DNA from: a virus
Virus record (IMG/VR): IMGVR_UViG_3300043419_002186
Span: 21,792-85,791 of that record
Direction: 5' to 3' (one strand)
DNA: 64,000 bases
Shown here: positions 1 through 64,000 of the stretch, piece after piece
Numbering within the stretch: position 1 is the first letter of the stretch
How the letters are laid out: each line of letters starts with the position of its first letter
Notes under the pieces: generated by a model
What the model saw: only the letters and a program-made list of their open reading frames with translations
Told to the model about the DNA's origin: nothing
Database searches by the model: none
Program-made: the position numbers and the translations under genes

Positions 1-450
1 CAGCAGGGACAGGCGACGTTCGTCATTCCCTCGAACCAGCGTCTGCTGATTCGCCAGTTCCTGCCCATCATCACGCCCGTGGGCGTCGATGGCATCAGCG
101 GCATGAGCAGCTCGCTCGATGCGACGAGCGGCGTGTTCAACGTCGGCGTCCCTGCGGTGGGCGACGTGCTCGCGGGCGGCACCGTGCTCGACCGCGTCCT
201 CGGCAAGGCGCAGAACTGCCGCGTCTCCGTGTCGATGATCTCGTCCACGTTCCAGCTCTTCCCCCAGTACCAGTTCTCGCTGGGTGACCTCATCTCCACG
301 AACTCGCCTGACACGCAGCTCGCGGACATGCCGGGAATCATCCCGCAGGGAACCACCATCGAGATGCTCGCTTCGCTGCAGGACGCGGGCGCTGCTGGCG
401 CGACGACGCAGTACGGCATCGCCATCGTCGGAACCTACATCGCGGTCTAA
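1..450 (+). CDS. Partial (5'-truncated) beta-rich protein, putative single jelly-roll capsid/minor capsid protein; paralog of 475..1098
   Basis: Frame 1 is open from base 1 (QQGQATFVIPSNQRLLIRQF...). C-terminal half aligns with the next ORF (KAQNCR/KAMNAK, FSLGDL/LSLGSL, PGIIP/PLIVP, TQYGIAIVG/TEYGLTCVG). Fold is inferred. Confidence 0.55.
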   Translation, partial: QQGQATFVIPSNQRLLIRQFLPIITPVGVDGISGMSSSLDATSGVFNVGVPAVGDVLAGGTVLDRVLGKAQNCRVSVSMISSTFQLFPQYQFSLGDLISTNSPDTQLADMPGIIPQGTTIEMLASLQDAGAAGATTQYGIAIVGTYIAV

Positions 451-474
451 GCCGCAGCGAACAGGAGCTTCACC

Positions 475-1098
475 GTGGCTATCCTCACTCCCGCACCCCG
501 GAACTTCCAGCAGCGCATCCGCTCGGAGCTGACCGAGGGGCTCGAACTCAGCTACTACGACATCATCCCGTCCATCCTGCACCTGCGCGTGACGCTGGAA
601 GGGACGGGTGCTCGCCCCAACGTCCAAAACCCCGGTAGCGCGAGTGACATCTACCGCGTCGCTGGCGACTACAACTTCCTCATCAGCGAGATTCACGCTC
701 ACGTCGCGATGAACCAGCTCTCGCAGGAGAGCACGGTCGGCGCGACGGGTCTGAACTCGCTCGTTGGCGTGCGCAACCGCACCGCGGTGAAGGCGATGAA
801 CGCGAAGGCGTTCCTCGTCAACCCCGACCGCAACGACCTGCGCTTCGTCGAGACGGACATTCAGAACAGCTCGAACCAGTTCGGTGGCTCGGTGATTTCG
901 CCCCTCTCGCTCGGCTCGCTGATGCCCGAGTGCGGCGGCATGCCGATTCGCATGATCGACAAGGGCTACGTGATGCCCCTCATCGTTCCTGCGAACGAGC
1001 GCATCAAGATGAGCGTCATCCTCCTCGACCCCAACGCGACCCTCGGGCAGACGGAGTATGGTCTGACCTGCGTCGGCGCACTGGTTCGCGCCCGCTAA
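475..1098 (+). CDS. Beta-rich putative jelly-roll virion protein
   Basis: 207 aa, AGGAG RBS upstream, alternating hydrophobic beta pattern, paralogous to the upstream ORF. Confidence 0.55.
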   Translation: MAILTPAPRNFQQRIRSELTEGLELSYYDIIPSILHLRVTLEGTGARPNVQNPGSASDIYRVAGDYNFLISEIHAHVAMNQLSQESTVGATGLNSLVGVRNRTAVKAMNAKAFLVNPDRNDLRFVETDIQNSSNQFGGSVISPLSLGSLMPECGGMPIRMIDKGYVMPLIVPANERIKMSVILLDPNATLGQTEYGLTCVGALVRAR

Positions 1099-1113
1099 AC
1101 AGGGGTCCTCCGC

Positions 1114-2271
1114 ATGTCTTCGTACTCCTTCGGTGACGGAATCCTTCCTCCCATCAAGCGCAAGCCCGCTTCGACGCCTCCTGCGTCGGAGATGGCGCAG
1201 TCGTCCATTGCGCCCGCTCCTCTCGCGGGTCCGATGGATAGCCAGCACGTCGCTGTCCTTGAGGGCGTGGACCATGAGCAGCAGCTCGGGACCGTCATCA
1301 ACCTCGCGCAGAAGCGGGAGCAGAAGACGGCACCGAAGAGCGCCCGAATCGATTCGGCGTTCAAGGAAGTGAAGGCTTCGCTCCCCCGCATGCCCTCCAC
1401 CTTTCAGGTGACCGGCGGCGCGGGAGGAGCCAAGCCGAGCAGCTCGGGAGGAGTGAAACAGCTTTACGCGGAGTCGCAGACGGGAGGAGGCGCTCCTCCC
1501 TGCATGACGGTCTGCGACCTCGTTTACATCATCGAGGCCGCGAAGCGCAGTCGCGCGGTGACGGTGAACTTCCCCTCCACCTCGAAGCTCGGTGTGGCGC
1601 GGGCGCAGACGCAGCTCGCTTGCGTTCCTCGCACGCTGAACGCGGACCAAGCGAAGGCCTTCGCCCCTCGGGCGCAGCAGATGCTCGATGCCATGCGCCC
1701 CTCGGGTCAGGACGTGGCCGAGTGCGTGGCTCGTTACTGCCGCGAGCACGGATGCCCCACGGACGGCGTGAAGGTCGCGACCATCGAGCAGGTCTGCCAG
1801 CTCGTCTTCGCCATCAAGGCGGCGCAGTACGGCCGTTCCTTCAGCATGAGCGTGAACGGCTCGAACGCCACGCTCTCCGCGGAGCAGATGAGGGAGCAGG
1901 GCCCCCGCATCGCCGCCACGCTCAAGGCGATGCTCGACAAGGGGCTCACGACTTCGGACGTGATCGCCGCGTGCGAGAAGAAGTACTGCGAGCAGTACGG
2001 CTGCGCTCCTTCTGCGACGACGACGACGACGGGCGGGGGAACGGGCGCGGGTGCCGGTGCTTCCTGCCCCGAAGGCACGCACTTCGACATGGCGAGCGCC
2101 GAGTGCGTTCCCAACGATGTGCCCGTCGCCAAGGTGGACACGGGGAAGAAGGGGTTCGGCTGGCTCGCGGCTGCTGGTGTCGCCGCGGTCATCGCGAAGA
2201 AGGTTCTGTTCGTGTCCGCGCTCGCTGGAGCGCCCAAGCTGGTCGAACTCGAAGACGAAGACGAGGAGTGA
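1114..2271 (+). CDS. Cys-rich membrane-anchored putative virion protein with two ~90-aa internal repeats
   Basis: Repeats VCDLVYIIEAA...YCREHGCP and VCQLVFAIKAA...YCEQYGCAP; CPEGTHFD...C module; C-terminal hydrophobic segment. Confidence 0.7.
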   Translation: MSSYSFGDGILPPIKRKPASTPPASEMAQSSIAPAPLAGPMDSQHVAVLEGVDHEQQLGTVINLAQKREQKTAPKSARIDSAFKEVKASLPRMPSTFQVTGGAGGAKPSSSGGVKQLYAESQTGGGAPPCMTVCDLVYIIEAAKRSRAVTVNFPSTSKLGVARAQTQLACVPRTLNADQAKAFAPRAQQMLDAMRPSGQDVAECVARYCREHGCPTDGVKVATIEQVCQLVFAIKAAQYGRSFSMSVNGSNATLSAEQMREQGPRIAATLKAMLDKGLTTSDVIAACEKKYCEQYGCAPSATTTTTGGGTGAGAGASCPEGTHFDMASAECVPNDVPVAKVDTGKKGFGWLAAAGVAAVIAKKVLFVSALAGAPKLVELEDEDEE

Positions 2272-2274
2272 AAG

Positions 2275-3255
2275 ATGCGCGCCCCCAAGTACCCGCTCAT
2301 GCCCGCCACGCTGCAGGGCCTCGCTGGACGCCCCATCACGGGAACCACCATCGCTGACGTGGTGCGCGCTCAGAAGGACGCGCTGCTCTACTCGGACAGC
2401 CGCGTGCCTCTGACGGGGCAGTACTACGACAAGTTCCGTGCGACGCAGCAGGTGCGTACCCGCGCTCCCGCGGAGTTCACGAACGCGCAGGTGCGCGGCA
2501 TCAACAACAAGGCGGGTGGCGTGAAGAGCTTCGCCGCCGCGACCTACAGCTACCCGTCGGGGCAGATGGTCATCGGCGCCGCCCTCGCGGGCATGGACGT
2601 GTCCACGCAGACGAGACTTGCGCGCTCGCGTCTCGCGGGCCTCGGTGCTGCCACGTTCGATGATTCCAACATCGACACCTCGCGCATCTCCGCTGGTGTC
2701 CTTGGCTTCGGCGCCGATGAGGAAGATGGCGCCGTCTGTGGCAAGGACTCGGGCAAGGGCGGCTGCGTGCAGGTGAAGGTCAACCGCGTCCGCAAGGCGC
2801 TCGCCGCGGCCGGGAAGGACCCGAACAACGACGCCGCGGTCCTCTACTTCGGCGCGATGCGCTGGGGCACCATCGACTCGCTCACGAAGGCCGTGCAGCA
2901 GTACTGGGACCTCTTCCTCAAGGGAGAGCGGGCCCCGGACAGCAACTACGCAGACCTTCTCGGAGAGGCGAAGAAGATCGCGGAGAAGGCCGACAAGGTC
3001 ATAAGCGACCCGACCGTGCAGAAGGGCATCTCGACCGTCTCTCAGTACACGGGCAGCGGCGTCAGCCCGATGGGCACCTATCGCCCGCTCCCCGGTGCTC
3101 GCTCCATCAGCACCACCGCGGCGCAGGTCTCCGAATCGGTTCGTCGCGCGGCGCTGCCCCCTGAACGAAGCAGTGGCATGGGCATCGGCACCGTCGCCAT
3201 CGGAGCCGCTGTCCTCGTCGGTGGCTTCTTCGCCTACAAGGCCTTCGCGAAGTAG
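2275..3255 (+). CDS. Putative virion protein, C-terminal TM anchor, several LxG motifs
   Basis: LQGLAG, LAGMD, LAGLGA; C-terminus IGTVAIGAAVLVGGFFAYKAFAK. Confidence 0.7.
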   Translation: MRAPKYPLMPATLQGLAGRPITGTTIADVVRAQKDALLYSDSRVPLTGQYYDKFRATQQVRTRAPAEFTNAQVRGINNKAGGVKSFAAATYSYPSGQMVIGAALAGMDVSTQTRLARSRLAGLGAATFDDSNIDTSRISAGVLGFGADEEDGAVCGKDSGKGGCVQVKVNRVRKALAAAGKDPNNDAAVLYFGAMRWGTIDSLTKAVQQYWDLFLKGERAPDSNYADLLGEAKKIAEKADKVISDPTVQKGISTVSQYTGSGVSPMGTYRPLPGARSISTTAAQVSESVRRAALPPERSSGMGIGTVAIGAAVLVGGFFAYKAFAK

Positions 3256-3264
3256 GAGCCCCAA

Positions 3265-4902
3265 GTGCAGATGATGCCGCGACAGCTCGCGGGCCTTGGC
3301 GCAGGTCCCAAGGACGCGCTCAAGCCCGAAGAGCTGCCCAGCGGCATCCTCTTCATCTACCCGCGCTACGTGCTCAAGGTGCTCGGGGACCTCCTCGATG
3401 CACCTGAGTCGCTGGCGCAGATTCAGGCGTGGTCCTACGACCCGCCCGAATGGGTGAAGAAGAAGAACAAGCTCGGTCAGGATTCGTACCGTCTCGCGGC
3501 TTTCCTTCGCACGCGTCTGAACTTCCGAATCCCGAAGAACTGGTTCGACAGTCAAATCGATTCGGACGCTTCGCTCGTCATCGAGGGGAAGCGCAAGTAC
3601 TCGGATGTCTCGACCGAGACGCTGGCCGAGTGGGCGACGAACCCGCCGCCTTGGAGGCCTTGGAACCGCGACAGGGACATCACGGCCGTCGTGATGCCCG
3701 CGATTCTGTGGGCGCAGCGCATCGTCTCCGCTCGCGCTGGCTTCGACATCCCGTTCTTCGTGGACAGCTCCATCGAGGAAATCTCCGACGACTTGGTCCG
3801 TGCAAACGACAAGGACCTTCTCGACTGGGTCGAAGCTCTCTGCAACATGCTCACAAGCTGGGGCATCAGCTCAGCGAATGCAGCGGGCAAAGAGGTTACG
3901 AAGCAGGTCGTCGAGAAGACAGCGACTCAGACGGCGAAAGATGCGGCCCCCGGTCTTTGGGAACAGGCGAAGAAGAAGGCACTTGAAGAGGGGACGAAGG
4001 AAGCCAAGCGCGCCGGAACGGCGCTCATCCGCAAGGGCATCTCCGAGACGGGCGACCTGCTCACGCCCGATGGGGCATCGACCTTCGCGAAGGAGGGTAT
4101 TCAGTCCGCTGAAGCAGGTGTCACTTCTGCAGCGCTCGCCTTTGCCTTCGCCTCGACGCCCATCGGATGGGTCTCTCTCGCTGCCATTGCCGCGGCTCCC
4201 GTCCTCTGCTGGGGAGCGAAGAGCTACGCCCTCAAGCTCATCAAGGACAACCTGCGAGACTGGCATCCCGACTTCGTCCCCACGTTCATCGGCAGCGTGT
4301 ACCAGAAGCGCTTCGGCATCGTCCCCGGCGCGGATGTCATCTCGAACCTCGACCAGCGCTACTCGGCTCTCATCAGCGCGAACAGCATCGCGAAGGCCGT
4401 CGCCTCTCCCGAGAACGACCCCGCGGTCCTCGCCGCGGTGACGAAGCGGCAGAACGAGATTCAGGCCACCATCACGAAGTCGCTCGACTACTTCGGATGC
4501 AAGACGCCGAACCCTGACCGGGTGGCCGCGTTCGCAGACCGCGCCTTCAACAACTTTTGGTCTCCCGAAGAAATCAACCGGCGCGTCTACAACGAGAAGG
4601 CGTGGCTCTGCAGCGCCAGCTCCATCAAGGAGCTGCGCACCATCGTCATGCGGCCTGCCATCTCCTCTGCCGCTGCCCGCATCACGAAGGCCGTTGCGGC
4701 GATGCGCAACAGCATCAAGCCCCCCATCGCTCCCGTGACCCCCTCGGGCAAGCCCCCCGTAGGCCCTGTGCCTCCCGCAGGGCCCGCGAAGGGCGGCATC
4801 GGGCCCGCGCTCGCTCTCGCCACTGGCGGCTTCTTCGTCGGCGGCCCTCCCGGTGCTGGCATCGGATTCGTGCTCGGCCTCATGGCCGGAAAGAAGAAGT
4901 GA
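3265..4902 (+). CDS. Large membrane-associated putative virion protein
   Basis: 545 aa; N-terminal LAGLGA; internal and C-terminal Gly/Ala-rich hydrophobic segments; RBS AGGAG. Confidence 0.7.
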   Translation: MQMMPRQLAGLGAGPKDALKPEELPSGILFIYPRYVLKVLGDLLDAPESLAQIQAWSYDPPEWVKKKNKLGQDSYRLAAFLRTRLNFRIPKNWFDSQIDSDASLVIEGKRKYSDVSTETLAEWATNPPPWRPWNRDRDITAVVMPAILWAQRIVSARAGFDIPFFVDSSIEEISDDLVRANDKDLLDWVEALCNMLTSWGISSANAAGKEVTKQVVEKTATQTAKDAAPGLWEQAKKKALEEGTKEAKRAGTALIRKGISETGDLLTPDGASTFAKEGIQSAEAGVTSAALAFAFASTPIGWVSLAAIAAAPVLCWGAKSYALKLIKDNLRDWHPDFVPTFIGSVYQKRFGIVPGADVISNLDQRYSALISANSIAKAVASPENDPAVLAAVTKRQNEIQATITKSLDYFGCKTPNPDRVAAFADRAFNNFWSPEEINRRVYNEKAWLCSASSIKELRTIVMRPAISSAAARITKAVAAMRNSIKPPIAPVTPSGKPPVGPVPPAGPAKGGIGPALALATGGFFVGGPPGAGIGFVLGLMAGKKK

Positions 4903-5702
4903 TGGGACCGAATCGATTCGCACTTGGATGCTGGGACAAGGACGACGCGCTCGGCTGCACTCCCGAGATGCCGCCACCCGTGCTCGGCAACGCGTTCACC
5001 GACAAGCTCAAGTCCATTCCTCCGAAGGGCTGGCTCGCCATCGGCGGCGCGGCGCTGCTCATCCTGCTCATCGCGAAGCGCAGGACCGTGGCCACTGCCG
5101 CTCAGAGCGTCGCTGAGCGTGCCAAGGAAGCTGCGCAGAGCCTCGTCGGTGCGTTCCTCACCCTCAACGCCATCCGCAAGGCGATGCCGAACGTGAGCCT
5201 CGCCAAGGCGACTTCGCTGCTGCCCGACCTGACGCTCGCGCTGGACGAGGCGAACATCAACACCCCGAAGCGCGTCGCCGCGTTCCTCGCGCAGGTGGGA
5301 CACGAATCAGGCGACTTCCGATACATGGAGGAGCTGGCGAGCGGCGCTGCCTACGAGGGACGCAAGGACCTCGGGAACACGCAGCCCGGGGACGGCAAGC
5401 GTTTCAAGGGCCGTGGTCCCATCCAGCTCACGGGGCGCTCGAACTATCGCGCCTTCACGAACGCCATCGGCAAGAAGTACGGCGTGGACTTCGAGAAGAA
5501 CCCGGAGCTGGTCGCGGACCCCCGCTGGGGCTTCAAGGCGGCGTCGTGGTTCTGGAACTCGAAGAACCTCAACAGCTACGCGGACAGGGGTGACTTCAAC
5601 TCCATCACCTACCGCATCAACGGCGGCTACAACGGGAAGGCCGACCGAGACAAGCGTTATGCTATCGCCTCCGCGGCACTGATGCCGGTGGGCAACGCGT
5701 AA
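4902..5702 (+). CDS. Glycoside hydrolase family 19 (chitinase/lysozyme-like) lytic enzyme with N-terminal TM segment
   Basis: AAFLAQVGHES, FKGRGPIQLTGRSNY, ASWFW, ITYRINGGYNG motifs; start overlaps the upstream stop (TGATG). Confidence 0.9.
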   Translation: MGPNRFALGCWDKDDALGCTPEMPPPVLGNAFTDKLKSIPPKGWLAIGGAALLILLIAKRRTVATAAQSVAERAKEAAQSLVGAFLTLNAIRKAMPNVSLAKATSLLPDLTLALDEANINTPKRVAAFLAQVGHESGDFRYMEELASGAAYEGRKDLGNTQPGDGKRFKGRGPIQLTGRSNYRAFTNAIGKKYGVDFEKNPELVADPRWGFKAASWFWNSKNLNSYADRGDFNSITYRINGGYNGKADRDKRYAIASAALMPVGNA

Positions 5703-5714
5703 CAGGGGAAGAGC

Positions 5715-5921
5715 ATGGCAGCACAGGGGCAACCGAAGGTCCTCCAGACGATGAAGTTCAAGACGTCGCAGGAGGCGCAACAGAAGCTGATGCAGCTCGG
5801 CGCACGGTTCCGCATGAGGGACACCGCCACGGGGGGGCTGCTCTACAAGACACCTGCAGGAGTGGTCCTGCGAGTTCGCCAACCTGACGCAGTCGAGGTA
5901 CTATCGAACTGCGTCTGCTGA
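5715..5921 (+). CDS. Small hypothetical protein
   Basis: 68-aa ORF in operon context with purine-rich RBS. Confidence 0.6.
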   Translation: MAAQGQPKVLQTMKFKTSQEAQQKLMQLGARFRMRDTATGGLLYKTPAGVVLRVRQPDAVEVLSNCVC

Positions 5922-5935
5922 AACAGGAGTGAGTC

Positions 5936-6520
5936 ATGGCCGAAATGATTGCGATGCTGGGTGGTCTCGGAAGCTCGGGGTGCGTGGGCTGCTCGTCGGG
6001 CCGTGCGCTCTCCATCAACGGGGCCCCGATGACCCCTGAGCAGGAGATGCTGGCCGCTCGCGCGGGCACCATCAGCTCCAGCCAGTACAGCCCCCGCCTC
6101 GCGGGCGCGCCCATGACTCCCTCCATCGCCGCCTACATGGCGCGTCGTGGCGAGATGGCTTCCGCGCAGTACAACCCCAACCTCGCTGGTGCCCCCATGA
6201 GCGTCGCAGAAGAGGCCCGCGCTGCGCGGGCGAACGTCATCGTCTCACAGCAGTACAACCCGAACCTCGCGGGCGTGCCGACCACGGCGCTCTCCGTCGC
6301 GGATCAGGTGCGTGCGAAGGCCATCACCAGCGCTCCGTACTACATGAAGCGCAGCGTCAACCCGTACTCGATGCTGACGAAGGGTCAGGCCGGGACGCTG
6401 CAGGGCATGGGCGACTGGTGGTCCTCGCAGTCCACGACCATGAAGGCCGTCTACGCCACCGCGGGCATCGTTGCCGCTTGGTGGGGCGTCCCGAAGCTCG
6501 TTCGCGCGGTGCGAGGCTAG
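5936..6520 (+). CDS. Putative virion protein with 28-aa tandem repeats and C-terminal TM
   Basis: Repeats of (I/L)xG(A/V)P...SxQY(S/N)Px; MLGGLG and LQGMG motifs. Confidence 0.75.
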   Translation: MAEMIAMLGGLGSSGCVGCSSGRALSINGAPMTPEQEMLAARAGTISSSQYSPRLAGAPMTPSIAAYMARRGEMASAQYNPNLAGAPMSVAEEARAARANVIVSQQYNPNLAGVPTTALSVADQVRAKAITSAPYYMKRSVNPYSMLTKGQAGTLQGMGDWWSSQSTTMKAVYATAGIVAAWWGVPKLVRAVRG

Positions 6521-6522
6521 TC

Positions 6523-6768
6523 ATGTACCGACCCCACGACATCATCGCGAGCGGCTCGCACCGCAAGCCGATGGCCATCGAGGTCATGAGCCTCAACGGC
6601 ATGCAGCCGGGGCTCTCGCGTGCTCAGGCCGCGAGCCTCACCGCTGTCACCGTCAACGGCCTCATGGGCCTTGGCGCTGAGCCCGACGAGACGAAGCAGC
6701 CTCTGTGGCCCATCCTCGCTTTCGCCGCTGTCCTCGGCGTCGTCCTTTGGAAGAAGAACCTCTACTGA
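6523..6768 (+). CDS. Small TM protein
   Basis: LNGMQ and VNGLMGLGA motifs; C-terminus LWPILAFAAVLGVVLWKK. Confidence 0.7.
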   Translation: MYRPHDIIASGSHRKPMAIEVMSLNGMQPGLSRAQAASLTAVTVNGLMGLGAEPDETKQPLWPILAFAAVLGVVLWKKNLY

Positions 6769-6778
6769 GGCTGCTGTC

Positions 6779-7039
6779 ATGCCGACCGCGAAGCTGATGG
6801 AGCTGCTGTCTCACCCCATCGCTCTCGACGCCTTCGACTCCCTCTCCAAGGGCTCACACCCTCAGAGCGTTCTCGCGGGCATCGCGTCGGACATGGCAGC
6901 ACTGAAGATTCGTCAGCTCCTCGGCGGCGTCGAGAAGGACGAATCGATTCGCTCGAAGAAGGATGACATCGTGGACGCGGAGTACACCGTCATCGACGTG
7001 ACCCCCGGCGTGAAGCGGCGCACCACGAAGGAGAAGTGA
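6779..7039 (+). CDS. Small hypothetical protein
   Basis: MPTAKLMELL... 86 aa, GAGG RBS, host-like codon usage. Confidence 0.65.
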   Translation: MPTAKLMELLSHPIALDAFDSLSKGSHPQSVLAGIASDMAALKIRQLLGGVEKDESIRSKKDDIVDAEYTVIDVTPGVKRRTTKEK

Positions 7040-7040
7040 C

Positions 7041-7286
7041 ATGCCCTCGAAGAAGAAGTGCAAGTTCGGCCTGAACAAGCGCACGAAGAAGTGCCTCAAG
7101 CACCCGCGCAAGAAGGCCGCTGGCACTCGCAAGAAGGCTGCTGCTCCGAAGAAGCGCCGAAGCGCGGGCACGATGGACTGGCTCACGAAGGGGCGAAAGC
7201 CCGCGCGCGTCACCCGCAGGGGTGGCATGACGATTCGGGAGTACTCTCCCGAGGACTCGATGAAGGCCATCTACGGCGAGTGGTGA
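7041..7286 (+). CDS. Lys/Arg-rich basic (histone-like) protein
   Basis: MPSKKKCKFGLNKRTKKCLKHPRKKAAGTRKKAAAPKKRR. Confidence 0.7.
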   Translation: MPSKKKCKFGLNKRTKKCLKHPRKKAAGTRKKAAAPKKRRSAGTMDWLTKGRKPARVTRRGGMTIREYSPEDSMKAIYGEW

Positions 7287-7299
7287 GAAGGGGACTCTG

Positions 7300-7584
7300 A
7301 TGACTGCGCGGCTCTACTACATCTTCATGGACGGATGCGGTGCCTGTCAGATGGCGAAGCCCGAGCTGAAGAAGTTCGAGCGCGCTCACCCCGAGGTTCA
7401 GGTCGTTCCCGTGAACCTGCTCACGGTCGGGGACAAGTGGAAGCACGACTGGAAGCCGGAAGCGACTCCCACCTACGTGCTCGAAATCCCGGGGCATGAG
7501 CGCACGCGCTACGAGGGCGCGCTCATGGCGAAGCACATCGAGCAGTTCATCCGAAAGTCGAAGCAGATGATCGGAGCCCAGTGA
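7300..7584 (+). CDS. Thioredoxin-fold protein
   Basis: CGAC active-site motif after an N-terminal beta strand; ATPT cis-Pro region. Confidence 0.85.
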   Translation: MTARLYYIFMDGCGACQMAKPELKKFERAHPEVQVVPVNLLTVGDKWKHDWKPEATPTYVLEIPGHERTRYEGALMAKHIEQFIRKSKQMIGAQ

Positions 7585-8927
7585 TGTTCAAGAAGAAGAA
7601 GAGCGCGGGCCTCGCGGGCGTCGAATCGATTGGCGACGACAAGTACTGCGTGGGCGCCAACCCCGACGCCAAGGTCAACATCTCCGCGGCTCGTTGGGCT
7701 CTCGACTTCCTCGAACGTCGCGCGGAAGAGGACCCGTGGTTCAACGGGACGACGCTCATCTTCCACTCGGGGCAGGTGAACTACACGAAGCATCAGCTCG
7801 TCGCTGAGAAGTTCAACACCTTCGGTCCCCGCGTCTCTCTCAACGAGGACGTCGCTCGCGGCATCGCGTGCACGCCCGCGCTGAACCCTGTCGCTGCTTC
7901 GGGCAAGAAGGGCGTCGCACTCACGCAGACGACCCCGTTCATCTACAAGACGCCGCTGCTCGCGGCGAAGTTCATCGAGGTCTGCGGCGAGAACGGCGAG
8001 AAGTGCCGAGGGCACAAGGACCTTGAGAAGCTCCTGCTGCAGCTTCGCTCGAAGGGAGCGCTTCGACCTGAGCACAAGCGCGCTGGCATGAAGGGCTTCT
8101 CCGCTTCCGTCCCCGCGGGCTTCGTCGGCTGCGACCCGAAGAAGCCGGTCAAGAAGCCCTACGCCGTCGGCTTCGGCACGAAGATTCGCGAGCTGGTGCG
8201 TGAGTACGCGGGAGACCCCAACGCGGTTGCCGTGGACCGTCACATCGCCGCTTGGGTCTGCAAGCACTACGGAACGTCGAGCCCCGAAATCAAGCAAGCG
8301 TGCCATGGCGCGTTCGCTGCGATGAGGCTCGAAGACGAGCAGAAGAAGTACGCGGTGGACTCCAAGAAGTGGAAGTCGCTGCAGAGGAAAATCGACAAAA
8401 TCGAGGACAAGACCAGTGCTTCGGTCGGTGCCTACGAGGAGTCGAAGAAGTACTCCATGCTCAAGAGCGTCGTCGCGGACGAGGCCAAGAAGTGCGGCGT
8501 CTCTCCCGCGCTGCTGCAGGTGGGCGCGTGGTTCAAGCAGACCTGCCGCGTCGGCGGGAAGAACGAGATGGTGTGGCTCGGCGCGAAGCGCAAGCTGCGC
8601 GAGGACGAAGACCCCGCGTGCGAGCTGGAGAAGGAAATCGTCGATGCCTGTGCCTCGGACTCGATGATTCACGGCTCCATCGGCTTCTGCGACGCGGACA
8701 GGAAGAAGAAGTTCTGCAACGCGTTCGCCATCCGCAAGGCCAAGATTGCGAAGGGGGAGATTGACCCCGACGCCGTCGGCAAGAAGAAGAGCAGGAGCAG
8801 GAAGGGAGCCAAGAAGGGCTCGAAGAAGGGGAAGGCGCTCAGCGGTCTCTCCTCCTCGGACATGGGCAAGGGCTGCTCCGTCGCCGGTCGCAAGGCTGTC
8901 CTCTCGCTCCTCGACAGGGCCATCTGA
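7581..8927 (+). CDS. Cys/Lys-rich protein with HhH-GPD/DNA-glycosylase-like region
   Basis: AVAVDRHIAAW and GVSPALLQVGAW resemble the VDxH and C-terminal QxxxW motifs of HhH-superfamily phage proteins; GLAGV and LSGLS at the ends. Confidence 0.5.
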   Translation: MMFKKKKSAGLAGVESIGDDKYCVGANPDAKVNISAARWALDFLERRAEEDPWFNGTTLIFHSGQVNYTKHQLVAEKFNTFGPRVSLNEDVARGIACTPALNPVAASGKKGVALTQTTPFIYKTPLLAAKFIEVCGENGEKCRGHKDLEKLLLQLRSKGALRPEHKRAGMKGFSASVPAGFVGCDPKKPVKKPYAVGFGTKIRELVREYAGDPNAVAVDRHIAAWVCKHYGTSSPEIKQACHGAFAAMRLEDEQKKYAVDSKKWKSLQRKIDKIEDKTSASVGAYEESKKYSMLKSVVADEAKKCGVSPALLQVGAWFKQTCRVGGKNEMVWLGAKRKLREDEDPACELEKEIVDACASDSMIHGSIGFCDADRKKKFCNAFAIRKAKIAKGEIDPDAVGKKKSRSRKGAKKGSKKGKALSGLSSSDMGKGCSVAGRKAVLSLLDRAI

Positions 8928-9271
8928 TGAACCTGCTCCAGCTCATCGTCATTGCCGGAATCGCTGCCGCTGGCGCCGTCAACGTCGTCCGCGCCGTCGT
9001 CCCGACGCTGTGGCTGCTGGTCAAGCCGTTCTCCTGCGACCTCTGCATGTCGTGGTGGTCGTCTCTCGCCGTCACCATCGCTTACGCGACGGTGAGCCCC
9101 GTGACAGTGCTGGAAGCCGCCATCGCAGTCCTCGGCGGGACCGCCCTCTCGCTCATTCTCGTCAAGCTCGTTGGAGTTCTGTCCGAGTCCCGAATCGATT
9201 CGCAGGTTGCCGACTTGGCCGTCTCGGCTGATACTGGCACTGCAGAAGAGGAGTCCTCCCATGTTCGGTAA
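8927..9271 (+). CDS. Multi-TM membrane protein with CxxC (DUF1360-like)
   Basis: KPFSCDLCMSWW between hydrophobic helices. Confidence 0.6.
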   Translation: MNLLQLIVIAGIAAAGAVNVVRAVVPTLWLLVKPFSCDLCMSWWSSLAVTIAYATVSPVTVLEAAIAVLGGTALSLILVKLVGVLSESRIDSQVADLAVSADTGTAEEESSHVR

Positions 9272-10163
9272 CGTAGACCTCATGCACTCTCTCGCGGGCA
9301 TCGCGAATCTCAGCGCTGCCCCAGCGTCCGACAAGGGCTTCGCGTCCGCGGCGAAGCGCCTTCCGAAGGAAGCGAAGGCCGAGTACAAGGCCATCGAGGA
9401 CCGCCTCAAGTCCGAGATCGACGCCTTCGAGGAGCGACAGAAGGAAGCGCTGGAAAAGCTCAAGGAGAAGCAGCGCGCCGCGCGCAAGGACTTCTTCCGC
9501 GCGTTCCCGCAAGCCCGCTATCTCTCCCCCGCGGAGCTGAAGAAGGCTCGCGAGGTCGTCAGCGCGTTCCTCCTCGGGAAGGAAGCTGGCAGCGAGGACA
9601 TGAAGACGGACGGTCTCTCGCTCGTCGTGGACGGTGCCGAAGTCGCCCGCCGCAACAGCATCAGCGACCGCTTCATCACCGTGTGCCCCGGAGAGTTCGG
9701 TGGCAAGGGCCGCGCCGAGCGTCGCGCCGCGAACGCCATCCTTGAGATGGTCGGCGCTGGCGTGCAGGTCTACGACCGTGACGGCGCCTCGTTCTTCGGC
9801 CCCCACGGCTCGAAGTCGGGCCGCGTGGTGTCGAGCGCGTGCCATCAGGTCGAGGTCGGCAAGAAGCTGCGCGACAGGGCGATGCAGGAAATCTACGGAC
9901 CCGCCATCGGCCCCGTGCGGCAGGAGTCGCGTGCTTCGCTCGACACGGGCGAGGGCATTCAGCTCAACCCGCTCGAAGCCCGCGCCATTGACCTTGAGGC
10001 CGAGGGCGTCGCGATGCGCGAGGGCAACCTCAAGCGTTATGGTCGCAAGCTCCGTGGCCGCAAGGCGTATCGTGCGAAGAAGGCCGCTGCCGCTGCCGAA
10101 GCTCGCAAGGCGGCGAAGAAGCCCGCGAAGAAGAAGGCCTCGAAGAAGAAGGCCAAGAAGTAA
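9261..10163 (+). CDS. Protein with histone-H1-like Lys/Ala-rich C-terminal tail
   Basis: GAGGAG RBS; LAGIA near N-terminus; ends KAAKKPAKKKASKKKAKK. Confidence 0.75.
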   Translation: MFGNVDLMHSLAGIANLSAAPASDKGFASAAKRLPKEAKAEYKAIEDRLKSEIDAFEERQKEALEKLKEKQRAARKDFFRAFPQARYLSPAELKKAREVVSAFLLGKEAGSEDMKTDGLSLVVDGAEVARRNSISDRFITVCPGEFGGKGRAERRAANAILEMVGAGVQVYDRDGASFFGPHGSKSGRVVSSACHQVEVGKKLRDRAMQEIYGPAIGPVRQESRASLDTGEGIQLNPLEARAIDLEAEGVAMREGNLKRYGRKLRGRKAYRAKKAAAAAEARKAAKKPAKKKASKKKAKK

Positions 10164-10240
10164 GCTGAATCGATTCGGGCGTTTGCGCCCATAACCGCGC
10201 CCCGTCGGGCGCAAGTACCCGAAAGGGAAGGAGCACGAAC

Positions 10241-10351
10241 ATGGCGATGAAGATGTGTCAGGTCAAGAAGGGCAAGAAGACGGTCACCAAGAAGGGCTGG
10301 CGTATCGCCAAGGGTGGCCGCTGCGTCAAGGCCAAGAAGCACAAGAAGTAA
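10241..10351 (+). CDS. 36-aa Lys-rich microprotein (absent from ORF track)
   Basis: AAGGAG RBS then MAMKMCQVKKGKKTVTKKGWRIAKGGRCVKAKKHKK*. Confidence 0.7.
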   Translation: MAMKMCQVKKGKKTVTKKGWRIAKGGRCVKAKKHKK

Positions 10352-10402
10352 GAACTCCGCGCCGACCCCCCGGCGCACGTCCCGCCACCCCTCGGGACAT
10401 TC

Positions 10403-10443
10403 GAAGGCCCGCTCTCCTCACGGAGGCGGGCCTTCGTCTTTTC
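10403..10443 (+). terminator. Intrinsic terminator between convergent genes
   Basis: GAAGGCCCGC...GCGGGCCTTC stem followed by GTCTTTT. Confidence 0.6.
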
Positions 10444-10458
10444 CCGCTGCACTCTCGG

Positions 10459-10773
10459 TTACTTCTCGCGCCTCGGGGTCGTGTCGAGAGGCCTCGATTC
10501 GTAGCCCTCGGGGTGGCTCGCGAAGGGCGCGTCATGCCACCAGTAGCGCATGCGCCGCATGACGGGGCGACCGCTCTCCGAGAAGACCCACTCGTAGGCT
10601 CGGCCAAGGTAGCCGCGCTCGAAGAGGGACAGGAGCGAGTGCTGGACGCTGCGAGGGGACGCGGAGGGGTTCTGCTCCAGCACGGCAGTGAGCGCGTCTT
10701 CCGAGAGGAAGCCCTCGGGATGCGCAACGGCGTAGGCCTCGATGGCGGGGACGGTTCGGTTCGGACGTGCCAT
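10459..10773 (-). CDS. Hypothetical protein (possible winged HTH) downstream of integrase
   Basis: 104 aa, closely coupled to the integrase stop. Confidence 0.55.
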   Translation of the reverse strand: MARPNRTVPAIEAYAVAHPEGFLSEDALTAVLEQNPSASPRSVQHSLLSLFERGYLGRAYEWVFSESGRPVMRRMRYWWHDAPFASHPEGYESRPLDTTPRREK

Positions 10774-10775
10774 CT

Positions 10776-11756
10776 CTACTTCTCCCGCGGCGTCAGCACC
10801 GCGCCCGCGCTCGTCTTGTCGAAGGCGTTCTCACGCTTGTCGTACCTGTTCAACGTCTCGACCCGTTTGTGGCCCGTGACCGACATCGTGTCCGCGTCGG
10901 AGACCTTGCGGGCCCTCGCCTCCGTCACGTGGCCGCTGCGAAGCGAGTGGCCCGCGAACTCGCGAGGGTCGAAGCCCGCGCGCCTTGCGGCAATCTTCAC
11001 GATGACCGCGATGGCATCCGGCGTCATGCAGCAGTCCTTCGGCTGACTGCTCCTGTTGAAGGGGCGGAAGACGGCTCCCGAATCGATTCGTGCCGCGATG
11101 AGCCATGCACGAAGCGCCGTCGCCGCACACAGCCCGCCCCCCTCGGTGACGAAGGGAATCGCCTTGAGCATGCCCTCGCCCCGCTGGTCCGTCTTTGAGC
11201 GACGCACCGTGACGAGGACGCCCTGCTCGGACCACTTGAGGTCCTGCATGTCGAGCCCCGCCAGCTCGGACCTGCGGAACGCGCCCGCGTAACCCATGAG
11301 GATGATGGCGCGGGCCCGAAGGCCATCGAGCGTGTTCGGGTTGCAGGTCGAGACCATCTTCTCGACCTTCGCCAGCGTGGCGGGCGCCTTCGCCTGTGTC
11401 GCGATGCCGAAGGTGCGCTCGATGCCCTTCATCACGGCCTTGACCGACTCCGTGGAGCACGGGTTCGGGTGGTTCGCGATGGCGTGCATCTTCGCGATGG
11501 CCGCGAGGCGACGGCGCAGGGTCGCTGGCTTCACCCTCTTCGCGTCGTCCGCGAGGAAGGCGGCGATGGTGACCGGGTTCGCGGGCATCGGCACTGCCTT
11601 GTGGGCACGGCACCAGTCATTGAACTCGGCCCAGTCGGAGGCGTAGGCGCGCCGCGTGTTCTCGGGGATGCTGTCGCGGATGAAGTCGCGAGCCTCCTCG
11701 ATGGGCTTCGCAAGTGCCGCGGGGACGGACGAATCGATTCGGATGAGGTCGCTCAT
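10776..11756 (-). CDS. Tyrosine recombinase/integrase
   Basis: N-terminal SAM-like domain (NTRRAYASDW); catalytic R (FRRSEL), K (RRSKTDQ), HxxR (HSLRSG), H (TGH), Y (LNRY). Confidence 0.95.
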   Translation of the reverse strand: MSDLIRIDSSVPAALAKPIEEARDFIRDSIPENTRRAYASDWAEFNDWCRAHKAVPMPANPVTIAAFLADDAKRVKPATLRRRLAAIAKMHAIANHPNPCSTESVKAVMKGIERTFGIATQAKAPATLAKVEKMVSTCNPNTLDGLRARAIILMGYAGAFRRSELAGLDMQDLKWSEQGVLVTVRRSKTDQRGEGMLKAIPFVTEGGGLCAATALRAWLIAARIDSGAVFRPFNRSSQPKDCCMTPDAIAVIVKIAARRAGFDPREFAGHSLRSGHVTEARARKVSDADTMSVTGHKRVETLNRYDKRENAFDKTSAGAVLTPREK

Positions 11757-11793
11757 TCCTGCATGTTATCACGAGCCAAGTCCGACGCCCACC

Positions 11794-12048
11794 TCACACC
11801 TGCCTGAGACGCCCCGCGACGCACGCACGCACCAGCCGCTCCGCAACCTCGTACTTCTCGACGTAGCCCTCGTCCGTCGCATGGATGCTGACGACGCCCT
11901 CGACGCCCGTCTCTTCCCACCCCGAATCGAGAAGCTGCGGCAGGACCTCGCGGGTGGCCGAGGCGTACACGTGGGGGTAGAGTGCCCATATCGCGATGGC
12001 GTCCTGCTTCGGAAAGCGGGCGCAGTGCTCAAGGAAGGTCGGTGCCAT
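11794..12048 (-). CDS. Small hypothetical protein
   Basis: MAPTFLEHC... 84 aa with protein-like composition; start uncertain. Confidence 0.4.
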   Translation of the reverse strand: MAPTFLEHCARFPKQDAIAIWALYPHVYASATREVLPQLLDSGWEETGVEGVVSIHATDEGYVEKYEVAERLVRACVAGRLRQV

Positions 12049-12630
12049 ATGGGTCGGGGTCTTGCTGGTCTGTCCGCGTACTTTGCTCATCACAGGTCTC
12101 CTCGGGGAATGGGTGCCGGTCTCGACGAGGCTTCGCCCGCCGTCATCGGCTGGATTGGAATGGACTTCGGTCAGTACCAGCGCGCGTTCCCCCTCGCAGA
12201 GGCTCGGGACGCGGCTCGGAAGATTGTCGAGGTCTACTTCCGAGGCGCCACGTTCTTCAACAGCACGGGCGCTTGGGAAGGGACCGAGAACGGCGGCATG
12301 GCAGTGCAGCTCTACTCCCCCGTGCGAGGCGACGACGACCCCGCGACGCTGGACTTCATCAACCGCATGCGCGCCGCGGCGTGGCACATCAAGAAGGCCT
12401 TCGAGCAGTACGCCGTCTCCGTTGTGACGCAGCTCCCCAGCGGGAAGAGCTACGTCGAGTTCGTGGGAGAGGACACGAAGAAGGTCCCCACCGCTGAGCA
12501 GTCGCGCCTCTACACGAAGAGCGAGTACACGAAGAAGCTCTACCCCGCGCTCAGCAAGTCGCTGCAGCGGGCCCACTCACGAAGGCTCTCGGTGCCGACG
12601 GTCGTGGACCCGGCGAACCTCGTTCGGTAG
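12049..12630 (+). CDS. DUF3574-like protein with N-terminal GLAGLS/GMGAG leader
   Basis: AAGGAAGG RBS; YFRGATFFNSTGAWEG resembles the DUF3574 motif. Confidence 0.55.
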   Translation: MGRGLAGLSAYFAHHRSPRGMGAGLDEASPAVIGWIGMDFGQYQRAFPLAEARDAARKIVEVYFRGATFFNSTGAWEGTENGGMAVQLYSPVRGDDDPATLDFINRMRAAAWHIKKAFEQYAVSVVTQLPSGKSYVEFVGEDTKKVPTAEQSRLYTKSEYTKKLYPALSKSLQRAHSRRLSVPTVVDPANLVR

Positions 12631-12657
12631 CGCGCACCCCCCGGCCCCCGGCCAAGT

Positions 12658-12693
12658 GAAAGCCCCCGCCGCCCGAAGGCAGCGGGGGCTTCG
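12658..12693. terminator. Hairpin/terminator between convergent blocks
   Basis: AAGCCCCCGC...GCGGGGGCTT inverted repeat. Confidence 0.5.
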
Positions 12694-12704
12694 CCGTTCC
12701 AAGG

Positions 12705-13094
12705 TCAGACGCGCAGGTGCGAAGGGACCTTCTCGAACTCCCTTCGCATCACATCGTCAAGCGTCGGCCTCGGGTGGTCCCCGTCCCACACGCTCTTCTT
12801 CTTCAGCGGGGCCCGCAGACGGCCCGACTCCTCTCGAAGCTCGCGGCGCACGCGGCCGTCGTAGTCGTCCATGCACTCCTTCGAGCAGAAGAAGCCGAAG
12901 GCGTCAGCGTCCGCCTCTCGCCTCTCGCACTCGATGCACGGGTCCTCCAGCTCGGGCTTCGGCAGCGGCGTCGAGGAGAGCCCCATGTCCAGCCGCGTGT
13001 TCCGCAGCAGGTTCGCGAGGGCACCTGAGAAGGCGCGCTCCTTCAAGTGCTCCTCGACCAGCTCCTTGAGCAGCGCGTCGCACATCATGCACAT
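12705..13094 (-). CDS. Hypothetical Zn-finger protein
   Basis: CMMC, CIEC...FCSKEC. Confidence 0.6.
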   Translation of the reverse strand: MCMMCDALLKELVEEHLKERAFSGALANLLRNTRLDMGLSSTPLPKPELEDPCIECERREADADAFGFFCSKECMDDYDGRVRRELREESGRLRAPLKKKSVWDGDHPRPTLDDVMRREFEKVPSHLRV

Positions 13095-13330
13095 CAGTGG
13101 CCTCCCTTCGGCATCACGGCCGTGCCGCGGATGATGAGCTGCTCCGTGTCACTCGCCTGTCCCCTGTCCTTGCTCCATGGCACGTGCCCCACCTCGGGTG
13201 CCTCGTCCGAGAGGATGATGTGCGCGCAGTACGTCATGCAGCCCACGAAGACCGCGAGCAGCAGGAGCAGCATCGTCCCGTAGAGCGTGAAGGGGTTCTT
13301 CTTCCGAATCGATTCGAGTGCTCGTCCCAT
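13094..13330 (-). CDS. Small membrane protein
   Basis: Single TM LLLLLAVFVGCM; RBS AGGAGG. Confidence 0.6.
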   Translation of the reverse strand: MGRALESIRKKNPFTLYGTMLLLLLAVFVGCMTYCAHIILSDEAPEVGHVPWSKDRGQASDTEQLIIRGTAVMPKGGH

Positions 13331-13331
13331 G

Positions 13332-13862
13332 TCAGTCCTCCTTCTTGAACGCGTCGAGCCGCTCGAAGCCGCCCTGTCCCTTGAACGCCTCGACCGTCTG
13401 CCTCGTCCACCACGGGGGCATCGACTCCCCGAAGGACGCGATGCGGTCGCCCTGCCCGATGACACCCCCTACGGGGACCCCGTGCACATTGCGCGCGTGG
13501 CAGGTGAGCACGTCCGTGTCAGTGCCGACGACGAGGATGGTCACCTCGTAGCCGAAGGCCTCCGCGACCGCGTAGTACGGGGCCACCTCGCCCAGCGACG
13601 TGTTCGTGTTGTCCACGACGACCACGTCGGACTTGGGGTGTTCGGCCACCGCGGCGACGAACGAGCGGATGCACGCCCCGTGTGCCTCGCCCAGCAGCGA
13701 GGGGTCGAACTTGTAGGTGCGCGTCTCGGGGTGGAGGAAGAAGTCGTCCGCGCTGACGATGACGCCCTGCCCGACGCGGAGACCCGCGACGAGCTGCTGT
13801 GCCAGCGTGCTCTTGCCCGCGCCGCTGACGCCCTGAAGGATGAAGACCTGCCGATTGCCCAT
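13332..13862 (-). CDS. P-loop kinase (AAA_33 / polynucleotide-kinase / N4BP2-like)
   Basis: GVSGAGKST, SADDFF, VVDNTN, RNVHGVP. Confidence 0.85.
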   Translation of the reverse strand: MGNRQVFILQGVSGAGKSTLAQQLVAGLRVGQGVIVSADDFFLHPETRTYKFDPSLLGEAHGACIRSFVAAVAEHPKSDVVVVDNTNTSLGEVAPYYAVAEAFGYEVTILVVGTDTDVLTCHARNVHGVPVGGVIGQGDRIASFGESMPPWWTRQTVEAFKGQGGFERLDAFKKED

Positions 13863-13948
13863 GTCACTACTCCTCGCGGCCTTGGCCGCTTCCTGCATTC
13901 CCCCCGCCCCACAATGGGGCGGGGGGTCGTTCTGTGAATCGATTCGGA

Positions 13949-14578
13949 CTACGCCTCTTTGACGAGGATGAGTGCGCCCGATAGCCCGGTATCCCCAACG
14001 CAGACCGCGTCGGCGCCCTTCTTCTCGGGGTTGAACACCACCGCGGCATTCGAAGGTGAGACGCTGTTGGGGCCGCTCTCAAGCCACACCCAGTTCCTGA
14101 GTCCACCGAAGCCGGGCAGCAGCTCGCTGATGGGCTTCTGCATCGAGAGGGCCTCCTGCAGCTTGAGGAGCCTCCAGCCCTCCTTCGCGAACGCCGCCAC
14201 GTTGGAGTGGGTGGCGTGGTCCTTCACGAACCGAAGTCGAAGGCCTCCCCACTTCTCCTCCTGAGTGCCCTCCGAGAGGGGAGGCGCGTAGGTCTCGGGC
14301 TTGCCGTAGGCGTCCACCCTCTCCTGCAGCAGACGGATGAGGTCCTTGTTGTAGCCGGGGCTCATTCCAGCGATGCCCTCGACCACGGGTGCCGCGGGCA
14401 TGCGGTCGGTGAACTTCTGCAGGAACTCGACGTGCCTCTCTCGCGTGACGAGGGCCTCGTAGACGATGGTGCCGAGGGCCCCCGCCCCCTTGTGCTGGAT
14501 GAAGCGGTTGATGAGGGTGGTGAGCTGTGCGCCGCTGATGGTGTCAGCGAGGGTCGTTTCCGAAATCTCGATCTTCAT
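13949..14578 (-). CDS. Hypothetical protein
   Basis: 209 aa, AGGAG RBS. Confidence 0.7.
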   Translation of the reverse strand: MKIEISETTLADTISGAQLTTLINRFIQHKGAGALGTIVYEALVTRERHVEFLQKFTDRMPAAPVVEGIAGMSPGYNKDLIRLLQERVDAYGKPETYAPPLSEGTQEEKWGGLRLRFVKDHATHSNVAAFAKEGWRLLKLQEALSMQKPISELLPGFGGLRNWVWLESGPNSVSPSNAAVVFNPEKKGADAVCVGDTGLSGALILVKEA

Positions 14579-14644
14579 GTGTCTCTCCTGTCGTTGCCCC
14601 CGCCCCACCACGGGGAGGGGGGCCATTCGGTGAATCGATTCGAG

Positions 14645-15202
14645 CTAGACGGGGAACGGGTCCGAAATCTCGCCCAGCCTGAAGGCAAGCTCCGCGGCCA
14701 GCTCCCCGTCCGTCAGACGGTCCAGCAGGGCCCTCGCGAAGCAGCTCCTCGCGCCCTCGTAGCTGTCCACGGCACCAGCCTCCGTCGCCAGCGGGTCGAG
14801 CAGGTCATCGAGGTGGAAGTCCTCGCGCTCCAAGGCCTCCTGCACCTGCTTCACGGTGAGGGGCTTGGGCTTTGCGGCCTCGTCCAGCTTCTCCGCGCAG
14901 GGGCGGCAGACGAGCCCCTCGACGGAGATGCCCGTGGAGGTCTCGAAGGGGCGCGAGGTGAGGTCGAACCACGGGAACTTGCGCCAGCAGCGGGAGCAGT
15001 CACGCGGGGGCTCGGGGGACGGCAGTGGCTTTGAGACGAGGACGGCGGTGGGCACCGCGGCGGGCACTGCGCGCTTCGCCTCGTCCTCGTACTCTTCGCG
15101 CTGCACCGCGAGGCAGGGCTCACAGGTGAGCTGACCCACGACGTTGAGAGTCCCCTCGTCAAAGCCTTCGCCGCACGCCTCGCACACGTTCTCGGTTTCC
15201 AT
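14645..15202 (-). CDS. Hypothetical protein with two Zn-ribbon motifs
   Basis: CEAC/CEPC and CSRC/CRPC; GAGGAG RBS. Confidence 0.7.
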   Translation of the reverse strand: METENVCEACGEGFDEGTLNVVGQLTCEPCLAVQREEYEDEAKRAVPAAVPTAVLVSKPLPSPEPPRDCSRCWRKFPWFDLTSRPFETSTGISVEGLVCRPCAEKLDEAAKPKPLTVKQVQEALEREDFHLDDLLDPLATEAGAVDSYEGARSCFARALLDRLTDGELAAELAFRLGEISDPFPV

Positions 15203-15385
15203 CTTCAGTCTCCTCGCGCCCTTGGGCGCTTCCTGTTCGTACTGACGTTCGAGCCTTCCTGCCTCTGACAGGAAGGGTTGGGGTCCATCGGGGGCCCGCC
15301 CATCCCCCACCACTCTCGGCCTTGGCCTCTGATAATACCCCTTATCGTGGGTCGAGGCTACACCCCGGACCCGGATGGACCCGGC

Positions 15386-15805
15386 TCAGGGCTCGGGGTA
15401 CAGGCACAGTCCCATCCCCTCGCGAATGGCTTCGGTGCCTCTCGCGGTGCCCGCGGCCTTCGCACGCACCAGCGACTGCGCGTAGCCCTCCTGTCGGAAG
15501 AACTCGCTGCCACCACCCGCGATGACCCACATGTGGGTCGCACCCTCGGGCCACGAAGGCTGCGGCTGGTCGAAGACGCGGACGAGGATGCACTTGTCCC
15601 CGTCGAGGATGAGGGCCCTCTCCCAAAAGTCGTTGACCTGCTCCCACTTGCTGGTGAAGAGGCCAGCCACGGGCACCAGCTTGCCCTCGGCCCACTTCGC
15701 GTAGGCCTCTGCGTGGGCGTCGTGCAGCTCGCCGCAGAGGTCGCAGCGCTCGAAGGGCTCGCGCCCATGGGGGCAGGGCCCGAAGAACCAGTCGGGGTTC
15801 AGCAT
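15386..15805 (-). CDS. Hypothetical protein
   Basis: 139-aa ORF in leftward operon. Confidence 0.6.
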   Translation of the reverse strand: MLNPDWFFGPCPHGREPFERCDLCGELHDAHAEAYAKWAEGKLVPVAGLFTSKWEQVNDFWERALILDGDKCILVRVFDQPQPSWPEGATHMWVIAGGGSEFFRQEGYAQSLVRAKAAGTARGTEAIREGMGLCLYPEP

Positions 15806-15999
15806 GCCTTGTCTCCCTGCGCCTTCTTCAGGCGGCGCACCTCGGCGTTCAGCCGACGCACCTCGACGAGCAGGGCTTCGAAGTTCTGCTTGTGAAGCTC
15901 GCGGAACCCCTCGTCACCCTCCTGCCACTCGTAGAACACCTTCCCCATGATTCGAAGCTGCTTCTCGGTCATGGGTGCCTTCGGCTTGAAGTTGCTCAT
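15799..15999 (-). CDS. Small Ead/Ea22-like coiled-coil protein
   Basis: MTEKQLRI...ALLVEVRRL; GGAGGAG RBS. Confidence 0.55.
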   Translation of the reverse strand: MSNFKPKAPMTEKQLRIMGKVFYEWQEGDEGFRELHKQNFEALLVEVRRLNAEVRRLKKAQGDKAC

Positions 16000-16418
16000 G
16001 TCTCCTCCCGAATCGATTCGCGGACAGCGTGCTGCCCGCACTCGAAGCACACGGGCGTGTCGCCTTCCCACATGCAGCCCTGCTTCGCCTCGAAGACGCC
16101 GCAGGTGCACTCGAACCACTCCCCGACGACGAGCACCTTGCGTCTGCGGGGCCCGTACTTGGCGAAGGCCACGGGGACGCCCGCGTCACGGATGCGGACG
16201 AGGAGGGTCCGTCGAGAGCCCGCGTAACTGGAGGCGTACTGCTTTGCCTTGCCCCGCAGCCCCGTGCCGCTCCACGCCTCGTTGCCCGCGAGGATGCTGC
16301 ACTGATAGTCGCCCTGCGCGAAGGCCGACAGGTCGATGGGGTTGCCGAAGTGGACGACGTTCTTGCCGTCGTCGTGATGGGGGCTCAGGTGCCCCAGCTC
16401 GGGCATGTCGTAGCTCAT
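15996..16418 (-). CDS. Hypothetical protein with C-terminal Zn ribbon
   Basis: CTCG...CFEC. Confidence 0.6.
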   Translation of the reverse strand: MSYDMPELGHLSPHHDDGKNVVHFGNPIDLSAFAQGDYQCSILAGNEAWSGTGLRGKAKQYASSYAGSRRTLLVRIRDAGVPVAFAKYGPRRRKVLVVGEWFECTCGVFEAKQGCMWEGDTPVCFECGQHAVRESIREET

Positions 16419-16419
16419 G

Positions 16420-16929
16420 TCACTGCTCCTTGCGGGGAGTGCGCGCAGTCGGCCCCCCGCCGTGGCACTGCTTGCTGATGGCATCGACGGGGACGAGGCT
16501 CTCCTCGACGGAGGGGTCGTCCCACTTGACCTTCACGTTCTTGATGCAGCGCAGCGTGACCACCGCGACCACCTCGCCATGCAGGTGCCGCGTGGGCACG
16601 GGGCCGATGGCGTTGATGACCTGCACGCAGACGCGGTCGCCTTCCTTCGGGTCCGCGAGAGAGCCAGCGGCACGGGGGCACTCGTCGTCGTGCCCCTCAC
16701 CAACGAGGCACCAGCAGGAGACGTCCTGCGGACGCTTGGCGATGCCCCACTCGTTCCCCTTGTCGATGAGCGCGCTGCCGTCTCGGAAGACGTAGCGCGT
16801 CTGATGCCCCCGCGTGTCCACGAAGGCGCCATTGCCTGTCGCGAGTGTCTTGAGGTTCTGCCGTCCCACCGCGGGCGTGATGTGCGGTGTGCTGTCGATG
16901 CGCTTTGCGATGTGCTCTGCCTTGGTCAT
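16420..16929 (-). CDS. Hypothetical protein
   Basis: MTKAEHIAK..., AGGA RBS. Confidence 0.6.
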   Translation of the reverse strand: MTKAEHIAKRIDSTPHITPAVGRQNLKTLATGNGAFVDTRGHQTRYVFRDGSALIDKGNEWGIAKRPQDVSCWCLVGEGHDDECPRAAGSLADPKEGDRVCVQVINAIGPVPTRHLHGEVVAVVTLRCIKNVKVKWDDPSVEESLVPVDAISKQCHGGGPTARTPRKEQ

Positions 16930-16967
16930 TGGGGTGTTCCTGTCCGAATCGATTCGTAGGTTGGGTG

Positions 16968-18080
16968 TCACTCGTCCGTGCTGGTCATGTAGTCGGGGAC
17001 CTCTTCCATGCGGATGCGCGCCGCGGGCAGCAGCAGACGCCCGTCGGAGGGAAGCTCGAAGACGAGGCACGTCTTCCCCTTCTCGCTCACGCCGACACCG
17101 AACGTCGGCTTCGAGTCGAGCAGCAGCGCCGTCTGCAGGTCGAGGCCCTTGGCCACGTGGCAGAAGCCCTCGTCCGCCTCGGCGTCCTTCGCGAGGTCGA
17201 AGCCGTAGTTCTCCGACTTGCGGACGTTCCATGCGCTGGCGACACCCGACACGGTGAGCCCGTGCGGCGTCGAGACGAGGAGCGTGTAGTCGGCCTTCTC
17301 CTGCCTGTCGCGGGAGACCTTGCGCTCCTTCGCGTCGTGGTGCTCCTTCACGGGAGCGCTCATGCGCTTGGCCTTGTCGAGCGACTCGCGGCTGACGCGG
17401 GCGTAGGCGACGGGCTCAATCGAGGCCACGTCGAGCACCTCGCTGAAGTCGAACCACTCTTGCTCGCAGCGGATGGCGACGGTGGCGTGCGTCGTCGTGA
17501 AGCTGCTCGTCGTGTTGACGAACATGGTGTGCTCGACGTCATCGAAGCCGAAGCGGACGAGAGGGGCCCCGTAGTCGGGCATGCGCTCCTTCTCGGAGAG
17601 GGCGCGCCGGTAGTCGTACGTCTGCAGCATCGCGAGCGTGAAGGCGAGGCGAGGCACCGCGGCGAAGGCACCCTGCGTCTTCTCCGCGAGCAGGGGCAGC
17701 TCGCATGGGGCGATGAAGATGCGGTTGGGCGTGAAGGCCACCGCGGTCGTGCCGTTGAAGTAGAAGTAGCCGTCGCTGACGCAGGGCTCAGCGTCGTCGA
17801 TGGTGGCGAACGTGAGCCCCAGCAGCACGTCCTCGGGCAGCGTGTCGCACACCGCCTCCTTGAGGTCGGGAATCGGGATGGGGGACCCGCGGCTGTAGCT
17901 GCGCTCCGAGAAGGGCGTGAACGTCGAGAAGTTCGTGCCGTCGATGGTGAGCGTCACGTCGTGGCGCTCGTAGGTCGCGAGCTTCGAGGCCTTGTCCGCG
18001 GACCAGCTACCCACTGACGCGAGAGAGATGAGGCCACGTCCGAGAACGGCGTTCGTCTTGAGCTTCTTGATAAGTCCCAT
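16968..18080 (-). CDS. Hypothetical 370-aa beta-rich protein, possibly a divergent sliding clamp
   Basis: Size and YFNGTTAVAFTPNRI loosely resemble the beta-clamp ATDGxRL region; function call is weak. Confidence 0.5.
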   Translation of the reverse strand: MGLIKKLKTNAVLGRGLISLASVGSWSADKASKLATYERHDVTLTIDGTNFSTFTPFSERSYSRGSPIPIPDLKEAVCDTLPEDVLLGLTFATIDDAEPCVSDGYFYFNGTTAVAFTPNRIFIAPCELPLLAEKTQGAFAAVPRLAFTLAMLQTYDYRRALSEKERMPDYGAPLVRFGFDDVEHTMFVNTTSSFTTTHATVAIRCEQEWFDFSEVLDVASIEPVAYARVSRESLDKAKRMSAPVKEHHDAKERKVSRDRQEKADYTLLVSTPHGLTVSGVASAWNVRKSENYGFDLAKDAEADEGFCHVAKGLDLQTALLLDSKPTFGVGVSEKGKTCLVFELPSDGRLLLPAARIRMEEVPDYMTSTDE

Positions 18081-18150
18081 CTGTCACTCCGTGCCCCGTG
18101 GGGCCTTGCAGGTCCCTCCCCCGCAGGGGAGGGCTCTGTGAATCGATTCG

Positions 18151-19143
18151 CTACTTGTAGAGGCGCGTGGGGTTGTCGATGTGCGTCTTCTCGACCACCT
18201 TCTTCAGCACCACCTCGTTGTCCTTGCCCAGCGAGCGGATGCCCCACACGAACTCGATGACGGCACCCTTCGGCTTCTGCCTCGCGACGAGGTACTCGGG
18301 GACACCGTTCGCGTTCGGGCGGACAGCGAGGACGAGTGTCTCCTCCCCGAAGAGGCCCGCGAGCCCGGGCTTGCCCACCTTGAAGTACCAGTGGGGCGTG
18401 ACGTTGAAGGTCAGTTCGAGGGGCCGCTTCGAGCCTGTGCCCTTGCGCTCCCAGTACAGCGAGGGCACGGTGACTGCGCACTTCCCGCGCTTGGCCCGCT
18501 CAGCCGCCTCGTCGTTGTCGATGCGGAAGTCGTTCGCACGGGTCCCACATCGTGCGTAGGTAATGCCCGACTTCGGGGAGCGGTCACCTTTGCCCGCGGG
18601 GGCTCGGAAGCGGGCCTGTGTGAAGGCCTCCTTCGCGCAGGTCATCATCTGCTCGTACAGGCGCAGACGCACCTTTGACTCGGGGTCCATGCCCAGCGGC
18701 GTCGGCTTCGCTTCCTTCGCGGCCTTCCTGCGCTCCTCGGCGGCCTTGCCACGTGCCGCGATGAAGGGGTTCATCGCTTGCTCGCACGCACGCCTCGCGC
18801 CCAGCGGAAGCGCGCCTCCCGCGAGCTTCTCCAGCCGCTGCAGGACCTCGCTCATGTAGCTGTAGCTGAAGCTGCCACCCGTGGCCTCGACCTCCTTCTT
18901 CGTCTTGCCGTTGATGTCGCGGTTGATCCACTTGACCGCGAACCACTTGAGAGCCTCGACGTCGCGGACGGGGACACCCGCGGCCTCCCACATGAGCCAG
19001 CGCTGCTGCAGCGAGTGAAGCTCGGCGCGACCCGCACGTGTCGTCGCCTCGGGGAGCGCGACCTCGGGGGGCGTGTAGGTGGGCAGGTACATCGTCGGCC
19101 GTGAGAAGAGCGAGAGGTCGAACGTCAGTCGTGTCTTCGTCAT
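18151..19143 (-). CDS. Hypothetical protein
   Basis: 330 aa, AAAGGA RBS, typical codon usage. Confidence 0.7.
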   Translation of the reverse strand: MTKTRLTFDLSLFSRPTMYLPTYTPPEVALPEATTRAGRAELHSLQQRWLMWEAAGVPVRDVEALKWFAVKWINRDINGKTKKEVEATGGSFSYSYMSEVLQRLEKLAGGALPLGARRACEQAMNPFIAARGKAAEERRKAAKEAKPTPLGMDPESKVRLRLYEQMMTCAKEAFTQARFRAPAGKGDRSPKSGITYARCGTRANDFRIDNDEAAERAKRGKCAVTVPSLYWERKGTGSKRPLELTFNVTPHWYFKVGKPGLAGLFGEETLVLAVRPNANGVPEYLVARQKPKGAVIEFVWGIRSLGKDNEVVLKKVVEKTHIDNPTRLYK

Positions 19144-19187
19144 GTTGCGTCCTTTCCGCCCCGTGGGGCCTTGACGAATCGATTCGT

Positions 19188-19769
19188 TTACTTGCCGTAG
19201 TTGAGGATGCCGTTCAGTTCACCCTCGACGTCGTTGAGCCCCGCGTAGCGAGCCGCGAAGCAGCGGGCGAGCTGCTCCATCGTCACGGGAGACGTGCCCG
19301 TGTCGAGGCTCGCGTAGCCCCCCGTCTTGTAGGTAAGCGGAGGCACGGAGAGCTTCTTCTTGACGCCGAAGATGCGGTCGCCTCCGACGGCGGTCCTGAT
19401 GAAGCCGCCCGAAAACTCGGCGTAGCAGATGCCATCGTGTGCGAGGAAGACGAGCACGTGCGGCGCGTAGTCGGGGATCGTCGCGTGGTCAGCCCACAGT
19501 TCCCCCTCCTCGCCCTCGATGCCGAAGGGGACGAGGCGCCCGTAGTAGGTGTCGCACTCGTCGGTGCTCTTCAGCGACCTCACACGCCCCTTCTCACCCA
19601 GCGCGGCGTTGTCGGTGAAGTTGATGGCGAGGCCCACGCGGTTGAGGGCCTCGACGAGTTCCTGCACCGCGCCCGCGATGAGGTGGTTCTTGTCCTCGCG
19701 GTTCTGCTCGATCTGCGCCTTGGTGGCTCGGGCCTTGGCGAAGGCCTCGGTGAATGCGTTGCTGCCCAT
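19188..19769 (-). CDS. Hypothetical protein
   Basis: 193 aa, GGAAGG RBS. Confidence 0.7.
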   Translation of the reverse strand: MGSNAFTEAFAKARATKAQIEQNREDKNHLIAGAVQELVEALNRVGLAINFTDNAALGEKGRVRSLKSTDECDTYYGRLVPFGIEGEEGELWADHATIPDYAPHVLVFLAHDGICYAEFSGGFIRTAVGGDRIFGVKKKLSVPPLTYKTGGYASLDTGTSPVTMEQLARCFAARYAGLNDVEGELNGILNYGK

Positions 19770-19922
19770 GACTCTGCCCTTCCTGCCCCGTAGGGCTTGG
19801 CCGCTCAGGGCCCTGTTGGTGAATCGATTCGGGAGTCTTTCCCTCCTGCCGAAGGGCAGCGCGGTGAGTGCGCGCTACCCCTCCGCGGGAGGGGGCGAGA
19901 CCGAAGCCCCGCCCCACCCGTC

Positions 19923-20810
19923 CTACGCCTCGCTCGCGTCCTTCGCCTGTTGCGCGAGGCTCGCGGCGCGGGTCGCGGCCATCTGTGCGTCGTACATCTT
20001 CTGCCGCAGCGCTTCGAGCGAGCCACCCAGTGCCGACTCCCACACCGTGATCTGCTCCGCGACGTTCGCGACGGCCTCTGCCTGATTCGTGAGCCCCTTC
20101 GGGCCCGTCTTGCCCGCCTCGATCTTCTCGTAGGTCTCGTTGACGATGGCGTCCACCTTCGCGAGCGCCGTCGAGATGACCGACTGCAGGGTCCTCTCGT
20201 CACCCGTGACCGTGAAGGGGCGCGTCGTCACGCCGCCTCGCACCGCTTCGAGCGCGTCGGTGAGGGCGAACCACGTGGCGACCGACGACTGCGGGAGCCA
20301 GTAGGCGCCGCCTCCGTCGCGGATGCGGGTGCCCGCGAGGTTCTGCTGCGCCACCGTGGCGAGCGCCTCGGAGACGGCCGCGCCCTCGACCCGCTTGCGC
20401 GCCGCCTCGGTCGCCTCGACAAGCTCCAAGGCGAGGTGCGCGTCGTCGCATCGGACGACCTCGCCGCCGCTCGCGTTCTTCTCGACCCACGCCGACACCA
20501 CGTGGACGTGCTTGTTCGAGAGCCCGTCGTCCGCGGCGACCTCGTCCACCACCTCGTAGCCTCGGGGCGTCGGGGCCACGCGCCGGTTCTTCTTCGAGTA
20601 CTGCGCCACCAGCGCGGCGCGCAGCGCGTCCTTCAGCGTCCGCTGCGCGGGCGCCAGCTTGCCGAGACCCACCTTCGCGAAGGCGTCACCGACACCCTGC
20701 AGGTCAGCCTCGCCCGCGGGGGACCACGTGACGATGATGCCGCAGCCCTCGACCGTCCCAAGTGCACGCCCCTCGACCACCACCGCTTCACCGTTCAGTG
20801 CCTGTGCCAT
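19923..20810 (-). CDS. DUF3150-like helical protein
   Basis: GGAGGAG RBS; IIVTWS and IRDGGGAYWLP motifs; lies next to the AAA/VWA pair. Confidence 0.55.
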   Translation of the reverse strand: MAQALNGEAVVVEGRALGTVEGCGIIVTWSPAGEADLQGVGDAFAKVGLGKLAPAQRTLKDALRAALVAQYSKKNRRVAPTPRGYEVVDEVAADDGLSNKHVHVVSAWVEKNASGGEVVRCDDAHLALELVEATEAARKRVEGAAVSEALATVAQQNLAGTRIRDGGGAYWLPQSSVATWFALTDALEAVRGGVTTRPFTVTGDERTLQSVISTALAKVDAIVNETYEKIEAGKTGPKGLTNQAEAVANVAEQITVWESALGGSLEALRQKMYDAQMAATRAASLAQQAKDASEA

Positions 20811-20893
20811 TGCTGTCTCCTCCGCCCCCGTAGGGGCATCGTGTCGGGCAACGAGCCGCCGCACCCCATGTGCGGCGACTCGCGCCCGTTCTT

Positions 20894-22441
20894 TCACTGC
20901 CCGTCGTCGAAGGCCTCGACCACGTCCCTCGCCCACGCGGGCGTCGGGGAGGACGACTTGCGGACGAGGACGACGACGACCTCGCCAGCACCCTGCGGCT
21001 TCGTCGCGGGCCACCCCGTGTCGCCGTCGGTGAGGACGAACGTCAAGTGAGGCTTCACCTTCGCGACCTGCGCCACGCCAGCGCCCATGTCGGTGCCGCC
21101 GCCGCCGACAAGCTGGTCTCGGATGTGCCCGACGACCTGCGACCCGTCCTTCAGCTTGACCGGCGTCGTCGGCCTCACGTCGCACGCGACCATGTAGGCC
21201 TCTTCGACGCCCCCCGCCTTGAGGATGCCGACGACCTCGCAGATGGAGTCGGTGATGCTCTTCGAGCCCATGGACCCCGACGTGTCGAAGACGAGGCCCA
21301 CGCGCACCTTCGGCTTGAAGAGCGAGGGGAGCACCATGCCGAAGTGCGCTCCCACGCGGCTCGGCTTCGTCATCGTGAAGTCGGTCGCGCCCTTCGCGAT
21401 GCCGATGCCGCGGCGGGTGATACTCGCGAGGCGGGCTCGCCAGTCCACCTTTGGCGGCTTGAGCACCTCTTCGGCCCACTGCTTGAGGCCCGCGGGCATG
21501 TCGCCTCGCCCCTGCTCCGCGTGCTTCTTGACCGCCTCCGCGGTCTGCTTTCGAATCGATTCGACCTCGTCGGGCGTGTAGCCGTTCGGCAGCGACTGCC
21601 CCGACGCCTTCGCGTCGTCGGCCAGCTTGTCGGTGTGCTCGGTGTCACCCGCGCAGCCGCCGCAGGAACGCTGCCCCGCGGGCTTCGGGGGCACGGGGAC
21701 CGGCTTCGAGCCGCCGCCCTGCCCGCTCTGCGGGGACTGCGCGCCGCCCTCGCCCTCGCCGTCGCCCTCGCCATCCTGCGGGTCGCCCTCGCCCTTCTCG
21801 CCCTGCCCGCTCTGCGGCTTGCTCTGCTGCTGCCCCTGCTGCGGCTTGCCCTGTCCACCCTGCTGCGGCTGCTGCGGAGGCGGCGGCTGCTGGGCCAGCT
21901 TCGCGATGACGGCGCGGTAGAGCGCGACGATGGACACCGTCTCCGCATTGCCGTCAATCGGGTCCACGTCAGCGTGCGTGAGCCCGTAGCGCTTGAGCAC
22001 ACTCTCGACGGTGACGAAGCCGCAGGTCTCGAAGTCGGCCTTCGTCTTGACGACGTGACCGAAGGGGCGCAGACGGCCGCCGCTCGCGATGATGACTTCG
22101 CGGAGGACGACGTTGCCGATGGCGTCGCCCAGTTCGTTCCACAGGCGACGGTGCTCGTCGGGGATGCACTGCGTGCGAGCCATGCCGAAGTGGTCGGGCA
22201 TGAGGTGGACGAGAATCTCATGCGCAATGTCCGCGGCCAGTTCCTCGGGCGCGATGGCCAGCGTGCGTGCCTCGTCGTGGAATATCTGCCGCTTCTCGTT
22301 CGCGGAGAAGCTCTTGCCGTAGTTCGGGACGTGGACGTACTGCAGAGCCTGAAGTTCCGGCTCGACGTACGGCATCGACTTGCGGATAAGCTGCCTTGCG
22401 ATGGCGAGTTGGTCGCCCACCGTCTTGCCCTTCATGGCCAT
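20894..22441 (-). CDS. Metallopeptidase-like + VWA domain protein (DUF2201-like)
   Basis: AHEILVH, Q/G-rich linker, CGGC, VDWR, MIDAS DTSGS, GGGGTD, LTDG. Confidence 0.85.
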   Translation of the reverse strand: MAMKGKTVGDQLAIARQLIRKSMPYVEPELQALQYVHVPNYGKSFSANEKRQIFHDEARTLAIAPEELAADIAHEILVHLMPDHFGMARTQCIPDEHRRLWNELGDAIGNVVLREVIIASGGRLRPFGHVVKTKADFETCGFVTVESVLKRYGLTHADVDPIDGNAETVSIVALYRAVIAKLAQQPPPPQQPQQGGQGKPQQGQQQSKPQSGQGEKGEGDPQDGEGDGEGEGGAQSPQSGQGGGSKPVPVPPKPAGQRSCGGCAGDTEHTDKLADDAKASGQSLPNGYTPDEVESIRKQTAEAVKKHAEQGRGDMPAGLKQWAEEVLKPPKVDWRARLASITRRGIGIAKGATDFTMTKPSRVGAHFGMVLPSLFKPKVRVGLVFDTSGSMGSKSITDSICEVVGILKAGGVEEAYMVACDVRPTTPVKLKDGSQVVGHIRDQLVGGGGTDMGAGVAQVAKVKPHLTFVLTDGDTGWPATKPQGAGEVVVVLVRKSSSPTPAWARDVVEAFDDGQ

Positions 22442-22474
22442 GTCGGACCTCCCGCCCCTTGGGGCGCTACCGTT

Positions 22475-22552
22475 GCGTGGGCTTGGGACCACGCTTGCGG
22501 GTTACACCGCGGAGTGAATCGATTCGGATTCACCCCGCGGCCCCTCACCGTT
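22475..22552 (-). ncRNA. Twister-like self-cleaving ribozyme, copy 1 (P5-type permutation)
   Basis: AA-CGGU-GAGGG-[P1 hairpin]-GUAA-CCC-GC...GCGUGG-UCCCAAGC-CCACGC. Confidence 0.75.
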
Positions 22553-22556
22553 CGAC

Positions 22557-23666
22557 CTACGCGACCGTCTGAACCCCGAAGAGCTTCAGGTTCGCCGCCG
22601 CCTCGTTCTTCGTGCTGGCGCGGGGGTTGCCGCTCTTCGAGGAGCGCCACACCTGCAGCGGGCTCGAAGCGCTCGTCGCGAAGTCGCCCTGCCCGACGTT
22701 CGCCGCGGAGAGGATGACGCCCCACGCTGCATCGACGAGGAACTCCCGCTCCTTCGCGTTCGCGGCGAGCCCGTTCACGGCCTCGATGGCGCAGCCCGCG
22801 ATGACGGGGTACACGTAGTCGGGGCGCGACGCGTCGGGCTTCCAGTCCACCGCGCCCGTGAGGACGTCGCGGGGCTTGGGCAGGTTCGCGCTCTTGACGT
22901 ACTCACGGAACGGACGCCCGTGGCCCTTGCCCACCGTGGCAGAGACCAGTTCGAGCCCCGACTCGGGGTCGCCGTCGCGCAGCGCAGCCGCGTAGAGGGC
23001 GCACGCGGCGTCCCACGCACGCGGGGACGGCCACGCGCCGCTGCGCTTGGACTCGTCCGCGGGGAATGCGAGCAGGGCCTTCTCCCCGAAGTGCGAGACG
23101 TAGCCGCCGACAAGCTGCGCGGCTCGCTTGTCGAAGTCGTCGCCGTTGACGCGGTCGGTCATGAGCCACGTGGCCCACTCGGTCGGGCTCGGCACGTCGG
23201 CTTCGAGGTGGACGAGCCGGTTCGCCGCCGCGGGGGGCAGTTCGTTGCCCGCGGTCGTCATCTGCACGGGGTTCGCGGCGAGGACGATGCGCACGTCGGG
23301 GTGCAGGGGCACGTCGCCCACGACGCGTTCGAGGACGACGCGCAGCAGGGCGGACCACGTCGCGGGGCTCGCGAGCGTCGCCTCGTCAATAAACAGGGTG
23401 CCACCCTTCGAGAGCGCGGAGACCATGGTCGGCGCGAGCCGCTTGGTCTCGCCTTCCTGCGGGAAGGGGATGCCGCAGTAGTCGGTGGGGTCGGAGAGGG
23501 CGGGCATCGAGACCCACAGCGGGACACTGTCGGCCTTGGCGCCCCAGTAGCTGCGGTGCAGCGCCTTCATCATGGCGCTCTTGCCGATGCCGGGGGCACC
23601 GACGACGAACGGGACACGGTTCGCCTTCATCGAGAGCAGCGCGAGCTTCATCCAGTGGGTGGCCAT
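22557..23666 (-). CDS. MoxR-like AAA+ ATPase
   Basis: GAPGIGKS, LFIDE, LAAN, NRLVH, SPRAW. Confidence 0.9.
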   Translation of the reverse strand: MATHWMKLALLSMKANRVPFVVGAPGIGKSAMMKALHRSYWGAKADSVPLWVSMPALSDPTDYCGIPFPQEGETKRLAPTMVSALSKGGTLFIDEATLASPATWSALLRVVLERVVGDVPLHPDVRIVLAANPVQMTTAGNELPPAAANRLVHLEADVPSPTEWATWLMTDRVNGDDFDKRAAQLVGGYVSHFGEKALLAFPADESKRSGAWPSPRAWDAACALYAAALRDGDPESGLELVSATVGKGHGRPFREYVKSANLPKPRDVLTGAVDWKPDASRPDYVYPVIAGCAIEAVNGLAANAKEREFLVDAAWGVILSAANVGQGDFATSASSPLQVWRSSKSGNPRASTKNEAAANLKLFGVQTVA

Positions 23667-23722
23667 CGTCTCTACCTTCCCGCCCCGTAGGGCGCGCACC
23701 GTGCGGCATGCACGGTGACCGT

Positions 23723-23794
23723 GACTGGACTTGGGACCAGTCGGTGCGGTTACGCCGCGGGGCGAATCGATTCACCCCGCGGTCCCTCACGCTT
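23723..23794 (-). ncRNA. Twister-like ribozyme, copy 2
   Basis: AA-GCGU-GAGGG-[P1]-GUAA-CCGC-AC...GACUGG-UCCCAAGU-CCAGUC. Confidence 0.75.
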
Positions 23795-23797
23795 CTC

Positions 23798-24283
23798 TCA
23801 CTCCCCCTGCTCGGGGTCGCCAAGCCCCGCCGCGAGCATGAGTTCGCGGACGACGACGGCGTAGCTGTTCTCCGAGTCCATCTGCCCCCACGCGTGCTGC
23901 AGCGACTCGGCCAGCATGCGCCAGTCTCGCCCCGTGAGCGTCACGCTGCGCGTCTGCGGCTGCGCGTCGAGGCGCCGCTGCTGCTCGGCGCGGGCCCTGT
24001 CCGCGGCCACCTCGGCGTGCCGCTTGTAGTGCGCGAGAATGCGGGCGACGAGGCTCTCGGTCTCCTTTATCCCGTGACGCTCTTCCCGATGAAGCAGCGA
24101 GTCGAGGTGGTCGTCGAAGGCGACCGCGTCGCAGAAGAGCAGGGTGACCTTGTCTTCGAGTTCGTCTCGCGCAGCGTCATCGAGCTTCGCCGCGGCTCGG
24201 ACCATGCGGCGGCCGATGAAGAGGGCACGGTTTATGATGCGGTCCTGCGTGTCGTTCGCGAGCGTGTGCTGCTGCGTGTCCAT
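23798..24283 (-). CDS. Hypothetical protein
   Basis: 161 aa, GGAAGG RBS. Confidence 0.65.
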   Translation of the reverse strand: MDTQQHTLANDTQDRIINRALFIGRRMVRAAAKLDDAARDELEDKVTLLFCDAVAFDDHLDSLLHREERHGIKETESLVARILAHYKRHAEVAADRARAEQQRRLDAQPQTRSVTLTGRDWRMLAESLQHAWGQMDSENSYAVVVRELMLAAGLGDPEQGE

Positions 24284-24333
24284 GTGCTGCCTTCCTGCCC
24301 CGAAGGGCCACCCGCCGACGCGGCGGGGACGAC

Positions 24334-24406
24334 GGACGGACTTGGGACCGTCCTGTGCGGTTACACCGCGGCGAACCGAATCGATTCACCACGGCCCCTC
24401 ACGCTT
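24334..24406 (-). ncRNA. Twister-like ribozyme, copy 3
   Basis: AA-GCGU-GAGGG-[P1]-GUAA-CCGC-AC...GGACGG-UCCCAAGU-CCGUCC. Confidence 0.75.
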
Positions 24407-24408
24407 GG

Positions 24409-24582
24409 TTATCGGTGCTGGCTCACGTACTCCGTCCACGCCGTGTCGAACCACTGGCGCTCTTCGGCCTGTCGGCGGGCACGCCGGATGCGGGCGCTGC
24501 GCGCTTCGTCGGCCCTCGCCCGCTTGTCGGCCTCACGGGAGGCGACGGTCTCGTACTGCGCGAACGTCCTGCAGCCCTTCAT
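24409..24582 (-). CDS. 57-aa Arg-rich microprotein (absent from ORF track)
   Basis: GAGAGG RBS plus the conserved leader hairpin, MKGCRTFAQYETV... Confidence 0.55.
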   Translation of the reverse strand: MKGCRTFAQYETVASREADKRARADEARSARIRRARRQAEERQWFDTAWTEYVSQHR

Positions 24583-24615
24583 GGCTTTCCTCTCTGCCCC
24601 TTGGGGCGGTGGTGG

Positions 24616-24846
24616 TTACGGGCCCCCGAAGTCCTCGCCTCGGGGTCCCCATGCGTCGTGACGGGCCGTGAATAGGTGCTGCTCAAAGGCCTCCAACAGG
24701 GCGCGCTGCGCGTCCGACAGGGGCTCGCCGCGCAGTGCCGCGGCGATGCCGTCGTGCAGGTCGCACGCCTCGCGCTCGTTGACGACAAGTTCGACTTCGA
24801 TGCACGGGGCCGTGTCGGTGCACGTGAGCAGGGTCTCGGGCTTCAT
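24616..24846 (-). CDS. Small hypothetical protein
   Basis: MKPETLL..., GAGAGG RBS. Confidence 0.6.
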   Translation of the reverse strand: MKPETLLTCTDTAPCIEVELVVNEREACDLHDGIAAALRGEPLSDAQRALLEAFEQHLFTARHDAWGPRGEDFGGP

Positions 24847-24874
24847 GGCTTGCCTCTCTGCCCCGTAGGGCGTG

Positions 24875-24943
24875 CGCACGGGCTTGGGACCGTGCATGCG
24901 GGTTACACCCCCACCCGTGCTGGCATGGGGGCCCCTCACCTTT
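24875..24943 (-). ncRNA. Twister-like ribozyme, copy 4
   Basis: AA-AGGU-GAGGG-[P1]-GUAA-CCC-GC...GCACGG-UCCCAAGC-CCGUGC. Confidence 0.75.
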
Positions 24944-24947
24944 CGAG

Positions 24948-26045
24948 CTAGGCGGCGGCGCTGTCCGCGGGGGCCGCGGCGAGGCCTTCGAGCGCGGCCT
25001 TGCCGAAGAGCGCCTCGAACGCCGCCTTCGTCGGGAAGGCGCCCGCGGGGGCCGCAAGGTCCTCACCCAGCACCCAGCGCATGGCGAACATGACGCCCTG
25101 CGCAAAGCCCGCGCTCTTCGCGTCCTCGGGCTTGGGGAAGGCCAGCGTCTGCGTGCGCGCCTTCGTGAGCATGGCGCGCAGGTCGGCCTCCGCGGGGCGC
25201 CCCTTCGCCGCCTTGCGGGGCGCAACCGTCGGGGCCTTGCCCGCCTCGGCCTCGGCCTCGGCGCGGATGGTCTTCAGCGCCTCGGTCGAGACCTTGACCT
25301 TCGTCTCGCCGGTCTCGGTCTTCACGACGCGGGCGTCGGCCTTGCGGGAGCCCGTCTTCGAGGACGTCTTCCCCGAAGGCGAGGCCTTCGCCTCTGCGAC
25401 GAGCGCTTCGACCTTGGCCGCGATGACGGGCTGCACTTCGGGGGCGGCGCGGGCCGCGATCTGCGCGGGGGCCATGTCGAGCGTGCCGTCGGTGACGAGG
25501 GCCTTCACCTCGGCCGTGGCCGACTTGTCGATGCCGAAGATGGAGACGACGGTGTCCTGCGGCTTGCCGAAGGCCTCCGCAATGTCGGGCAGCGTCATGC
25601 CAGCGGCGAGCATGCGCTTAGCGTTCGCCGTCTGCGCGGCGAGGTCGTCGTCGATACGGTGCGCGTTCGCCTTGACCTGCAGACGCAGCGCTTCGAGGCC
25701 CGTGGCCTTCGAGACGATGCAGGGGGCGAGGACGAGGCCCGCGGCGAGAGCGGCGCGCATGCGCTGCTTGCCGTTGATCACCTTGTAGCTCTTCGAGCCG
25801 TCGGCGCTCGGCGTCTCGGAGACGAGGAGCGACTGCAGGATGCCGTCGCGGCCGACGGACGTGACGAGGAACGGCGCGACAGGGGCTTCGATGCGCGGGT
25901 CGTAGTCCACCGCGGCGGTGTCGGTCTCGAACCACAGCTTCGAGAGCGGGAGCATGACGACCTCGCCGCTGGCGAGGCTCTCGACGGGGACTGCGGGCGA
26001 CTGCGTGACGGTCTCGGTGCTCTTCGTGCTCTTCTTCGTGGCCAT
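24948..26045 (-). CDS. ParB/Srx N-terminal domain protein with HTH
   Basis: SVGRDGILQSLLV, YKVINGKQRMRAA (GxRR variant), ANAHR, then an HTH-like segment. Confidence 0.8.
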   Translation of the reverse strand: MATKKSTKSTETVTQSPAVPVESLASGEVVMLPLSKLWFETDTAAVDYDPRIEAPVAPFLVTSVGRDGILQSLLVSETPSADGSKSYKVINGKQRMRAALAAGLVLAPCIVSKATGLEALRLQVKANAHRIDDDLAAQTANAKRMLAAGMTLPDIAEAFGKPQDTVVSIFGIDKSATAEVKALVTDGTLDMAPAQIAARAAPEVQPVIAAKVEALVAEAKASPSGKTSSKTGSRKADARVVKTETGETKVKVSTEALKTIRAEAEAEAGKAPTVAPRKAAKGRPAEADLRAMLTKARTQTLAFPKPEDAKSAGFAQGVMFAMRWVLGEDLAAPAGAFPTKAAFEALFGKAALEGLAAAPADSAAA

Positions 26046-27083
26046 GTGGCCCTGCGCTTTCTGCCCCGTGGGGCGGTGTGTGGCCGAATCGATTCGGCCG
26101 GTGTGTGTTGCCCGCTGTCGGGCCTTGCGAGCGGGTGGCGCGCTTGTCACCACCCGCTCGCAAGGTCCGGCGCACCCCGTCGGGGCGGTGCGTCGGGCCT
26201 TGCTTTTCGTGCCGCGTCCGTTCTTTTTGCATGAGTCACGGTGCGCTTGACTCTTCGATGCACGCCTTCCCCGTAGGGAACTTCCGACGTGCTTCTTACC
26301 CTATCCATTCAACCTACCGACGAACGAGACGCAATGGGCTTTTCGTAGAGGGCTTGATATGTGGAGCCTCCCGTAACTTCGAGCGTGACGTGACACTGCT
26401 GCGATGTAGGCGCGCCGACGAGGCAGCGCTTGACGTGCAGTGACAGGGGTTCACTTGGCGGGAGACGGACCATGCAGGGAACGTGGCCGTACGTTGCAGG
26501 GGGCACGGCAGAGGCATGGCGATGCGACGAGCGCGGGCATGCTTGACGTGCTTCCCAGCTACTGGGGACAGGGGTCACAACGCGCAGTGGAGCATGCGCT
26601 TCCCGCAAGCTGCAGCGGGTAACGTGACGTGTCCTTTTCGCGCTTCACCATTGCGACAGGGTCCTCTAGGGGACCCCGCGTGGAACTAGGCGAGAATGGG
26701 CAAGGGGTATTCTGTAGACGACCCGTCGGGGTGCTACTGGCAGCGGCGACGTTTCACGGGCAGGGGGCCATGCGCAGGGTGCGCGCTCCCCTGTAGAAGC
26801 GGGGGGCCGTGTAGGGTCAAGGGCATGCAGAGGGCGTGCGGCCACGGGGGCCTTTTCAGCCGTGCAGGGGCGTCTTTTCCCCTCGGAAACGTCGTCCGCG
26901 GCTTTCGCACGCAGGAACGACAGGGCGTCAGCTTGTCAAGGATCGGCGGGCTCTTCGAGCCCCCCTACATCGGGGCCGTCGGAGACCGCCCGCCCCCCCT
27001 TGCGGGGGGACCGCGCGCTGGGGGCACGCGGCGGGCGGGGCTCTTTCGCGTCGGGGGCTGAACCACATCCACCCGACACACTC

Positions 27084-27112
27084 ATAGTCGCACACACTGG
27101 GGCCGCATGCAA
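27084..27112 (-). promoter_or_regulatory. Putative sigma70-type promoter for the leftward early block
   Basis: TTGCAT-N17-GACTAT on the minus strand. Confidence 0.4.
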
Positions 27113-27172
27113 GCCCCGTCTCGCAATAACTGGAAAGGGCAAAAACCCTAGTGATTCCGGGTACTTAGGCCT

Positions 27173-27288
27173 GTTCTGACATCCTGGGTCTACCACGTGG
27201 ACCCTCTATGACAGAACTCCAGAGCCTTCCCTAGTTCTGTCATCAGGGGGCCAGGTGCCTTGAATCGATTCGGCCTTGTTCTGACAAT
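27173..27288. repeat. Cluster of four GTTCTG(T/A)CA sites, one inverted
   Basis: Copies at 27173, 27208 (inverted), 27234, 27278. Confidence 0.7.
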
Positions 27289-27476
27289 AGAGGGCCACGC
27301 AGCGCTCCGCGGCTGGGCTGGGGAGTGCGCGCAACGGGCGCAAGGGGGACGGGGGGACGCGGGAGAGGCCCCGCGTGTCCCCCCCTTCCCCTTGACGTGA
27401 GAGAGGCCCGACCCCCTGTGACAGGGAGCGGGCCTCGGGCACTGCGCACTTCGGGCTCTCGGGCGGGTGCTGCTCG

Positions 27477-28466
27477 CTACCAGCCGAGGCCTCGAAGTTC
27501 CATCTCCGTCGGAGGCACTTCGTCGTCGGAAATGCCGCGGAGGGAGTACTTCGGGGGGTAGTACGCGTCTGACGCTGGCTGCAGAATCTTCATGCGAACG
27601 AGGTAGTCGAGGACTGCGCCGACAAGCCGCTGCCTCGCGGGTGTGGACATGTCAGGCGCGAGCTTCCTCTCGAAGGCCCGCTCGATGTAGGTCTGCTCGC
27701 GAGGGCCCCGCAGGAGGCTCACGGGCGTGTCGAGGCTGCTCGCGACCATGATGGCGAGGCTTCCTCCGACAGGGGAGCCGTCCGTCGGGAGCCCCTTCGA
27801 CTGCAGCCACTGCTCGACTTCGTAGTCGGCGCGCTCCTCCTCGGACATCGGCTCTTCTTCTAGGGCGCGCTCCACGTCCTCCTCGACCTCGTCCCTCGTC
27901 GGTGCCCGCGAGTCCGCCTTCGCCCGCTTCTTCGCGGGAGCCTTGCGAGGCTTCGGGACCTCGACCTGCTCCTCCTCGTCCCTGTCGAACTCCTCGTCCG
28001 CTTCGCGGACGGGTCGCGTGCGCTTTGCGCGACGCTCGACGGCGGTCTCGGTGTCCGTGTCCGAGGCCTCGGGAATCGATTCGGCGCGAGCCGCGGCCTT
28101 GCGCGTCGTCCGCACGCGCTTCGGCTTGGCCCTCGTTTCGAGCGCAGTCGCTTCGGAGGCCTCTTCCTGCTCCGCGGGGAGTGCGCGCTCCTCGACCTGT
28201 GTCTCGAACACGTCCACCGGCTCAGCGGGGGCCCGCGACTTGCGGGGGATGCCCTTCTCGCGCTGGATGGGCGCGAGAGAGGGCATCGGATACCTGTCCG
28301 TGAGCAGGAACCACACGGGACCGCGAGGGGTCTCGACCTTCTCGAAGTCGCGACCCTCTTCGAGCCTCTTGCCTCGGCCCGTGCCGTCCTTGCCCAGCAT
28401 CCACTTGAGCACGGTGCGGCGGTTGACGTTCCACTTCAGTGCCGCTTCGGCAACGGTCATACGCAT
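27477..28466 (-). CDS. N-terminal HTH DNA-binding protein with long charged linker
   Basis: MTVAEAALKWNVNRRTVLKW. Confidence 0.75.
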   Translation of the reverse strand: MRMTVAEAALKWNVNRRTVLKWMLGKDGTGRGKRLEEGRDFEKVETPRGPVWFLLTDRYPMPSLAPIQREKGIPRKSRAPAEPVDVFETQVEERALPAEQEEASEATALETRAKPKRVRTTRKAAARAESIPEASDTDTETAVERRAKRTRPVREADEEFDRDEEEQVEVPKPRKAPAKKRAKADSRAPTRDEVEEDVERALEEEPMSEEERADYEVEQWLQSKGLPTDGSPVGGSLAIMVASSLDTPVSLLRGPREQTYIERAFERKLAPDMSTPARQRLVGAVLDYLVRMKILQPASDAYYPPKYSLRGISDDEVPPTEMELRGLGW

Positions 28467-28475
28467 GGCTACAGC

Positions 28476-30134
28476 TTACTCCTGCCCGCGGCGGATGACC
28501 GTCCAGCCCTCGGGAACAGCGACGGGATGGACGGGGGACGTGATGATGACCTGCTGTGGGCAGGAGGTGAACGCCTTCAGGACCTCGAAGAGCGTGACGT
28601 CGTCAAAGGCGCGCTCCTCGGGGATGAGGCACGCGTACTGCCCCGGCTCGGCGCACGCGCTCGCCATCGCGGCCGTGACGCGGGCCCACTCGGCACCCGA
28701 CAGGGCCGTGTGCAGCTTGCCGTCGCGGACGAGACCGAACTGAACGACCTCTCGGTCGCCGTCGCGCAGGTTCAGAGCGAACGTGTCCGTCGGGGGCAGG
28801 TTCGACTGGACCTTCGCGATGAAGGCGGCGCGGGCCGTGTCGAGGACGCTGCCGACGGCGGCTTCGCAAGCCTCCTTCAGCGTGCGCCACTCCTCTCCTC
28901 GTCGCTCCGCGTCGAGGGCCGCGCTCTCGGCCTTCTGCACGCTGTTCCAAGCGTCGCGTGCGCCCCGCAGCTCCTGCAGCTTCTCGTCGGCGGATTCGAG
29001 CGCCTTCTCGCAGTCTTCGAGCGAGGGGCCCGTGTACTCGCCAGCGGCCTCGACCTCTGCGAGGCGCGTCTCGACCGTCTCCAGCGCGTTCTGAGCGTTC
29101 GACAGCTCGATGACCGCGGACTGCAGCTCCCGGTCCACAGCGTCGTGCTGCACGTTCTTCGCACGCTGCTCCGTCACGGCGCTCTTCGTCGCCTCGACCA
29201 GCTCCTTCGTCGGAGCAGCGCCGTCGCACACGTAGCAGATGCCGTCCGAGAGCGAGATGTCCATGGCCGTGATGACGCTGTCGAGAGCCGGGTGGATGGT
29301 CGCGGGCTTGCCGAGTGCCGCGAGCTTCTCACGAAGGCCCGCCACCTTGGCGGTGGCAGCTTCGAGCGCGGTCTTGCGGATGGCCACGGTGTTCTGATGC
29401 GACGAGAGCTGCACCAGCTTGTGCGAGGCCGTGTCCGCGATGCTGTGCTGCTTGCGCGCGTCCTCGCGAGCCTTCACGGCGGCAGAGACCTCTGCCTCGC
29501 TCGGGGGCGACATGCGGCCACCCGACACCAGCTTGCCAGCCTCGCGCTGCGTCTTCGCGGCGCTGTTCGCGTCACGCTGCTGCTTGCCCGCGTACTCCAG
29601 CACCTGCACAAGCGCGTCGGCAGCGGGAATCGATTCGGGCACCGTCTCGCTCGCGGCGCGCCACGTGGAGCGCACGACCTCGGGGAGAAGACTCTCGATG
29701 TCGTTTCGCGTCGTGCTCCCGCAGACCTTGCCGATGAGGAACTTGCGCGCAGTGACGGGGGAGCCGAGCAGCGCCTCCTTCATCGTGCGGATGGTGAGGA
29801 CGTCGCCGGTCTCGATGGCGGGGCTTCGAGAAGCCGAGTGCTTCTTCGCCTTCGCCGTCGAGCCCTCGACTCGGTAGATGGCAGCGTCCCCGTTGTCGAA
29901 GAGGACCTCAGCGACGATGGCGCTCGCGTCCTTCGGAGCGAGCTGCATCACGTCCGCTTCACGCGCAATGTCCGTGCGACCGGCGATGTCACCCACGCGA
30001 GAGGTGAGCGCCAGCTCGATGGCGTTGACGATGGTGCTCTTGCCTGAGCCGTTGGGGCCCACGACGAGCGTCTTGGGGCCGATGGCAACATCGCACCCCG
30101 CCTTCACGTTGCTCTTGACCTTGACGATGTTCAC
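28476..30134 (-). CDS. SMC/Rad50-like ABC ATPase
   Basis: Walker A GPNGSGKS, coiled coils with central CxxC (CYVC), signature LSGAE, degenerate Walker B (LIPEE). Confidence 0.85.
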   Translation of the reverse strand: MNIVKVKSNVKAGCDVAIGPKTLVVGPNGSGKSTIVNAIELALTSRVGDIAGRTDIAREADVMQLAPKDASAIVAEVLFDNGDAAIYRVEGSTAKAKKHSASRSPAIETGDVLTIRTMKEALLGSPVTARKFLIGKVCGSTTRNDIESLLPEVVRSTWRAASETVPESIPAADALVQVLEYAGKQQRDANSAAKTQREAGKLVSGGRMSPPSEAEVSAAVKAREDARKQHSIADTASHKLVQLSSHQNTVAIRKTALEAATAKVAGLREKLAALGKPATIHPALDSVITAMDISLSDGICYVCDGAAPTKELVEATKSAVTEQRAKNVQHDAVDRELQSAVIELSNAQNALETVETRLAEVEAAGEYTGPSLEDCEKALESADEKLQELRGARDAWNSVQKAESAALDAERRGEEWRTLKEACEAAVGSVLDTARAAFIAKVQSNLPPTDTFALNLRDGDREVVQFGLVRDGKLHTALSGAEWARVTAAMASACAEPGQYACLIPEERAFDDVTLFEVLKAFTSCPQQVIITSPVHPVAVPEGWTVIRRGQE

Positions 30135-30355
30135 TTGCTTTCCCCTTGTTCAAGCATCCTGCGCAGAGCGTCGAGAAGCATCGGATGCGGCGTGTGATTC
30201 TCGTTGAGCCAGCGGTAGATGGTGCGTGTGCTGACGTGCGAGCGCTCTGCGATTTCTCCCATCTTCAACCCCGAAGACAGGAGAGAGGTGATGAGGTTCT
30301 TGGCCTCGTTGGAGCGTTCCTTGAGTGTGCGGCTTGCGACCCGTTTGTCCTGCAT
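30131..30355 (-). CDS. Small HTH (Cro/XRE-like) regulator
   Basis: MGEIAERSHVSTRTIYRW. Confidence 0.8.
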   Translation of the reverse strand: MQDKRVASRTLKERSNEAKNLITSLLSSGLKMGEIAERSHVSTRTIYRWLNENHTPHPMLLDALRRMLEQGESK

Positions 30356-30388
30356 GATGACCTCTCCTAGGCCCCCTTTCCTGCGGAC

Positions 30389-30417
30389 AAGTTAGGGTAT
30401 GACAAGTGTCGTGTCAA
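30389..30417 (-). promoter_or_regulatory. Sigma70-type promoter
   Basis: TTGACA-N17-TAACTT upstream of the HTH/SMC operon. Confidence 0.7.
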
Positions 30418-30420
30418 GTG

Positions 30421-30843
30421 TCACTCAAGGTCGAGGACCCAGCCACCGAAGAAGTCGTTGGGGTCGATGCACTCGATGCCAATCGCACGTCGAAGGACCG
30501 GCTCCTCCGTCGTCCGCTGGTACTGGAGTGAGAAGACGGGGCACTTCTTTGCAAGCGCGAGCTGGATGATGAGCGCAGTCGCCTTGCCCATGCTCGTCCC
30601 GGGGACGACGAAGCCCGAATAGACGGGCTTCAGCGTCGTCATGTCCATGCGGTTGACCACGTCGCGGCACCAGCCGCCGAAGCCTCCCGCGCTTGGCGCG
30701 TGCTTCATGTAGTCGTCGCGACCGGCGACCACGACGACGTTGTCGCCCGTGGCAGCGAACGCGAGACCGACGTCGTGGACGTCACGGTCGATTTCGGCAT
30801 CCTCCATGGACTTGGGGTGCGCGAAGAAGATGGAGTGGGTCAC
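30421..30843 (-). CDS. Hypothetical protein
   Basis: 140 aa, coupled operon. Confidence 0.65.
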   Translation of the reverse strand: MTHSIFFAHPKSMEDAEIDRDVHDVGLAFAATGDNVVVVAGRDDYMKHAPSAGGFGGWCRDVVNRMDMTTLKPVYSGFVVPGTSMGKATALIIQLALAKKCPVFSLQYQRTTEEPVLRRAIGIECIDPNDFFGGWVLDLE

Positions 30844-31175
30844 TGGAGCGTCTCCTCGTTCTGAGTCGATTCGGGGGCCTTGCGGAAGATGAAGACGGGG
30901 TTCGTGTCACCGAAGTGCGCGCCGATGATGTTGAAGCCGTACCATTCGAGGGCTTCCTCCTCGGTCATGCCGTCGCGGTCTTGCAGAATCTTGAGGAGCT
31001 TCTCTCCGTCGTAGACGAGGCGCACCTTGCCTCCGAACTCCTCACCGAAGCCGATGATGGCGTCGTCGAGGCCGTCGAGGACGATGATGTTCGTATCCTC
31101 GTCCATCTCGCCCACGGTCTCCTGAATCCACTCCTCGATGGTGCTCTTCTTCTCTTCGTTCTCGTTGTCACTCAT
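30840..31175 (-). CDS. Conserved phage-type acidic hypothetical protein
   Basis: DGLDDAIIG...VYD...GMTEEEALEWYGFNIIGA. Confidence 0.75.
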   Translation of the reverse strand: MSDNENEEKKSTIEEWIQETVGEMDEDTNIIVLDGLDDAIIGFGEEFGGKVRLVYDGEKLLKILQDRDGMTEEEALEWYGFNIIGAHFGDTNPVFIFRKAPESTQNEETLQ

Positions 31176-31531
31176 CGGTCGTCCTCGGGAAAGTGCTGTG
31201 CCATGCACAGCGAGCAAACATGCTTCACGGCGGGGGCTGTCCAGTTGCGGTCGTTCGTGTCGCCAGCACGAACGCGAAAGTCACTCGCGGGGAGATAGCC
31301 CCAGCCATCCATCTCGGTCGCTTCGAGCACCGACTTCTGAAAGTCGAACGCGGTCTCGGTGCCCCGCGCCATCGGGTCCCACTCGATGGTGGGTTCGACG
31401 CCGAATCGATTCCTCGCGACGCAGAAGTCGCAGCGGAGCGTGAACGCTGCGTGCATCTCCATTATTGCGCGCTCCTTGCCCTTCTTCGTAATGGTGTACG
31501 AATGGGAGCGCAGCACCCCTGCTTTGCTCAT
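31172..31531 (-). CDS. Zn-finger paralog 1
   Basis: CDFC...DGW...HVCSLC. Confidence 0.65.
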   Translation of the reverse strand: MSKAGVLRSHSYTITKKGKERAIMEMHAAFTLRCDFCVARNRFGVEPTIEWDPMARGTETAFDFQKSVLEATEMDGWGYLPASDFRVRAGDTNDRNWTAPAVKHVCSLCMAQHFPEDDR

Positions 31532-31857
31532 TCGGGAATCTCCTGCTTCACGCACTCGGGGCACGCGTGCTGGACGTTGTGGACGCGCTCCTTGAGAGGA
31601 ACACGACGCAGCTTCGTTATGTGCCTCTCCAGACGAGCCCATCCATCGGGAATCGATTCGGTAGTCTCCTTCGTGCCGAAGACGAAGAGGCGCGGGTTCC
31701 TCTTCGTGCGAAGCCACTCGGGCAGCGTCAGCGAATGATTGTCAGCATCATCGGGACAGAAGTCGCAGTAGATGCCCCACTGCTTGTCCGTATCGAAGAA
31801 CGACTCTCCGTACATGTTCGTCCCGTCCCTTGGGATGGAGAACATGATGAGGCTCAT
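31528..31857 (-). CDS. Zn-finger paralog 2
   Basis: CDFC...DGW...HACPECVKQEIPE. Confidence 0.7.
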   Translation of the reverse strand: MSLIMFSIPRDGTNMYGESFFDTDKQWGIYCDFCPDDADNHSLTLPEWLRTKRNPRLFVFGTKETTESIPDGWARLERHITKLRRVPLKERVHNVQHACPECVKQEIPE

Positions 31858-32117
31858 TCGGGAATCTCCTGTTTCACGCACGTGGGGCACATCCACATCG
31901 TGGTGCCGTGCAGCTTCTCAATCACGTGCCAGCCATCGGGGAGCGACCAGCCCTTCGCAATCCACACGCGACCGTACGCGCACCAAAAGCACAGATGCCA
32001 GTAGCCGCGGGGGCGGGACCCGCTCGCGTCGCCATCCTCGGAATGCGCGAGCCTGATGCGAACGCCTTGGTCGTTCTCGTAGAGCCCGGGCTCGCCGGGG
32101 ATGGCACGGAGCGTCAC
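31854..32117 (-). CDS. Zn-finger paralog 3
   Basis: CFWC...DGW...MCPTCVKQEIPE. Confidence 0.7.
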   Translation of the reverse strand: MTLRAIPGEPGLYENDQGVRIRLAHSEDGDASGSRPRGYWHLCFWCAYGRVWIAKGWSLPDGWHVIEKLHGTTMWMCPTCVKQEIPE

Positions 32118-32500
32118 TCAGGAATCTCCGTCTTCGCACAGTCGGGGCACATGTAGTGCGCGGGCCTGTCGGGCTTCGCTGCGTCCTCAACGAGGTGCCA
32201 CCCGTCCTGCAGGTCCTCGTTGAGCAGGTGCCTGTTCTCGTCGCACCAGTAGCAGCGGATGGTCAGTGTGCCGGTTGCGGGACGCTTGATGAGGCCGTCG
32301 AGAAAGATGGTGAAGATGCCGCCCGCATCATTGGAAGCGTCGGGACCGATGTTCATCGGGACGAGGTACTGAGGCGCCGTGACCGCTGACGCGATTCCCG
32401 GTGTCGGAGGCCGCAGCCCGTGGGTCGCCGCTTCCGCAGTCCACTTCGCACGCTCTTCGTCCGAGAGGCTCTCCCAGTAGGCGTCCACGATGTCACGCAT
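32114..32500 (-). CDS. Zn-finger paralog 4
   Basis: CYWC...DGW...MCPDCAKTEIPE. Confidence 0.7.
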   Translation of the reverse strand: MRDIVDAYWESLSDEERAKWTAEAATHGLRPPTPGIASAVTAPQYLVPMNIGPDASNDAGGIFTIFLDGLIKRPATGTLTIRCYWCDENRHLLNEDLQDGWHLVEDAAKPDRPAHYMCPDCAKTEIPE

Positions 32501-32669
32501 CGGAGCGCTTCCCGTCGAGGGAGTCGATGTACTCGACCAGCTCCGTGTAGTGGTGCTCGTTCGCAAACCATGCGCGCAGCGTGGCGCGGCCCTTGGGCGT
32601 CATCTCGCGAATGTCCTTCTTGATGCTCTCATCGAGCAGGGGCTCTTCGCGAATCGATTCGTCAGTCAT
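32493..32669 (-). CDS. Small hypothetical protein
   Basis: MTDESIREEP..., overlaps both neighbours. Confidence 0.5.
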   Translation of the reverse strand: MTDESIREEPLLDESIKKDIREMTPKGRATLRAWFANEHHYTELVEYIDSLDGKRSDA

Positions 32670-32862
32670 CGCTCTTCCCCTTCGCGAGGCAGTCTCCGCA
32701 CGTCACCTTCTCGTCGTGCTTGTCCATCTGCGTCCCCGGCACCCACGTCAGTCCGCAGAGCGGCGCCCACGTCTTGACGACCACGAAGTCTTTCGGCTTC
32801 AGCCCTTTGACGTGTACTTCCTGCTCCGCGGTGACGACGGCCTTGTGAACCTTCTCAGTCAT
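32662..32862 (-). CDS. Small Zn-binding protein
   Basis: H...PLCG...VTCGDC. Confidence 0.55.
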   Translation of the reverse strand: MTEKVHKAVVTAEQEVHVKGLKPKDFVVVKTWAPLCGLTWVPGTQMDKHDEKVTCGDCLAKGKSDD

Positions 32863-33190
32863 TTTCGAATCCTTCTGCTCGAACGCATGCAGGGCACGCG
32901 TCGAGCGTGTGTCTGTGGTTTCGCATCTGGAGCTGCCCAAACGTGAACGGTTCGAGAGCTGCGATGATCTTCCATCCGTCCGCGTATCCGTCCCCGTCTT
33001 GAAGCAGCCCGTTATCGCCCATTTCAACCTTGCGGCTCTCGCAGTAGTCGCAGGTGACAACCGTCGCGACGAAGCCTTTTCCTGCCGGGTAGCGCTTCTC
33101 ATCCGTCACCCGCTCCACTCTCCCCATGCCGTCGGAACCCGGAATGACGTTGAGCTTGATGGGGGCGTGCATTTGGTAGGCGCGACTCAT
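32855..33190 (-). CDS. Zn-finger paralog 5
   Basis: CDYC...DGW...DACPAC. Confidence 0.65.
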   Translation of the reverse strand: MSRAYQMHAPIKLNVIPGSDGMGRVERVTDEKRYPAGKGFVATVVTCDYCESRKVEMGDNGLLQDGDGYADGWKIIAALEPFTFGQLQMRNHRHTLDACPACVRAEGFEND

Positions 33191-35814
33191 CACACGTCTG
33201 CCCACGTCTTTCCTGTCTTGGGCTTGGCGGCGAACTCGACGCCGTCGAGTCCCCACACCGCACGGTTCATGTGCTTCTTGAGCATCTTCTCGACCCACTC
33301 GGCTTCGCTCTCGGGGCACTCCACGTAGAGCGCGTCGTGCACCTGCGAGATGAGGCCCGTGTTCGGTCCCCACTTGCCGAAGGGAATGTCCTGCAGGAGG
33401 TCGAAGGTGCTCTCATGGATGATGTGCGCACCCGCACTTTGAATGGGGTGGTTCACGATTTCATTGAACGCCTCGCCATCGAGGAAGTCGCGCTGACGGC
33501 CCCACACGGGGTCTCGCACGTAGCCCTTCTCTCGGAAGCCCTCGACGGTCTTGTCCCACCACTTCGGAAGCTCGGGGATTCCCTTGAGCCAGTTGCGCTT
33601 GAGCGTCGCGACCTCGCGCAGCGTCAGGTCCGGGTACATCAGGTTCCCGTTCTCGTCCTCTGCCGATGTGACGAGGTTGTGCACCGTCTCGTCGCCTGAG
33701 CCGTAGAACGAGGCGTACTTGATGCCCTTCGCAATCTTGCGCAGCTTGTCCCACATGTCACTCTTCGGCTGCAGCGCATCGAACTTCGCGCCAAACATCA
33801 GCGAAGCCGTCATCGCGTGCGGGTCCTTCTTCGCAGCGAACGCTTCGAGGTAGATGCGAATCTGCGCGATGGCAGTGATGATGCGAAGCTCAAGCTGGTC
33901 AGCGTCCGCTCCGACGATGACGTTCCCCGGCGCAGGGATGATGAGCTTGCGCAGGTGCTTGGGCCAGTTCTGCGCGTTCGGATTCGAGCTGCTCAGGCGA
34001 CCTGACGTGGTGCCATGCGCGTTGTAGTCGGGGCGCACACGGCCATCGAGCGAGATGAGCCCCCGCTGCGCCTCCTCCTGCTCATCCTCGCTCGCGAACT
34101 GGAAGCCGTCGAGAGGAGAGTTGTAGGGGATGAGGCGGCGAACGTAGGTGCCGTATTCCTTCGCCACGCGGCGGTAGCGGCGCAGCGTGTCGAGGAACGC
34201 GACGACCTGCTCCTTGTTCTGAACGGACGGGTCATCCTTCACGCCCGCGCGCATGAGACGAACGCACTCGTCGTTGGTCGAGGGGTCGCCCAGCTTTGTG
34301 TAGTCCGCGGGAGGGAGAGACCACTCCTCGAAGAGCAGGTCCCGAAGCTGAGGGACGCTGTTCATGTTGATTTCGCGTCCGAGAATCGATTCGGCGTGCT
34401 TGCGGAAGTGCGCAATCTTCGTGAGCAGCTCCTTCGCAGCCACATCGCGAGCGGCGCGGTCAACGAGGAGCCCGTTCTCATGGAGGCCAACGCAGACCTC
34501 CTGCACCTTGTGGTCCTTCTTGACGACGCTCTCCTGCTGACGCTCGACCACGGCGCGCGAGAGCTGGGGAACCACGCGAGCGGTGACGACGCAGTCCACC
34601 GCGTTGTAGTGCTGCAGCTCCTTGTCCGTGCTCGCCTCCGTGGCCGTGTGCGCGTCCTTCCAAGCGACCACGTCCGTGTAGATGGAGCCGACGTATCCGA
34701 GCTTGTGCGGCAGCTCAGGCTCGACGCAGCGGTGCAGGAGGATGGTGTCGATGAGCGGCTTCGGGTCCACGCCGAAGTGCTGCTTGATGACCATGCGGTC
34801 GAAGTAGCCCGCGTTGTGGCCAATCTTGAGCTTGTTCGGGTCCGAGAAGAAGTCGCGCAGGATGGAGCGCATCTCCTCCACCTGACCGCTGGTGTACTGC
34901 GGAGGAGGAATGAGCGCGCCGCCGGGGCCCTCGATGGAGAGGAAGGGGACGACGATGGCGCCGTACTCATGCCCGATGCCCACGGTCTTGAGCTTCGCGA
35001 CCATCGGGTCATCGACGGTGGTCTCGACGTCGAACGTGTAGTCGATGTCGGTGCGAGCGACGAAGGCGCGCAGCTCGTCGGGCGTGGGAAGCAGCTTGAT
35101 TTGTGGCTCTCGCCAGCCGAGGCCGACGGTGAACCATCGGTAGGCGCGCGAGAGGTCCGAGCGGAAGGCGCGTGACCAGCGACGCGTGCGCATCACGAAG
35201 GCAGGATGCAGCGTCGGGAGCACACGAATGGCGAATCGATTCGGGTCCTCCGTCTCCGAGAGGAAGTCGTTCGCGTCGTTGAGGAAGGCCTCCACGGGAC
35301 CACCGCGGATGTCCATGATGGAGCGCTGCTTGCGCGTCAGGGCCGTGTAGGGGACCTTGCCCAGCGTGATGATGCGCTGCATCCCCATCAGCTCGTTCAT
35401 CAGGCGGGGTCGGCAGCACTCGATGGGAGAGGGCAGGAGGGCTTCGCCCTTTTTGGCGAGCTTCTTGTTCGCCCGCTGCCACTTGAGCATGACCTTGTCG
35501 AGGTCGTTCTCGGGAGCGCGGCAAGCGACGGCGTGGTGCAGGTTCATCGACTGACGACGGATGCCGAGCGCCTTGAGAGCGTTCGTGAACTCCATGCCAC
35601 CAGCGCCGGTCAGGGGACGCCCCGTCTCGCACTCCTTCTCAGCGGGCGCCTCAGCGATAACGGCAATCTCCGCATCCTCGCGAAGTTCGGGTCCCACGGG
35701 ACCACCTTCTCGCGAGGTGCGGAGAGTGCATTGCGCGCAGTTGGCACCGAGCTTCTCGGGGTCGTAGGTCCCCTCGTTGTACATCTGAAACAGCAGCGCT
35801 CGCGTGCCGTTCAT
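33190..35814 (-). CDS. polA: Family A DNA polymerase with N-terminal uracil-DNA-glycosylase-like domain and 3'-5' exonuclease
   Basis: UDG-like CxxC, EAP, CR, LHPAFV; exonuclease FDVET, GHNAGYFD, YNAVD; polymerase TSGRLSSSNPNAQN, DADQLELR, RKIAKGIKYASFYG, QVHD. Confidence 0.95.
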   Translation of the reverse strand: MNGTRALLFQMYNEGTYDPEKLGANCAQCTLRTSREGGPVGPELREDAEIAVIAEAPAEKECETGRPLTGAGGMEFTNALKALGIRRQSMNLHHAVACRAPENDLDKVMLKWQRANKKLAKKGEALLPSPIECCRPRLMNELMGMQRIITLGKVPYTALTRKQRSIMDIRGGPVEAFLNDANDFLSETEDPNRFAIRVLPTLHPAFVMRTRRWSRAFRSDLSRAYRWFTVGLGWREPQIKLLPTPDELRAFVARTDIDYTFDVETTVDDPMVAKLKTVGIGHEYGAIVVPFLSIEGPGGALIPPPQYTSGQVEEMRSILRDFFSDPNKLKIGHNAGYFDRMVIKQHFGVDPKPLIDTILLHRCVEPELPHKLGYVGSIYTDVVAWKDAHTATEASTDKELQHYNAVDCVVTARVVPQLSRAVVERQQESVVKKDHKVQEVCVGLHENGLLVDRAARDVAAKELLTKIAHFRKHAESILGREINMNSVPQLRDLLFEEWSLPPADYTKLGDPSTNDECVRLMRAGVKDDPSVQNKEQVVAFLDTLRRYRRVAKEYGTYVRRLIPYNSPLDGFQFASEDEQEEAQRGLISLDGRVRPDYNAHGTTSGRLSSSNPNAQNWPKHLRKLIIPAPGNVIVGADADQLELRIITAIAQIRIYLEAFAAKKDPHAMTASLMFGAKFDALQPKSDMWDKLRKIAKGIKYASFYGSGDETVHNLVTSAEDENGNLMYPDLTLREVATLKRNWLKGIPELPKWWDKTVEGFREKGYVRDPVWGRQRDFLDGEAFNEIVNHPIQSAGAHIIHESTFDLLQDIPFGKWGPNTGLISQVHDALYVECPESEAEWVEKMLKKHMNRAVWGLDGVEFAAKPKTGKTWADV

Positions 35815-35818
35815 GTTC

Positions 35819-36100
35819 TCACTCCGTGATGAGCTTGAGGGAGGGCTTCTGCGGGAGCTGCGCCGCGGCGTGCTGCTTCTTCGTGAACTCCATGTGCGTC
35901 TCGACGGCCTTCACCATCGCTTCGGCGCTCACGTCGGCGCGAACCGCGAGGATGCAAGCGCGCGAAAGCAGGTAGTCCACGAAGCGTCCCGGGTTCAGCT
36001 CCGAGATGGCGGCAGCGCGCAGCATGGCCTCGAAGGAGGTGTTGATGTTCGCGAGAGCCATCTGCTCCCGCTGTTCCTGCGTCAGGTTCTTGGGGTCCAT
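35819..36100 (-). CDS. Hypothetical protein
   Basis: 93-aa helical ORF in operon. Confidence 0.6.
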   Translation of the reverse strand: MDPKNLTQEQREQMALANINTSFEAMLRAAAISELNPGRFVDYLLSRACILAVRADVSAEAMVKAVETHMEFTKKQHAAAQLPQKPSLKLITE

Positions 36101-36475
36101 CTAGGCCTCCAGCGTTTCAATGGTGAAGTGGGTGAAGCCATCGTCCTTCTGCTCAGCGATGCGCGTGTTCGCGACGGTCTCGACGATGGACGTGAACTTG
36201 TGGAGCAGGTGCGAGAAGACCTCGCTGTTCACCTCGTCGCTCATCGCGACGCTCACGGCAGCGAAGAGGCACGCGGTGATGAAGCGCTCGCGGTTCTCGC
36301 CGTCCAAGTCCTCCTTCTGCGCCTTGCGCATGACGGAGTAGATGGCGTCCGCGTACTTGCGGAAGTTCGGGTGCTCGATGATGCCGATGAGCTGCTTCTT
36401 CTCGCTCTGCCGCTGCTCGATGGCAGCTTGGATTTTCGCCCGCAGCTCAGCGGGCATGTCGCTTGGCAAGTTCAT
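36101..36475 (-). CDS. Hypothetical protein
   Basis: 124 aa, GAGGAG RBS. Confidence 0.65.
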   Translation of the reverse strand: MNLPSDMPAELRAKIQAAIEQRQSEKKQLIGIIEHPNFRKYADAIYSVMRKAQKEDLDGENRERFITACLFAAVSVAMSDEVNSEVFSHLLHKFTSIVETVANTRIAEQKDDGFTHFTIETLEA

Positions 36476-36650
36476 TGGAGACTCCTCTCGAATCGATTCA
36501 GTGAAGTGTCGGCTCGCCCCGCCCTGCTAGACCAAGGCACCATCCGCCGCTGCCGACCAACCGTGTCTCTCACGGCTCCCTGCGATTGCGGGAAGGAGGA
36601 GATGCAGCATGTCTCCCCGCGCTTGGCTCGCCACTGGCCAATCTTGAGAA

Positions 36651-36956
36651 CTAGAGGGGCTCGTCTCCGCCGTTGGCCTTGAGGGCCTTCGCAGCTTCCT
36701 GCTGACGCTTGCAGATGGGCATGCAGAACTCGACCTGCGCGTTGAAGACGGTCTCGTTCGCCTTCACGGGAGCGATGCCCATCTCACGCAGCGTCTCTCG
36801 CGCGTGCTGCTTGCAAGAGGACGTGCAGTCGTCTTCACGCATCTTCAAGCCGACGATGACAACGGCAATGCCGATGAGCGAAATGAGCAGAAGCCAGTAA
36901 CGCATCTCGCTGAGTTCTTTCTCTGCCGCCTTCAGTTCGGAGCCTTCCATCCGCAT
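36651..36956 (-). CDS. Small membrane protein with Cys pairs
   Basis: TM YWLLLISLIGIAVVIVG; CTSSC, CMPIC. Confidence 0.55.
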   Translation of the reverse strand: MRMEGSELKAAEKELSEMRYWLLLISLIGIAVVIVGLKMREDDCTSSCKQHARETLREMGIAPVKANETVFNAQVEFCMPICKRQQEAAKALKANGGDEPL

Positions 36957-37304
36957 CCCCTGTTGAAAAAGAAGCGACGGCTCGCCCCTACCTACGCTGC
37001 CGTCCAATGCGCCCTTCGGTTTTCGGCCACCAGCGCATTCCCACCAATCGGCCTTGTGCAGATGCCGACCAGCAATGCCCTCCCGCTGCATCGGGGGTAC
37101 GTGAGGTTTCCCTCTTCGACCTGTTCGTGCGTCACAGGTCCCGCTTTTCGTCATCAAGCGGCTGTCAGCTTGCCCCCCCTCTCCTGCTGCTGACCTGCCG
37201 AGTCTTCACCCAGCACCCGTCGTTGCCCTGCGTTACGACGACCGTGGTGGAGGCCTTGTGCGGGGACCTCTCACCCTTGCCCGTGCCGCATCACGGTGAA
37301 GGCA

Positions 37305-37823
37305 CTACGAGAGGAGCGACCGCACGCCGCCGCCCGCGGGCTTCTGCACGCTGACCTGCGGGACCGAGCTGCCGCCGATGGCGGTGTTCGAGACCGCGTT
37401 GCCCTGCAGCGAGGCGAAGGCCTCGGGCGTGATGAAGTACTTCTCGGGCTGCGAGGTCTCGTTGTCGGCGTCCTTCGCCTTGAAGTACACGTAGGCCTTC
37501 TTGCCCTTGAACGTGCTCTCCGCGAAGGAGACCTTGCCCTGCGGGTTGAGGCCGCAGGAGAGGAGCGCGGTCTTCCACGACCGCTGGTTGCCCGCCTTCG
37601 AGAGGTCCGTGCCGATGAAGATGCGGACCTCGGCGCCCTTGAACTCGCCGTCGTTGATGAAGGTCTTGAAGCAGACGCTGTTGATGGCGCCGTCCTTCTC
37701 GTAGCCCGCGGCCTCCGAGATGGTGACCTCGTACGCGCCCGTGGCCGGGGTGACCGAGGCCGCGCCGTTGCGGGCCGCGACGCCGTCGAAGTTCGCCTCG
37801 AACTGCCAAGTGGTGCTGGACAT
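37305..37823 (-). CDS. Putative ssDNA-binding protein (DUF669-like)
   Basis: PATGAYEVTISEA OB-like pattern; adjacent to the Sak4-like ATPase. Confidence 0.65.
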   Translation of the reverse strand: MSSTTWQFEANFDGVAARNGAASVTPATGAYEVTISEAAGYEKDGAINSVCFKTFINDGEFKGAEVRIFIGTDLSKAGNQRSWKTALLSCGLNPQGKVSFAESTFKGKKAYVYFKAKDADNETSQPEKYFITPEAFASLQGNAVSNTAIGGSSVPQVSVQKPAGGGVRSLLS

Positions 37824-37980
37824 AGTGCTCTCCGTGGTGCGGGGGGAATCGCGTCCCGAGCGGGCCCCACAACCTCTTGCCCATGTTCTGCCACGTCTCA
37901 CCATGAGAGCGGCCCCGCCATGTGCGAACGGGGGTCTTCAGCGCGTGGGACCGTGAGTGCGCCGAATGGATTCGTGTGAG

Positions 37981-38895
37981 CTACGCCGTGTAGAGCTGGA
38001 ACATCTGCTGCTGCCGCATGCGGCGCAGGTAGGCGCGGTCGAGGGCATCGCGCATGACCCAGCGGACGTGCAGGTCGTTGTCGGTCTTCTCGCGAGCAAT
38101 CTCGATGACCTCGTTCATCAAGGCCTTCTCGTTCGTCGGGTCCGCGATGAGCGCCTGAGTGAAGGCCTCAACCAGCTTCTCCTGCCACTCAAGACCAGCG
38201 GCGCGGCGAATCTCGTAGCCAGCGGCGCGGAGAATCTCGGCCGTGTTCATCGGCGCACGGTCGGGCGTGACACCGTGGCGGTCCTTCGAGACCCAGCTCG
38301 GGTCGTCGATGGTGCAGCGGTAGATGGCGTGCCAGCCGCGGCGGCTGCTGTCGAAGGTGGCGCGGAGGACGAGGTCACACGCAGTCGGGAGGTCCTCGGG
38401 GAGACGGCCGGGGAGCTTGGGGCCACCGCGGACGAAGACACCGTTGACGGTGCGAGGCGTGCTTTCGTGAGCGGTGAGGACGACGTGCATCCCGACGCGG
38501 CGAGCGGTGTCGCGGAACTCCAGCACGACGTCTCGGAGCGCGCCCCACAGCTTGAAGCCGCTGTGCTTCTTCTCAAGCTGCGCGATGGTGCTCTCAGCGA
38601 GAAGTGAGAAGTCGTCCACGATGACGGCGTCGTACTTCGAGCCGAATCGATTCGCCACGTCCACGACCTTCTTGGTCGCGTCCATGATGGTGCGGGTCTC
38701 GCCATCGTCGCTGTCGGGTGTGAAGCCGACGACGTTCAGCGAGGGCTTGAGCGCGCCGGGGGGCGCGATGAAGTAGCCGTGGGGGAAGGAGTAGAGCAGG
38801 TCGGTGGTCTTGCCGATGCCGCTCGGGCCGTAGTTCGCGACGACGGCCTTCGTGCCGCCGTACAACGTGTTGCTCTTTTCGTTCACTGCTGCCAT
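37981..38895 (-). CDS. AAA_24/Sak4-like recombination ATPase
   Basis: YGPSGIGKT, VIVDD, VVLTAHE, KDR. Confidence 0.85.
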   Translation of the reverse strand: MAAVNEKSNTLYGGTKAVVANYGPSGIGKTTDLLYSFPHGYFIAPPGALKPSLNVVGFTPDSDDGETRTIMDATKKVVDVANRFGSKYDAVIVDDFSLLAESTIAQLEKKHSGFKLWGALRDVVLEFRDTARRVGMHVVLTAHESTPRTVNGVFVRGGPKLPGRLPEDLPTACDLVLRATFDSSRRGWHAIYRCTIDDPSWVSKDRHGVTPDRAPMNTAEILRAAGYEIRRAAGLEWQEKLVEAFTQALIADPTNEKALMNEVIEIAREKTDNDLHVRWVMRDALDRAYLRRMRQQQMFQLYTA

Positions 38896-39086
38896 CGGGT
38901 GGTCACTCCGTGGTGGTGTGGGGACTATCTAGAACTTCTTCTGTCACTTGTCAAGGGCCCCGTCCGACTGCACCGCGAGCGCCTTGTTTTCAGTCACTTT
39001 AGTGGTTCCGCGGGCAGTGTCAAGTGTCAAAGTCACTTTTCCGCGGAACCACCACAGGTGGTAGGTCGAGTCCAACGACTCCACTG

Positions 39087-39353
39087 CTAGTCGTCGCTGC
39101 GGAGGCCGTCCAGCTCGTCCTCCAGCTCCTCAATCTCCTTGTGCGCGGAGGCGAGGTCGGCCTCCAGCTTCTCGACGCGGGCGCTCTGCTCCGCAAGCTC
39201 AACGAGCCGCGGCAGCTCCGCGAGCCACTGCGCGACGAGCGAAGCGTTGTAGGGCCAGAAGACGGTGGCGATGGTGCGTCCGTAGCCGTCCGTGATGCGG
39301 TTGCCCTTGGCGGTCCAAGGCCCCGGCGGAAGGTGCGTTTTTGGTGGCAGCAT
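39087..39353 (-). CDS. Small coiled-coil hypothetical protein
   Basis: PGPW motif, AAGGAG RBS. Confidence 0.6.
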   Translation of the reverse strand: MLPPKTHLPPGPWTAKGNRITDGYGRTIATVFWPYNASLVAQWLAELPRLVELAEQSARVEKLEADLASAHKEIEELEDELDGLRSDD

Positions 39354-39382
39354 GTCGTGCTCCTTGCAGCTTTCGCTGCGTC

Positions 39383-40201
39383 CTAGAAACCGCCCCAGCG
39401 GCAGGTTTCAAAGTGTTCACAGGGCCCGTAGGCTGTGATGCAGGTCTGCTCCGAGAGAGCCATCGGCCACTCCTTCGGAGGGATGTCGCTCGCGTCCAGC
39501 GCTTCGATTCGCTGGCGCGCGTGCAACACCGTAAGAGGGAACGTGCGCTGTGCAGAGGGCGCGGGGTCGGGCTCGCTTCGCTGGAACTTGAAGCCGTTCG
39601 TGCCAAGCTCGATGAAGTTCATGCGGACGCCGCCGAACTCGTCTCCCCACACCTGACGGCCGAACATCGCCATGCCAAGGAACTGCCCCGACAGCGTGTA
39701 GCGCTCGGGCGTGTTCCCCGTGAGTCGTCCCGTGGTCTTGTGGTCCCAGATGTAGACCTTGCCATCGGGCCCCCGGACGACGAGGTCGAGACGCTGCGTG
39801 AAGGCGAAGCCTCCAATCGTGCTTCGGAAGACCTCCTCCACGTGGAGCACCTCGGCCTTTTCGTTCATCCAGTGCAGCTTGTACTCGCGCACCGCGGCCT
39901 TCGCGAGCGGCACGTACTGCGCCGCGTACTGGCCGCGCAGCTTCGCCTCGTTCTCAATGCCCTCGTCGGGCGTGGCCCACTCGTTCTCGTCGCGTCCCTG
40001 CTGTCTGCTCTGCATCCTCGCGTAGTGCTGCGCGAGGCCAGCGTGGACGAGAGAGCCCTTGAGAAGCGCGGGACGGTCGGTCTCCTCCTTCTCGATGATG
40101 CCACGGTACTGGTACGCGAAGAGGCGAGGGCAGCGCATCGCGACCTCGGTCGCGTGCCATCCCCATTCTCCCGATGAACCTGCGTCGATGAACTTTCCCA
40201 T
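39383..40201 (-). CDS. PD-(D/E)XK Cas4/RecB-like exonuclease
   Basis: CPR, GSLVH, DLV...WDHKT, C-terminal C...CEHFETC Fe-S ligands. Confidence 0.85.
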   Translation of the reverse strand: MGKFIDAGSSGEWGWHATEVAMRCPRLFAYQYRGIIEKEETDRPALLKGSLVHAGLAQHYARMQSRQQGRDENEWATPDEGIENEAKLRGQYAAQYVPLAKAAVREYKLHWMNEKAEVLHVEEVFRSTIGGFAFTQRLDLVVRGPDGKVYIWDHKTTGRLTGNTPERYTLSGQFLGMAMFGRQVWGDEFGGVRMNFIELGTNGFKFQRSEPDPAPSAQRTFPLTVLHARQRIEALDASDIPPKEWPMALSEQTCITAYGPCEHFETCRWGGF

Positions 40202-40274
40202 CACAAGTCTCCATTGAACGCCATGGCGGCGAGAGCTGCTCCCACAACACAGCCGAAGAGGAACATGGCGACCA

Positions 40275-40586
40275 TCATCGAGGCCCCGCGTTCGCGGGCG
40301 TGCCGTGGCAGAGCCAGCAGTCGAGGTTCCTGCACTTGGGCTCTCGCGGGTCACGCGAATCGATTCGAGCTGCCTGTAGCTTCCTGATGGTCTCCTGCAG
40401 CGCATCTAGCTGGTCTTGATGCTTCGCGATGACACGCATCATGGCGAGGTTCTGCCGCAGCAGCGACTCCTCGCGCAAGGCGAGCCTGTCGTGCTCCGCG
40501 AGAAGCGCGGTGGCGTAGTGGGGCAGCAGGAACACGCCGTCGTTCACGGCAGTGCGGATGTCTTCGAGTTCTTCCTTCGTCATCAC
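40275..40586 (-). CDS. Ead/Ea22-like small protein
   Basis: MTKEELEDIR...ALLAEHDRL. Confidence 0.6.
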   Translation of the reverse strand: MMTKEELEDIRTAVNDGVFLLPHYATALLAEHDRLALREESLLRQNLAMMRVIAKHQDQLDALQETIRKLQAARIDSRDPREPKCRNLDCWLCHGTPANAGPR

Positions 40587-41173
40587 TTGTCCTCGGGGGT
40601 TGGTAGGTGGCGAACACGCTGGGCGCTCGCTCCATGTACGGGAGACATGATGTAGTCCCCCGCCAAACGCTGTTGGTTCGCTCGCTCTTCAAAGTGTCTC
40701 GCAACGACCTCGCGCATCGCCTCGGCGCCGCGACGGAAGGCGGTGTCGCGCTCGGTGTTGATGACTGCCCAGACAGGCACCTTGTGAGACGTTCGCCAAT
40801 GACCGTGTGGCTCGCTTTCAATCGCACACGGCCAATCAGTCCCGGTGCACCATCTTTGAACGTGCATGCCACCCTCGGTCGGCATTACGCGCTCGTCCTC
40901 TCGCAGCATCACGGCAGTCGTCTTTTCCTTGACCAGCGCGTCTCGCTCAATGTGCAGCCGCTCGACCTCCGCAAGCAGCTCGCACCGACACGGCTCGCCG
41001 GGGAACTTCATCGCCCAACCACACTTCTCACACAGTTCGCCGGAGACCTGCACGGCCATCGCGAGGTCGTTCTTCAGCCGCTCGACCTCCGCGAGTAGCG
41101 GGATGACGTCGTGTATCGACACGTCATCGAACGACACATGCTCGCGGATGGCGTCGAGCTGTTCCTTCGTCAT
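40583..41173 (-). CDS. Ead/Ea22-like mosaic protein
   Basis: MTKEQLDAIR; two LLAEVERL motifs. Confidence 0.6.
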   Translation of the reverse strand: MTKEQLDAIREHVSFDDVSIHDVIPLLAEVERLKNDLAMAVQVSGELCEKCGWAMKFPGEPCRCELLAEVERLHIERDALVKEKTTAVMLREDERVMPTEGGMHVQRWCTGTDWPCAIESEPHGHWRTSHKVPVWAVINTERDTAFRRGAEAMREVVARHFEERANQQRLAGDYIMSPVHGASAQRVRHLPTPEDK

Positions 41174-41556
41174 TCCCTCACCAGCTTTCCGGACGCCTTG
41201 GCTGCGTCGTACAGTTTTGCAAACGCCTCGTCGCGACCGGCCTCCGTCGAGCCGTCCACGCCGACGAGGTCCGAGAACCGCTGCGACCAAGCGATCAGGT
41301 CGTCGCGTTCGACACGAAGCCGCTCGACCTCGCCCAGCAGGGCGCGGAGGTCGGTCGGGGCGTTGGCGATGAGGTCCGCGTCGTTCGCGTCGAGCGAGTG
41401 CGTCACTTTCGTTGCCGTAAACTGCGGACAAACCGCGCCCTTCGGCCCATCGACCCAGCCCATATCGGGGCAGCAGGTCGCAGTACCGGCATCCCACGGC
41501 CCCGGAGTCGCCGCGTCGAGCCGTGCGCGGATCGCGGAAAGTTGGTCGGGGGTCAT
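41170..41556 (-). CDS. Ead/Ea22-like protein
   Basis: IRARLDAATPGPW...DADLIANAPTDLRALLGEVERL. Confidence 0.75.
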   Translation of the reverse strand: MTPDQLSAIRARLDAATPGPWDAGTATCCPDMGWVDGPKGAVCPQFTATKVTHSLDANDADLIANAPTDLRALLGEVERLRVERDDLIAWSQRFSDLVGVDGSTEAGRDEAFAKLYDAAKASGKLVRE

Positions 41557-41882
41557 TGGACACCCCGCGTGAGGCCGCATCCGACGCACTTGACCTCGGT
41601 CTGCGGGGGCATGGACGTGAGGATGTTCCCCGTCGGGAGCACCTGCCGGAGACCGCCGCACCGGGGACAGCCGAGGAAGGTCGCCGGGAAGGTCGTCGTC
41701 GTGCCGGTGCTGACCGGGGACGCCGGGTCCACGCGGGCCTTCTCAAGCTCGGCGACCCGGTCCTTCAAGTCGTTGATGTGCTTGATGACTTCGGCGTTCT
41801 GGGCGTCGATGTGCTGAGCGACCGCGATGAGTCGTCGCTCAAGGTCTTCAATCTTCGGTGCGAGCACGATGTAGTCGAGCAT
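41553..41882 (-). CDS. Coiled-coil + Zn-ribbon small protein
   Basis: CPRC...CVGC. Confidence 0.55.
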   Translation of the reverse strand: MLDYIVLAPKIEDLERRLIAVAQHIDAQNAEVIKHINDLKDRVAELEKARVDPASPVSTGTTTTFPATFLGCPRCGGLRQVLPTGNILTSMPPQTEVKCVGCGLTRGVQ

Positions 41883-42015
41883 CACTTCGTCTCTTTCGAC
41901 GCGCACGACGGCGCGGTGTTGTAGTTCGCCTGCATGAAGGCGGTGCCAGCCATGAAGCCGATGAAGATTCCGAGAACCAGTGCGCCAACCACGTCTCGAA
42001 CGGGGCCGGGGTCGC

Positions 42016-42390
42016 TCATCGCATCCCCCTCGCCGCCGCGATGGCGGCGGACTTGGCCTTGTCCAGCGTGGGCTGGTGGCCCTCTTCATCCAGCGTGCTG
42101 AAGACGCGCCAGTAGAATCGCGTGCCTCCCTTGTCCCATGCCTCAACATGGACAGCTCGGTCGCCAATCATCGTGTCCCACCAGTGCTTGCCTTCGTAGT
42201 TCTCGCCCTCATCCCACTCCACAACGTCCTTTGCGGAGTCCTGCCGCTCCGCGAGCGCGGCGTCGATGCGCTTCTTGAGCGCGCAGAAGGTGCAGGCGCA
42301 GTACATGGTCTGACGGTACGCAAAGGGGCAGATCACGCACTCCCGCGCCTCGCGCAGCAGGTCGAGCAGTTCAGCGTTCGACTTCGGCAT
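42016..42390 (-). CDS. Hypothetical protein
   Basis: 124 aa, GGAGG RBS. Confidence 0.55.
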   Translation of the reverse strand: MPKSNAELLDLLREARECVICPFAYRQTMYCACTFCALKKRIDAALAERQDSAKDVVEWDEGENYEGKHWWDTMIGDRAVHVEAWDKGGTRFYWRVFSTLDEEGHQPTLDKAKSAAIAAARGMR

Positions 42391-42571
42391 CGAAGACCTC
42401 CTTCACCAGCCGCGAGGGCAGGACGAACATGTTCTCGACCGCCTTGAGAATCTCGGCCTTCTCTTCGTTGGTTCCACGCATCTGCGTGAGGATGATGAAC
42501 TTGAACGCGAACTTCGCGTCCTCGACTCCGATTCGGTGTGCCTTCGTGGCGAGCATCAGCTTGTCATTCAT
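42371..42571 (-). CDS. Small hypothetical protein
   Basis: Coupled ORF. Confidence 0.5.
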   Translation of the reverse strand: MNDKLMLATKAHRIGVEDAKFAFKFIILTQMRGTNEEKAEILKAVENMFVLPSRLVKEVFDAEVER

Positions 42572-42993
42572 CGGTACACCAGCGCGTGCCGCAGGGCGAC
42601 GGAGAGAACTTCCAGCGTGGCGTCGTCGGGCTGGGGCTGGCCTTCGTACTCGTCGCGCCGCTGAATCGATTCGTGCTCCGGCTCCTCGTCAATCCCTTCG
42701 CGGAACCAAGGCTTTCGCCACTCTCCCGACATGACGGGCACGCCGTGGAAGCGGACCTCGACCTCGTCGGTCTCGGGGTTCAGCATCGCGAAGTGCTCCT
42801 CCGCGTTGAGCCACAGCCTGACCGTCACCGGCTCCCGCCGACGGCGCTCGTACTTCGCCTGTTGCGCGAGCTTCTTGAGAAGCTCCGTCGCATCGGTCGT
42901 GGGCAGCAGCCCGTTGCTGCGGTCTGACAGGTGCTTGTCGAGCGCGAACGTCACCAGTTCAAGCTCTTCCAGTTTCATCGAAATCAGCATCAC
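42568..42993 (-). CDS. Hypothetical protein
   Basis: Coupled ORF. Confidence 0.55.
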   Translation of the reverse strand: MMLISMKLEELELVTFALDKHLSDRSNGLLPTTDATELLKKLAQQAKYERRRREPVTVRLWLNAEEHFAMLNPETDEVEVRFHGVPVMSGEWRKPWFREGIDEEPEHESIQRRDEYEGQPQPDDATLEVLSVALRHALVYR

Positions 42994-43217
42994 TTGTCCC
43001 CTTCCCTGCGCAGTGAGGCTGGCAGGGCACTGTTCTCACCGCGTGGCGCAATCACCTTCGGACCCGACGCCTTCTTCGCCATCGCCTCCATGCACTTGTT
43101 GCAGTAGCCGCGCTCGCGTGCGTTTCCGACGAGGTTGATTCCGTCGCACGCAAGCTGCTGCTTGCAGATGGGCGTCTGAAGGTTCGTCGTGCTGTAGCTG
43201 GGCTTCGGCCGCGTCAT
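42990..43217 (-). CDS. Small 4-Cys protein, paralog of 43214..43420
   Basis: TPICKQQLACDGINL...GYCNKC. Confidence 0.65.
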   Translation of the reverse strand: MTRPKPSYSTTNLQTPICKQQLACDGINLVGNARERGYCNKCMEAMAKKASGPKVIAPRGENSALPASLRREGDK

Positions 43218-43420
43218 CGGACCACCTTCAGTCCCTTGAGCGGTGGCGCCGGCTTGTTCTTCTTCGCCAGCGCCTTCGCGCACTTGCCGCAGTGCCCGCT
43301 CTCGATGCGCTCGGCGATGAGGTTCGAGCCGTCGCACGCGAGCATGAGCTTGCAGACGGGCGTCACAAGGTGCGTCTTGCTCGGGTTGTAGCCCGGGGGA
43401 CGGTCAGGGCGCTTCGACAT
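43214..43420 (-). CDS. Small 4-Cys protein
   Basis: TPVCKLMLACDGSNL...GHCGKC. Confidence 0.65.
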   Translation of the reverse strand: MSKRPDRPPGYNPSKTHLVTPVCKLMLACDGSNLIAERIESGHCGKCAKALAKKNKPAPPLKGLKVVR

Positions 43421-43767
43421 CACTCCTCCTCCGTGCGCGCCACCGGCAGATTCTGACAAGCGAGAATGTCGTCACGAATCGATTCGAGCTTCTCCTGCGT
43501 CTCTTCGAGCTTCCCCTTGAGGTTCTTCAGCGCGAGGCTCACGGCCTCTTCGGGCGTGAGGCCGATGCAGCGGTCCTCTCGCGAGCCCTTCAGCATGACG
43601 GAGGAGTAGCCGTAGGCCTTGCGAATCTCCCAGTAGTCCGGGTGCTGGGCGATGCTCTTGCGCAGCAGTGCGCAGGTCTTGGGGCGGTCCTCTGCCTCGA
43701 ACTCCGCGACGTGCATGCCCTCCTCGGAGGAGTCCACGACGACGTACATCTTCACACGGTCGCCCAT
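43420..43767 (-). CDS. Hypothetical protein
   Basis: AGGAGG RBS, coupled. Confidence 0.6.
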   Translation of the reverse strand: MGDRVKMYVVVDSSEEGMHVAEFEAEDRPKTCALLRKSIAQHPDYWEIRKAYGYSSVMLKGSREDRCIGLTPEEAVSLALKNLKGKLEETQEKLESIRDDILACQNLPVARTEEE

Positions 43768-44177
43768 CACTGCACCTCCTTTCGCGGCGCCCAACTGCGC
43801 AGCGAGTCGATGTCGTCAGAGTCGAACGTCACGTCTCCATCGTCCTTTGCTTCAAGGACCAGCGCCCTCCACTCCTTGAACGTGTCCTGCACACGCTCCA
43901 AGTCGTTGATCTTCCCAAGGTTGTGCCAGCAGACCGTGCAGACGACTTTGCGATGGTCGGGCCAATCGGGATACCCGATGTGCCGCTCCCCGTGCTTCGC
44001 GCAGACGTAGACGGTCTTCGGGATGAGGCCGAAGAAGACACGGGTGGTCCGCTTGAGCAGCTCGTCTAGGTGGCATGACGCAAGGGTCAGCTTGATGATC
44101 TCCTTGCCGACAGCCGCGATGCATTCGTCCACGATTCCCAGTGCGACAGGCTTGCTGATGTTGGTCGTCGGCATCAC
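43767..44177 (-). CDS. Hypothetical Zn-binding protein
   Basis: CAKH...CTVC. Confidence 0.55.
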   Translation of the reverse strand: MMPTTNISKPVALGIVDECIAAVGKEIIKLTLASCHLDELLKRTTRVFFGLIPKTVYVCAKHGERHIGYPDWPDHRKVVCTVCWHNLGKINDLERVQDTFKEWRALVLEAKDDGDVTFDSDDIDSLRSWAPRKEVQ

Positions 44178-44425
44178 TGCACCTCCACGTCGGTCGCGAT
44201 GACCACGTCACAGCGGCAGAGGGCGAGGAAGTCCTCGTCCTTGAAACGCACCTCAACGGGACGCGCACCGCAGAGCTTGGTGCACTCCGCGAACGCCTCG
44301 GCTCGACGCTGCGTCCGATGCTGCTCCCACGCACGCTCTGCGCCATCGCAGCCCGACAGAGCGAACGCGAGCAGCGTCACGATGATGAAGATGGCGCCTC
44401 CAACAATCCCCTCGTTCTTGCGCAT
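44174..44425 (-). CDS. Small putative lipoprotein
   Basis: Hydrophobic signal with lipobox LSGC. Confidence 0.6.
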   Translation of the reverse strand: MRKNEGIVGGAIFIIVTLLAFALSGCDGAERAWEQHRTQRRAEAFAECTKLCGARPVEVRFKDEDFLALCRCDVVIATDVEVQ

Positions 44426-44616
44426 CACTCCTCCGTCTTCTTCTCGGCCGCCGCCGACATGAGCGCGTTGTAGGCCTTCTCGCTGATGACCACGTCGCGG
44501 AAGCCACGGCGCTTGAGGATGTAGCGCCGGTTCCTGTGGTCGTGGGTGACGGTCACGCTCTGCGTCTTCCCCGAGAGGACATTCTGAATGTGTTCCAAGT
44601 TCTCGATGGACATCAC
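44425..44616 (-). CDS. Small hypothetical protein
   Basis: GAGGAG RBS, coupled. Confidence 0.55.
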   Translation of the reverse strand: MMSIENLEHIQNVLSGKTQSVTVTHDHRNRRYILKRRGFRDVVISEKAYNALMSAAAEKKTEE

Positions 44617-44861
44617 TTCTCCTCGATGCTGGCGCGGACGGCGCCATGCTGCTTGATGGTGGCGAGTTCAGCCCATGCGACATTGCGCTGCTGGACAGCC
44701 ACGTTGTGAAACGCACGCGCGACTTCGTGAAGCTGCCTCTCCATCTCCAGCTCCTTCTGCAGACGCTCGATTTCAGCGACGAGGACCAGCGTCATGTCGG
44801 AAGAGGTGCTGTGCCAGCGGCTGGCGCCTTGCTTGATGGATTCGAGCTGTTCCTTGGTCAT
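44613..44861 (-). CDS. Ead/Ea22-like small protein
   Basis: MTKEQLESIK...LVAEIERL. Confidence 0.6.
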   Translation of the reverse strand: MTKEQLESIKQGASRWHSTSSDMTLVLVAEIERLQKELEMERQLHEVARAFHNVAVQQRNVAWAELATIKQHGAVRASIEEK

Positions 44862-45154
44862 CGGTGCCCCGGAATCTTCGTGAGTCCGTCGTTACGGGTG
44901 AGGGTGGTCATGCTGACAACGTCGTCGGATGCGGTCTCGACCATGAACTTCGAGGAGGAGTATTCGAGCGAGTCGATGGCGCCAAGACGGTACGTGAAGT
45001 CGCCGTGCCCGCACTCCAGCAGGACGACGCCCGTGGGATGCTTCAGCATGTCCTCTGCCAGCGCTTCGTAGAGCTTGCGGGACATCTTGAAGTCGTGGTG
45101 CCGATTGGCGACGCAGATGGTGACGCAGCCGATGGCGTCCAGTGGAGTGCTCAT
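44858..45154 (-). CDS. Hypothetical protein
   Basis: AAGGAG RBS, coupled. Confidence 0.55.
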   Translation of the reverse strand: MSTPLDAIGCVTICVANRHHDFKMSRKLYEALAEDMLKHPTGVVLLECGHGDFTYRLGAIDSLEYSSSKFMVETASDDVVSMTTLTRNDGLTKIPGHR

Positions 45155-45495
45155 AGCGAAAGCTCCTTGTGCAGGTCATTCACGACGACCTGTGGTTGAA
45201 GGGGGAACGTCTGCGTCACGCCGGTCTTGTCGTTCCAGACCTCGATGCCGAGGGTGATGTGGCTGACTGCGTCCTCGCTTTCGGGTCGCGTGTGCAGCAC
45301 CGCGATGAAGTCCGCGACAGGAACGGCCTCGACGTTGTGCAGTTGGTAGAGGCCTGTGCCCGTGACGTAGCCCATGTAGAGGCGCCTTTGACGCTGACGG
45401 CCCGTGCGCATGAAGACTTCCACGAACAGCTTCTTCGAGAAGAGGGCCCTGCTCTTGAGGTCCGAATCGATTCGCAGTTGCAGCGGCTTGAGCAC
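45151..45495 (-). CDS. Hypothetical protein
   Basis: GTG start after AAGGA. Confidence 0.5.
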   Translation of the reverse strand: MLKPLQLRIDSDLKSRALFSKKLFVEVFMRTGRQRQRRLYMGYVTGTGLYQLHNVEAVPVADFIAVLHTRPESEDAVSHITLGIEVWNDKTGVTQTFPLQPQVVVNDLHKELSL

Positions 45496-45497
45496 AG

Positions 45498-45677
45498 CTA
45501 TTCCTTCTCGCAGTGTTCGTGGTGGTCGAGAAACGCGGTCAACATCTCCGTGAAGTCGTCCGCGTTCATGGGCATGAGGAGCGTCGCGGAAGCACTGCAG
45601 TGAGTGCAGACGGCCTCCAGCGCACCGTCGTTGATGCCGTCCCGCGGTGCTCGCACTCGAACGTGTCCTGTGGTCAT
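45498..45677 (-). CDS. Small Zn-finger protein
   Basis: CTHC...HEHC. Confidence 0.55.
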   Translation of the reverse strand: MTTGHVRVRAPRDGINDGALEAVCTHCSASATLLMPMNADDFTEMLTAFLDHHEHCEKE

Positions 45678-45937
45678 CACTCGTCCCCCTTGATGCTGGC
45701 AATCGCGCGCTCCGCAGCGGCTTTCGCCTTCTCGATGCTCACTTCGACGCCCCCTCGGCACTCTTCCAGCTCAGGGAAGAGGTCCAAGCCTCCCGAGAAC
45801 GGGAGAGGCACCAGCTTGTCCGTGCATACGACGCACCATTCCGCATGGCCATTGGGGCTGAGGGGAAGGATGGTGGCGTGAATGTCTCCGTCGTCCCACC
45901 ACTGCACCCCTCCCGGCTGGATAGTCCACAGCATCAC
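45677..45937 (-). CDS. Small hypothetical protein
   Basis: Coupled to the helicase stop. Confidence 0.5.
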   Translation of the reverse strand: MMLWTIQPGGVQWWDDGDIHATILPLSPNGHAEWCVVCTDKLVPLPFSGGLDLFPELEECRGGVEVSIEKAKAAAERAIASIKGDE

Positions 45938-48429
45938 TCGCCCCCGAGCTTCGCAAAGATGCTGTCGATGATGGCTTCCTCGTCGTCAGAGCCGCGGAGC
46001 TGGTCCGCGAAGCCGGTGACGCTGTCGTCCTTCGCCACGTCTTCGACGGCGGGGAGCTTCGTGAGCAGAATGTCCGCGACGTGCTCGTCCACCGAGCCCT
46101 CGGCAACGAGGTACTGGATGAGGACGGGGCGCTTCTGCCCATGTCGGCAGAATCGGCCTTCCCACTGGATGACCTGCCCCGGCGTGTAGGGAAGCATCGC
46201 GATGAGCGCGAGGTCCGTGTCCTGCAGGTTCACGCCCTCGCCCCACGCATCACCCGTGCCGACGAGAATCGCGGGGCCCGCCGCTGCCATGTACTGCTGC
46301 TGCATCCCGTCTCGAACGGTCGCGGGCGTTCCACCGTGTCCGACGAGAATGGTGGCCTCGCTGCCGAACTTCTCCGTGACCAGCTCGCCCAGCTTGTCAC
46401 AGTCTTCGCGGCGACCCGTGAAGATGACGACCTTCTGCTTGCAGTTCACGGCCTCCTCAACCAGCTCGATGAGGAACTTACGCTTCTTCGCGGCGGCTTC
46501 CATGAGCTTCGCTTCGAGCAGTGAGCCATGGCCTCCCTTCGCTGCCTTCTTCATCACAGCGGCGAAGCCAGTGGCAGCGTTTTGGTCCTTGCGGGTCACG
46601 TAGGTGACGAGGCGGCGACGAGGGGGCAGGTGCCTGTGCGTGACGCTGTGGGGCACCTGATGAGCCACGATGGAAGCACGGTCCCAAAGCTCATCGAGGT
46701 TCGAGGAGCCCGTGGTGTCGATGCCCCCGAAGTCGCCTCGGCGGGCAGCGCAGTAGCGCGTGGTGAACGAGGCGCGCTCCTCCTTGTAGAAGGGACCCCA
46801 AGCGTCAGGGTGGATGAGGTCGAGCTGTGCCCACAGGTCCCGCACGCGGTCCTTGATGGGAGTCGCAGTGGTCGCGAGCCTTCGCAGCGCCACGCGGGAG
46901 ATTTGGTAGGCCGCGTTCGCGATGTTGTCGAGGGGGTGAAACTTCACCCGCCCATCCTCCTGTGGGGTTGCTCCCCAACGCTTATGACTTTTACATTTGT
47001 GACTTTCGTCTAGTATCAGATTGACGGGCTTCCACTTGCGAATCGATTCGATGCACATCGGCAGCATCTCCCAGCCGATGACGACGAACATCTCCTCACG
47101 GTCGTCGAGGTCGATGGCGTCCTTCGTCTCCTCGATGACGAAGGCACGGTGCTCCGTGTAGCGCTCGACCTCGCGAGCGTAGTTCCGTCGAACCGCGGCC
47201 CGCGTCACGATGAGCGTCTTGCCGGGAGTGGCCAGTGACCAGCAGATGCCGCCGAGGGTCTTCCCACTATTGTGAACGACAATGCCGTTGGCGATGAAGT
47301 TGTTGTGTGGGTCTTCCATCGAAAGGTCGAACGTCTCAACCTCTCCCTGTGGCTCGATGCAGGTGATACGCGAGGCAGCAGCCTTCCCGGCAACGCGCAA
47401 CCAACCGCCGTCCCGTGCATGGAGCGCGTGGTGCTCCTCTTCCGTCAGGACGACGAGATTCTCCGGGTCGTTGTTCCGATGGTCACCATCAACATGGTGA
47501 ACGTGCTGGTCCCGAGACAGGAAGGTCAAGCCGTCCGTCTGCCCCATCACGATGCGGCCGATGAAGGTCGCGGGGTCGAGGCCGTTCAACCTAGCCTCTG
47601 CGATGAGCCTGTGGGTCGGCACGCGAGCAGTGCGCTTGATTCCCTTCGGACGGTCGCTTCGCTGCCATGAAGCACGGACAGCGTTCGGGTGGTTCCACAT
47701 GCCGTCCATCTGCTCGTACTGGGACTTGCGCTTTCGGGTGCTCGATTTCGTCGGCCACGTCTCAACCAGCACCTCGTCTCCGACGGACAGGTCAGAGAGC
47801 TTGAACCAGCCGTTGGGGGTGAGGAAACGGTGGTCGCCCGTGGCGCGAATCGATTCGCCCGAGGCTGTCCTGACTCCGAAGACGGGCTTCACCCCCGACG
47901 ACACGGCAGCGACGATGCGGTTCTTGATGAGCGCGCCAGTCGATTCATCGAGCGACTGCGTGTAGGTGGGCATCCGGGGGTCCCACGCCGTTGTCCGCAG
48001 TGCGCCGACCGTGGCACCTCCGTTGAACTTGTAGACGAGGTCTCGCAACGCCATGCGGCGAGCGCAGCCCCCTCGGTTGACGACAACCTCCGTGTCCCCC
48101 GCGAGGCACCCCGCGGCCCACCAAAAGTGGCCTGAGCGGTGGGCCATCGAGAGGATGCCCTCCGTCTGATAGGGGGTGAGGTAGGCGGGGACCCAGTCGC
48201 GAAGGCCCGCGGGGACCAGCTCCTCGATGCGGTTGAGCTTGTCGCCGTCGGGGCGGGAGAGGCCGTTGGTCCACCGAATGTTGTGGCGGACGAGCCTCTG
48301 CTCCACAAGCCATGCCGCGTTATCAGGCACGGTGAGATTCCGCTCGCGAAACACCACCCCGGGGATGGAGAGTACGTCCCGGTTGGCCTCGGGCGTGGAG
48401 TGAGACAGGTGATACCAGTACCAAGCCAT
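45934..48429 (-). CDS. SNF2-family SF2 helicase interrupted by an intein
   Basis: YQ, AG|SGKT, ILDESH, TATP, GEGVNLQ, QWEGRFCRHGQ. Confidence 0.92.
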   Translation of the reverse strand: MAWYWYHLSHSTPEANRDVLSIPGVVFRERNLTVPDNAAWLVEQRLVRHNIRWTNGLSRPDGDKLNRIEELVPAGLRDWVPAYLTPYQTEGILSMAHRSGHFWWAAGCLAGDTEVVVNRGGCARRMALRDLVYKFNGGATVGALRTTAWDPRMPTYTQSLDESTGALIKNRIVAAVSSGVKPVFGVRTASGESIRATGDHRFLTPNGWFKLSDLSVGDEVLVETWPTKSSTRKRKSQYEQMDGMWNHPNAVRASWQRSDRPKGIKRTARVPTHRLIAEARLNGLDPATFIGRIVMGQTDGLTFLSRDQHVHHVDGDHRNNDPENLVVLTEEEHHALHARDGGWLRVAGKAAASRITCIEPQGEVETFDLSMEDPHNNFIANGIVVHNSGKTLGGICWSLATPGKTLIVTRAAVRRNYAREVERYTEHRAFVIEETKDAIDLDDREEMFVVIGWEMLPMCIESIRKWKPVNLILDESHKCKSHKRWGATPQEDGRVKFHPLDNIANAAYQISRVALRRLATTATPIKDRVRDLWAQLDLIHPDAWGPFYKEERASFTTRYCAARRGDFGGIDTTGSSNLDELWDRASIVAHQVPHSVTHRHLPPRRRLVTYVTRKDQNAATGFAAVMKKAAKGGHGSLLEAKLMEAAAKKRKFLIELVEEAVNCKQKVVIFTGRREDCDKLGELVTEKFGSEATILVGHGGTPATVRDGMQQQYMAAAGPAILVGTGDAWGEGVNLQDTDLALIAMLPYTPGQVIQWEGRFCRHGQKRPVLIQYLVAEGSVDEHVADILLTKLPAVEDVAKDDSVTGFADQLRGSDDEEAIIDSIFAKLGGE
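47269..48108 (-). mobile_element. Intein (280 aa) with HNH homing endonuclease, inserted in helicase motif I
   Basis: Starts CLAGDT; block B ATGDHRFLT; HHVDGDHRNNDPENL; ends NFIANGIVVHN followed by Ser. Confidence 0.93.
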
Positions 48430-48569
48430 GTTGTTCTGTCCTTGGGGGAGGTCAGTCCCCGTCCTAGTGCGGAGGCGATGAGTAGCGCCCTTTTTGCCAC
48501 TTGTCAACGCCCTTTTTTCCGTGTACCTTGAGCCCCGGGTAGACCAACCCCCACCACCGCGGAGTTCCG

Positions 48570-49916
48570 ATGATTTCAGAGAGCGAAGTTTGGGCAGCAC
48601 TTCCCAAGAGCGGCTTTTTGCGCAGCTACGTCGAGTATGCGAGCCAGTGCACCGACGCCAACATCGCGTACCATCTCGCGAGCGGGCTGACGATGCTGAC
48701 GCAAGCGGTCCCGCTGGACTACTGCGTCCCCTACGCGAGCCCCTTGTGGGGAAACCTGTTCGCGCTCATCGTGGGCGACAGCTCGAAGAGCCGTAAGACC
48801 GCTGCCATCAACATCGCGCGCCGCATCATGCACGACGCGGTCCCCGGGAGCGTTGGCGAGGTCCCGGGCTCGCAGGAGGGCCTCTACGAATCGCTTCGCA
48901 GCCAGCAGCGGCAGGTCATCGTCTATGGCGAGTTCGGTGAGTTCCTCGCGAAGGCTGAAGAGGGCTATCTCATGGCCCTCAAGACCGCGTACACGAACCT
49001 GTGGGACGCGATTCCCATCGGGCGTGCTCTCGCGAACAGCCGCAAGGGGCCCGTGAACGACCCGCGTCTCTCGCTCCTGTGCGGCGTGGCAACGGACCTG
49101 CTGGAACGTCACACGGAACAGGCCGACTGGACGGGCGGCTTCCTCGCCCGCTTCCTGACGTTCTTCGGTGAGCCCGAGCGCGAGTTCGCGACGCCTCCCA
49201 TCGACGATGCTCAGAAGCGTCAGGCAATGACGCAGTGGCTCAAGCAGCTCGCGGCACCGTCCAATCCCCCCGGCCCTTGCCTGTGGCTCGATGCACAGGG
49301 GCAGCAGATGTGGAATGACTGGTACGAGGCGATGCGTCCCCAGCGCACGGGTGCCAACCGCCGTGTGGCCGCGGCGTGTAGCCGTGCGACGAGTAATGCA
49401 GCGAAGGTGGCTCTCCTGCTCGCGTGGGACATTGGCAACGCGCGTTCGGGGCAGCCTTGGTACGTGGGCGCTGCCGAGCTGGAGAGCGCGCTGAAGATTG
49501 CGGACCTGCACCTCAAGAGCGTCATCGAGCTGGGCGAGCGGGTCACGGGCAGCAGGGACATGCGTGACCGTGCCACGGTCCTTCGGCACATCAGCGACAT
49601 CCCGACGCCGCTTGGCTACGTCATCAAGCAGAGCGAGCTGCTCAAGCGCCGCGTGATGGAGCTTCTCGACACCCTCTCAGAGGAGAGGACCGTGATGCGC
49701 TCCACGGTCAATGGGGAGACCTGCTATCACCGCACGCCGCACCTGCAGCAGATGCTCGCGAACATGGTGAACAACCCGGGAATCGATTCGGGCGTTGCCG
49801 TGGGGCAGGTCATTCCCCTTCGTCCTCCCCAGCCCAGCGTGCCGCTCATTCCCCCGCAGCACGTGTTCGAGGACGTGGACGTGGACGACGAGGACTGGTC
49901 GAAGTTTGAAGGTTGA
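48570..49916 (+). CDS. DUF3987/YfjI-like replication-associated P-loop protein
   Basis: NLFALIVGDSSKSRKT, SQEGL, GEF, GFLARF. Confidence 0.75.
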   Translation: MISESEVWAALPKSGFLRSYVEYASQCTDANIAYHLASGLTMLTQAVPLDYCVPYASPLWGNLFALIVGDSSKSRKTAAINIARRIMHDAVPGSVGEVPGSQEGLYESLRSQQRQVIVYGEFGEFLAKAEEGYLMALKTAYTNLWDAIPIGRALANSRKGPVNDPRLSLLCGVATDLLERHTEQADWTGGFLARFLTFFGEPEREFATPPIDDAQKRQAMTQWLKQLAAPSNPPGPCLWLDAQGQQMWNDWYEAMRPQRTGANRRVAAACSRATSNAAKVALLLAWDIGNARSGQPWYVGAAELESALKIADLHLKSVIELGERVTGSRDMRDRATVLRHISDIPTPLGYVIKQSELLKRRVMELLDTLSEERTVMRSTVNGETCYHRTPHLQQMLANMVNNPGIDSGVAVGQVIPLRPPQPSVPLIPPQHVFEDVDVDDEDWSKFEG

Positions 49917-50029
49917 CCCTGCGGGTCAACGGTGTCTAGTGTCACGACGAGCGTGAGGGGCTAGACGAAAAAAAGAGGGCTGGGAGGGTAAGATCACCTC
50001 CCGGCCCCTATTTTTTGTGCCTTGTGCAG

Positions 50030-50257
50030 CTACTGCTTGTTGAACTTCATCGCAGCGCCCGCGACCAGCACGGCGACGAAGGCCATGCCACCGGCAATGG
50101 CCATGCGGGTCGGGGTCCTGCTCTCGGGGACCGTCGAGTAGTACTGCGAGATGGGAAGCTCGATGGCCGCGATGACCGCGGCCGAGGCGAGCGCGAGAGT
50201 GAAGAGGGACGGCCCGTCCTGTGGGTTGTCGTACGTTGCGCCCAGTCTCCGCATCAC
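50030..50257 (-). CDS. Small two-TM protein
   Basis: Two hydrophobic segments; RRLGA at N-terminus. Confidence 0.6.
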   Translation of the reverse strand: MMRRLGATYDNPQDGPSLFTLALASAAVIAAIELPISQYYSTVPESRTPTRMAIAGGMAFVAVLVAGAAMKFNKQ

Positions 50258-50448
50258 GGACTCCTTGGGGTTGCCTCGGCCTTCTTGCCGAGGAAGAAAA
50301 GAACCGCGAAGACAGCGGCGATGCTCCCGAGGAAGACCAGCTCCTGCTTCCCAGTGGCATGGGGCATGTCCAGCTCTTCGGGAGCACGGTCGCCGGGGCC
50401 CGCGGTCAGGATGTCAGCGGCAGCGAGTGCCTTGCGACGACGTGCCAT
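50254..50448 (-). CDS. Small TM protein
   Basis: LVFLGSIAAVFAVLFFLGKK. Confidence 0.6.
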   Translation of the reverse strand: MARRRKALAAADILTAGPGDRAPEELDMPHATGKQELVFLGSIAAVFAVLFFLGKKAEATPRSP

Positions 50449-50450
50449 GT

Positions 50451-50750
50451 TCAGCGCGCCTTCTTCGATGCGACGCTGCAAGCGGCAGCGACGTGCTTCT
50501 TGGCAGCGTACACAGCCTTCACGTCGGTCTGCTTCCCGAGGTGCAGTCGCTTCTTGCGCTTGCGGCGGATGGCGACGTCGTTGGCGAAGGCAGTGCCAGC
50601 GTGCAGAGCCGCGGCCATGAGGGCGTTGTACGCGGGGGTGCACTTGCCCTGCTTGGCGTACTTCATCGCCTCCTTCGAGAGCTGGTGCGCGTCCTTGGAC
50701 GCTGCCTTGAGTCGTTTGCGGTGAAGAGTCGCGCCTGAACCGAGAGCCAT
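50451..50750 (-). CDS. Basic Lys/Ala-rich protein
   Basis: GGAGG RBS; MALGSG...RRKRKKR. Confidence 0.65.
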   Translation of the reverse strand: MALGSGATLHRKRLKAASKDAHQLSKEAMKYAKQGKCTPAYNALMAAALHAGTAFANDVAIRRKRKKRLHLGKQTDVKAVYAAKKHVAAACSVASKKAR

Positions 50751-50791
50751 GTGTGACCTCCGAGGAAAGACCAAGTCTATCCCGTGCCGAG

Positions 50792-51220
50792 CTACTCGCC
50801 CAGCAGCCAGTAGCCAGCGGCCATGGACAGTGCACCCGCGAGGCTGAAGGCGAATCGATTCGCAGTCGCCTCTGTCGAGACAACGCCCACGGTGACGGAC
50901 GATGCCCCAAGGGCAGTGAGCAGGAAGCCCGCCCGTTGGGAGAGCTTGCTCTTCGGCTCAGGGGCCTTGGGAACGAAGGAAACACAGGCCTTCAGTGCAT
51001 CGGCCGCGTCACGGTGGCTTTGCTCAGAGGCCGTGAGGCGAATACGACACTCTTTCGCCTCAGATTCTGCAGTGACGACGGCAGAGGTCAGCTTCTTGAA
51101 GCCGTCCAAGGTGCAGGAGACCCTTGTCCGCTGGTCCGTGTAGACGCAGGGCTCCTCTGCAAGGGCAACGACCCCGAGCAGTATCCAAAGGACAAGGAGC
51201 AGCGGGATGAGCAGACGCAT
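50792..51220 (-). CDS. Membrane protein with signal peptide and coiled coil (possibly spanin-like)
   Basis: N-terminal signal, coiled coil, C-terminal TMs. Confidence 0.55.
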   Translation of the reverse strand: MRLLIPLLLVLWILLGVVALAEEPCVYTDQRTRVSCTLDGFKKLTSAVVTAESEAKECRIRLTASEQSHRDAADALKACVSFVPKAPEPKSKLSQRAGFLLTALGASSVTVGVVSTEATANRFAFSLAGALSMAAGYWLLGE

Positions 51221-51408
51221 CAGCGCTGACGCCAGCTATCCGCGCCGGGGAACGAGCGTGAGGGCATCGTGATGGTCCGAAGCACGGGCTCTCCGCATTC
51301 CCCTTCGGGCATCGGAAAGTCGCACTTCTCAGGAGCGTCGGAGAGGTCCAGCTTCACGGTGCAGTCGAAGTGGTGTCCCCGTTCGCAGCGGTACGAGTAG
51401 AGCGGCAT
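51220..51408 (-). CDS. FmdB-family zinc ribbon protein
   Basis: MPLYSYRCERGHHF...C...CG. Confidence 0.8.
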   Translation of the reverse strand: MPLYSYRCERGHHFDCTVKLDLSDAPEKCDFPMPEGECGEPVLRTITMPSRSFPGADSWRQR

Positions 51409-51419
51409 GGCACGTCCTT

Positions 51420-52286
51420 TCAGCGCAGCTTACACGCGGCAGTCACCGCGTTGAGCGGCTTCTTGAACTTCGCCTTCACGGCGGCGGTGGCTTGAACGAA
51501 CGAGGCGGCCAGTTCGTGCTTTCGCTTGCTGATGAACCAGTCGGTGATGCGGCCAGTCACGTCGGCGCAGTCCTCATCCGAGCCAGTGCACGCTTCCAGC
51601 ACTTCTTCGACACGGGCGAGGATTTCCTCGTTCGCCGACTTACCGTTCGGCGACCAGTAGGTCCGCGAGAAGGCCGTCAGCGCGGGGTCGAGCGAGTCAC
51701 CAAGCACGCGAGCGATGTTCGCGTCGCAGCTATACGGGGCCGCACCTTCGCGGTACTCGGTACGACGTGAGTCGGCGTGGAAGCGTTCATGGTGCCTGTT
51801 TGCACGCGCCTCTGCCGTCTTCAGCGCCTTGTCCCCGTACTTTCCCGATGTGCGGTAGACGCACACGGGGATGGGACCCGTGATTCCGTCCTTGCGAAGG
51901 CTGGCGATGTCCTTGCGAATCTCCGCTGCCGTCTGGGCGAAGATGTCCCCCGCCTTCGCCGTCGTCTTTGCGCCTCGGGAAGTGGTCTTCGCCTTCTTCT
52001 CTGCGACCTGTCGAAACCACTCGTTCGTCTCGGCAGTGGTCGTGTAGTTCGCACTCCTCGACTCCAGCCGCTTTGCCTTTGCGGCAGAGACAGCGGCTTT
52101 ATGTTCGAGGAAGGGGAGAAGCTCTTCGACGTCCCTCATGCAGAAGGCGATGGTCTTCTTCGCGTCGCGCCCCATCGAGTTGAAGATGGCCGCGGGGACG
52201 AAGTACTCGACCTTCTCACCTTCGATGGCACCGAGGCCTTTGCGGCTCCTTCGAGGACGGCTACGGAGCGGGGTCAGCTTCTTCAT
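51420..52286 (-). CDS. Basic protein with zincin-like HExxH motif
   Basis: HERFH followed by NEEILAR; N-terminal RKGLGA. Confidence 0.55.
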   Translation of the reverse strand: MKKLTPLRSRPRRSRKGLGAIEGEKVEYFVPAAIFNSMGRDAKKTIAFCMRDVEELLPFLEHKAAVSAAKAKRLESRSANYTTTAETNEWFRQVAEKKAKTTSRGAKTTAKAGDIFAQTAAEIRKDIASLRKDGITGPIPVCVYRTSGKYGDKALKTAEARANRHHERFHADSRRTEYREGAAPYSCDANIARVLGDSLDPALTAFSRTYWSPNGKSANEEILARVEEVLEACTGSDEDCADVTGRITDWFISKRKHELAASFVQATAAVKAKFKKPLNAVTAACKLR

Positions 52287-52419
52287 CTGCTCTCCAGTGC
52301 GTAGCCTTCGATGAACGGGAGCCCCTCTGCCGAGGCGCGTGTGCCGTGGAGCAACGTGAATGTCCCTCTCATCGTTGGGAGGGGGCCAAGTCCCGAATCG
52401 ATTCCGAAGAAGTCCCGCA

Positions 52420-53058
52420 TCACTTCTCCACGTAGCGCTTGATGCGCTTGTAGTAGTCGGGCCGCTCGCAGATGTGCGCTGCAGCAATCTTCGCTGTCTT
52501 CAGCACAGCGCCCTTCGTGACGTCCCTGTGCTCACGCTCAATCTCCATGCCTTCTCGAAGGGCTTCGGGCGTGATTCGACAGGCGCGGGTCTTGGCAGGG
52601 AGCTTCTTCAGCGCCCTTTTGGCAGTGGCCAGTGGGATGCGGCCCTTCTTCGGCAGACCGTCGAGGAACAGCACATCGTAGCCACGCACTTCGGGGCGGT
52701 ACTTGTCGGGAACGGCGCGGGGATTGAGCTTGCGCCATGCCCGGTCGGCCATCGAGGACCGCTGGTTGCCGTGGCTCTTCAGCCCCTTGCAGCCCATGTC
52801 CTTGAGGTGCTTGCGAAGGCGCAGGAGCATCTCCTGATACAGCTTCCGGCCACGGTAGCCCTCGATGATGGTGCCGCTCACGACTTCGCCGTGCGTCTCG
52901 TAGCCGGGGAGGTCGCAGCCCCGAGTGATGGCCCCGACAGCCCCGATGAGCATCTTGCCGTCGTAGACACGCAGGACGTGGCCGTCCTGCTTCTTCGTGA
53001 TGCGGTACTTGAACTTGTCGAGGTCCGCGTTCGACGTGAATGCTCCGAGCTTCTTCAT
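52420..53058 (-). CDS. GNAT acetyltransferase-like domain fused to a DUF5661-like domain
   Basis: EGYRGRKLY...RSSMADRAWRKL; GMEIEREH...KIAAAHICERPDYY. Confidence 0.7.
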   Translation of the reverse strand: MKKLGAFTSNADLDKFKYRITKKQDGHVLRVYDGKMLIGAVGAITRGCDLPGYETHGEVVSGTIIEGYRGRKLYQEMLLRLRKHLKDMGCKGLKSHGNQRSSMADRAWRKLNPRAVPDKYRPEVRGYDVLFLDGLPKKGRIPLATAKRALKKLPAKTRACRITPEALREGMEIEREHRDVTKGAVLKTAKIAAAHICERPDYYKRIKRYVEK

Positions 53059-53065
53059 TGGGACC

Positions 53066-53191
53066 TCACAGCGGCGGGATACCGGGAAGTGCCACTGCCG
53101 CGGCAATCAGGCTGTTCTTCGTGTAGTGGCGCACGGTGAAGAAGACGATGCCCGCCAGCAGACCGAATCCGACGAGCCTCTGCTTGTCCAT
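53066..53191 (-). CDS. 41-aa TM microprotein (absent from ORF track)
   Basis: GAGGA RBS; MDKQRLVGFGLLAGIVFF... Confidence 0.5.
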   Translation of the reverse strand: MDKQRLVGFGLLAGIVFFTVRHYTKNSLIAAAVALPGIPPL

Positions 53192-53451
53192 CAGTTCCTC
53201 TTGATGATGCTGTTCGCGAGGTCCACGGGGTCAGCTTCAAGGGCCGCTTGCCGCTCTACTCGAATCGATTCGAGCTGCGCCTGTACTGCGTCCAGCCGCT
53301 TCTCGCGCTCCATCTCCACTGCCTCAACGAGCTTCTCTGCCTCTGCACGCGCCTCCGACTTGCGCTTCGGGAGGAGGAACTCGCGCAGTGCCCAAAGGGC
53401 AGCGAGCAGTGGGGCAGCGAACATCAGGAGGTACTTCTTGAGGTTGCTCAT
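53191..53451 (-). CDS. Small TM + coiled-coil protein
   Basis: N-terminal TM, charged helix. Confidence 0.65.
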   Translation of the reverse strand: MSNLKKYLLMFAAPLLAALWALREFLLPKRKSEARAEAEKLVEAVEMEREKRLDAVQAQLESIRVERQAALEADPVDLANSIIKRN

Positions 53452-54254
53452 CGGCTCTTCCTCTTGGACTTGAGTTCATCGGCCTCTTCCAGCTCTTCGA
53501 GGCGCTCTTCTAACTCACGGTCGTCCGCTGCCAGCTTCACAAGGGCGTCCTGAATCTTGTCGAGCTTGTCCATCAGCTCCTGCAGACGGCTCTGCATGTC
53601 GCGGATGTTGAACGAGAGCGAGGTGACGCGCTCGTCCAGTGCGGCAACACGTGCGGCCAGTGCTTCACGTGCAGCGTCACAGGCCTTGTGCTGGTCCTCA
53701 TTGGACTTCTGCTGAAGGTCGAGTTCCTTCATCCGCTGTTCGTGCTCAAGCTCGTCCTTCTTGGCAGCGGCCTTCTGCTTGGACTGCAGGTACTTCCAAA
53801 TGGCACCCCCGCCGCCAGCGACAGCGATGAGGGCCATGACGATGCCATTGAGACCGCCGCCAGCGCCCTGCGCGACGCGAGCGAGGTCGTCAGCGGTCGG
53901 AGCCGCAGGGACGGCGACGGAAGCGCTCTGAGGGGCCGGAAGGGCCGTTGCCGGGGCTTCGGGAATCTGAGCAGCTTGAGCGGGCACGGGCGTCTCCTTC
54001 TTGGGTTGGACCCGCACTGTAGCCCGATGGTGCTTAGCCTTCCACTCGGGCGTGTCCCGGTGGTTGCACTTGTCGGCAGCGGGGTCGTCGGAGTCCGCGG
54101 GGTGCCCGTTCTCATCGACCAGCGAAACGTCCGACTTCCAACCGCGAAGGCCCGGTGGAAGACGGCATCCACCGGGCGGTTCGACCATGTCTCGGATGTT
54201 GGCGAGGCCGTTCTTGTCCAGTGGCCAGTTGCAGATGGGGCGGGCGTCTTCCAT
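53448..54254 (-). CDS. TM + coiled-coil protein
   Basis: Pro/Ala linker, TM IVMALIAVAGGGGAIW, long coiled coil. Confidence 0.7.
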   Translation of the reverse strand: MEDARPICNWPLDKNGLANIRDMVEPPGGCRLPPGLRGWKSDVSLVDENGHPADSDDPAADKCNHRDTPEWKAKHHRATVRVQPKKETPVPAQAAQIPEAPATALPAPQSASVAVPAAPTADDLARVAQGAGGGLNGIVMALIAVAGGGGAIWKYLQSKQKAAAKKDELEHEQRMKELDLQQKSNEDQHKACDAAREALAARVAALDERVTSLSFNIRDMQSRLQELMDKLDKIQDALVKLAADDRELEERLEELEEADELKSKRKSR

Positions 54255-54283
54255 GGGGGCAGCTCCTCCCCCTGCGAGCGAGC

Positions 54284-55189
54284 TTACCAGAACACGGGAC
54301 CGGGCTCCAAAAAGCCCGTTTGATTCCCGACTGTAGCACGCTCAAAGGTCTGCTGAATGACCTTGGTGGAATCTTCGCCAAGCCGTCCTGCGTGAAGAAG
54401 AGCCGCCAAGCTCGTCCAGTGCTGTTTCCAGTTCAGCCCCGCCGAGTCGTCTTTCCGAATGGATTCAAGATGCTTCTCGACGTTTCGCTTGAAGTTGACC
54501 CTGCGAAGATAGTCGGCACGCCTTCGCGTGAACTGGTCGTGGAAGTACACGAGCCGGTTCAGGAACGACTCTTCTTGACGTGCTTCACAAAGCTGCCTCC
54601 ATGAGATGCGGGTCAGGTCTTCAAGCATCTGCAAGAAAACTTTCTCGATGGAACCCTTGCTCATCACATCGGGGGCGCGGAGAATCTGCTTGAGCACCCA
54701 CTCGTCCCACGGCAAGGCCCTCTGACCCGTGATGAAGTCCACCCGACCCTGTCCCGTCAACCGGGCAAAGAGCGCAAGAACCTCGACAGCGTCCTGAATC
54801 GATTCGGGAACCTCTTCGGGTCTCAGTTGCGCCGCAGTCGAGAGGTTTGCCTTTCCTGCAATCTCTGCCACGTAGGGGTACATCGGATGCGGGAAGCGTG
54901 TCTGCGGCATGTGCGGCATGTCGGGAAGGTCCTCGATACCCTGCGTCTTCCCGAACTCTTGGAAGTGCGCCCACGCCGATCCAAGCATCCCTCGCATCGC
55001 GGGACTCAGACTGGCGCGGTAGAAGACGACCATCTGCGGGTTTCGCTGCTCTCGCTCATCAAGGTGCTTGAAGAACCGGCGCAGCGCCATGACGTAGCTG
55101 TGCGTGGCCTTCTCGCCCAAGCCCGCATTCTTCTGCAGGTACTCCCGGTATTCGGTGAGCGGAAACTGGGGGACGGTGGCTTCACTCAT
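54284..55189 (-). CDS. Protein with integrase N-terminal SAM-like domain, no catalytic motifs
   Basis: YREYL...GLGEKATHSYVMALRRFF; AAGGAGG RBS. Confidence 0.6.
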   Translation of the reverse strand: MSEATVPQFPLTEYREYLQKNAGLGEKATHSYVMALRRFFKHLDEREQRNPQMVVFYRASLSPAMRGMLGSAWAHFQEFGKTQGIEDLPDMPHMPQTRFPHPMYPYVAEIAGKANLSTAAQLRPEEVPESIQDAVEVLALFARLTGQGRVDFITGQRALPWDEWVLKQILRAPDVMSKGSIEKVFLQMLEDLTRISWRQLCEARQEESFLNRLVYFHDQFTRRRADYLRRVNFKRNVEKHLESIRKDDSAGLNWKQHWTSLAALLHAGRLGEDSTKVIQQTFERATVGNQTGFLEPGPVFW

Positions 55190-55564
55190 CGTTGCGGCCC
55201 TCCTTGGCCGTGGCGAGACCGTACCCGAGACCTGTAGGAAGTGTCAAGAGTGTAGTGAGTACCTGTAGTTCGCGAAACTCGGAGAGAGACCCCCCTGAAG
55301 ACCGCCCCGAAAGGAGGCCTAAAAGCCCCCTAAACACCCTTACACGTAGTACATGTTCTGTCATCAGGGTGCCATGGTAGTGTAAAGAGTAGAGAGAACT
55401 AGTAGAGGGGACTCCTATCACTTCAGCTACTCGTTCTTTTTTGCCCCCTCCTTCGAGCCCGAAACTGGGGGGGTCTCTCTCCCATTTTCACGCATTACAG
55501 GCACTCATGGCACTCTCTACAGATAACTCATGCCCACAGGCCCCTGTCCCCTGCCCCTGTGCGC

Positions 55565-55593
55565 TTGCAAGGGCACCCTCCCCTGTGCATTAT
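55565..55593 (+). promoter_or_regulatory. Sigma70-type promoter, probably giving a leaderless mRNA
   Basis: TTGCAA-N17-CATTAT, 7 nt before ATG 55601, no SD. Confidence 0.5.
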
Positions 55594-55600
55594 CGCTGCC

Positions 55601-56005
55601 ATGAGACACGCTGCCGTGGCCGAAGAGCTTCCGTCACTCGACGGTGACGATGACGACGTGCTGGCAGAGCTGTTGCCCCTTGCAGAGCCCGAATCGATTC
55701 CCGAAGAGAAGCCTGTCACGCGAGGCGACTGTGCAGAGGCTGTCAGGCCGTGCCCTTGGGTCTCCTGCCGCTTCCACCTGTACCTCGACGTCCGTGCCGA
55801 CGGTGTGCTCCGTGTCAACTTCCCCGACCGTGAGCCCGACGAGATGATGGCGTCCTGTGCCCTCGACCTTGCAACAGACGGCCCGCGCACCTTGGAGCAG
55901 GTGGCGGGCCTCATGGGGATGAGCAAGGAGCGCGCTCGTCAGATTGAAGAGGGTGCACTAGTGAAGCTGAAGACGCACCTCGCGAAGGGCTACATCCGCG
56001 ACTAG
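55601..56005 (+). CDS. Zn-finger + sigma70 region-4 HTH protein (family recalled from myxobacteria)
   Basis: TRGDC...RPCPWVSCRFHLYLDV...NFPD...CALD...TLEQVA...SKERARQIE. Confidence 0.85.
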   Translation: MRHAAVAEELPSLDGDDDDVLAELLPLAEPESIPEEKPVTRGDCAEAVRPCPWVSCRFHLYLDVRADGVLRVNFPDREPDEMMASCALDLATDGPRTLEQVAGLMGMSKERARQIEEGALVKLKTHLAKGYIRD

Positions 56006-56439
56006 CGGCGCACCCGCTTCTTCGGAGGCGTGTACTTCTTGTATCCCTCGCGGCACTTGCCCTTCCACAGCTCACGTGTCGTGATGTGGGCTCGGGTTCC
56101 TGCCTTCTTGCCCTTCAGAGGGCCCTCTGCGTACCTGCACTGGCTCTTCGTCTCCACGAAGGGCGCTTCCGTGCGCCACACGGTCTTGTAGCCCTTCTTG
56201 TGGCCACGGGGCTTCGTGCTCTTGAGACAGCCGATGGTCAGGAACACCTTGTCCCCGTCCTTCGTCCTCACCAGCATGTTGCGGAAGCTCTTCTCATGGA
56301 ACGCTTCCTTCTTGACGATGAGCTTCTCGCAGCGCTTCTCCTTGGGAGGGAACTTGAACTTCGGCTTTCGAGCTGCCGAGGCCTTCTTCGCTGCCTTCTT
56401 GGGCGCCTTCTTCACTGCCTTCTTCACTGGCTTCGCCAC
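56002..56439 (-). CDS. Lys-rich basic protein with histone-H1-like N-terminus
   Basis: GTG start after GGGAG; AKPVKKAVKKAPKKAAKK. Confidence 0.7.
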   Translation of the reverse strand: MAKPVKKAVKKAPKKAAKKASAARKPKFKFPPKEKRCEKLIVKKEAFHEKSFRNMLVRTKDGDKVFLTIGCLKSTKPRGHKKGYKTVWRTEAPFVETKSQCRYAEGPLKGKKAGTRAHITTRELWKGKCREGYKKYTPPKKRVRR

Positions 56440-56587
56440 TGTGTGCTCCCGCGGGAACCGCCCCGCCTGTGTCCTTAGCGGTGAGGAGCGTACCTCTCCC
56501 CAGTGTTCTCGGCCACTTGCGTGACCTACCCACCGAATCGATTCGTGGTGACTTGACTTTCCCAAGGGAGTGGGCAGACTGACTCCC

Positions 56588-57067
56588 ATGCCCATCATCC
56601 GAAACCCCTTCCACGTTATCAAGGACTACGCCTACCGGCGTCGGCTCAAGAAAGAGCTGGTCCACCTCATCAAGAACAAGCATCCCGCGCTCGACCGCGG
56701 CCTGCAGTTCGAGGGCGTGACGCACACGAACCCCGACTCGCGAAGCATGACCATCATGCTTGTTCTGCAGGACATTCTGCGCGAGCACCGCGAGTTCTCC
56801 GTCACCAACTGGCCCGGTGGCATCGCCCTCGTTCGCACAGCTCAGGTCGCTGAGCTTCCCGATGACATCCGGGGTGTGAATGAGGAGACGAACTTCATCG
56901 TGCGCGGTGGCACGGATAAGGGCGCGCACCTCGTCGATAACGCGCCCACGCCCAAGGGTGCTGAGTACCGCGAGGACGACCAGCTCACCGACGCCTCGCG
57001 AGAGAAGCTCGAAGAGAACCGCAAGCGGCTCGAAGCCGAGCAGAGGAGCCTTGATGCAGCCCGTTGA
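56588..57067 (+). CDS. Hypothetical protein
   Basis: 159 aa; TTGACT promoter-like element upstream. Confidence 0.65.
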   Translation: MPIIRNPFHVIKDYAYRRRLKKELVHLIKNKHPALDRGLQFEGVTHTNPDSRSMTIMLVLQDILREHREFSVTNWPGGIALVRTAQVAELPDDIRGVNEETNFIVRGGTDKGAHLVDNAPTPKGAEYREDDQLTDASREKLEENRKRLEAEQRSLDAAR

Positions 57068-59507
57068 GATTCCGATTGATGTGACCCCCGGCATGCTCAT
57101 CGGTGCCGTGGGTTCGGACGGCACGAAGCACGTGTCCCCCGAAGCACAGGACATTCTCGAACGTCTCAAGTCGCACTACCAAGGCCTCGGGAAGCCCTCT
57201 GCCGCTCACAACTACCATCGGCACCTGAAGAGCTTCTTCTCTTGGGCCGAGGCGCAGGGCTACACCATCAAGACGCTGCCCGTGAGCGCTGTCGAGGACT
57301 TCCTCTCCGCTCTCGCTGCCGCGGGACAGAAGGAATCTACCCTCTACGTGATGCGGACCCAGCTCCGTAGCGCGCTGCGCGAGTGCAACAACACGCTGGG
57401 CGTGGACTTCGCACACCTCGAAGCACAGTCCGGGGCGAAGCCCAAGCATCTCAAGAAGGCGGACAAGGAGCGCGAGAAGGCCAAGAGGGCCGAGGTCCGC
57501 GCCGAGAAGGCCATCGCCACTGCCGCCGCCATCCGCGCTGCCCATCAGGTCGGCGGTTACTCGGTTCCCCAGCCGCGGGACTATGCCGCTGCCGTCTCCG
57601 AGGCCGCTGCCATCGCCGCTGCCGAATCGATTCAGTCCACCATGACACCCCCCGAGGAGTCCCCCGTGAGTACAGAGAGCGTCCCCACTTCCGCGGGTGC
57701 AGCGTCCGCGGGGGGGCAGTCCCAACAGCCCATCCATGTCCACGTAAACGCGCCCACGCCCAATGGTCGTCCCACGCCGACCATCGGCGCTCCCGCTCGT
57801 CCCGTGGCTCCCGTGGTCCCGAAGATGTCGGTGACCATCAACCAGTTCGCGTTCACGGGGCCCCACATCCGCATCACGCGGCTCGCGGACGGCACGGACC
57901 CGCTGACGCCCCCGGGGTCCGAGGTCGCCGTCACGACCATCCCGCTGACGCAGATTGCGCCCCATGGCGACGTGTCGGGGTTCATGCAGCAGTTCATCAT
58001 CCCCAACATCCGTGGGCTCTCGCCTCTGGCCTCGCAGGTCCACTTCGTCTTCCATGAGCTGAACGACCGTCGTCAGCCCACGGGCCGTCGGGACGAACTC
58101 ATCGTCGGGCTCCCCATGACGTTCTCTCAACAGGGGCCCATGCCCCAGCCGCAGTCCCCTTCCTTCGGCGCACTGCCCGCTGGCTACGGGGCCCCTGCCG
58201 CTGCCCCCGCCAACGACGCGACCAGCTTCCTTCTGAAGAAGCTCGACGAGGAAGCCGCGGACGCGAAGGCCAAGGCCGATGCTCTTCAGCAGGAGCTGCG
58301 CAAGGCCTCTGACGCACAGACCGTGTTCATGCTCAACCAGCAGTTCCAGCAGATGCAGGACCTCAAGCGAGAGCTGGAGGAGCGAAAGGCCATCGAGATG
58401 CAGCGCATGATGACGCCTCCCCCGATGCCCATGACGATGCCCACTCCCGTGACCATCGAACCGATTCGCCCCGACACCTCGCTTGCCGACGCCATGCGCG
58501 CGATGGCCGAGCAACAGGCGAAGACCCTCGAAGTGCTCGCCACCGTCATGCGCCCCGCGCCCGCTGCCCCTGTCAAGGACACGGCCGAGTGGCTCGTCCC
58601 CTTCATGGGCCAGATGCAGCAGCAGGCTCAGGCACAGGCCGCGGCTCAGCAGCAGATGATGCTGACCATCATGCAGGGTCAGGCGGTGCAGCAACAGGCC
58701 GCGGCAGAGGCGCAGCGTCAGGCCTCGCAGCAGATGATGCAGCTCATGATGGGCAAGGAGTCCACCGTCGAGAAGATTCTCATCGCGCAACTGCAGGAGG
58801 CAAAGGCTGCTGCCAGCGCCCCAAAAGGGGACGACGTCGAGGACTTCGCGGAAAAACTTCAGAAGATGAAGATGGTCGCGGAGATGATGGGCGGTAACGG
58901 TGGTGGTGGCGGCGGTGGCGGTCTCATCAGCGAGCTGCTGGCCAATGCCGAGCAGATTGGCGCTGGAGCCGCGCAGATTATCTCCGCTGCCAAGGACCGC
59001 GCCGCTGGCAACGCCGTGAAGGCCCCGGACGTCAACGTCGGCGGCAACGTGACCGCTCCCGCGGGCGAGCTGCCCCCTGCCTCTGCGCCGCAGGAGGCCC
59101 CGAAGATGCCCGAGATGCCACGTGAGGTCTCACAGAACCTCGACGCCATCATCGACGCCGCGACCGCTGAGAACGCCGAGGGCATCATCAACGGCGTGCT
59201 GGGCTACATCAAGTCGATGACCGAGGCACCCGAGCCTTGGCCGAAACTCGCGCAGCGGATGCTGAACGGCTTCGCGGACGCTGATGACGAGGGCGAGCTT
59301 TACACGTTCGCCAAGAGCATGTGGATGCTCGCAAGCCGCACCCACAACCGCGCCCTCTCGAAGCTGGTCGCTGCCGTCATCGCGGAGAACTACTCGCAGA
59401 TGCACGAAGCCATGTTCGGGACCCCGAGGGCACTGCCGGGGGCACAGGACGAGGTCGAAGAAACCGTCGAAGTCGAAGAGACGCAGCAGCAGGAGGCGCA
59501 GTCGTGA
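57054..59507 (+). CDS. Large protein: N-terminal integrase SAM-like domain plus Pro-rich and Gln/Met-rich coiled-coil regions
   Basis: AAHNYHRHLKSFFSWAE...VEDFLSAL; poly-Q/M segments; GAGGAG RBS. Confidence 0.75.
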   Translation: MQPVEIPIDVTPGMLIGAVGSDGTKHVSPEAQDILERLKSHYQGLGKPSAAHNYHRHLKSFFSWAEAQGYTIKTLPVSAVEDFLSALAAAGQKESTLYVMRTQLRSALRECNNTLGVDFAHLEAQSGAKPKHLKKADKEREKAKRAEVRAEKAIATAAAIRAAHQVGGYSVPQPRDYAAAVSEAAAIAAAESIQSTMTPPEESPVSTESVPTSAGAASAGGQSQQPIHVHVNAPTPNGRPTPTIGAPARPVAPVVPKMSVTINQFAFTGPHIRITRLADGTDPLTPPGSEVAVTTIPLTQIAPHGDVSGFMQQFIIPNIRGLSPLASQVHFVFHELNDRRQPTGRRDELIVGLPMTFSQQGPMPQPQSPSFGALPAGYGAPAAAPANDATSFLLKKLDEEAADAKAKADALQQELRKASDAQTVFMLNQQFQQMQDLKRELEERKAIEMQRMMTPPPMPMTMPTPVTIEPIRPDTSLADAMRAMAEQQAKTLEVLATVMRPAPAAPVKDTAEWLVPFMGQMQQQAQAQAAAQQQMMLTIMQGQAVQQQAAAEAQRQASQQMMQLMMGKESTVEKILIAQLQEAKAAASAPKGDDVEDFAEKLQKMKMVAEMMGGNGGGGGGGGLISELLANAEQIGAGAAQIISAAKDRAAGNAVKAPDVNVGGNVTAPAGELPPASAPQEAPKMPEMPREVSQNLDAIIDAATAENAEGIINGVLGYIKSMTEAPEPWPKLAQRMLNGFADADDEGELYTFAKSMWMLASRTHNRALSKLVAAVIAENYSQMHEAMFGTPRALPGAQDEVEETVEVEETQQQEAQS

Positions 59508-59704
59508 GCGAGGCCCATCTTCATATCAAGTTCCCACCCCTCATCAACGTGACCGCGGAACACACGCGGTCCAAGTTCCTGCTGGGGAACATCGTGCTGG
59601 AGATGGAGGTCCGCGGTCGAGGGGCCACCATCACCATGACCCGCGAGGACGCGCAGAGGCTCGCGGAGTCCATCCTCGCTGCGCTGCCCAAGTCCCATGC
59701 GTGA
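59504..59704 (+). CDS. Small hypothetical protein
   Basis: GTG start overlapping the upstream stop; GGAGG RBS. Confidence 0.5.
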   Translation: MSEAHLHIKFPPLINVTAEHTRSKFLLGNIVLEMEVRGRGATITMTREDAQRLAESILAALPKSHA

Positions 59705-59972
59705 GGCGAACGTGGAGTGGAAGGTGTCGGAGGTAGTGGTCGGCAATCCGTACGAGGGCGTGCGCTGGGCAAGGGCGCGTTTCATGATGTCGGGTCGTTG
59801 GTTGTGGCAAGCGTGTGACGCTCAGGGCGTCATCAAGGACGGTGTCGCTGGCGACATCGGTGAGTCGAAGGAGCGTGCAGAGGCGTGGATGGAGCGGTCT
59901 CGGCTTCTCCCCGAATCGATTCGGCGGGAAGGACACCTGCTCAAGTGTGCTTCGGCTTGTGATTGTGAGTAG
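59697..59972 (+). CDS. Small hypothetical protein
   Basis: Coupled ORF. Confidence 0.5.
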   Translation: MREANVEWKVSEVVVGNPYEGVRWARARFMMSGRWLWQACDAQGVIKDGVAGDIGESKERAEAWMERSRLLPESIRREGHLLKCASACDCE

Positions 59973-60020
59973 TCCGCGGGGGAGTCCCGCTGATACGCGG
60001 GACTCCCCTGTCTATTTCAG

Positions 60021-60049
60021 TTGACACACTGGTTTATGTGTTTTATGAC
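60021..60049 (+). promoter_or_regulatory. Sigma70-type promoter
   Basis: TTGACA-N17-TATGAC in an AT-rich patch. Confidence 0.55.
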
Positions 60050-60070
60050 GGCACTCACGGCAATCAAGCC

Positions 60071-60595
60071 ATGACCGAGGTGCCCATGAACTGGTACAAG
60101 ACCACCCCCGAACTCAACGTCCACGGCCTCGCCCTCAACCACGCGCGAGTCGAGAAGTTCTCGCAGAAGGACGTCGCGGAGAAGCTGGACAGCGAGCAGC
60201 CCATCATCTCGCGCATCGAGCGCGGCTACTTCATCCCGGGACGCAACCACGTGAGCGAGAAGACGGTGGACCTCATCCATCGCTTCGCGGACCTCGTCGG
60301 CATCCCCCGCTTCGACTTTGGCACCCCCGTCAGCGTGGCCGCGGCCCACTTGCCTTCGGGGGTTCCCGTCAAGCAGAGGCTCAAGGCCTCTGTGAGGGGC
60401 CCCGGTGCCCCCCGAGTGAAGCACCCGCAGGTCGCTGCCATTGACAACACCCTCACTCCTCCCAACAGCATCTCGCGGGTCGATACCGTGGACGCTGACG
60501 TGAGGGACACGGTCCTCTTGGCACTGCTCGATGCCGTCGCCAAGGGCTCGCTGCAGCCGCACAACGCACTGAACGCCATCAAGAAGCAGTTCTGA
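60071..60595 (+). CDS. XRE-family HTH regulator
   Basis: ARVEKFSQKDVAEKLDSEQPIISRIERG; start uncertain. Confidence 0.8.
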   Translation: MTEVPMNWYKTTPELNVHGLALNHARVEKFSQKDVAEKLDSEQPIISRIERGYFIPGRNHVSEKTVDLIHRFADLVGIPRFDFGTPVSVAAAHLPSGVPVKQRLKASVRGPGAPRVKHPQVAAIDNTLTPPNSISRVDTVDADVRDTVLLALLDAVAKGSLQPHNALNAIKKQF

Positions 60596-60624
60596 CAAGC
60601 CCGAAGGGGCAGAAGGGGTAGTAC

Positions 60625-61377
60625 ATGGCAGCGAAGAAGAAAAAGGTGGACGGACGCACGAAGGAGGGCAAGTCCCTCAAGAAGAAGGCCACGGCGCGTG
60701 AGTCCAAGAAGGACGTGAAGAAGCCGAAGCTCAAGCCCGTCCGCGGGACCACGAAGAAGACCGTGGATAAGGCCAAGCTGCACAAGGTGTCGAAGAAGGA
60801 CCCGCGCCCCCGCGTCGGTAGCGTCGTCCTCTTCACACAGGGCGAGGGTCGTCGCATGACCTTTGGCCTCGGCATCTATGACTCGCGCGTCGGGGACATC
60901 GCCAACGTCATCGTGGGAGAGAAGCCCGCTCAGCGCACCGTGTTCGCTGGCGTGCACGAACTCTACAAGCCGCTGCCCACGGAGAAGGCTCTGCACGCCT
61001 TCGTGGTCGAATCGATTCGCGAGGCCTACGAGCGCGGGTTCAGGGCTGGTGAGCACAGCGCGCTGGGACAGACGCACTCCGTTGTTGCTCCGATTGTGGG
61101 CGGCATCCTTGACATCCCCGTCGAGACTGTTGCGCTGAAGACGGCAGAGGAAGAAGCCCCGAAGTCCGACGACATGTCTCTCATGTACGCTGCCTTTGCC
61201 AAGCGGCCCGAGGCCCAGCAGGTCGTGGAGCGTGCCGAGGAGCTGCTGGACTCGGACGTTCGCGTGTCCCCTGACCCCGAGGCCGTTCGCGAGGCCATTG
61301 AGGCTGTCCACGAAGAGCAGACGGAGGCCGAGAAGCTCGCCATCATCTCAGAGGTGCAGAAGGCTCCCCTGCTCTGA
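60625..61377 (+). CDS. Protein with Lys-rich N-terminus and acidic C-terminus
   Basis: MAAKKKKVDGRTKEGK... Confidence 0.7.
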   Translation: MAAKKKKVDGRTKEGKSLKKKATARESKKDVKKPKLKPVRGTTKKTVDKAKLHKVSKKDPRPRVGSVVLFTQGEGRRMTFGLGIYDSRVGDIANVIVGEKPAQRTVFAGVHELYKPLPTEKALHAFVVESIREAYERGFRAGEHSALGQTHSVVAPIVGGILDIPVETVALKTAEEEAPKSDDMSLMYAAFAKRPEAQQVVERAEELLDSDVRVSPDPEAVREAIEAVHEEQTEAEKLAIISEVQKAPLL

Positions 61378-61598
61378 TGTGAAAAAGACTGTTGCGCTTA
61401 TCGGAGGTCTCGCTGTACTGTTCACCTGCTGCGGAACGCGCGGGCAAGGCGCGGAACCGGCGGTGGGCAGGTAAGACCCCGAGAGGCGACTGGTCATCGG
61501 CTCTCACGGCCTCCGAGGAGAAATCCTCGGGGGCCGTTCCTTTTCGCGGGTGGCGGGGTCCGTGGCCTCGGGGTACAGTCGCTGCCATTGGAGGCTTC

Positions 61599-62372
61599 AT
61601 GGCAGACGGCAATCGGCCCATCGGATGGAACCCGCTTATCGGATTCGGGTTCACTGCGCTCGGCGTAGGCTACCTGTACGAGGTGTGGAAGCACCGTCAG
61701 CCCGCTCTCCTTCCCGCTCCCGAAGGACTGAACGGTCTCGGCTACGCGAGGAGCGCCCCTCCCCCAAAAGGCGAACCCCTCGTCGTTCGCGACGGGGTCC
61801 GAAAAATCAAGTTCTACCCCGCAGGTGACATCGACCAGCGCGTCGGCTACATCATGCGGCAGATTCAGATGGATTCGCTTGACCCCCGCGTCATCAGCGA
61901 GGCCAGCGCCATCATCGGCGGCAAGTGCCCCGTGGAGCGCGGCGGTCTTGACTGGTGCGTTCCCCCCAAGAACTGGCGCGCTGAAATCTCCAATCTCTTC
62001 GGGGCTGTGCACAGCGCGAACAGCCGCATCGGCATGCGCTACACCCGCGACCACGATGGTGTGGACATGTTCCGCTCCTCCGCGCTCATGCGCCGCATGC
62101 CCGTGGGCGACTGCGACGACATGGTCATCCGCCTCGGCGCGATGCTCAAGGCCATCGGCTACAGCGTGAAGTGCCGCGTCGTTGCCCCGAAGGGCGCTCC
62201 CGGCCAGTGGGCCCACATCTACCTGATGTGCGGCTCTGAGGCGGGCAACCAGCAGCCTCCCAAGTGGCTCCCGCTGGACCCCACGGAGCCTGAGAACGGT
62301 GTCTTCTGGGAGGTGCCCGACAGGCTCATCTCCACGAAGAAGGACTTCCTCGTCCCCGCTGGCGTGCCGTAG
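61599..62372 (+). CDS. Transglutaminase-like (papain-fold) Cys protease with N-terminal TM
   Basis: Triad GDCDD / WAHIY / PLDPT; RYTRD; LNGLG after the TM; GGAGG RBS. Confidence 0.85.
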   Translation: MADGNRPIGWNPLIGFGFTALGVGYLYEVWKHRQPALLPAPEGLNGLGYARSAPPPKGEPLVVRDGVRKIKFYPAGDIDQRVGYIMRQIQMDSLDPRVISEASAIIGGKCPVERGGLDWCVPPKNWRAEISNLFGAVHSANSRIGMRYTRDHDGVDMFRSSALMRRMPVGDCDDMVIRLGAMLKAIGYSVKCRVVAPKGAPGQWAHIYLMCGSEAGNQQPPKWLPLDPTEPENGVFWEVPDRLISTKKDFLVPAGVP

Positions 62373-62422
62373 AGGTCGAGGGCTCGTTCCCGTGCTACTG
62401 TGCCCCTGAACACGGAGGCCCG

Positions 62423-62902
62423 ATGTACCCTGTCGAATCGATTCGAGCGAACACCCAGCAGTCCGACTTGGAGTCGAAGCTCTACTCCATCGAGACGCTG
62501 CTCCGTCTGAACCTGCTCACGGCAGGTGGCACGCTCCCCATCACCAACGTGGGAAGCGCGTTCAACGGCGCTGTCATCGGAACCACCAGTCGCTACGTCG
62601 AAATCTACAAGAACAACTACAAGCACATGCTGGCCATCCGCATCTTCGCGGAGTTCGACACGGTCACACCGGGCATTCAGAAGGCATCGTTGGCACTGAC
62701 CAACGACCTTTCCAACTACTCGCGCATCGACCTGCTCATCGAGGGCCTCAAGGACCGAAGCGACACGGTGTGGCTGCGTCCGAACCAGTCGCTCTACATC
62801 AACACCGCGGACACGGCCGTTGACCTCTCGGGCTCCATCTTCCGCACCCTCGTCTTCGACCCCCTCGCGCTCGCTGACTACATCAATCAGGTCGGCGCGT
62901 AG
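62423..62902 (+). CDS. Beta-rich putative virion protein
   Basis: 159 aa, GGAGG RBS. Confidence 0.65.
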   Translation: MYPVESIRANTQQSDLESKLYSIETLLRLNLLTAGGTLPITNVGSAFNGAVIGTTSRYVEIYKNNYKHMLAIRIFAEFDTVTPGIQKASLALTNDLSNYSRIDLLIEGLKDRSDTVWLRPNQSLYINTADTAVDLSGSIFRTLVFDPLALADYINQVGA

Positions 62903-62925
62903 ACCACTGCACACGGAGCACTGAC

Positions 62926-64000
62926 ATGGCCATCACCTACGGCACGACCAACCTCGGCAGCAGCAGCAACGGCGGCTTCGCCATCTACACGGCGACGACC
63001 ACGGGCGCAGAGGCCATCAGCGTCCTCAAGGCCAACTTCACGACGAACATCGTCTCGAAGGTGGACAACGCGGTCCCCCTGAGCGACCTGCAACTGGCGG
63101 CGCTCTCGTCCCTGCTCGCGAAGGTGCGCGCCGCGGCCCCCGGCGCTGACCCGCTGGCGCTCCTGCGGAAGCTGGTCGGTGTCCTTTCGACCGAGAACGG
63201 CGTCTCCATCGCCCTCTCGGTGTCGAGCGTCGGTGCCGTCCACACGCTCATCGCCACGACTTCGGCAGCCGCCGCTGCCATCGTCTACGTTCCGAACAGT
63301 GCTGCCGCTGGCCTGTTCACCGGCTTCGGCGCTGCTGACCCTGTCGGCGCTGCTCCCACGGGTGCCGCGGGCGGCATCCTCGGATACCCCGGCTCGACCT
63401 ACCCGAATCCGACGGGCCTCGCGGCTGACGCGAACCACGTCATCCCGATGAAGAACGACGGCAACTACATCGTCTACTTCAAGCAAGCTGACGTGGCCGC
63501 CAATCCTTCGGGCGTCGGCATCATGGGCGGGAAGAACACCAACTCGTCTGCGTTGGGTGAGCCGGGTTATGCCTACGCGAGCGCCAGTGACACGGTCGGC
63601 GGAGGCGGCAACGCAGGAATCGTCGGTGGTGACGCGTATGACGGGGGGGCGCCTGCCTACGGCGCTTCCGTCATCGCGGAGGGCGCGGACGGCACGACCA
63701 AGAAGGGTGGCAACGCGCTTGTGGACGCGGGCGCTGGCTTTGGCGGCTCGGGCGACGTGCTGGTCGCGGACGCGAACGCGGCTCGCGTCATCTTCGGCAC
63801 GAAGAGCGTGGCGGGCACACAGAACAAGCCCCCGCTGCTCACGAAGTCGCCCGTTGAGGAACAGGCCGTCGCGCAGACCGTCGTCGCTGGCGATGTGCTC
63901 GGCAATCTGTCCGCGGGCGTGGCCGTCTACTACAACATCAGCTCGGCAGGGGTCGTCACGCTCGGTGCGAACCCGCTGAAGACGCCCTATCAGGACGCCC
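62926..64000 (+). CDS. Partial (3'-truncated) Gly/Ala-rich spike/fiber-like protein
   Basis: Open from ATG 62926 to the window end; PTGAAGGILG...TYPNP fiber-type motif; Gly-rich beta repeats. Confidence 0.7.
   Translation, partial: MAITYGTTNLGSSSNGGFAIYTATTTGAEAISVLKANFTTNIVSKVDNAVPLSDLQLAALSSLLAKVRAAAPGADPLALLRKLVGVLSTENGVSIALSVSSVGAVHTLIATTSAAAAAIVYVPNSAAAGLFTGFGAADPVGAAPTGAAGGILGYPGSTYPNPTGLAADANHVIPMKNDGNYIVYFKQADVAANPSGVGIMGGKNTNSSALGEPGYAYASASDTVGGGGNAGIVGGDAYDGGAPAYGASVIAEGADGTTKKGGNALVDAGAGFGGSGDVLVADANAARVIFGTKSVAGTQNKPPLLTKSPVEEQAVAQTVVAGDVLGNLSAGVAVYYNISSAGVVTLGANPLKTPYQDA

Follow-up and report, generated by a model that had tools for sequence, protein, structure and literature searches.

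An evenly spaced palindrome array with lineage-specific dialects in an uncultured ~86-kb phage, and an orphan ParB-type protein as its candidate reader

The 64,000-bp window analysed here comprises bases 21792-85791 of IMGVR_UViG_3300043419_002186, a complete virus record of 85,791 bp with terminal repeats of 127 bp, which represents an uncultured phage of ~86 kb (G000 in our genome comparisons). The palindrome cGAATCGATTCg recurs about once per 1.4 kb along the entire genome. Exact copies of GAATCGATTC number 47 in the window and 59 in the whole 85.8-kb genome, against a chance expectation of 0.10 (maximum 2 in 100 dinucleotide-preserving shuffles). With up to one mismatch allowed, the window contains 55 sites where 1.8 are expected; genome-wide there are 59 exact versus 12 one-mismatch copies. 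Within the window the array runs from 1346 to 62444, has no strand, and consists of 47 exact and eight one-mismatch members with a mean gap of 1.33 kb. The motif exceeds 10 bp, with C at position -1 in 45 of 59 copies and G at +1 in 50 of 59, and a wider form, CGAATCGATTCG, occurs 34 times in the genome. These counts confirm the array: each of the 47 exact copies and 8 variants that the first-pass annotation had listed was found at its position, although the GC content, given there as ~67%, was measured at 64.8%.

At the left end, the exact site at 1346..1355 lies within gene 1114-2271(+) in the IDS frame, and the largest gap holds two one-mismatch members, GAATCGGTTC (3133..3142) and AAATCGATTC (3554..3563). 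A junction copy at 4910..4919, 8 nt past the stop of 3265-4902(+), corresponds in position to a one-mismatch copy in the related genome G001. Copies inside genes follow at 6941..6950 (frame ESI) and 9192..9201 (gene 8927-9271(+)), with the one-mismatch member GAATCGATTG (7623..7632) between them. The next three sites occupy identical positions in G001: 10167..10176 is intergenic, 3 nt past a stop codon, 11080..11089 lies within a tyrosine recombinase gene, and 11731..11740 lies in the recombinase gene, 16 nt in from the start.

A leftward operon at 13-24 kb has a site at nearly all of its gene junctions, 1-3 nt past the stop codon, with hairpins or twister-type ribozymes alongside. Here 13306..13315 lies 15 nt in from a minus-strand gene start. 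Intergenic copies are found at 13936..13945 (3 nt past the stop of the upstream minus-strand gene), 14632..14641 (3 nt past a stop codon), 16946..16955, 18140..18149 and 19176..19185 (each adjoining a GC-rich hairpin) and 19821..19830, and the junction copy at 16010..16019 is followed on the minus strand by GGGAGGAG and the next start codon. The copy at 21553..21562 is in a DUF2201/VWA gene (frame ESI; G001 copy 33 bp off). The intergenic sites at 22516..22525 and 24378..24387 lie in the same repeated intergenic element, and that at 23764..23773 in the loop of the inverted repeat CCGCGGGG..CCCCGCGG.

Beyond this operon lies a ParB-family gene (24948..26153, minus strand; likely true start, the ATG at 26045), and ~38 nt upstream of that ATG the motif reaches its greatest length in this genome, as a perfect palindrome of 18 bp, GGCCGAATCGATTCGGCC (26082..26099). 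The site at 27262..27271 falls in an ORF-poor stretch of 1.4 kb. Next come a gene for a 329-aa protein with a weak N-terminal HTH (HTH-329; 27477..28466, minus strand), carrying a copy at 28073..28082 (frame ESI), and a gene for an SMC/Rad50/SbcC-like ATPase (28476..30134, minus strand), a possible partner that adjoins the two candidate readers and carries a copy at 29627..29636 (G001 copy ~28 bp off). After the one-mismatch member GAGTCGATTC (30863..30872), the in-gene sites 31403..31412 (frame NRF) and 31650..31659, 247 bp apart, form the only close pair. The site at 32651..32660 is 9 nt in from a gene start, and the PolA gene holds 34383..34392 (frame ESI; G001 copy 126 bp off) and 35233..35242 (G001 near-copy at the matching position).

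Farther right, 36490..36499 is intergenic, 14 nt upstream of a minus-strand start codon, and the one-mismatch member GAATGGATTC (37964..37973) precedes sites in an AAA_24 gene (38644..38653) and in further genes at 40357..40366, 42663..42672 and 43476..43485 (the last two in frame ESI). A copy at 45464..45473 is 22 nt in from a gene start. The SNF2 helicase gene contains 47040..47049 (G001 copy 81 bp off) and 47847..47856, and the one-mismatch member GAATCGCTTC (48888..48897) is followed by copies in the primase gene (49780..49789) and in a gene at 50852..50861. The site at 52395..52404 is intergenic, 53262..53271 is in a gene and extends to the 16-bp palindrome CTCGAATCGATTCGAG, and a second GAATGGATTC (54457..54466) precedes the in-gene copy at 54796..54805. 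Sites also lie within a sigma-70 region-4-like gene (55691..55700; gene 55616-56005(+)), in a divergent intergenic region (56535..56544) and in the gene for an 875-aa protein with an integrase-type DNA-binding domain (57624..57633; gene 56880-59507). The one-mismatch member GAACCGATTC (58458..58467) contains AACCGATT, the core of the type IV/V dialects described below. In-gene copies at 59913..59922 and 61009..61018 and one 12 nt in from a gene start (62435..62444) complete the array.

The sites are evenly spread, as had been claimed from the sequence alone. The gaps have a coefficient of variation (CV) of 0.46 within the window and 0.66 genome-wide, compared with 0.97 for random placement (p<=0.0004), so that spacing is strongly under-dispersed relative to Poisson, and only one gap is shorter than 500 bp where 16.9 are expected. 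The one-mismatch variants do lie in the larger gaps. They are a median of 758 bp from an exact copy, versus 349 bp expected (p=0.002), and including them reduces the CV to 0.40, in contrast to random additions, which raise it to 0.55. Even spacing with gap-filling variants is expected if a site serves a limited neighbourhood and weaker sites also work.

Selection acts on the DNA rather than on the protein, and protein sequences are bent to fit the sites. By our own gene calls, 35 copies lie in genes, compared with 1.06 after synonymous shuffling, which bears out the first-pass annotation on this point. The tripeptide ESI is 7-fold enriched (28 versus 4.1 expected), and 23 of the 28 instances use the rare codons GAA and ATT. 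All three frames are used, as had been noted, but unevenly, with ESI, IDS and NRF accounting for 23, 7 and 5 copies genome-wide on the same gene calls. A feature missed earlier is the concentration in non-coding DNA, which makes up 9% of the genome yet holds 40% of the copies (24 of 59 intergenic versus 5.5 expected, p=1.6e-10).

This enrichment, together with the junction sites of the 13-24 kb operon beside their hairpins and ribozymes, would suit sites that punctuate gene expression as promoter or operator, terminator, RNA-processing or translation signals at gene junctions, for which the stoperators of Cluster A mycobacteriophages are the closest model. Several copies also stand immediately 5' of GGAG and a start codon, and in the relative G011 many overlap start codons as SD-N-ATCGATG. 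We nevertheless consider such a role highly improbable. The 35 of 59 copies within genes include copies in long ones, in-gene sites are replaced close by in the same gene in G001, and intergenic enrichment is also expected if sites settle at the positions of lowest cost. The association with SD and start codon is at control level in G000 (11 versus 8.0 +/- 2.7 for random controls) and weak in G011 (16% versus 10%). In addition, the palindrome is directionless, and an asymmetric form of the motif in another relative, G012, has no sense-strand bias (11 sense, 15 antisense).

Comparison with related phages revealed what the first-pass annotation missed, that arrays are typical of the clade and differ in dialect between lineages. 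These dialects are GAATCGATTC, GATCGATC and CATCGATG and the asymmetric AAACCGATTCC and CAACCGATTG. Array-bearing genomes have CVs of 0.39-0.66 (random ~0.97) and are under-dispersed in every dialect except CATCGATG: in G011 this 8-mer is uneven (CV 0.95) and its ATCGAT core mildly even (CV 0.79), an observation that counts against a ParB lattice. In G012, AACCGATT is present in 37 of 37 copies and AACCGGTT or AATCGATT in none; its orientation is mixed (22 plus, 15 minus) and unrelated to gene strand. The combined G012 array is even and neither strand's subset is even alone (at small n). Random orientation together with evenness of the combined array indicates that recognition occurs on the duplex, without polarity.

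G000 and G001, both type I, share the motif with PolA proteins 63% identical. Only 7 of 32 sites are at an identical position, and 17 of 32 lie within 150 bp of a partner, compared with 6.4 expected. What is conserved is a site in the neighbourhood and not the base, with turnover by local replacement. G013, which is nested among array-bearing lineages in PolA and nuclease trees, has neither an array nor decayed remnants, and lacks the ParB-like gene although the interval is covered.

The spacing of 1.2-1.4 kb resembles that of Okazaki fragments, a palindrome could serve both strands, and the primase ranks with the best-conserved genes of the clade, all of which would fit priming or initiation signals for the phage's DUF3987-type primase-helicase. 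That function is extremely improbable in our judgement. Sites of the asymmetric dialect point either way at random and show no switch of orientation along the genome, the per-strand subsets are uneven, G013 retains primase and helicase without the array, and known primases recognise sites of 3 nt.

Molecular drive, with no role in the infected cell, could operate either like HIP1, by biased repair linked to a methyltransferase, or like USS/DUS, by preferential uptake, packaging or recombination. The array shares many features with USS/DUS, which are exact short motifs occurring about once per kb in both orientations, enriched in non-coding DNA yet 35-65% within genes, significantly evenly spaced, and differing in dialect from one related species to another (PMC1939737). 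It is also drive-like that all copies change in concert between lineages. We still regard drive as very unlikely because a mutational drive should leave the spacing Poisson, without near-cognate copies in the gaps or a CV as low as 0.4-0.6, and because it makes the link to the ParB-like gene coincidental. A methyltransferase or Vsr-like partner was looked for and not found, and we know of no process of viral uptake or packaging of kilobase fragments by motif.

The first-pass annotation had proposed a periodic protein-binding or modification mark, for which the purposes that it named (condensation, packaging and self-marking) are speculative, and had read the motif as two GANTC sites. The latter reading does not carry over to the sister dialects GATCGATC, CATCGATG and CAACCGATTG, which have no GANTC. 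A self-identity or enzyme-control mark in place of an architectural site, whether a modification target, a Chi-like stop or attenuation signal for a nuclease or translocase, or a decoy for host defence, seems to us distinctly unlikely, although several observations favour it. The near-exactness of the motif (59 exact versus 12 one-mismatch copies) is enzyme-like, even spacing would cap the length of unprotected DNA, Chi-rich phages exist (PMC12315714), and the motif-less G013 encodes a C5 cytosine methyltransferase instead, as if using another protection strategy. The dialects also follow restriction pressure: GATC is almost completely avoided in G000 and G012, whose dialects lack it, and GATCGATC is restricted to one GATC-tolerant lineage. 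If the sites were such marks, the dialects would reflect an arms race.

Against a mark, searches of the array-bearing genomes for methyltransferases of three major families (PF01555, PF02086, PF00145) and for a Tet/JBP dioxygenase gave no hit, so that a modification mark is neither supported nor needed, and strong GATC avoidance argues against global DNA modification. The one-mismatch copies act as working members of the array, unlike the all-or-none recognition of restriction-type enzymes, and Chi-type recognition is polar, whereas the asymmetric dialect is randomly oriented and not even per strand (at small n). None of the cellular genomes searched approached the phage's motif density and no host genome carrying the motif was found among them, which within that set supports a virus-specific motif over a host HIP-like one.

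The protein-binding part of the earlier proposal fares better, and of the readings available the best is a mark recognised by the ParB-like protein. Most likely, the sites are docking points for a phage-made DNA-binding protein, and the reader is probably a ParB-type clamp without a partner; a ParA was looked for and not found. The ParB domain of the protein is N-terminal, includes an NGKQRMRAA box and precedes an HTH-like stretch. The protein matches PF02195 (29.7 bits, cut-off 26.3), the PHROG ParB-like family (1.5e-16) and the TIGR00180 and Noc models; its structure model (pLDDT 49) was too poor for use. Both complete array-bearing genomes, G000 and G011, carry the gene, as do G001 and G014. 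Among ~45 loci with a neighbouring SMC-like gene, clear arrays occur only where the ParB-like gene adjoins. Phylogeny confounds this co-occurrence, which covers only three independent lineages with arrays, and type IV/V contigs do not span the interval expected to hold the gene. In G001 the second-longest palindromic version, of 18 bp but differing in its flanks, is found 17 nt 5' of the ATG of the ParB-like gene. An extended palindrome 5' of the gene resembles the usual layout of an autoregulated ParB/KorB gene, and the sharp 12-14-bp palindrome with a central CG has the size and symmetry of parS, NBS and OB sites (PMC8429893, PMC11790492).

The explanation that we favour, and hold with about half confidence, is that the array is a lattice of loading sites for this orphan protein. 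By analogy with ParB-parS, Noc-NBS and KorB-OB, a ParB-like dimer would nucleate on the 12-14-bp palindrome and then slide or spread across ~1 kb of flanking DNA. Spacing of 0.65-1.4 kb would leave the entire viral chromosome covered, and possible purposes of such a coat include compaction, marking the DNA as viral, or hand-over to the adjoining SMC/Rad50-like ATPase.

Between G000 and G001 the ParB-like proteins share only 34% identity, and the presumed recognition helices differ (KPQDTVVSIF versus VPESTARNTL) though the 10-12-mer is common to both genomes. This divergence counts against a ParB reader, as a true reader is expected to keep its DNA-contacting residues, and the two strictly asymmetric dialects are likewise awkward for a symmetric homodimer.

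Poor helix conservation leaves room for docking sites read by another phage protein, or by a DNA-binding protein of the host, recruited or titrated by the phage, a variant that we rate as unlikely. A monomeric or pseudo-dimeric reader would fit the asymmetric dialects better. The phage candidates are HTH-329, whose presence in G000, G001 and G011 and absence from G013 match those of ParB, and the sigma-70 region-4-like and 875-aa proteins, which are common to G000, G011 and G012, all array-bearing. However, the HTH match of HTH-329 is under the Pfam cut-off, its conservation is lower still (29% identity between G000 and G001), and the extended palindrome seen upstream of the ParB-like gene is absent upstream of all three candidate genes. 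A host reader leaves unexplained why dialects differ among close phages, yet G000 and G001 share one despite unequal GATC avoidance, which points to a probable difference in host or defence exposure. The ideal operator of Cra, a LacI-family protein, has the same core, TGAATCGATTCA (10.1101/080929), which implies that cellular regulators with such a preference exist. A published precedent that the first-pass annotation missed is provided by the 17-bp repeats of Cluster O mycobacteriophages, which are themselves unexplained (PMC4351075).

The first-pass annotation had counted 47 exact copies of a 10-bp palindrome, GAATCGATTC, spread over the window, and a pattern search returns exactly those 47, against a chance expectation of 0.10 and a maximum of 2 in dinucleotide-preserving shuffles of the window. 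The eight one-mismatch variants that it listed are likewise all at the positions claimed, giving 55 sites at no more than one mismatch where 1.8 would be expected. The whole 85,791-bp record, of which the window spans bases 21792–85791 and which is complete (127-bp terminal repeats; GC 64.8%), holds 59 copies, or about one per 1.4 kb. Recognition is sharp, with 59 exact copies in the genome compared with 12 one-mismatch copies. The motif is wider than 10 bp: a C precedes 45 of the 59 copies and a G trails 50 of them, the 12-mer CGAATCGATTCG occurs 34 times, and the palindrome is strong over 12 bp and weak over 14 bp, with one 18-bp version. The observation is real and highly non-random.

Our own gene calls on this genome (G000) comprise 130 genes that cover 90.7% of it and leave 9.3% non-coding. 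Twenty-four copies are intergenic, where 5.5 are expected (p=1.6e-10), and 35 lie in genes, where synonymous codon shuffling within genes leaves only 1.06. E-S-I tripeptides number 28 where 4.1 are expected, and 23 of the 28 are spelled GAA-TCG-ATT-C, in which GAA and ATT are minority codons (23% of Glu and 20% of Ile, respectively). The in-gene excess over the synonymous shuffle, together with the excess of E-S-I in minority codons, indicates that proteins have been bent to carry a DNA word, and it upholds the earlier proposal that selection acts on the DNA rather than on the protein. Linkage of the motif to start codons in this genome was not above control.

The copies are also more evenly spaced than random sites, as had been proposed: gap lengths have a coefficient of variation (CV) of 0.46 across the window and 0.66 across the full genome, random placement giving ∼0.97 (p≤0.0004), and one gap is shorter than 500 bp where 16.9 are expected. 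The sole sparse stretch, at genome positions 5–18 kb, lies outside the window across three very long genes. One-mismatch copies stand at a median of 758 bp from the nearest exact copy, against 349 bp expected (p=0.002), and this remoteness is repeated in the whole genome and in the related virus G001. With the one-mismatch copies added the CV is 0.40, whereas adding random sites instead gives 0.55; one-mismatch copies thus behave as weaker members of the array.

HIP1 (GCGATCGC) of cyanobacteria resembles the array in being a short palindrome, iterated many times and written through coding sequence, around a CGATCG-like core. It belongs to the host chromosome and is reportedly linked to cognate methyltransferases. 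Here, in contrast, neither an equal or higher cellular density of the motif nor a cognate methyltransferase was found among the genomes and families searched, and spacing is even. The 10-mer occurs once per 100 kb to 3 Mb in five whole cellular genomes, compared with once per 1.45 kb in the virus, and a scan for the 14-mer in 185,579 prokaryote species (one genome each) gave at least 120 matches, all of those listed being single copies, in many phyla. The claim that the motif is virus-specific and not a host HIP-like word is thus supported as far as the cellular genomes scanned go, none of which has equal density. No isolate relative of the virus was found in 50,697 phage records, where the best PolA match is 26% identical; no tRNA was found in the window, and the MoxR-like ATPase is matched in the Protein Atlas by 'Uroviricota' only, with no host.

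Within the Myxococcota, 200 of 201 genomes contain 0–8 copies of the 12-mer and one, G190, contains 99. We rejected G190 as a free-standing array, as every copy inspected in its 12-mer context lies inside one ∼125-bp dispersed repeat. This repeat (e.g. L275:1450-1560; L276-L293) is present in ∼99 copies in the 4.8-Mb genome and contains the exact 12-mer CGAATCGATTCG along with a half-copy, GCGAATCGAGG. The match is probably a coincidence, the estimated chance of one in a sample of this size being ∼10–20%; a DNA-binding taste common to the G190 repeat and the viral array is possible. The lead towards a Myxococcota host is without support, and the lack of a primase relative in all 401 genomes searched shows little.

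Relatives retrieved through the polymerase, primase, AAA_24 and SMC-like proteins revealed five lineage-specific versions, or dialects, of the array and two genomes without one. Type I, cGAATCGATTCg, is the dialect of the virus under study and of G001, whose 57 kb hold 38 copies (G014 and G001 are one virus). Type II, GATCGATC(c), is carried by G004, L006 and L243, with ATCGAT present 21 times in 14 kb against 1.4 expected, and type III, CATCGATG, by the complete 75-kb genome G011, with ATCGAT present 114 times against 7 expected. Types IV (rAAACCGATTcc; G012, with 37 copies in 43 kb, and L005) and V (tCAACCGATTGg; L242 and L238) are asymmetric. The core AYCGAT is common to all five. Spacing is even in types I, II, IV and V (CV 0.39–0.58; 0.66 for the whole G000 genome), the exception being type III, with a CV of 0.79 for the ATCGAT core and 0.95 for the 8-mer CATCGATG. 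The genomes without an array, G013 and G015, have neither an iterated word nor decayed remnants of one. Types I and II come together as a supported clade in the primase tree, with types V, IV and III branching outside; the polymerase and nuclease trees place G013 among the type IV genomes, so the motif-less state looks like a loss. An exact scan of viral contigs for the 14-mer found 102 stretches with one copy each, of which only G001 proved to bear an array. Apparent avoidance of ATCGAT in types IV and V (1 copy, with ∼6.6 expected by base composition) was set aside, as codon effects make the expectation unreliable. In G011, the density of ATCGAT is tripled to ∼1 per 250 bp at 41300-46600 (L257), a block of small leftward genes adjoining its ParB-like gene in which many copies overlap start codons as GGAGG-C-ATCG-ATG.

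The asymmetric dialects allow orientation to be read. The 37 copies in G012 divide 22 to 15 by orientation, in random order, and, of those in genes, 11 are sense and 15 antisense. The copies in either orientation, taken alone, are no more even than a random split of the array, so the even spacing belongs to the duplex. The result speaks against signals at the RNA level, against polar signals such as Chi or KOPS, against primase sites on a single template strand and against transcription-linked operators of the stoperator type. In Cluster A mycobacteriophages (L5, Bxb1), a single phage protein reads dozens of near-identical 13-bp stoperators across the genome, whose cluster-specific dialects co-evolve with the repressor. 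Whereas those sites have an asymmetric sequence, follow the direction of transcription and keep to intergenic gaps, the word here is a palindrome with 35 of its 59 copies (60%) in genes, orientation is irrelevant and the asymmetric dialect has no sense bias. Chi in some lambdoid phages is likewise an exact, short, over-represented motif, which acts in nuclease-helicase control (PMC12315714). However, Chi is the host's own motif and is polar; the array is non-polar, with random orientation and no evenness per strand, and is not shared with a host as far as tested, no enriched cellular genome having been found.

Comparison of G000 with G001 reveals how the sites turn over. The two genomes are collinear with a protein identity of ∼50% (63% for PolA), yet only 7 of the 32 mappable G001 sites are at the identical G000 position, while 17 of the 32 fall within 150 bp of a G000 site, compared with 6.4 expected (p<0.0002). 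In the polymerase, SMC-like, VWA and helicase genes, the copies in the two viruses are 28–126 bp apart within the same gene. What is kept between them is 'a site about here'.

The first-pass annotation had also raised the possibility of a modification mark. Six-frame searches found no PF01555 methyltransferase in G000, no PF02086 or PF00145 methyltransferase in G000, G001, G011 or G012, and no Tet/JBP dioxygenase. GATC is nearly eliminated from G000 (35 versus 350 expected), G012 (0 versus 165) and L005 (0 versus 39) and is not avoided in G001, G004 and L242; the dialect that contains GATC occurs only in a GATC-tolerant lineage. This avoidance, and the restriction of the GATC dialect to the tolerant lineage, suggest from sequence composition that these viruses have unmodified DNA and that some lineages are under strong GATC-specific restriction, a pressure that would narrow the range of viable dialects. 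A single T-to-C change, from AATCGATT to AACCGATT, destroys an ATCGAT (ClaI-type) site, and loss of this site may be the reason that one half-site changed. G013, the motif-less genome that groups with type IV, is placed with G000, G012 and L005 as a lineage in which GATC is nearly eliminated. It encodes a C5 cytosine DNA methyltransferase at G013:31332-32285(-) (L263; PF00145, E 9e-33), a family not found in the array-bearing genomes searched.

The best candidate for a reader of the sites, judged from its sequence, is a putative ParB-type protein encoded at window 24948-26153(-), which matches PF02195 with 29.7 bits (cut-off 26.3) and a ParB-like PHROG with 1.5e-16. A six-frame search is positive for this family in G000 and G011, the two complete array genomes, and the gene is also present in G001; it is absent from G013, where the recombinase-to-SMC interval is covered and spans only 5 kb. 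The type IV and V contigs end short of the interval in which the gene would lie. Of ∼45 loci with the neighboring SMC-like gene, only those that also have a ParB-like gene beside it bear clear arrays. TIGR00180 (E 5.9e-9) and Noc models cover residues 96–210 of the protein, up to profile position 145 of 186, at scores below the curated cut-offs. In the alignment, an HTH-like stretch is visible after the ParB N-terminal domain, and the box II position (GxxRxxA) reads NGKQRMRAA, NGKTRFRAA and DGRRRTLHA. The longest palindrome in G000, the 18-bp GGCCGAATCGATTCGGCC at window 26082-26099, is ∼38 nt upstream of the ParB-like ATG (window 26045), and the second-longest in G001, GCGCGAATCGATTCGCGC, is 17 nt upstream of its counterpart; by analogy, this is the layout of an autoregulated ParB/KorB gene. 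ParA (PF13614) was not found in G000, G001 or G011, although it was detected in 14 of 14 control genomes, and the array is therefore not part of a ParABS partition system. An orphan, Noc-like arrangement is possible.

Two observations disfavor a ParB-like reader. The G000 and G001 proteins share only 34% identity and have different presumed recognition helices even though the two viruses use one dialect, and the asymmetric dialects are ill-suited to a symmetric dimer. A structure model built from a three-sequence alignment (pLDDT 49, pTM 0.34) was too poor for use. A ParB-like gene 43% identical to that of G011 is found on L324, a 75-kb metagenome contig on which (SXGQ01601411.1:1-12401) GATCGAC occurs at 3.3 per kb, a 3- to 5-fold enrichment. 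Its spacing is random (CV 1.0) and the word corresponds to the favored codon pair ATC-GAC, and we did not count it as an array; it may be a further dialect or a codon-pair effect. Between the ParB-like gene of the virus under study and the gene for a 329-aa HTH protein, window 26154-27476 comprises 1.4 kb with no credible ORF and two copies of the motif. An 875-aa protein of the array genomes has no PDB or NCBIfam match.

If the ParB-type protein is the reader, a dimer would nucleate on the palindrome, as Noc, ParB and KorB do (PMC8429893, PMC7053999, PMC11790492), and by the same analogy would then slide over the adjoining DNA as a CTP clamp. With a site every 0.65–1.4 kb, no part of the genome would be out of reach of a loaded clamp. 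Such a mechanism would explain why close pairs are avoided, why large gaps are patched by weaker sites, why lost sites are replaced nearby and why cheap positions (intergenic gaps and E-S-I codons) are preferred. The resulting coat could serve in compaction, viral marking, gene silencing or the hand-over of DNA to the SMC/Rad50-like ATPase.

The sites of these systems, NBS for Noc, parS for ParB and OB for KorB, are 13–16-bp palindromes recognized by a ParB-family dimer, which then slides along the DNA or spreads over it as a CTP clamp; for Noc and KorB the sites are many and dispersed instead of forming a single centromere, and the promoter of the gene often holds a site (PMC8429893, PMC7053999, PMC11790492). 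Here the array occurs together with a ParB-family gene, with no ParA found. However, the 59 sites on 86 kb are far denser than NBS or OB sites, lie mostly inside genes and are evenly spaced; some dialects are asymmetric, and the protein family scores are marginal. NBS sites are scattered over a 4-Mb chromosome, and the 60-kb plasmid RK2 has 12 OB sites.

The closest parallel among phages is found in the Cluster O mycobacteriophages (Corndog), where a 17-bp dyad repeat, TGTTCGG-N3-CCGAACA, is present in 34 invariant copies in ∼70 kb, with only ∼3 one-mismatch copies, and is absent from the host genome (PMC4351075). About 40% of the copies are in short intergenic gaps and the rest just inside gene starts or deep in genes, they have no meaningful orientation, and the phages encode a protein with a ParB-like domain (PMC4351075). 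The authors proposed binding by a dimeric protein, considered a role in transcription improbable and did not settle on a function (PMC4351075). The array here shares with these repeats more than 30 invariant dyad copies in both genes and gaps, the lack of orientation and the lack of enrichment in the cellular genomes scanned, but differs in sequence, host phylum and phage lineage. Its density is higher (one per 1.4 kb) and its even spacing is demonstrated, and local-replacement turnover, a dialect series that includes asymmetric forms and a nested relative without the motif are documented. We know of no viral counterpart of DNA uptake. The uptake sequences USS of the Pasteurellaceae and DUS of the Neisseriaceae resemble the array in being exact 9–12-mers at ∼1 per kb in both orientations, with non-coding enrichment, preferred frames in genes, significantly even spacing, and dialects that differ by 1–2 bases between related lineages around a conserved core (PMC1939737). 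They differ in that they belong to the cellular genomes of competent bacteria, are asymmetric and are read outside the cell by the uptake machinery (PMC1939737).

The array adds a new and well-resolved case to a class of genome-wide phage site arrays that is little known and unexplained; new here are the dialect series with asymmetric forms, the non-polar signature at the level of the duplex, the turnover by local replacement and the loss lineage. A broader reading, which we offer tentatively and rather doubt, is that many phages carry a chromosome-wide 'address code', in which a lineage-specific lattice of sites loads a partner-less ParB-type clamp or equivalent reader that coats the viral genome and distinguishes it from host DNA, with dialects diverging fast, in this clade even to asymmetric forms, under restriction and possibly under rival phages. 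If so, the clade would be a natural series for studying the co-evolution of DNA-binding specificity with ∼60 dispersed sites. Loading of a phage ParB-type clamp would be a new use of CTP clamps, coating or organizing a whole viral chromosome rather than marking a centromere, and would also explain the Cluster O repeats. With five dialects around AYCGAT, one lineage that has lost the array and two same-dialect lineages that have moved their sites, the clade supplies clean natural experiments. The arrays are a strong in silico marker for linking viral contigs of one lineage, and they reveal a phage's own DNA-binding specificity without culture.

The recognized genes of the virus encode a family-A DNA polymerase with a UDG-like N-terminus, a DUF3987 primase, an AAA_24 ATPase, a PD-(D/E)XK nuclease, a tyrosine recombinase, a small sigma-70 region-4-like protein, a MoxR-type ATPase with a DUF2201/VWA partner, an SMC/Rad50/SbcC-like ATPase and the ParB-family protein. 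No terminase, portal or capsid family was recognized in the presumed structural module (window 1-10200 and genome 1-21800; L233, L234), and its large proteins (628, 702, 1163, 545, 448 and 385 aa) have no Pfam or PHROGs match. The MoxR-type AAA ATPase and DUF2201/VWA pair, at window 20894-23699(-), is present only in the type I viruses (G000, G001/G014). A type-P5 twister ribozyme lies at window 24878-24940(-), with an Rfam score of 38.9 bits against a gathering score of 37.6. In the gaps near 22516, 23764 and 24378, a related repeated element carries the palindrome in a hairpin loop; Rfam confirms only the one twister copy, at 24878-24940. Finally, an intein that carries an HNH endonuclease domain splits the SNF2 helicase gene at window 45934-48600(-), and the alignment of the G001 orthologue falls into two blocks, which fits a lack of the intein in G001.

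Follow-up and report, generated by a model that had tools for sequence, protein, structure and literature searches.

What genome-encoded self-cleaving ribozymes do for bacteria and phages has yet to be settled (PMC6765202). The locus described here raises the question in a compact form, as four elements that resemble ribozymes of a single class lie in an annotated operon, part of a complete viral genome, and would cut the operon transcript into 542-, 611- and 1248-nt pieces. The window, by which we mean the whole 64,000-nucleotide stretch that was analysed, covers positions 21,792 to 85,791 of the IMG/VR record IMGVR_UViG_3300043419_002186. We ask whether the four elements are genuine ribozymes and, if so, what they do to the transcript that carries them. 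They belong to the type-P5 twister family, with an intact core, covariation and the placement seen for other members; cleavage and its physiological consequence we infer from the sequence. Taken as a whole, we consider it likely that the elements are genuine type-P5 twister self-cleaving ribozymes within one minus-strand polycistronic mRNA, each of them predicted to cleave.

The operon and its intergenic elements

The features are listed below in the order of transcription.

24948..26045, minus strand: ParB-like gene (Pfam ParB_N, E = 5.6e-7; PHROG 4715, ParB-like partition protein, E = 1.2e-16), upstream of tw4
24876..24943, minus strand: tw4, twister of type P5, between the ParB-like gene and the 76-aa ORF, limits from the alignment; predicted cleavage U24905^A24904
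24616..24846, minus strand: 76-aa ORF with no Pfam or PHROG match, leading the tw4-tw3 unit
24409..24582, minus strand: 57-aa ORF, preceded only by a ribosome-binding-site (RBS) hairpin
24334..24406, minus strand: tw3, twister of type P5, between the 57-aa and 161-aa ORFs; predicted cleavage U24363^A24362
23798..24283, minus strand: 161-aa ORF of no known family, between tw3 and tw2
23723..23794, minus strand: tw2, twister of type P5, between the 161-aa ORF and the AAA+ ATPase gene; predicted cleavage U23752^A23751
22557..23666, minus strand: AAA+ (AAA_5, MoxR-like) ATPase gene (Pfam AAA_5, E = 1.4e-5; PHROG 1297, ATPase, E = 1.6e-38), between tw2 and tw1
22475..22552, minus strand: tw1, twister of type P5, between the AAA+ ATPase and VWA-like genes; predicted cleavage U22504^A22503
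22447..22467, minus strand: conserved hairpin GCCCC-N4-GGGGC and then a purine-rich Shine-Dalgarno sequence, directly before the VWA start codon; equivalent sites at 23675-23695, 24589-24609, 24853-24873 and 20817-20837
20894..22441, minus strand: gene for a VWA-like (DUF2201) protein (Pfam DUF2201, E = 1.7e-12), downstream of tw1

The gene map and distances thus place several coding-strand ribozymes in the gaps of one co-oriented gene block. All four are intergenic, with a stop codon 5-7 nt before the element and the next start codon 29-56 nt after it. A promoter scan found no sigma-70-like sites within the operon, a terminator scan found no excess of terminator-like sites in it, and there is no U-tract after P1 of the elements. 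The RBS hairpin pattern GCCCC-N4-GGGGC has 6 matches in a pattern scan against 0.69 expected. Homologues of the AAA+ protein carry the source name MoxR-like ATPase. No close DNA relatives were found among deposited phages by megablast, nor close protein relatives in viral contigs with the AAA+ protein as single query.

The sequence-only reading had described a common order of parts in the four elements together with their P4, P2 and T2 pairings, and alignment on the minus strand bears out this description. Each copy runs AA, P2', GAGGG, the P1 hairpin, G, UAA, P2, the T2 dinucleotide, P4, the loop UCCCAAG(C/U) and P4', with P2' being GGU or GCGU and P2 being CCC or CCGC. GAGGG, UAA and the loop GUCCCAAG(C/U)CC are exact in all four copies. 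Stems P1, P2 and P4 are present in the P5-permuted order, as judged from cmscan alignments and hand-checked columns, and minimum free energy (MFE) folds recover P1 and P4. In P4 (GCGUGG/CCACGC in tw1, GACUGG/CCAGUC in tw2, GGACGG/CCGUCC in tw3 and GCACGG/CCGUGC in tw4) three or four of the six pairs vary between copies, and pairing is always kept. Pseudoknot T1, between CCC of the loop and GGG of GAGGG, is Watson-Crick in every copy. In pseudoknot T2 the dinucleotide GC of tw1 and tw4 pairs with GC in the loop; tw2 and tw3 have AC there, matched by loop GU, so that the difference (G-C to A-U) is compensatory. P2 has two Watson-Crick pairs in tw1 and tw4 and three in tw2 and tw3, the consensus being four, and in tw3 it has four positions. 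At the base of P1 in tw2 there is an A.C opposition. A 10-bp DNA palindrome, GAATCGATTC, extends P1 in tw1 (22516-22525), tw2 (23764-23773, at the P1 tip) and tw3 (24378-24387, at the P1 tip), and is absent from tw4. This palindrome occurs genome-wide.

Assignment to the type-P5 twister class

The type-P5 class was described by Roth et al. 2014, as cited in PMC6765202 and PMC5408937, and is represented in Rfam by Twister-P5 (RF02684; model positions 1-58, curated gathering score 37.6 bits). A search with the Rfam twister models, as had been proposed, matches RF02684 to all four elements over model positions 1-58, with scores of 36.2 (tw1), 28.7 (tw2), 27.7 (tw3) and 38.9 bits (tw4). Only tw4 is above the gathering score; tw1, tw2 and tw3 are below it, tw1 by 1.4 bits. 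The four are the best and only Twister-P5 matches in the 85.8-kb viral genome (E = 4.6e-8 to 3.3e-5 per genome), and they rank as the top four in a scan of 10 kb (E = 2e-5 to 0.016), the upper value in each case being that of tw3. The window has 5 occurrences of GGTCCCAAG where 0.52 would be expected, a count reached by no shuffle. The full-length matches and the presence of both pseudoknots uphold the recognition of UAA, GAGGG and the loop as a twister core in the P5 permutation, and at the four U^A sites that had been predicted the bases agree one by one with the sequence.

The window copies and RF02684 have in common the permutation P2', GAGGG, P1, UAA, P2, GC and P4 with the loop GUCCCAAGCC, both T1 and T2, and the predicted U^A site. 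They differ at the core-proximal position of P2, which is A-U in the model whereas all four copies have a U.C opposition there, beside the sheared A.G pair; in an unpaired G between P1 and UAA in the copies; and in P1, which is about 8 bp in the model and 8-15 bp across the copies (15 bp in tw1). All of these deviations occur in other phage members. The lower Rfam scores are due mainly to long P1 insertions and to a P2 that is one pair shorter, and both features are shared by high-scoring twisters from a second array, one of which has 54.1 bits with a 3-bp P2.

For the phage family we built our own covariance model, R1, seeded with 6 cleanly aligned copies, on which tw1 to tw4 score 84.4, 78.4, 76.9 and 82.3 bits respectively. 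The family as treated here comprises 103 phage P5 twisters aligned with R1, with 102 distinct sequences used for T2 covariation; statistics are from this alignment and not from a regex survey, as the latter included chance matches. Pairing is found in 94.9% of cells against 66.1% in shuffles, and there are double changes at 18 of the 19 pairs. T1 is paired in 98.7% of cases with few double changes, and T2 in 89.7%; as both were left out of the R1 model, the evidence from them is independent. T2 gives the main covariation of the family (49 G-C against 38 A-U among the distinct sequences). GAGGG, the A of UAA and GUCCCAAG.CC are the commonest states among the 103.

The sequence-only reading had called the C-U at the base of P2, the G before UAA and the lack of a P5 or P3 stem non-canonical, but this label does not hold, as all are normal variation among the 103 phage twisters. 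A U.C or C.A adjoins the core in 13 of them, G precedes UAA in 47, and a P2 of three positions is common. With regard to P5, flank pairing in the window copies is no better than in shuffles (z = 0.68, 0.23, -0.39 and 1.38), and the family is similar, with a median z of 0.18 and only 3% below -2. A hidden P5 helix was also considered and rejected, as the long-range pairs in MFE folds of tw1 and tw4 are no better than shuffles. The missing helix is not an argument against membership, as P5 is described as optional (PMC5408937) and lies outside the Rfam model.

Placement is also a property of the family. A Shine-Dalgarno sequence, start codon and ORF follow on the same strand for 90% of members, against 52% for random positions and 15% for antisense, and the median distance to the downstream start codon is 27 nt. 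Phage P5 twisters come directly after the preceding stop codon.

Predicted cleavage and its likely consequences

The array probably cuts a long transcript into gene-sized messages. One minus-strand polycistron would run from the ParB-like gene through the 76-aa, 57-aa and 161-aa ORFs to the AAA+ ATPase and VWA-like genes and onward, and the proposal that it cuts itself fits the finding of no internal promoter-like sites and no terminator-like excess. In the predicted fold the P2 stem encloses the P1 hairpin and is followed by the P4 hairpin, whose loop would dock back by T1 (CCC-GGG) and T2 (G(C/U) to the dinucleotide GC or AC that follows P2), and scission would fall within UAA, directly after the U. 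With a permutation open at P5 and no P5 helix to close it, the two products would be joined only through P2 (3-4 positions) and T1 (3 bp), and should part readily. The upstream product would end in the long GC-rich P1 hairpin, then G-U with a 2',3'-cyclic phosphate, and the downstream product would begin with a 5'-OH and about 10 nt, after which would come the P4 hairpin, another hairpin or two and the Shine-Dalgarno sequence.

With regard to the units so formed, a small correction applies to those that had been proposed for the VWA protein, the MoxR ATPase and two small ORFs. There is no ribozyme at the junction of the 76-aa and 57-aa ORFs, which would share a bicistronic unit of 542 nt, and the 161-aa ORF would have its own unit of 611 nt. 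The AAA+ unit would be 1248 nt and the last would carry VWA with the downstream genes. The likely result is a set of gene-sized mRNAs with structured, non-phosphorylated ends, which would permit gene-specific stability or expression and shield each 5' UTR from upstream sequence. A benefit in mRNA stability might be expected from what is generally known of 5'-end-dependent RNases. Unmasking of the RBS by cleavage was considered and rejected, as there is no consistent folding effect on Shine-Dalgarno accessibility (unpaired probability from uncleaved RNA to 3' product 0.44 to 0.22, 0.55 to 0.39, 0.61 to 0.63 and 0.50 to 0.50).

There is an engineered parallel in the synthetic insulators of RiboJ type, which are derived from hammerheads. 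In these a self-cleaving ribozyme just upstream of the RBS removes the upstream RNA and leaves a 5'-OH followed by a hairpin, making expression independent of upstream context. The phage twisters differ in that the upstream product, too, would be left with a hairpin, at its 3' end.

It is conceivable, although we think it rather unlikely, that the elements descend from twisters but that catalysis is lost or very slow in some or all of them, which are kept as structured spacers (stabilising hairpins or carriers of the palindrome). Three of the four are under the Rfam gathering score, the U.C mismatch adjoins the core in all and tw2 has in addition the A.C at the base of P1, related viruses lack ribozymes at the same junctions, and many computationally predicted ribozymes fail cleavage tests (PMC8782182). 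However none of the four is altered at any position of known sensitivity (GAGGG, the L4 loop, T1, T2 and the A of UAA), the differences in P4 and T2 are compensatory and not random, and the P1 and P2 features that lower the scores are also present in high-scoring members of one other array. In high-throughput cleavage data imperfections in P1 and P2 are largely tolerated, while the pseudoknots and catalytic residues are sensitive (PMC11662667). P1 of twister is dispensable for cleavage, and the structural paper concerned suggests that the active site could be perturbed if P2 changes in length (PMC5408937).

Active ribozymes might instead serve another purpose, such as RtcB-type circularisation or re-joining of the twister-bounded segments, or cleavage that is conditional, for example coupled to ribosomes. 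The internal units (542, 611 and 1248 nt) would carry the 5'-OH and 2',3'-cyclic phosphate that make them substrates for RtcB-type ligases, and a terminating ribosome would cover P2' and GAGGG, as the ribozymes begin so close to the stop codon (5-7 nt past it). Spliced or circular products were raised for hammerhead arrays by Perreault et al. (2011), but they sought such products and found none (PMC3088659); moreover no ligase gene was identified beside the array in Pfam and PHROG annotation, and the sequence holds nothing that requires circularisation or conditional cleavage, so that we regard this purpose as improbable. Chance resemblance, or a role at the DNA level as intergenic repeat hairpins, terminators or protein-binding sites, is very unlikely. 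Part of each palindrome-bearing element is certainly a DNA-level motif, given that GAATCGATTC is in three of the four, but tw4 has the best Rfam score without it and the parts common to all are exactly the twister core and not the palindrome. The per-genome E-values given above and the covariation of P4 and T2 also argue against this reading, as do the lack of a U-tract after P1 and of any enrichment of terminator-like sites.

Returning to gene-length processing by active twisters, there is a slim chance that the P5 permutation itself is selected in phages. Each product would gain a protective terminal hairpin (P1 at the 3' end upstream, P4 with the 5'-OH downstream), giving gene insulation without protein, and host RtcB might also ligate twister-bounded units into circular, nuclease-resistant single-gene mRNAs, for example that of the AAA+ ATPase.

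Precedents, arrays and related viruses

A gene-processing role has already been proposed for hammerhead and twister ribozymes (PMC3088659, PMC6765202), and both clustered hammerheads flanking prophage genes and a link of twisters to phage genes are already published. The hammerhead clusters (PMC3088659) resemble the window in that same-strand ribozymes flank one gene or a short block of genes in phage DNA, the genes so flanked are of varying identity, and the proposed role is likewise the processing of long phage transcripts into gene-length mRNAs. For these clusters cleavage of polycistronic RNA has been shown both in E. coli and in vitro, in the latter case with native RNAs of about 2 kb (PMC3088659). 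They are however of another ribozyme class and from prophages of cultured bacteria, with cleavage data, whereas the window is from an uncultivated virus known from sequence alone. The arrangement is common in phage genomes, and the present locus is a clean new example and not a new mechanism; it leaves our knowledge of twister chemistry unchanged. What the survey adds is a set of general rules that can be tested, namely same-strand arrays, no P5 helix and a stereotyped spot before start codons.

The closest related phages, L214 and L215, share the module of ParB, AAA+ and VWA genes, with AAA+ orthologues at 42% identity. There is no Rfam match at E <= 0.5 and no R1 match at either locus, and none was found at the 31 more distant AAA+ loci searched. 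Conservation of the ribozymes with the module is rejected on the basis of these ribozyme-free loci. The association is thus with lineage and not with the genes, and the ribozymes are not essential for expressing the module, as L214 and L215 have it without them. Comparison with these relatives offers a natural way to see what the ribozymes contribute.

IMG/VR contigs frequently carry arrays of P5 twisters, 3 to about 10 on the same strand, and the unusual features of the window recur in such arrays, for example in L073 and at L014:9200-9270 (42.3 Rfam bits). The latter is in IMGVR_UViG_3300037524_001274 (G001; L005 and L014), where 8-9 Twister-P5 matches, 7 of which exceed the gathering score, lie on one strand between small genes over about 5 kb. 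This member is of the same GGU/CCC and G-UAA sub-type as in the window, but the punctuated genes are small ORFs without ParB, AAA+ or VWA, and the P1 stems are short. The sub-type pattern, searched in bacterial genomes for a host or prophage, has a single match, L228 from a Candidatus Omnitrophota MAG; R1 does not recognise it as a twister, and it is thus a chance match. Other IMG/VR contigs with Twister-P5 arrays are L066, L121, L047 and L129.

The four elements and their gene block

The source contig is a viral sequence of 85.8 kb from IMG/VR, with direct terminal repeats and an estimated completeness of 100%; the window spans its bases 21792-85791. From 26.0 to 20.9 kb of the window it carries a block of co-oriented genes on the minus strand, with the four twister elements (tw1 to tw4) in the gaps between them.

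Features of the minus-strand block (window coordinates; bit scores are for Rfam Twister-P5, RF02684, gathering score 37.6 bits)
26045-24948, minus: ParB-like gene (Pfam ParB_N; PHROG ParB-like partition protein)
24940-24878, minus: tw4, 38.9 bits
24846-24616, minus: 76-aa ORF
24582-24409, minus: 57-aa ORF
24403-24336, minus: tw3, 27.7 bits
24283-23798, minus: 161-aa ORF
23791-23725, minus: tw2, 28.7 bits
23666-22557, minus: AAA_5 / MoxR-like ATPase gene
22549-22477, minus: tw1, 36.2 bits
22441-20894, minus: DUF2201 VWA-like protein gene

The sequence-only reading had described four twister-like ribozymes and proposed a check against the Rfam twister models; each of the four aligns with RF02684 from end to end of the model. 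They are the top four matches to any Rfam family in the region, and the only Twister-P5 matches in the whole genome. Reading of the minus strand and alignment of the intergenic gaps bore out the element order AA, P2', GAGGG, P1, G-UAA, P2, (GC/AC), P4 and loop UCCCAAG(C/U), together with the four different P4 stems, the two versions of P2 (GGU/CCC and GCGU/CCGC) and the switch in pseudoknot T2 from GC with loop GC to AC with loop GU; minus-strand reading also placed all four U^A sites where they had been predicted.

GAGGG, UAA and GUCCCAAG(C/U)CC are exact in every copy. In the window as a whole there are 5 occurrences of the core word GGTCCCAAG, where 0.52 would be expected. Pseudoknot T1 can pair in all four copies, P4 varies at several positions with pairing always kept, and T2 goes from G-C to A-U through a double substitution. 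The ribozymes begin 5-7 nt after a stop codon and end 29-56 nt before a start codon.

Between P4 and the hairpin at the ribosome binding site, tw2 is followed by an extra GC-rich hairpin CACCGUGCAUGCCGCACGGUG (region 23725-23803, minus) and tw3 by CCCCGCCGCGUCGGCGGG (region 24334-24414, minus), both absent after tw1 and tw4. The ribozyme-free junction of the 76-aa and 57-aa ORFs (24583-24621, minus) reads CCGUAACC around the stop codon, with the same G-UAA-CC string as the four twisters; this may be chance, or the trace of a ribozyme that once stood there.

The wider family of phage P5 twisters

A scan of IMG/VR with the bare P5 core pattern gave more than 119 stretches. Our own covariance model (R1), seeded from six copies and run over retrieved loci, gave 103 matches, and 27 more in a second set, with E-values that are rough because calibration was shortened. 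In the 103-sequence alignment 94.9% of cells are paired; shuffles give 66.1%, and sliding the partners gives no more than 46%. The counts for nested helices are biased towards structure because the model itself fitted these helices. Double changes are present at 18 of the 19 pairs. T1 (98.7% paired) and T2 (89.7%, the variable position being G-C in 49 and A-U in 38) lie outside the covariance model and are therefore independent evidence.

With regard to the features that had been called non-canonical, they are indeed present, but they are ordinary among these 103 members and not deviations. A non-Watson-Crick opposition adjoins the core in 13 members, being U.C in 8 of these, some of which belong to the arrays of other phages (L014 and L073), and 47 members have a G between P1 and UAA. 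Both P2 registers occur: most members have three P2 positions ahead of the T2 dinucleotide, and 14 have four. Flank pairing gave no sign of a P5 helix, with z = 0.68, 0.23, -0.39 and 1.38 for the four copies of the window and a median of 0.18 across the family.

Arrays of P5 twisters on one strand are common in viral contigs. IMGVR_UViG_3300037524_001274 (locus L014) has 8-9 same-strand Twister-P5 matches over about 5 kb (G001:C1:41530-46483, minus), sitting between small unrelated ORFs near one contig end; 7 exceed the gathering score, and the highest score is 62.9 bits. Loci on other contigs hold between 3 and about 10, spaced by roughly a gene length (240-1700 nt), and same-strand arrays include those at L066 (9-11), L121 (about 10 over 8 kb), L047 (6) and L129 (6). 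For 90% of the 103 matches, an SD-like motif and a start codon with an ORF of 50 aa or more lie downstream on the same strand, no further than 200 nt away. Random positions on that strand reach 52%, and the antisense direction 15%. The SD and start codon follow the ribozyme end at a median of 27 nt (quartiles 17 and 32). A long open frame ends within 60 nt upstream in 71%, against 29% at random.

Predicted cleavage and its possible role

Twisters have stems P1, P2 and P4, and some ten nucleotides of L1 and L4 are highly conserved; T1 joins L1 to L4, T2 joins a GC dinucleotide after P2 to two L4 nucleotides, cleavage is 5' of a highly conserved A, and P1 is dispensable (PMC5408937). In large-scale assays of natural twisters imperfections in P1, P2 and P4 were largely tolerated, the sensitive parts being the pseudoknots and catalytic residues (PMC11662667). 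Given this tolerance and the dispensability of P1, we consider it quite probable from the sequences that most or all of the four predicted ribozymes self-cleave.

Cleavage would give units of 542 nt (76-aa and 57-aa ORFs), 611 nt (161-aa ORF) and 1248 nt (AAA+), and a piece from VWA onward. Each upstream product would end in the P1 hairpin (8-15 bp in the window) and a G-U with cyclic phosphate, as follows from a P5 permutation with no P5 helix, and each downstream product would start with 5'-OH-AA, a P2 strand, the P4 hairpin, one or two more hairpins and the SD. We infer that the ribozymes may set the boundaries of stable, insulated gene-length mRNAs. A scan of 19.5-28.6 kb found no sigma-70-like promoters and no enrichment of terminator-like hairpins (4 against 5.5 expected).

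A conserved hairpin, GCCCC-N4-GGGGC, lies directly 5' of a purine-rich SD at five start codons of the operon, two of them at junctions with no ribozyme (6 pattern matches against 0.69 expected).

GCCCC-N4-GGGGC hairpins at the five start codons
20817-20837, minus: hairpin
22447-22467, minus: hairpin
23675-23695, minus: hairpin
24589-24609, minus: hairpin
24853-24873, minus: hairpin

Unmasking of ribosome binding sites by cleavage was also considered, and had no support from folding.

Clustered hammerheads around single prophage genes were described in 2011, with cleavage of native polycistronic RNA demonstrated and the identities of the flanked genes not constant (Perreault et al., PMC3088659); like the window twisters, they are not bound to particular flanked genes. 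Reviews mention the idea of polycistron processing, with function still unsettled (PMC6765202). The window array is a new, clean example of known clustered phage ribozymes; the family regularities measured here (arrays, open P5 and 27-nt placement) could already be in the literature.

Related gene blocks and a shared palindrome

Close homologues of the AAA+ protein (42-57% identity) were found in metagenomes only. Two viral contigs (L214 and L215) share the order ParB-like, small ORF, AAA+ and VWA, with no ribozyme of any Rfam family and no R1 match, their intergenic gaps holding hairpins and the palindrome GAATCGATTC. As these contigs keep the gene order without ribozymes, the twisters are a lineage-specific addition not tied to the ParB/AAA+/VWA genes.

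The 10-bp palindrome has 47 sites in the window (1346-62444) against 0.10 expected, both coding and intergenic, with consensus cGAATCGATTCg and no conservation in the flanks; three copies are the tips of twister P1 stems. L214 and L215 have 12 copies each in 13 kb, with one in each ParB / small ORF / AAA+ / VWA gap, where the window phage has twisters.
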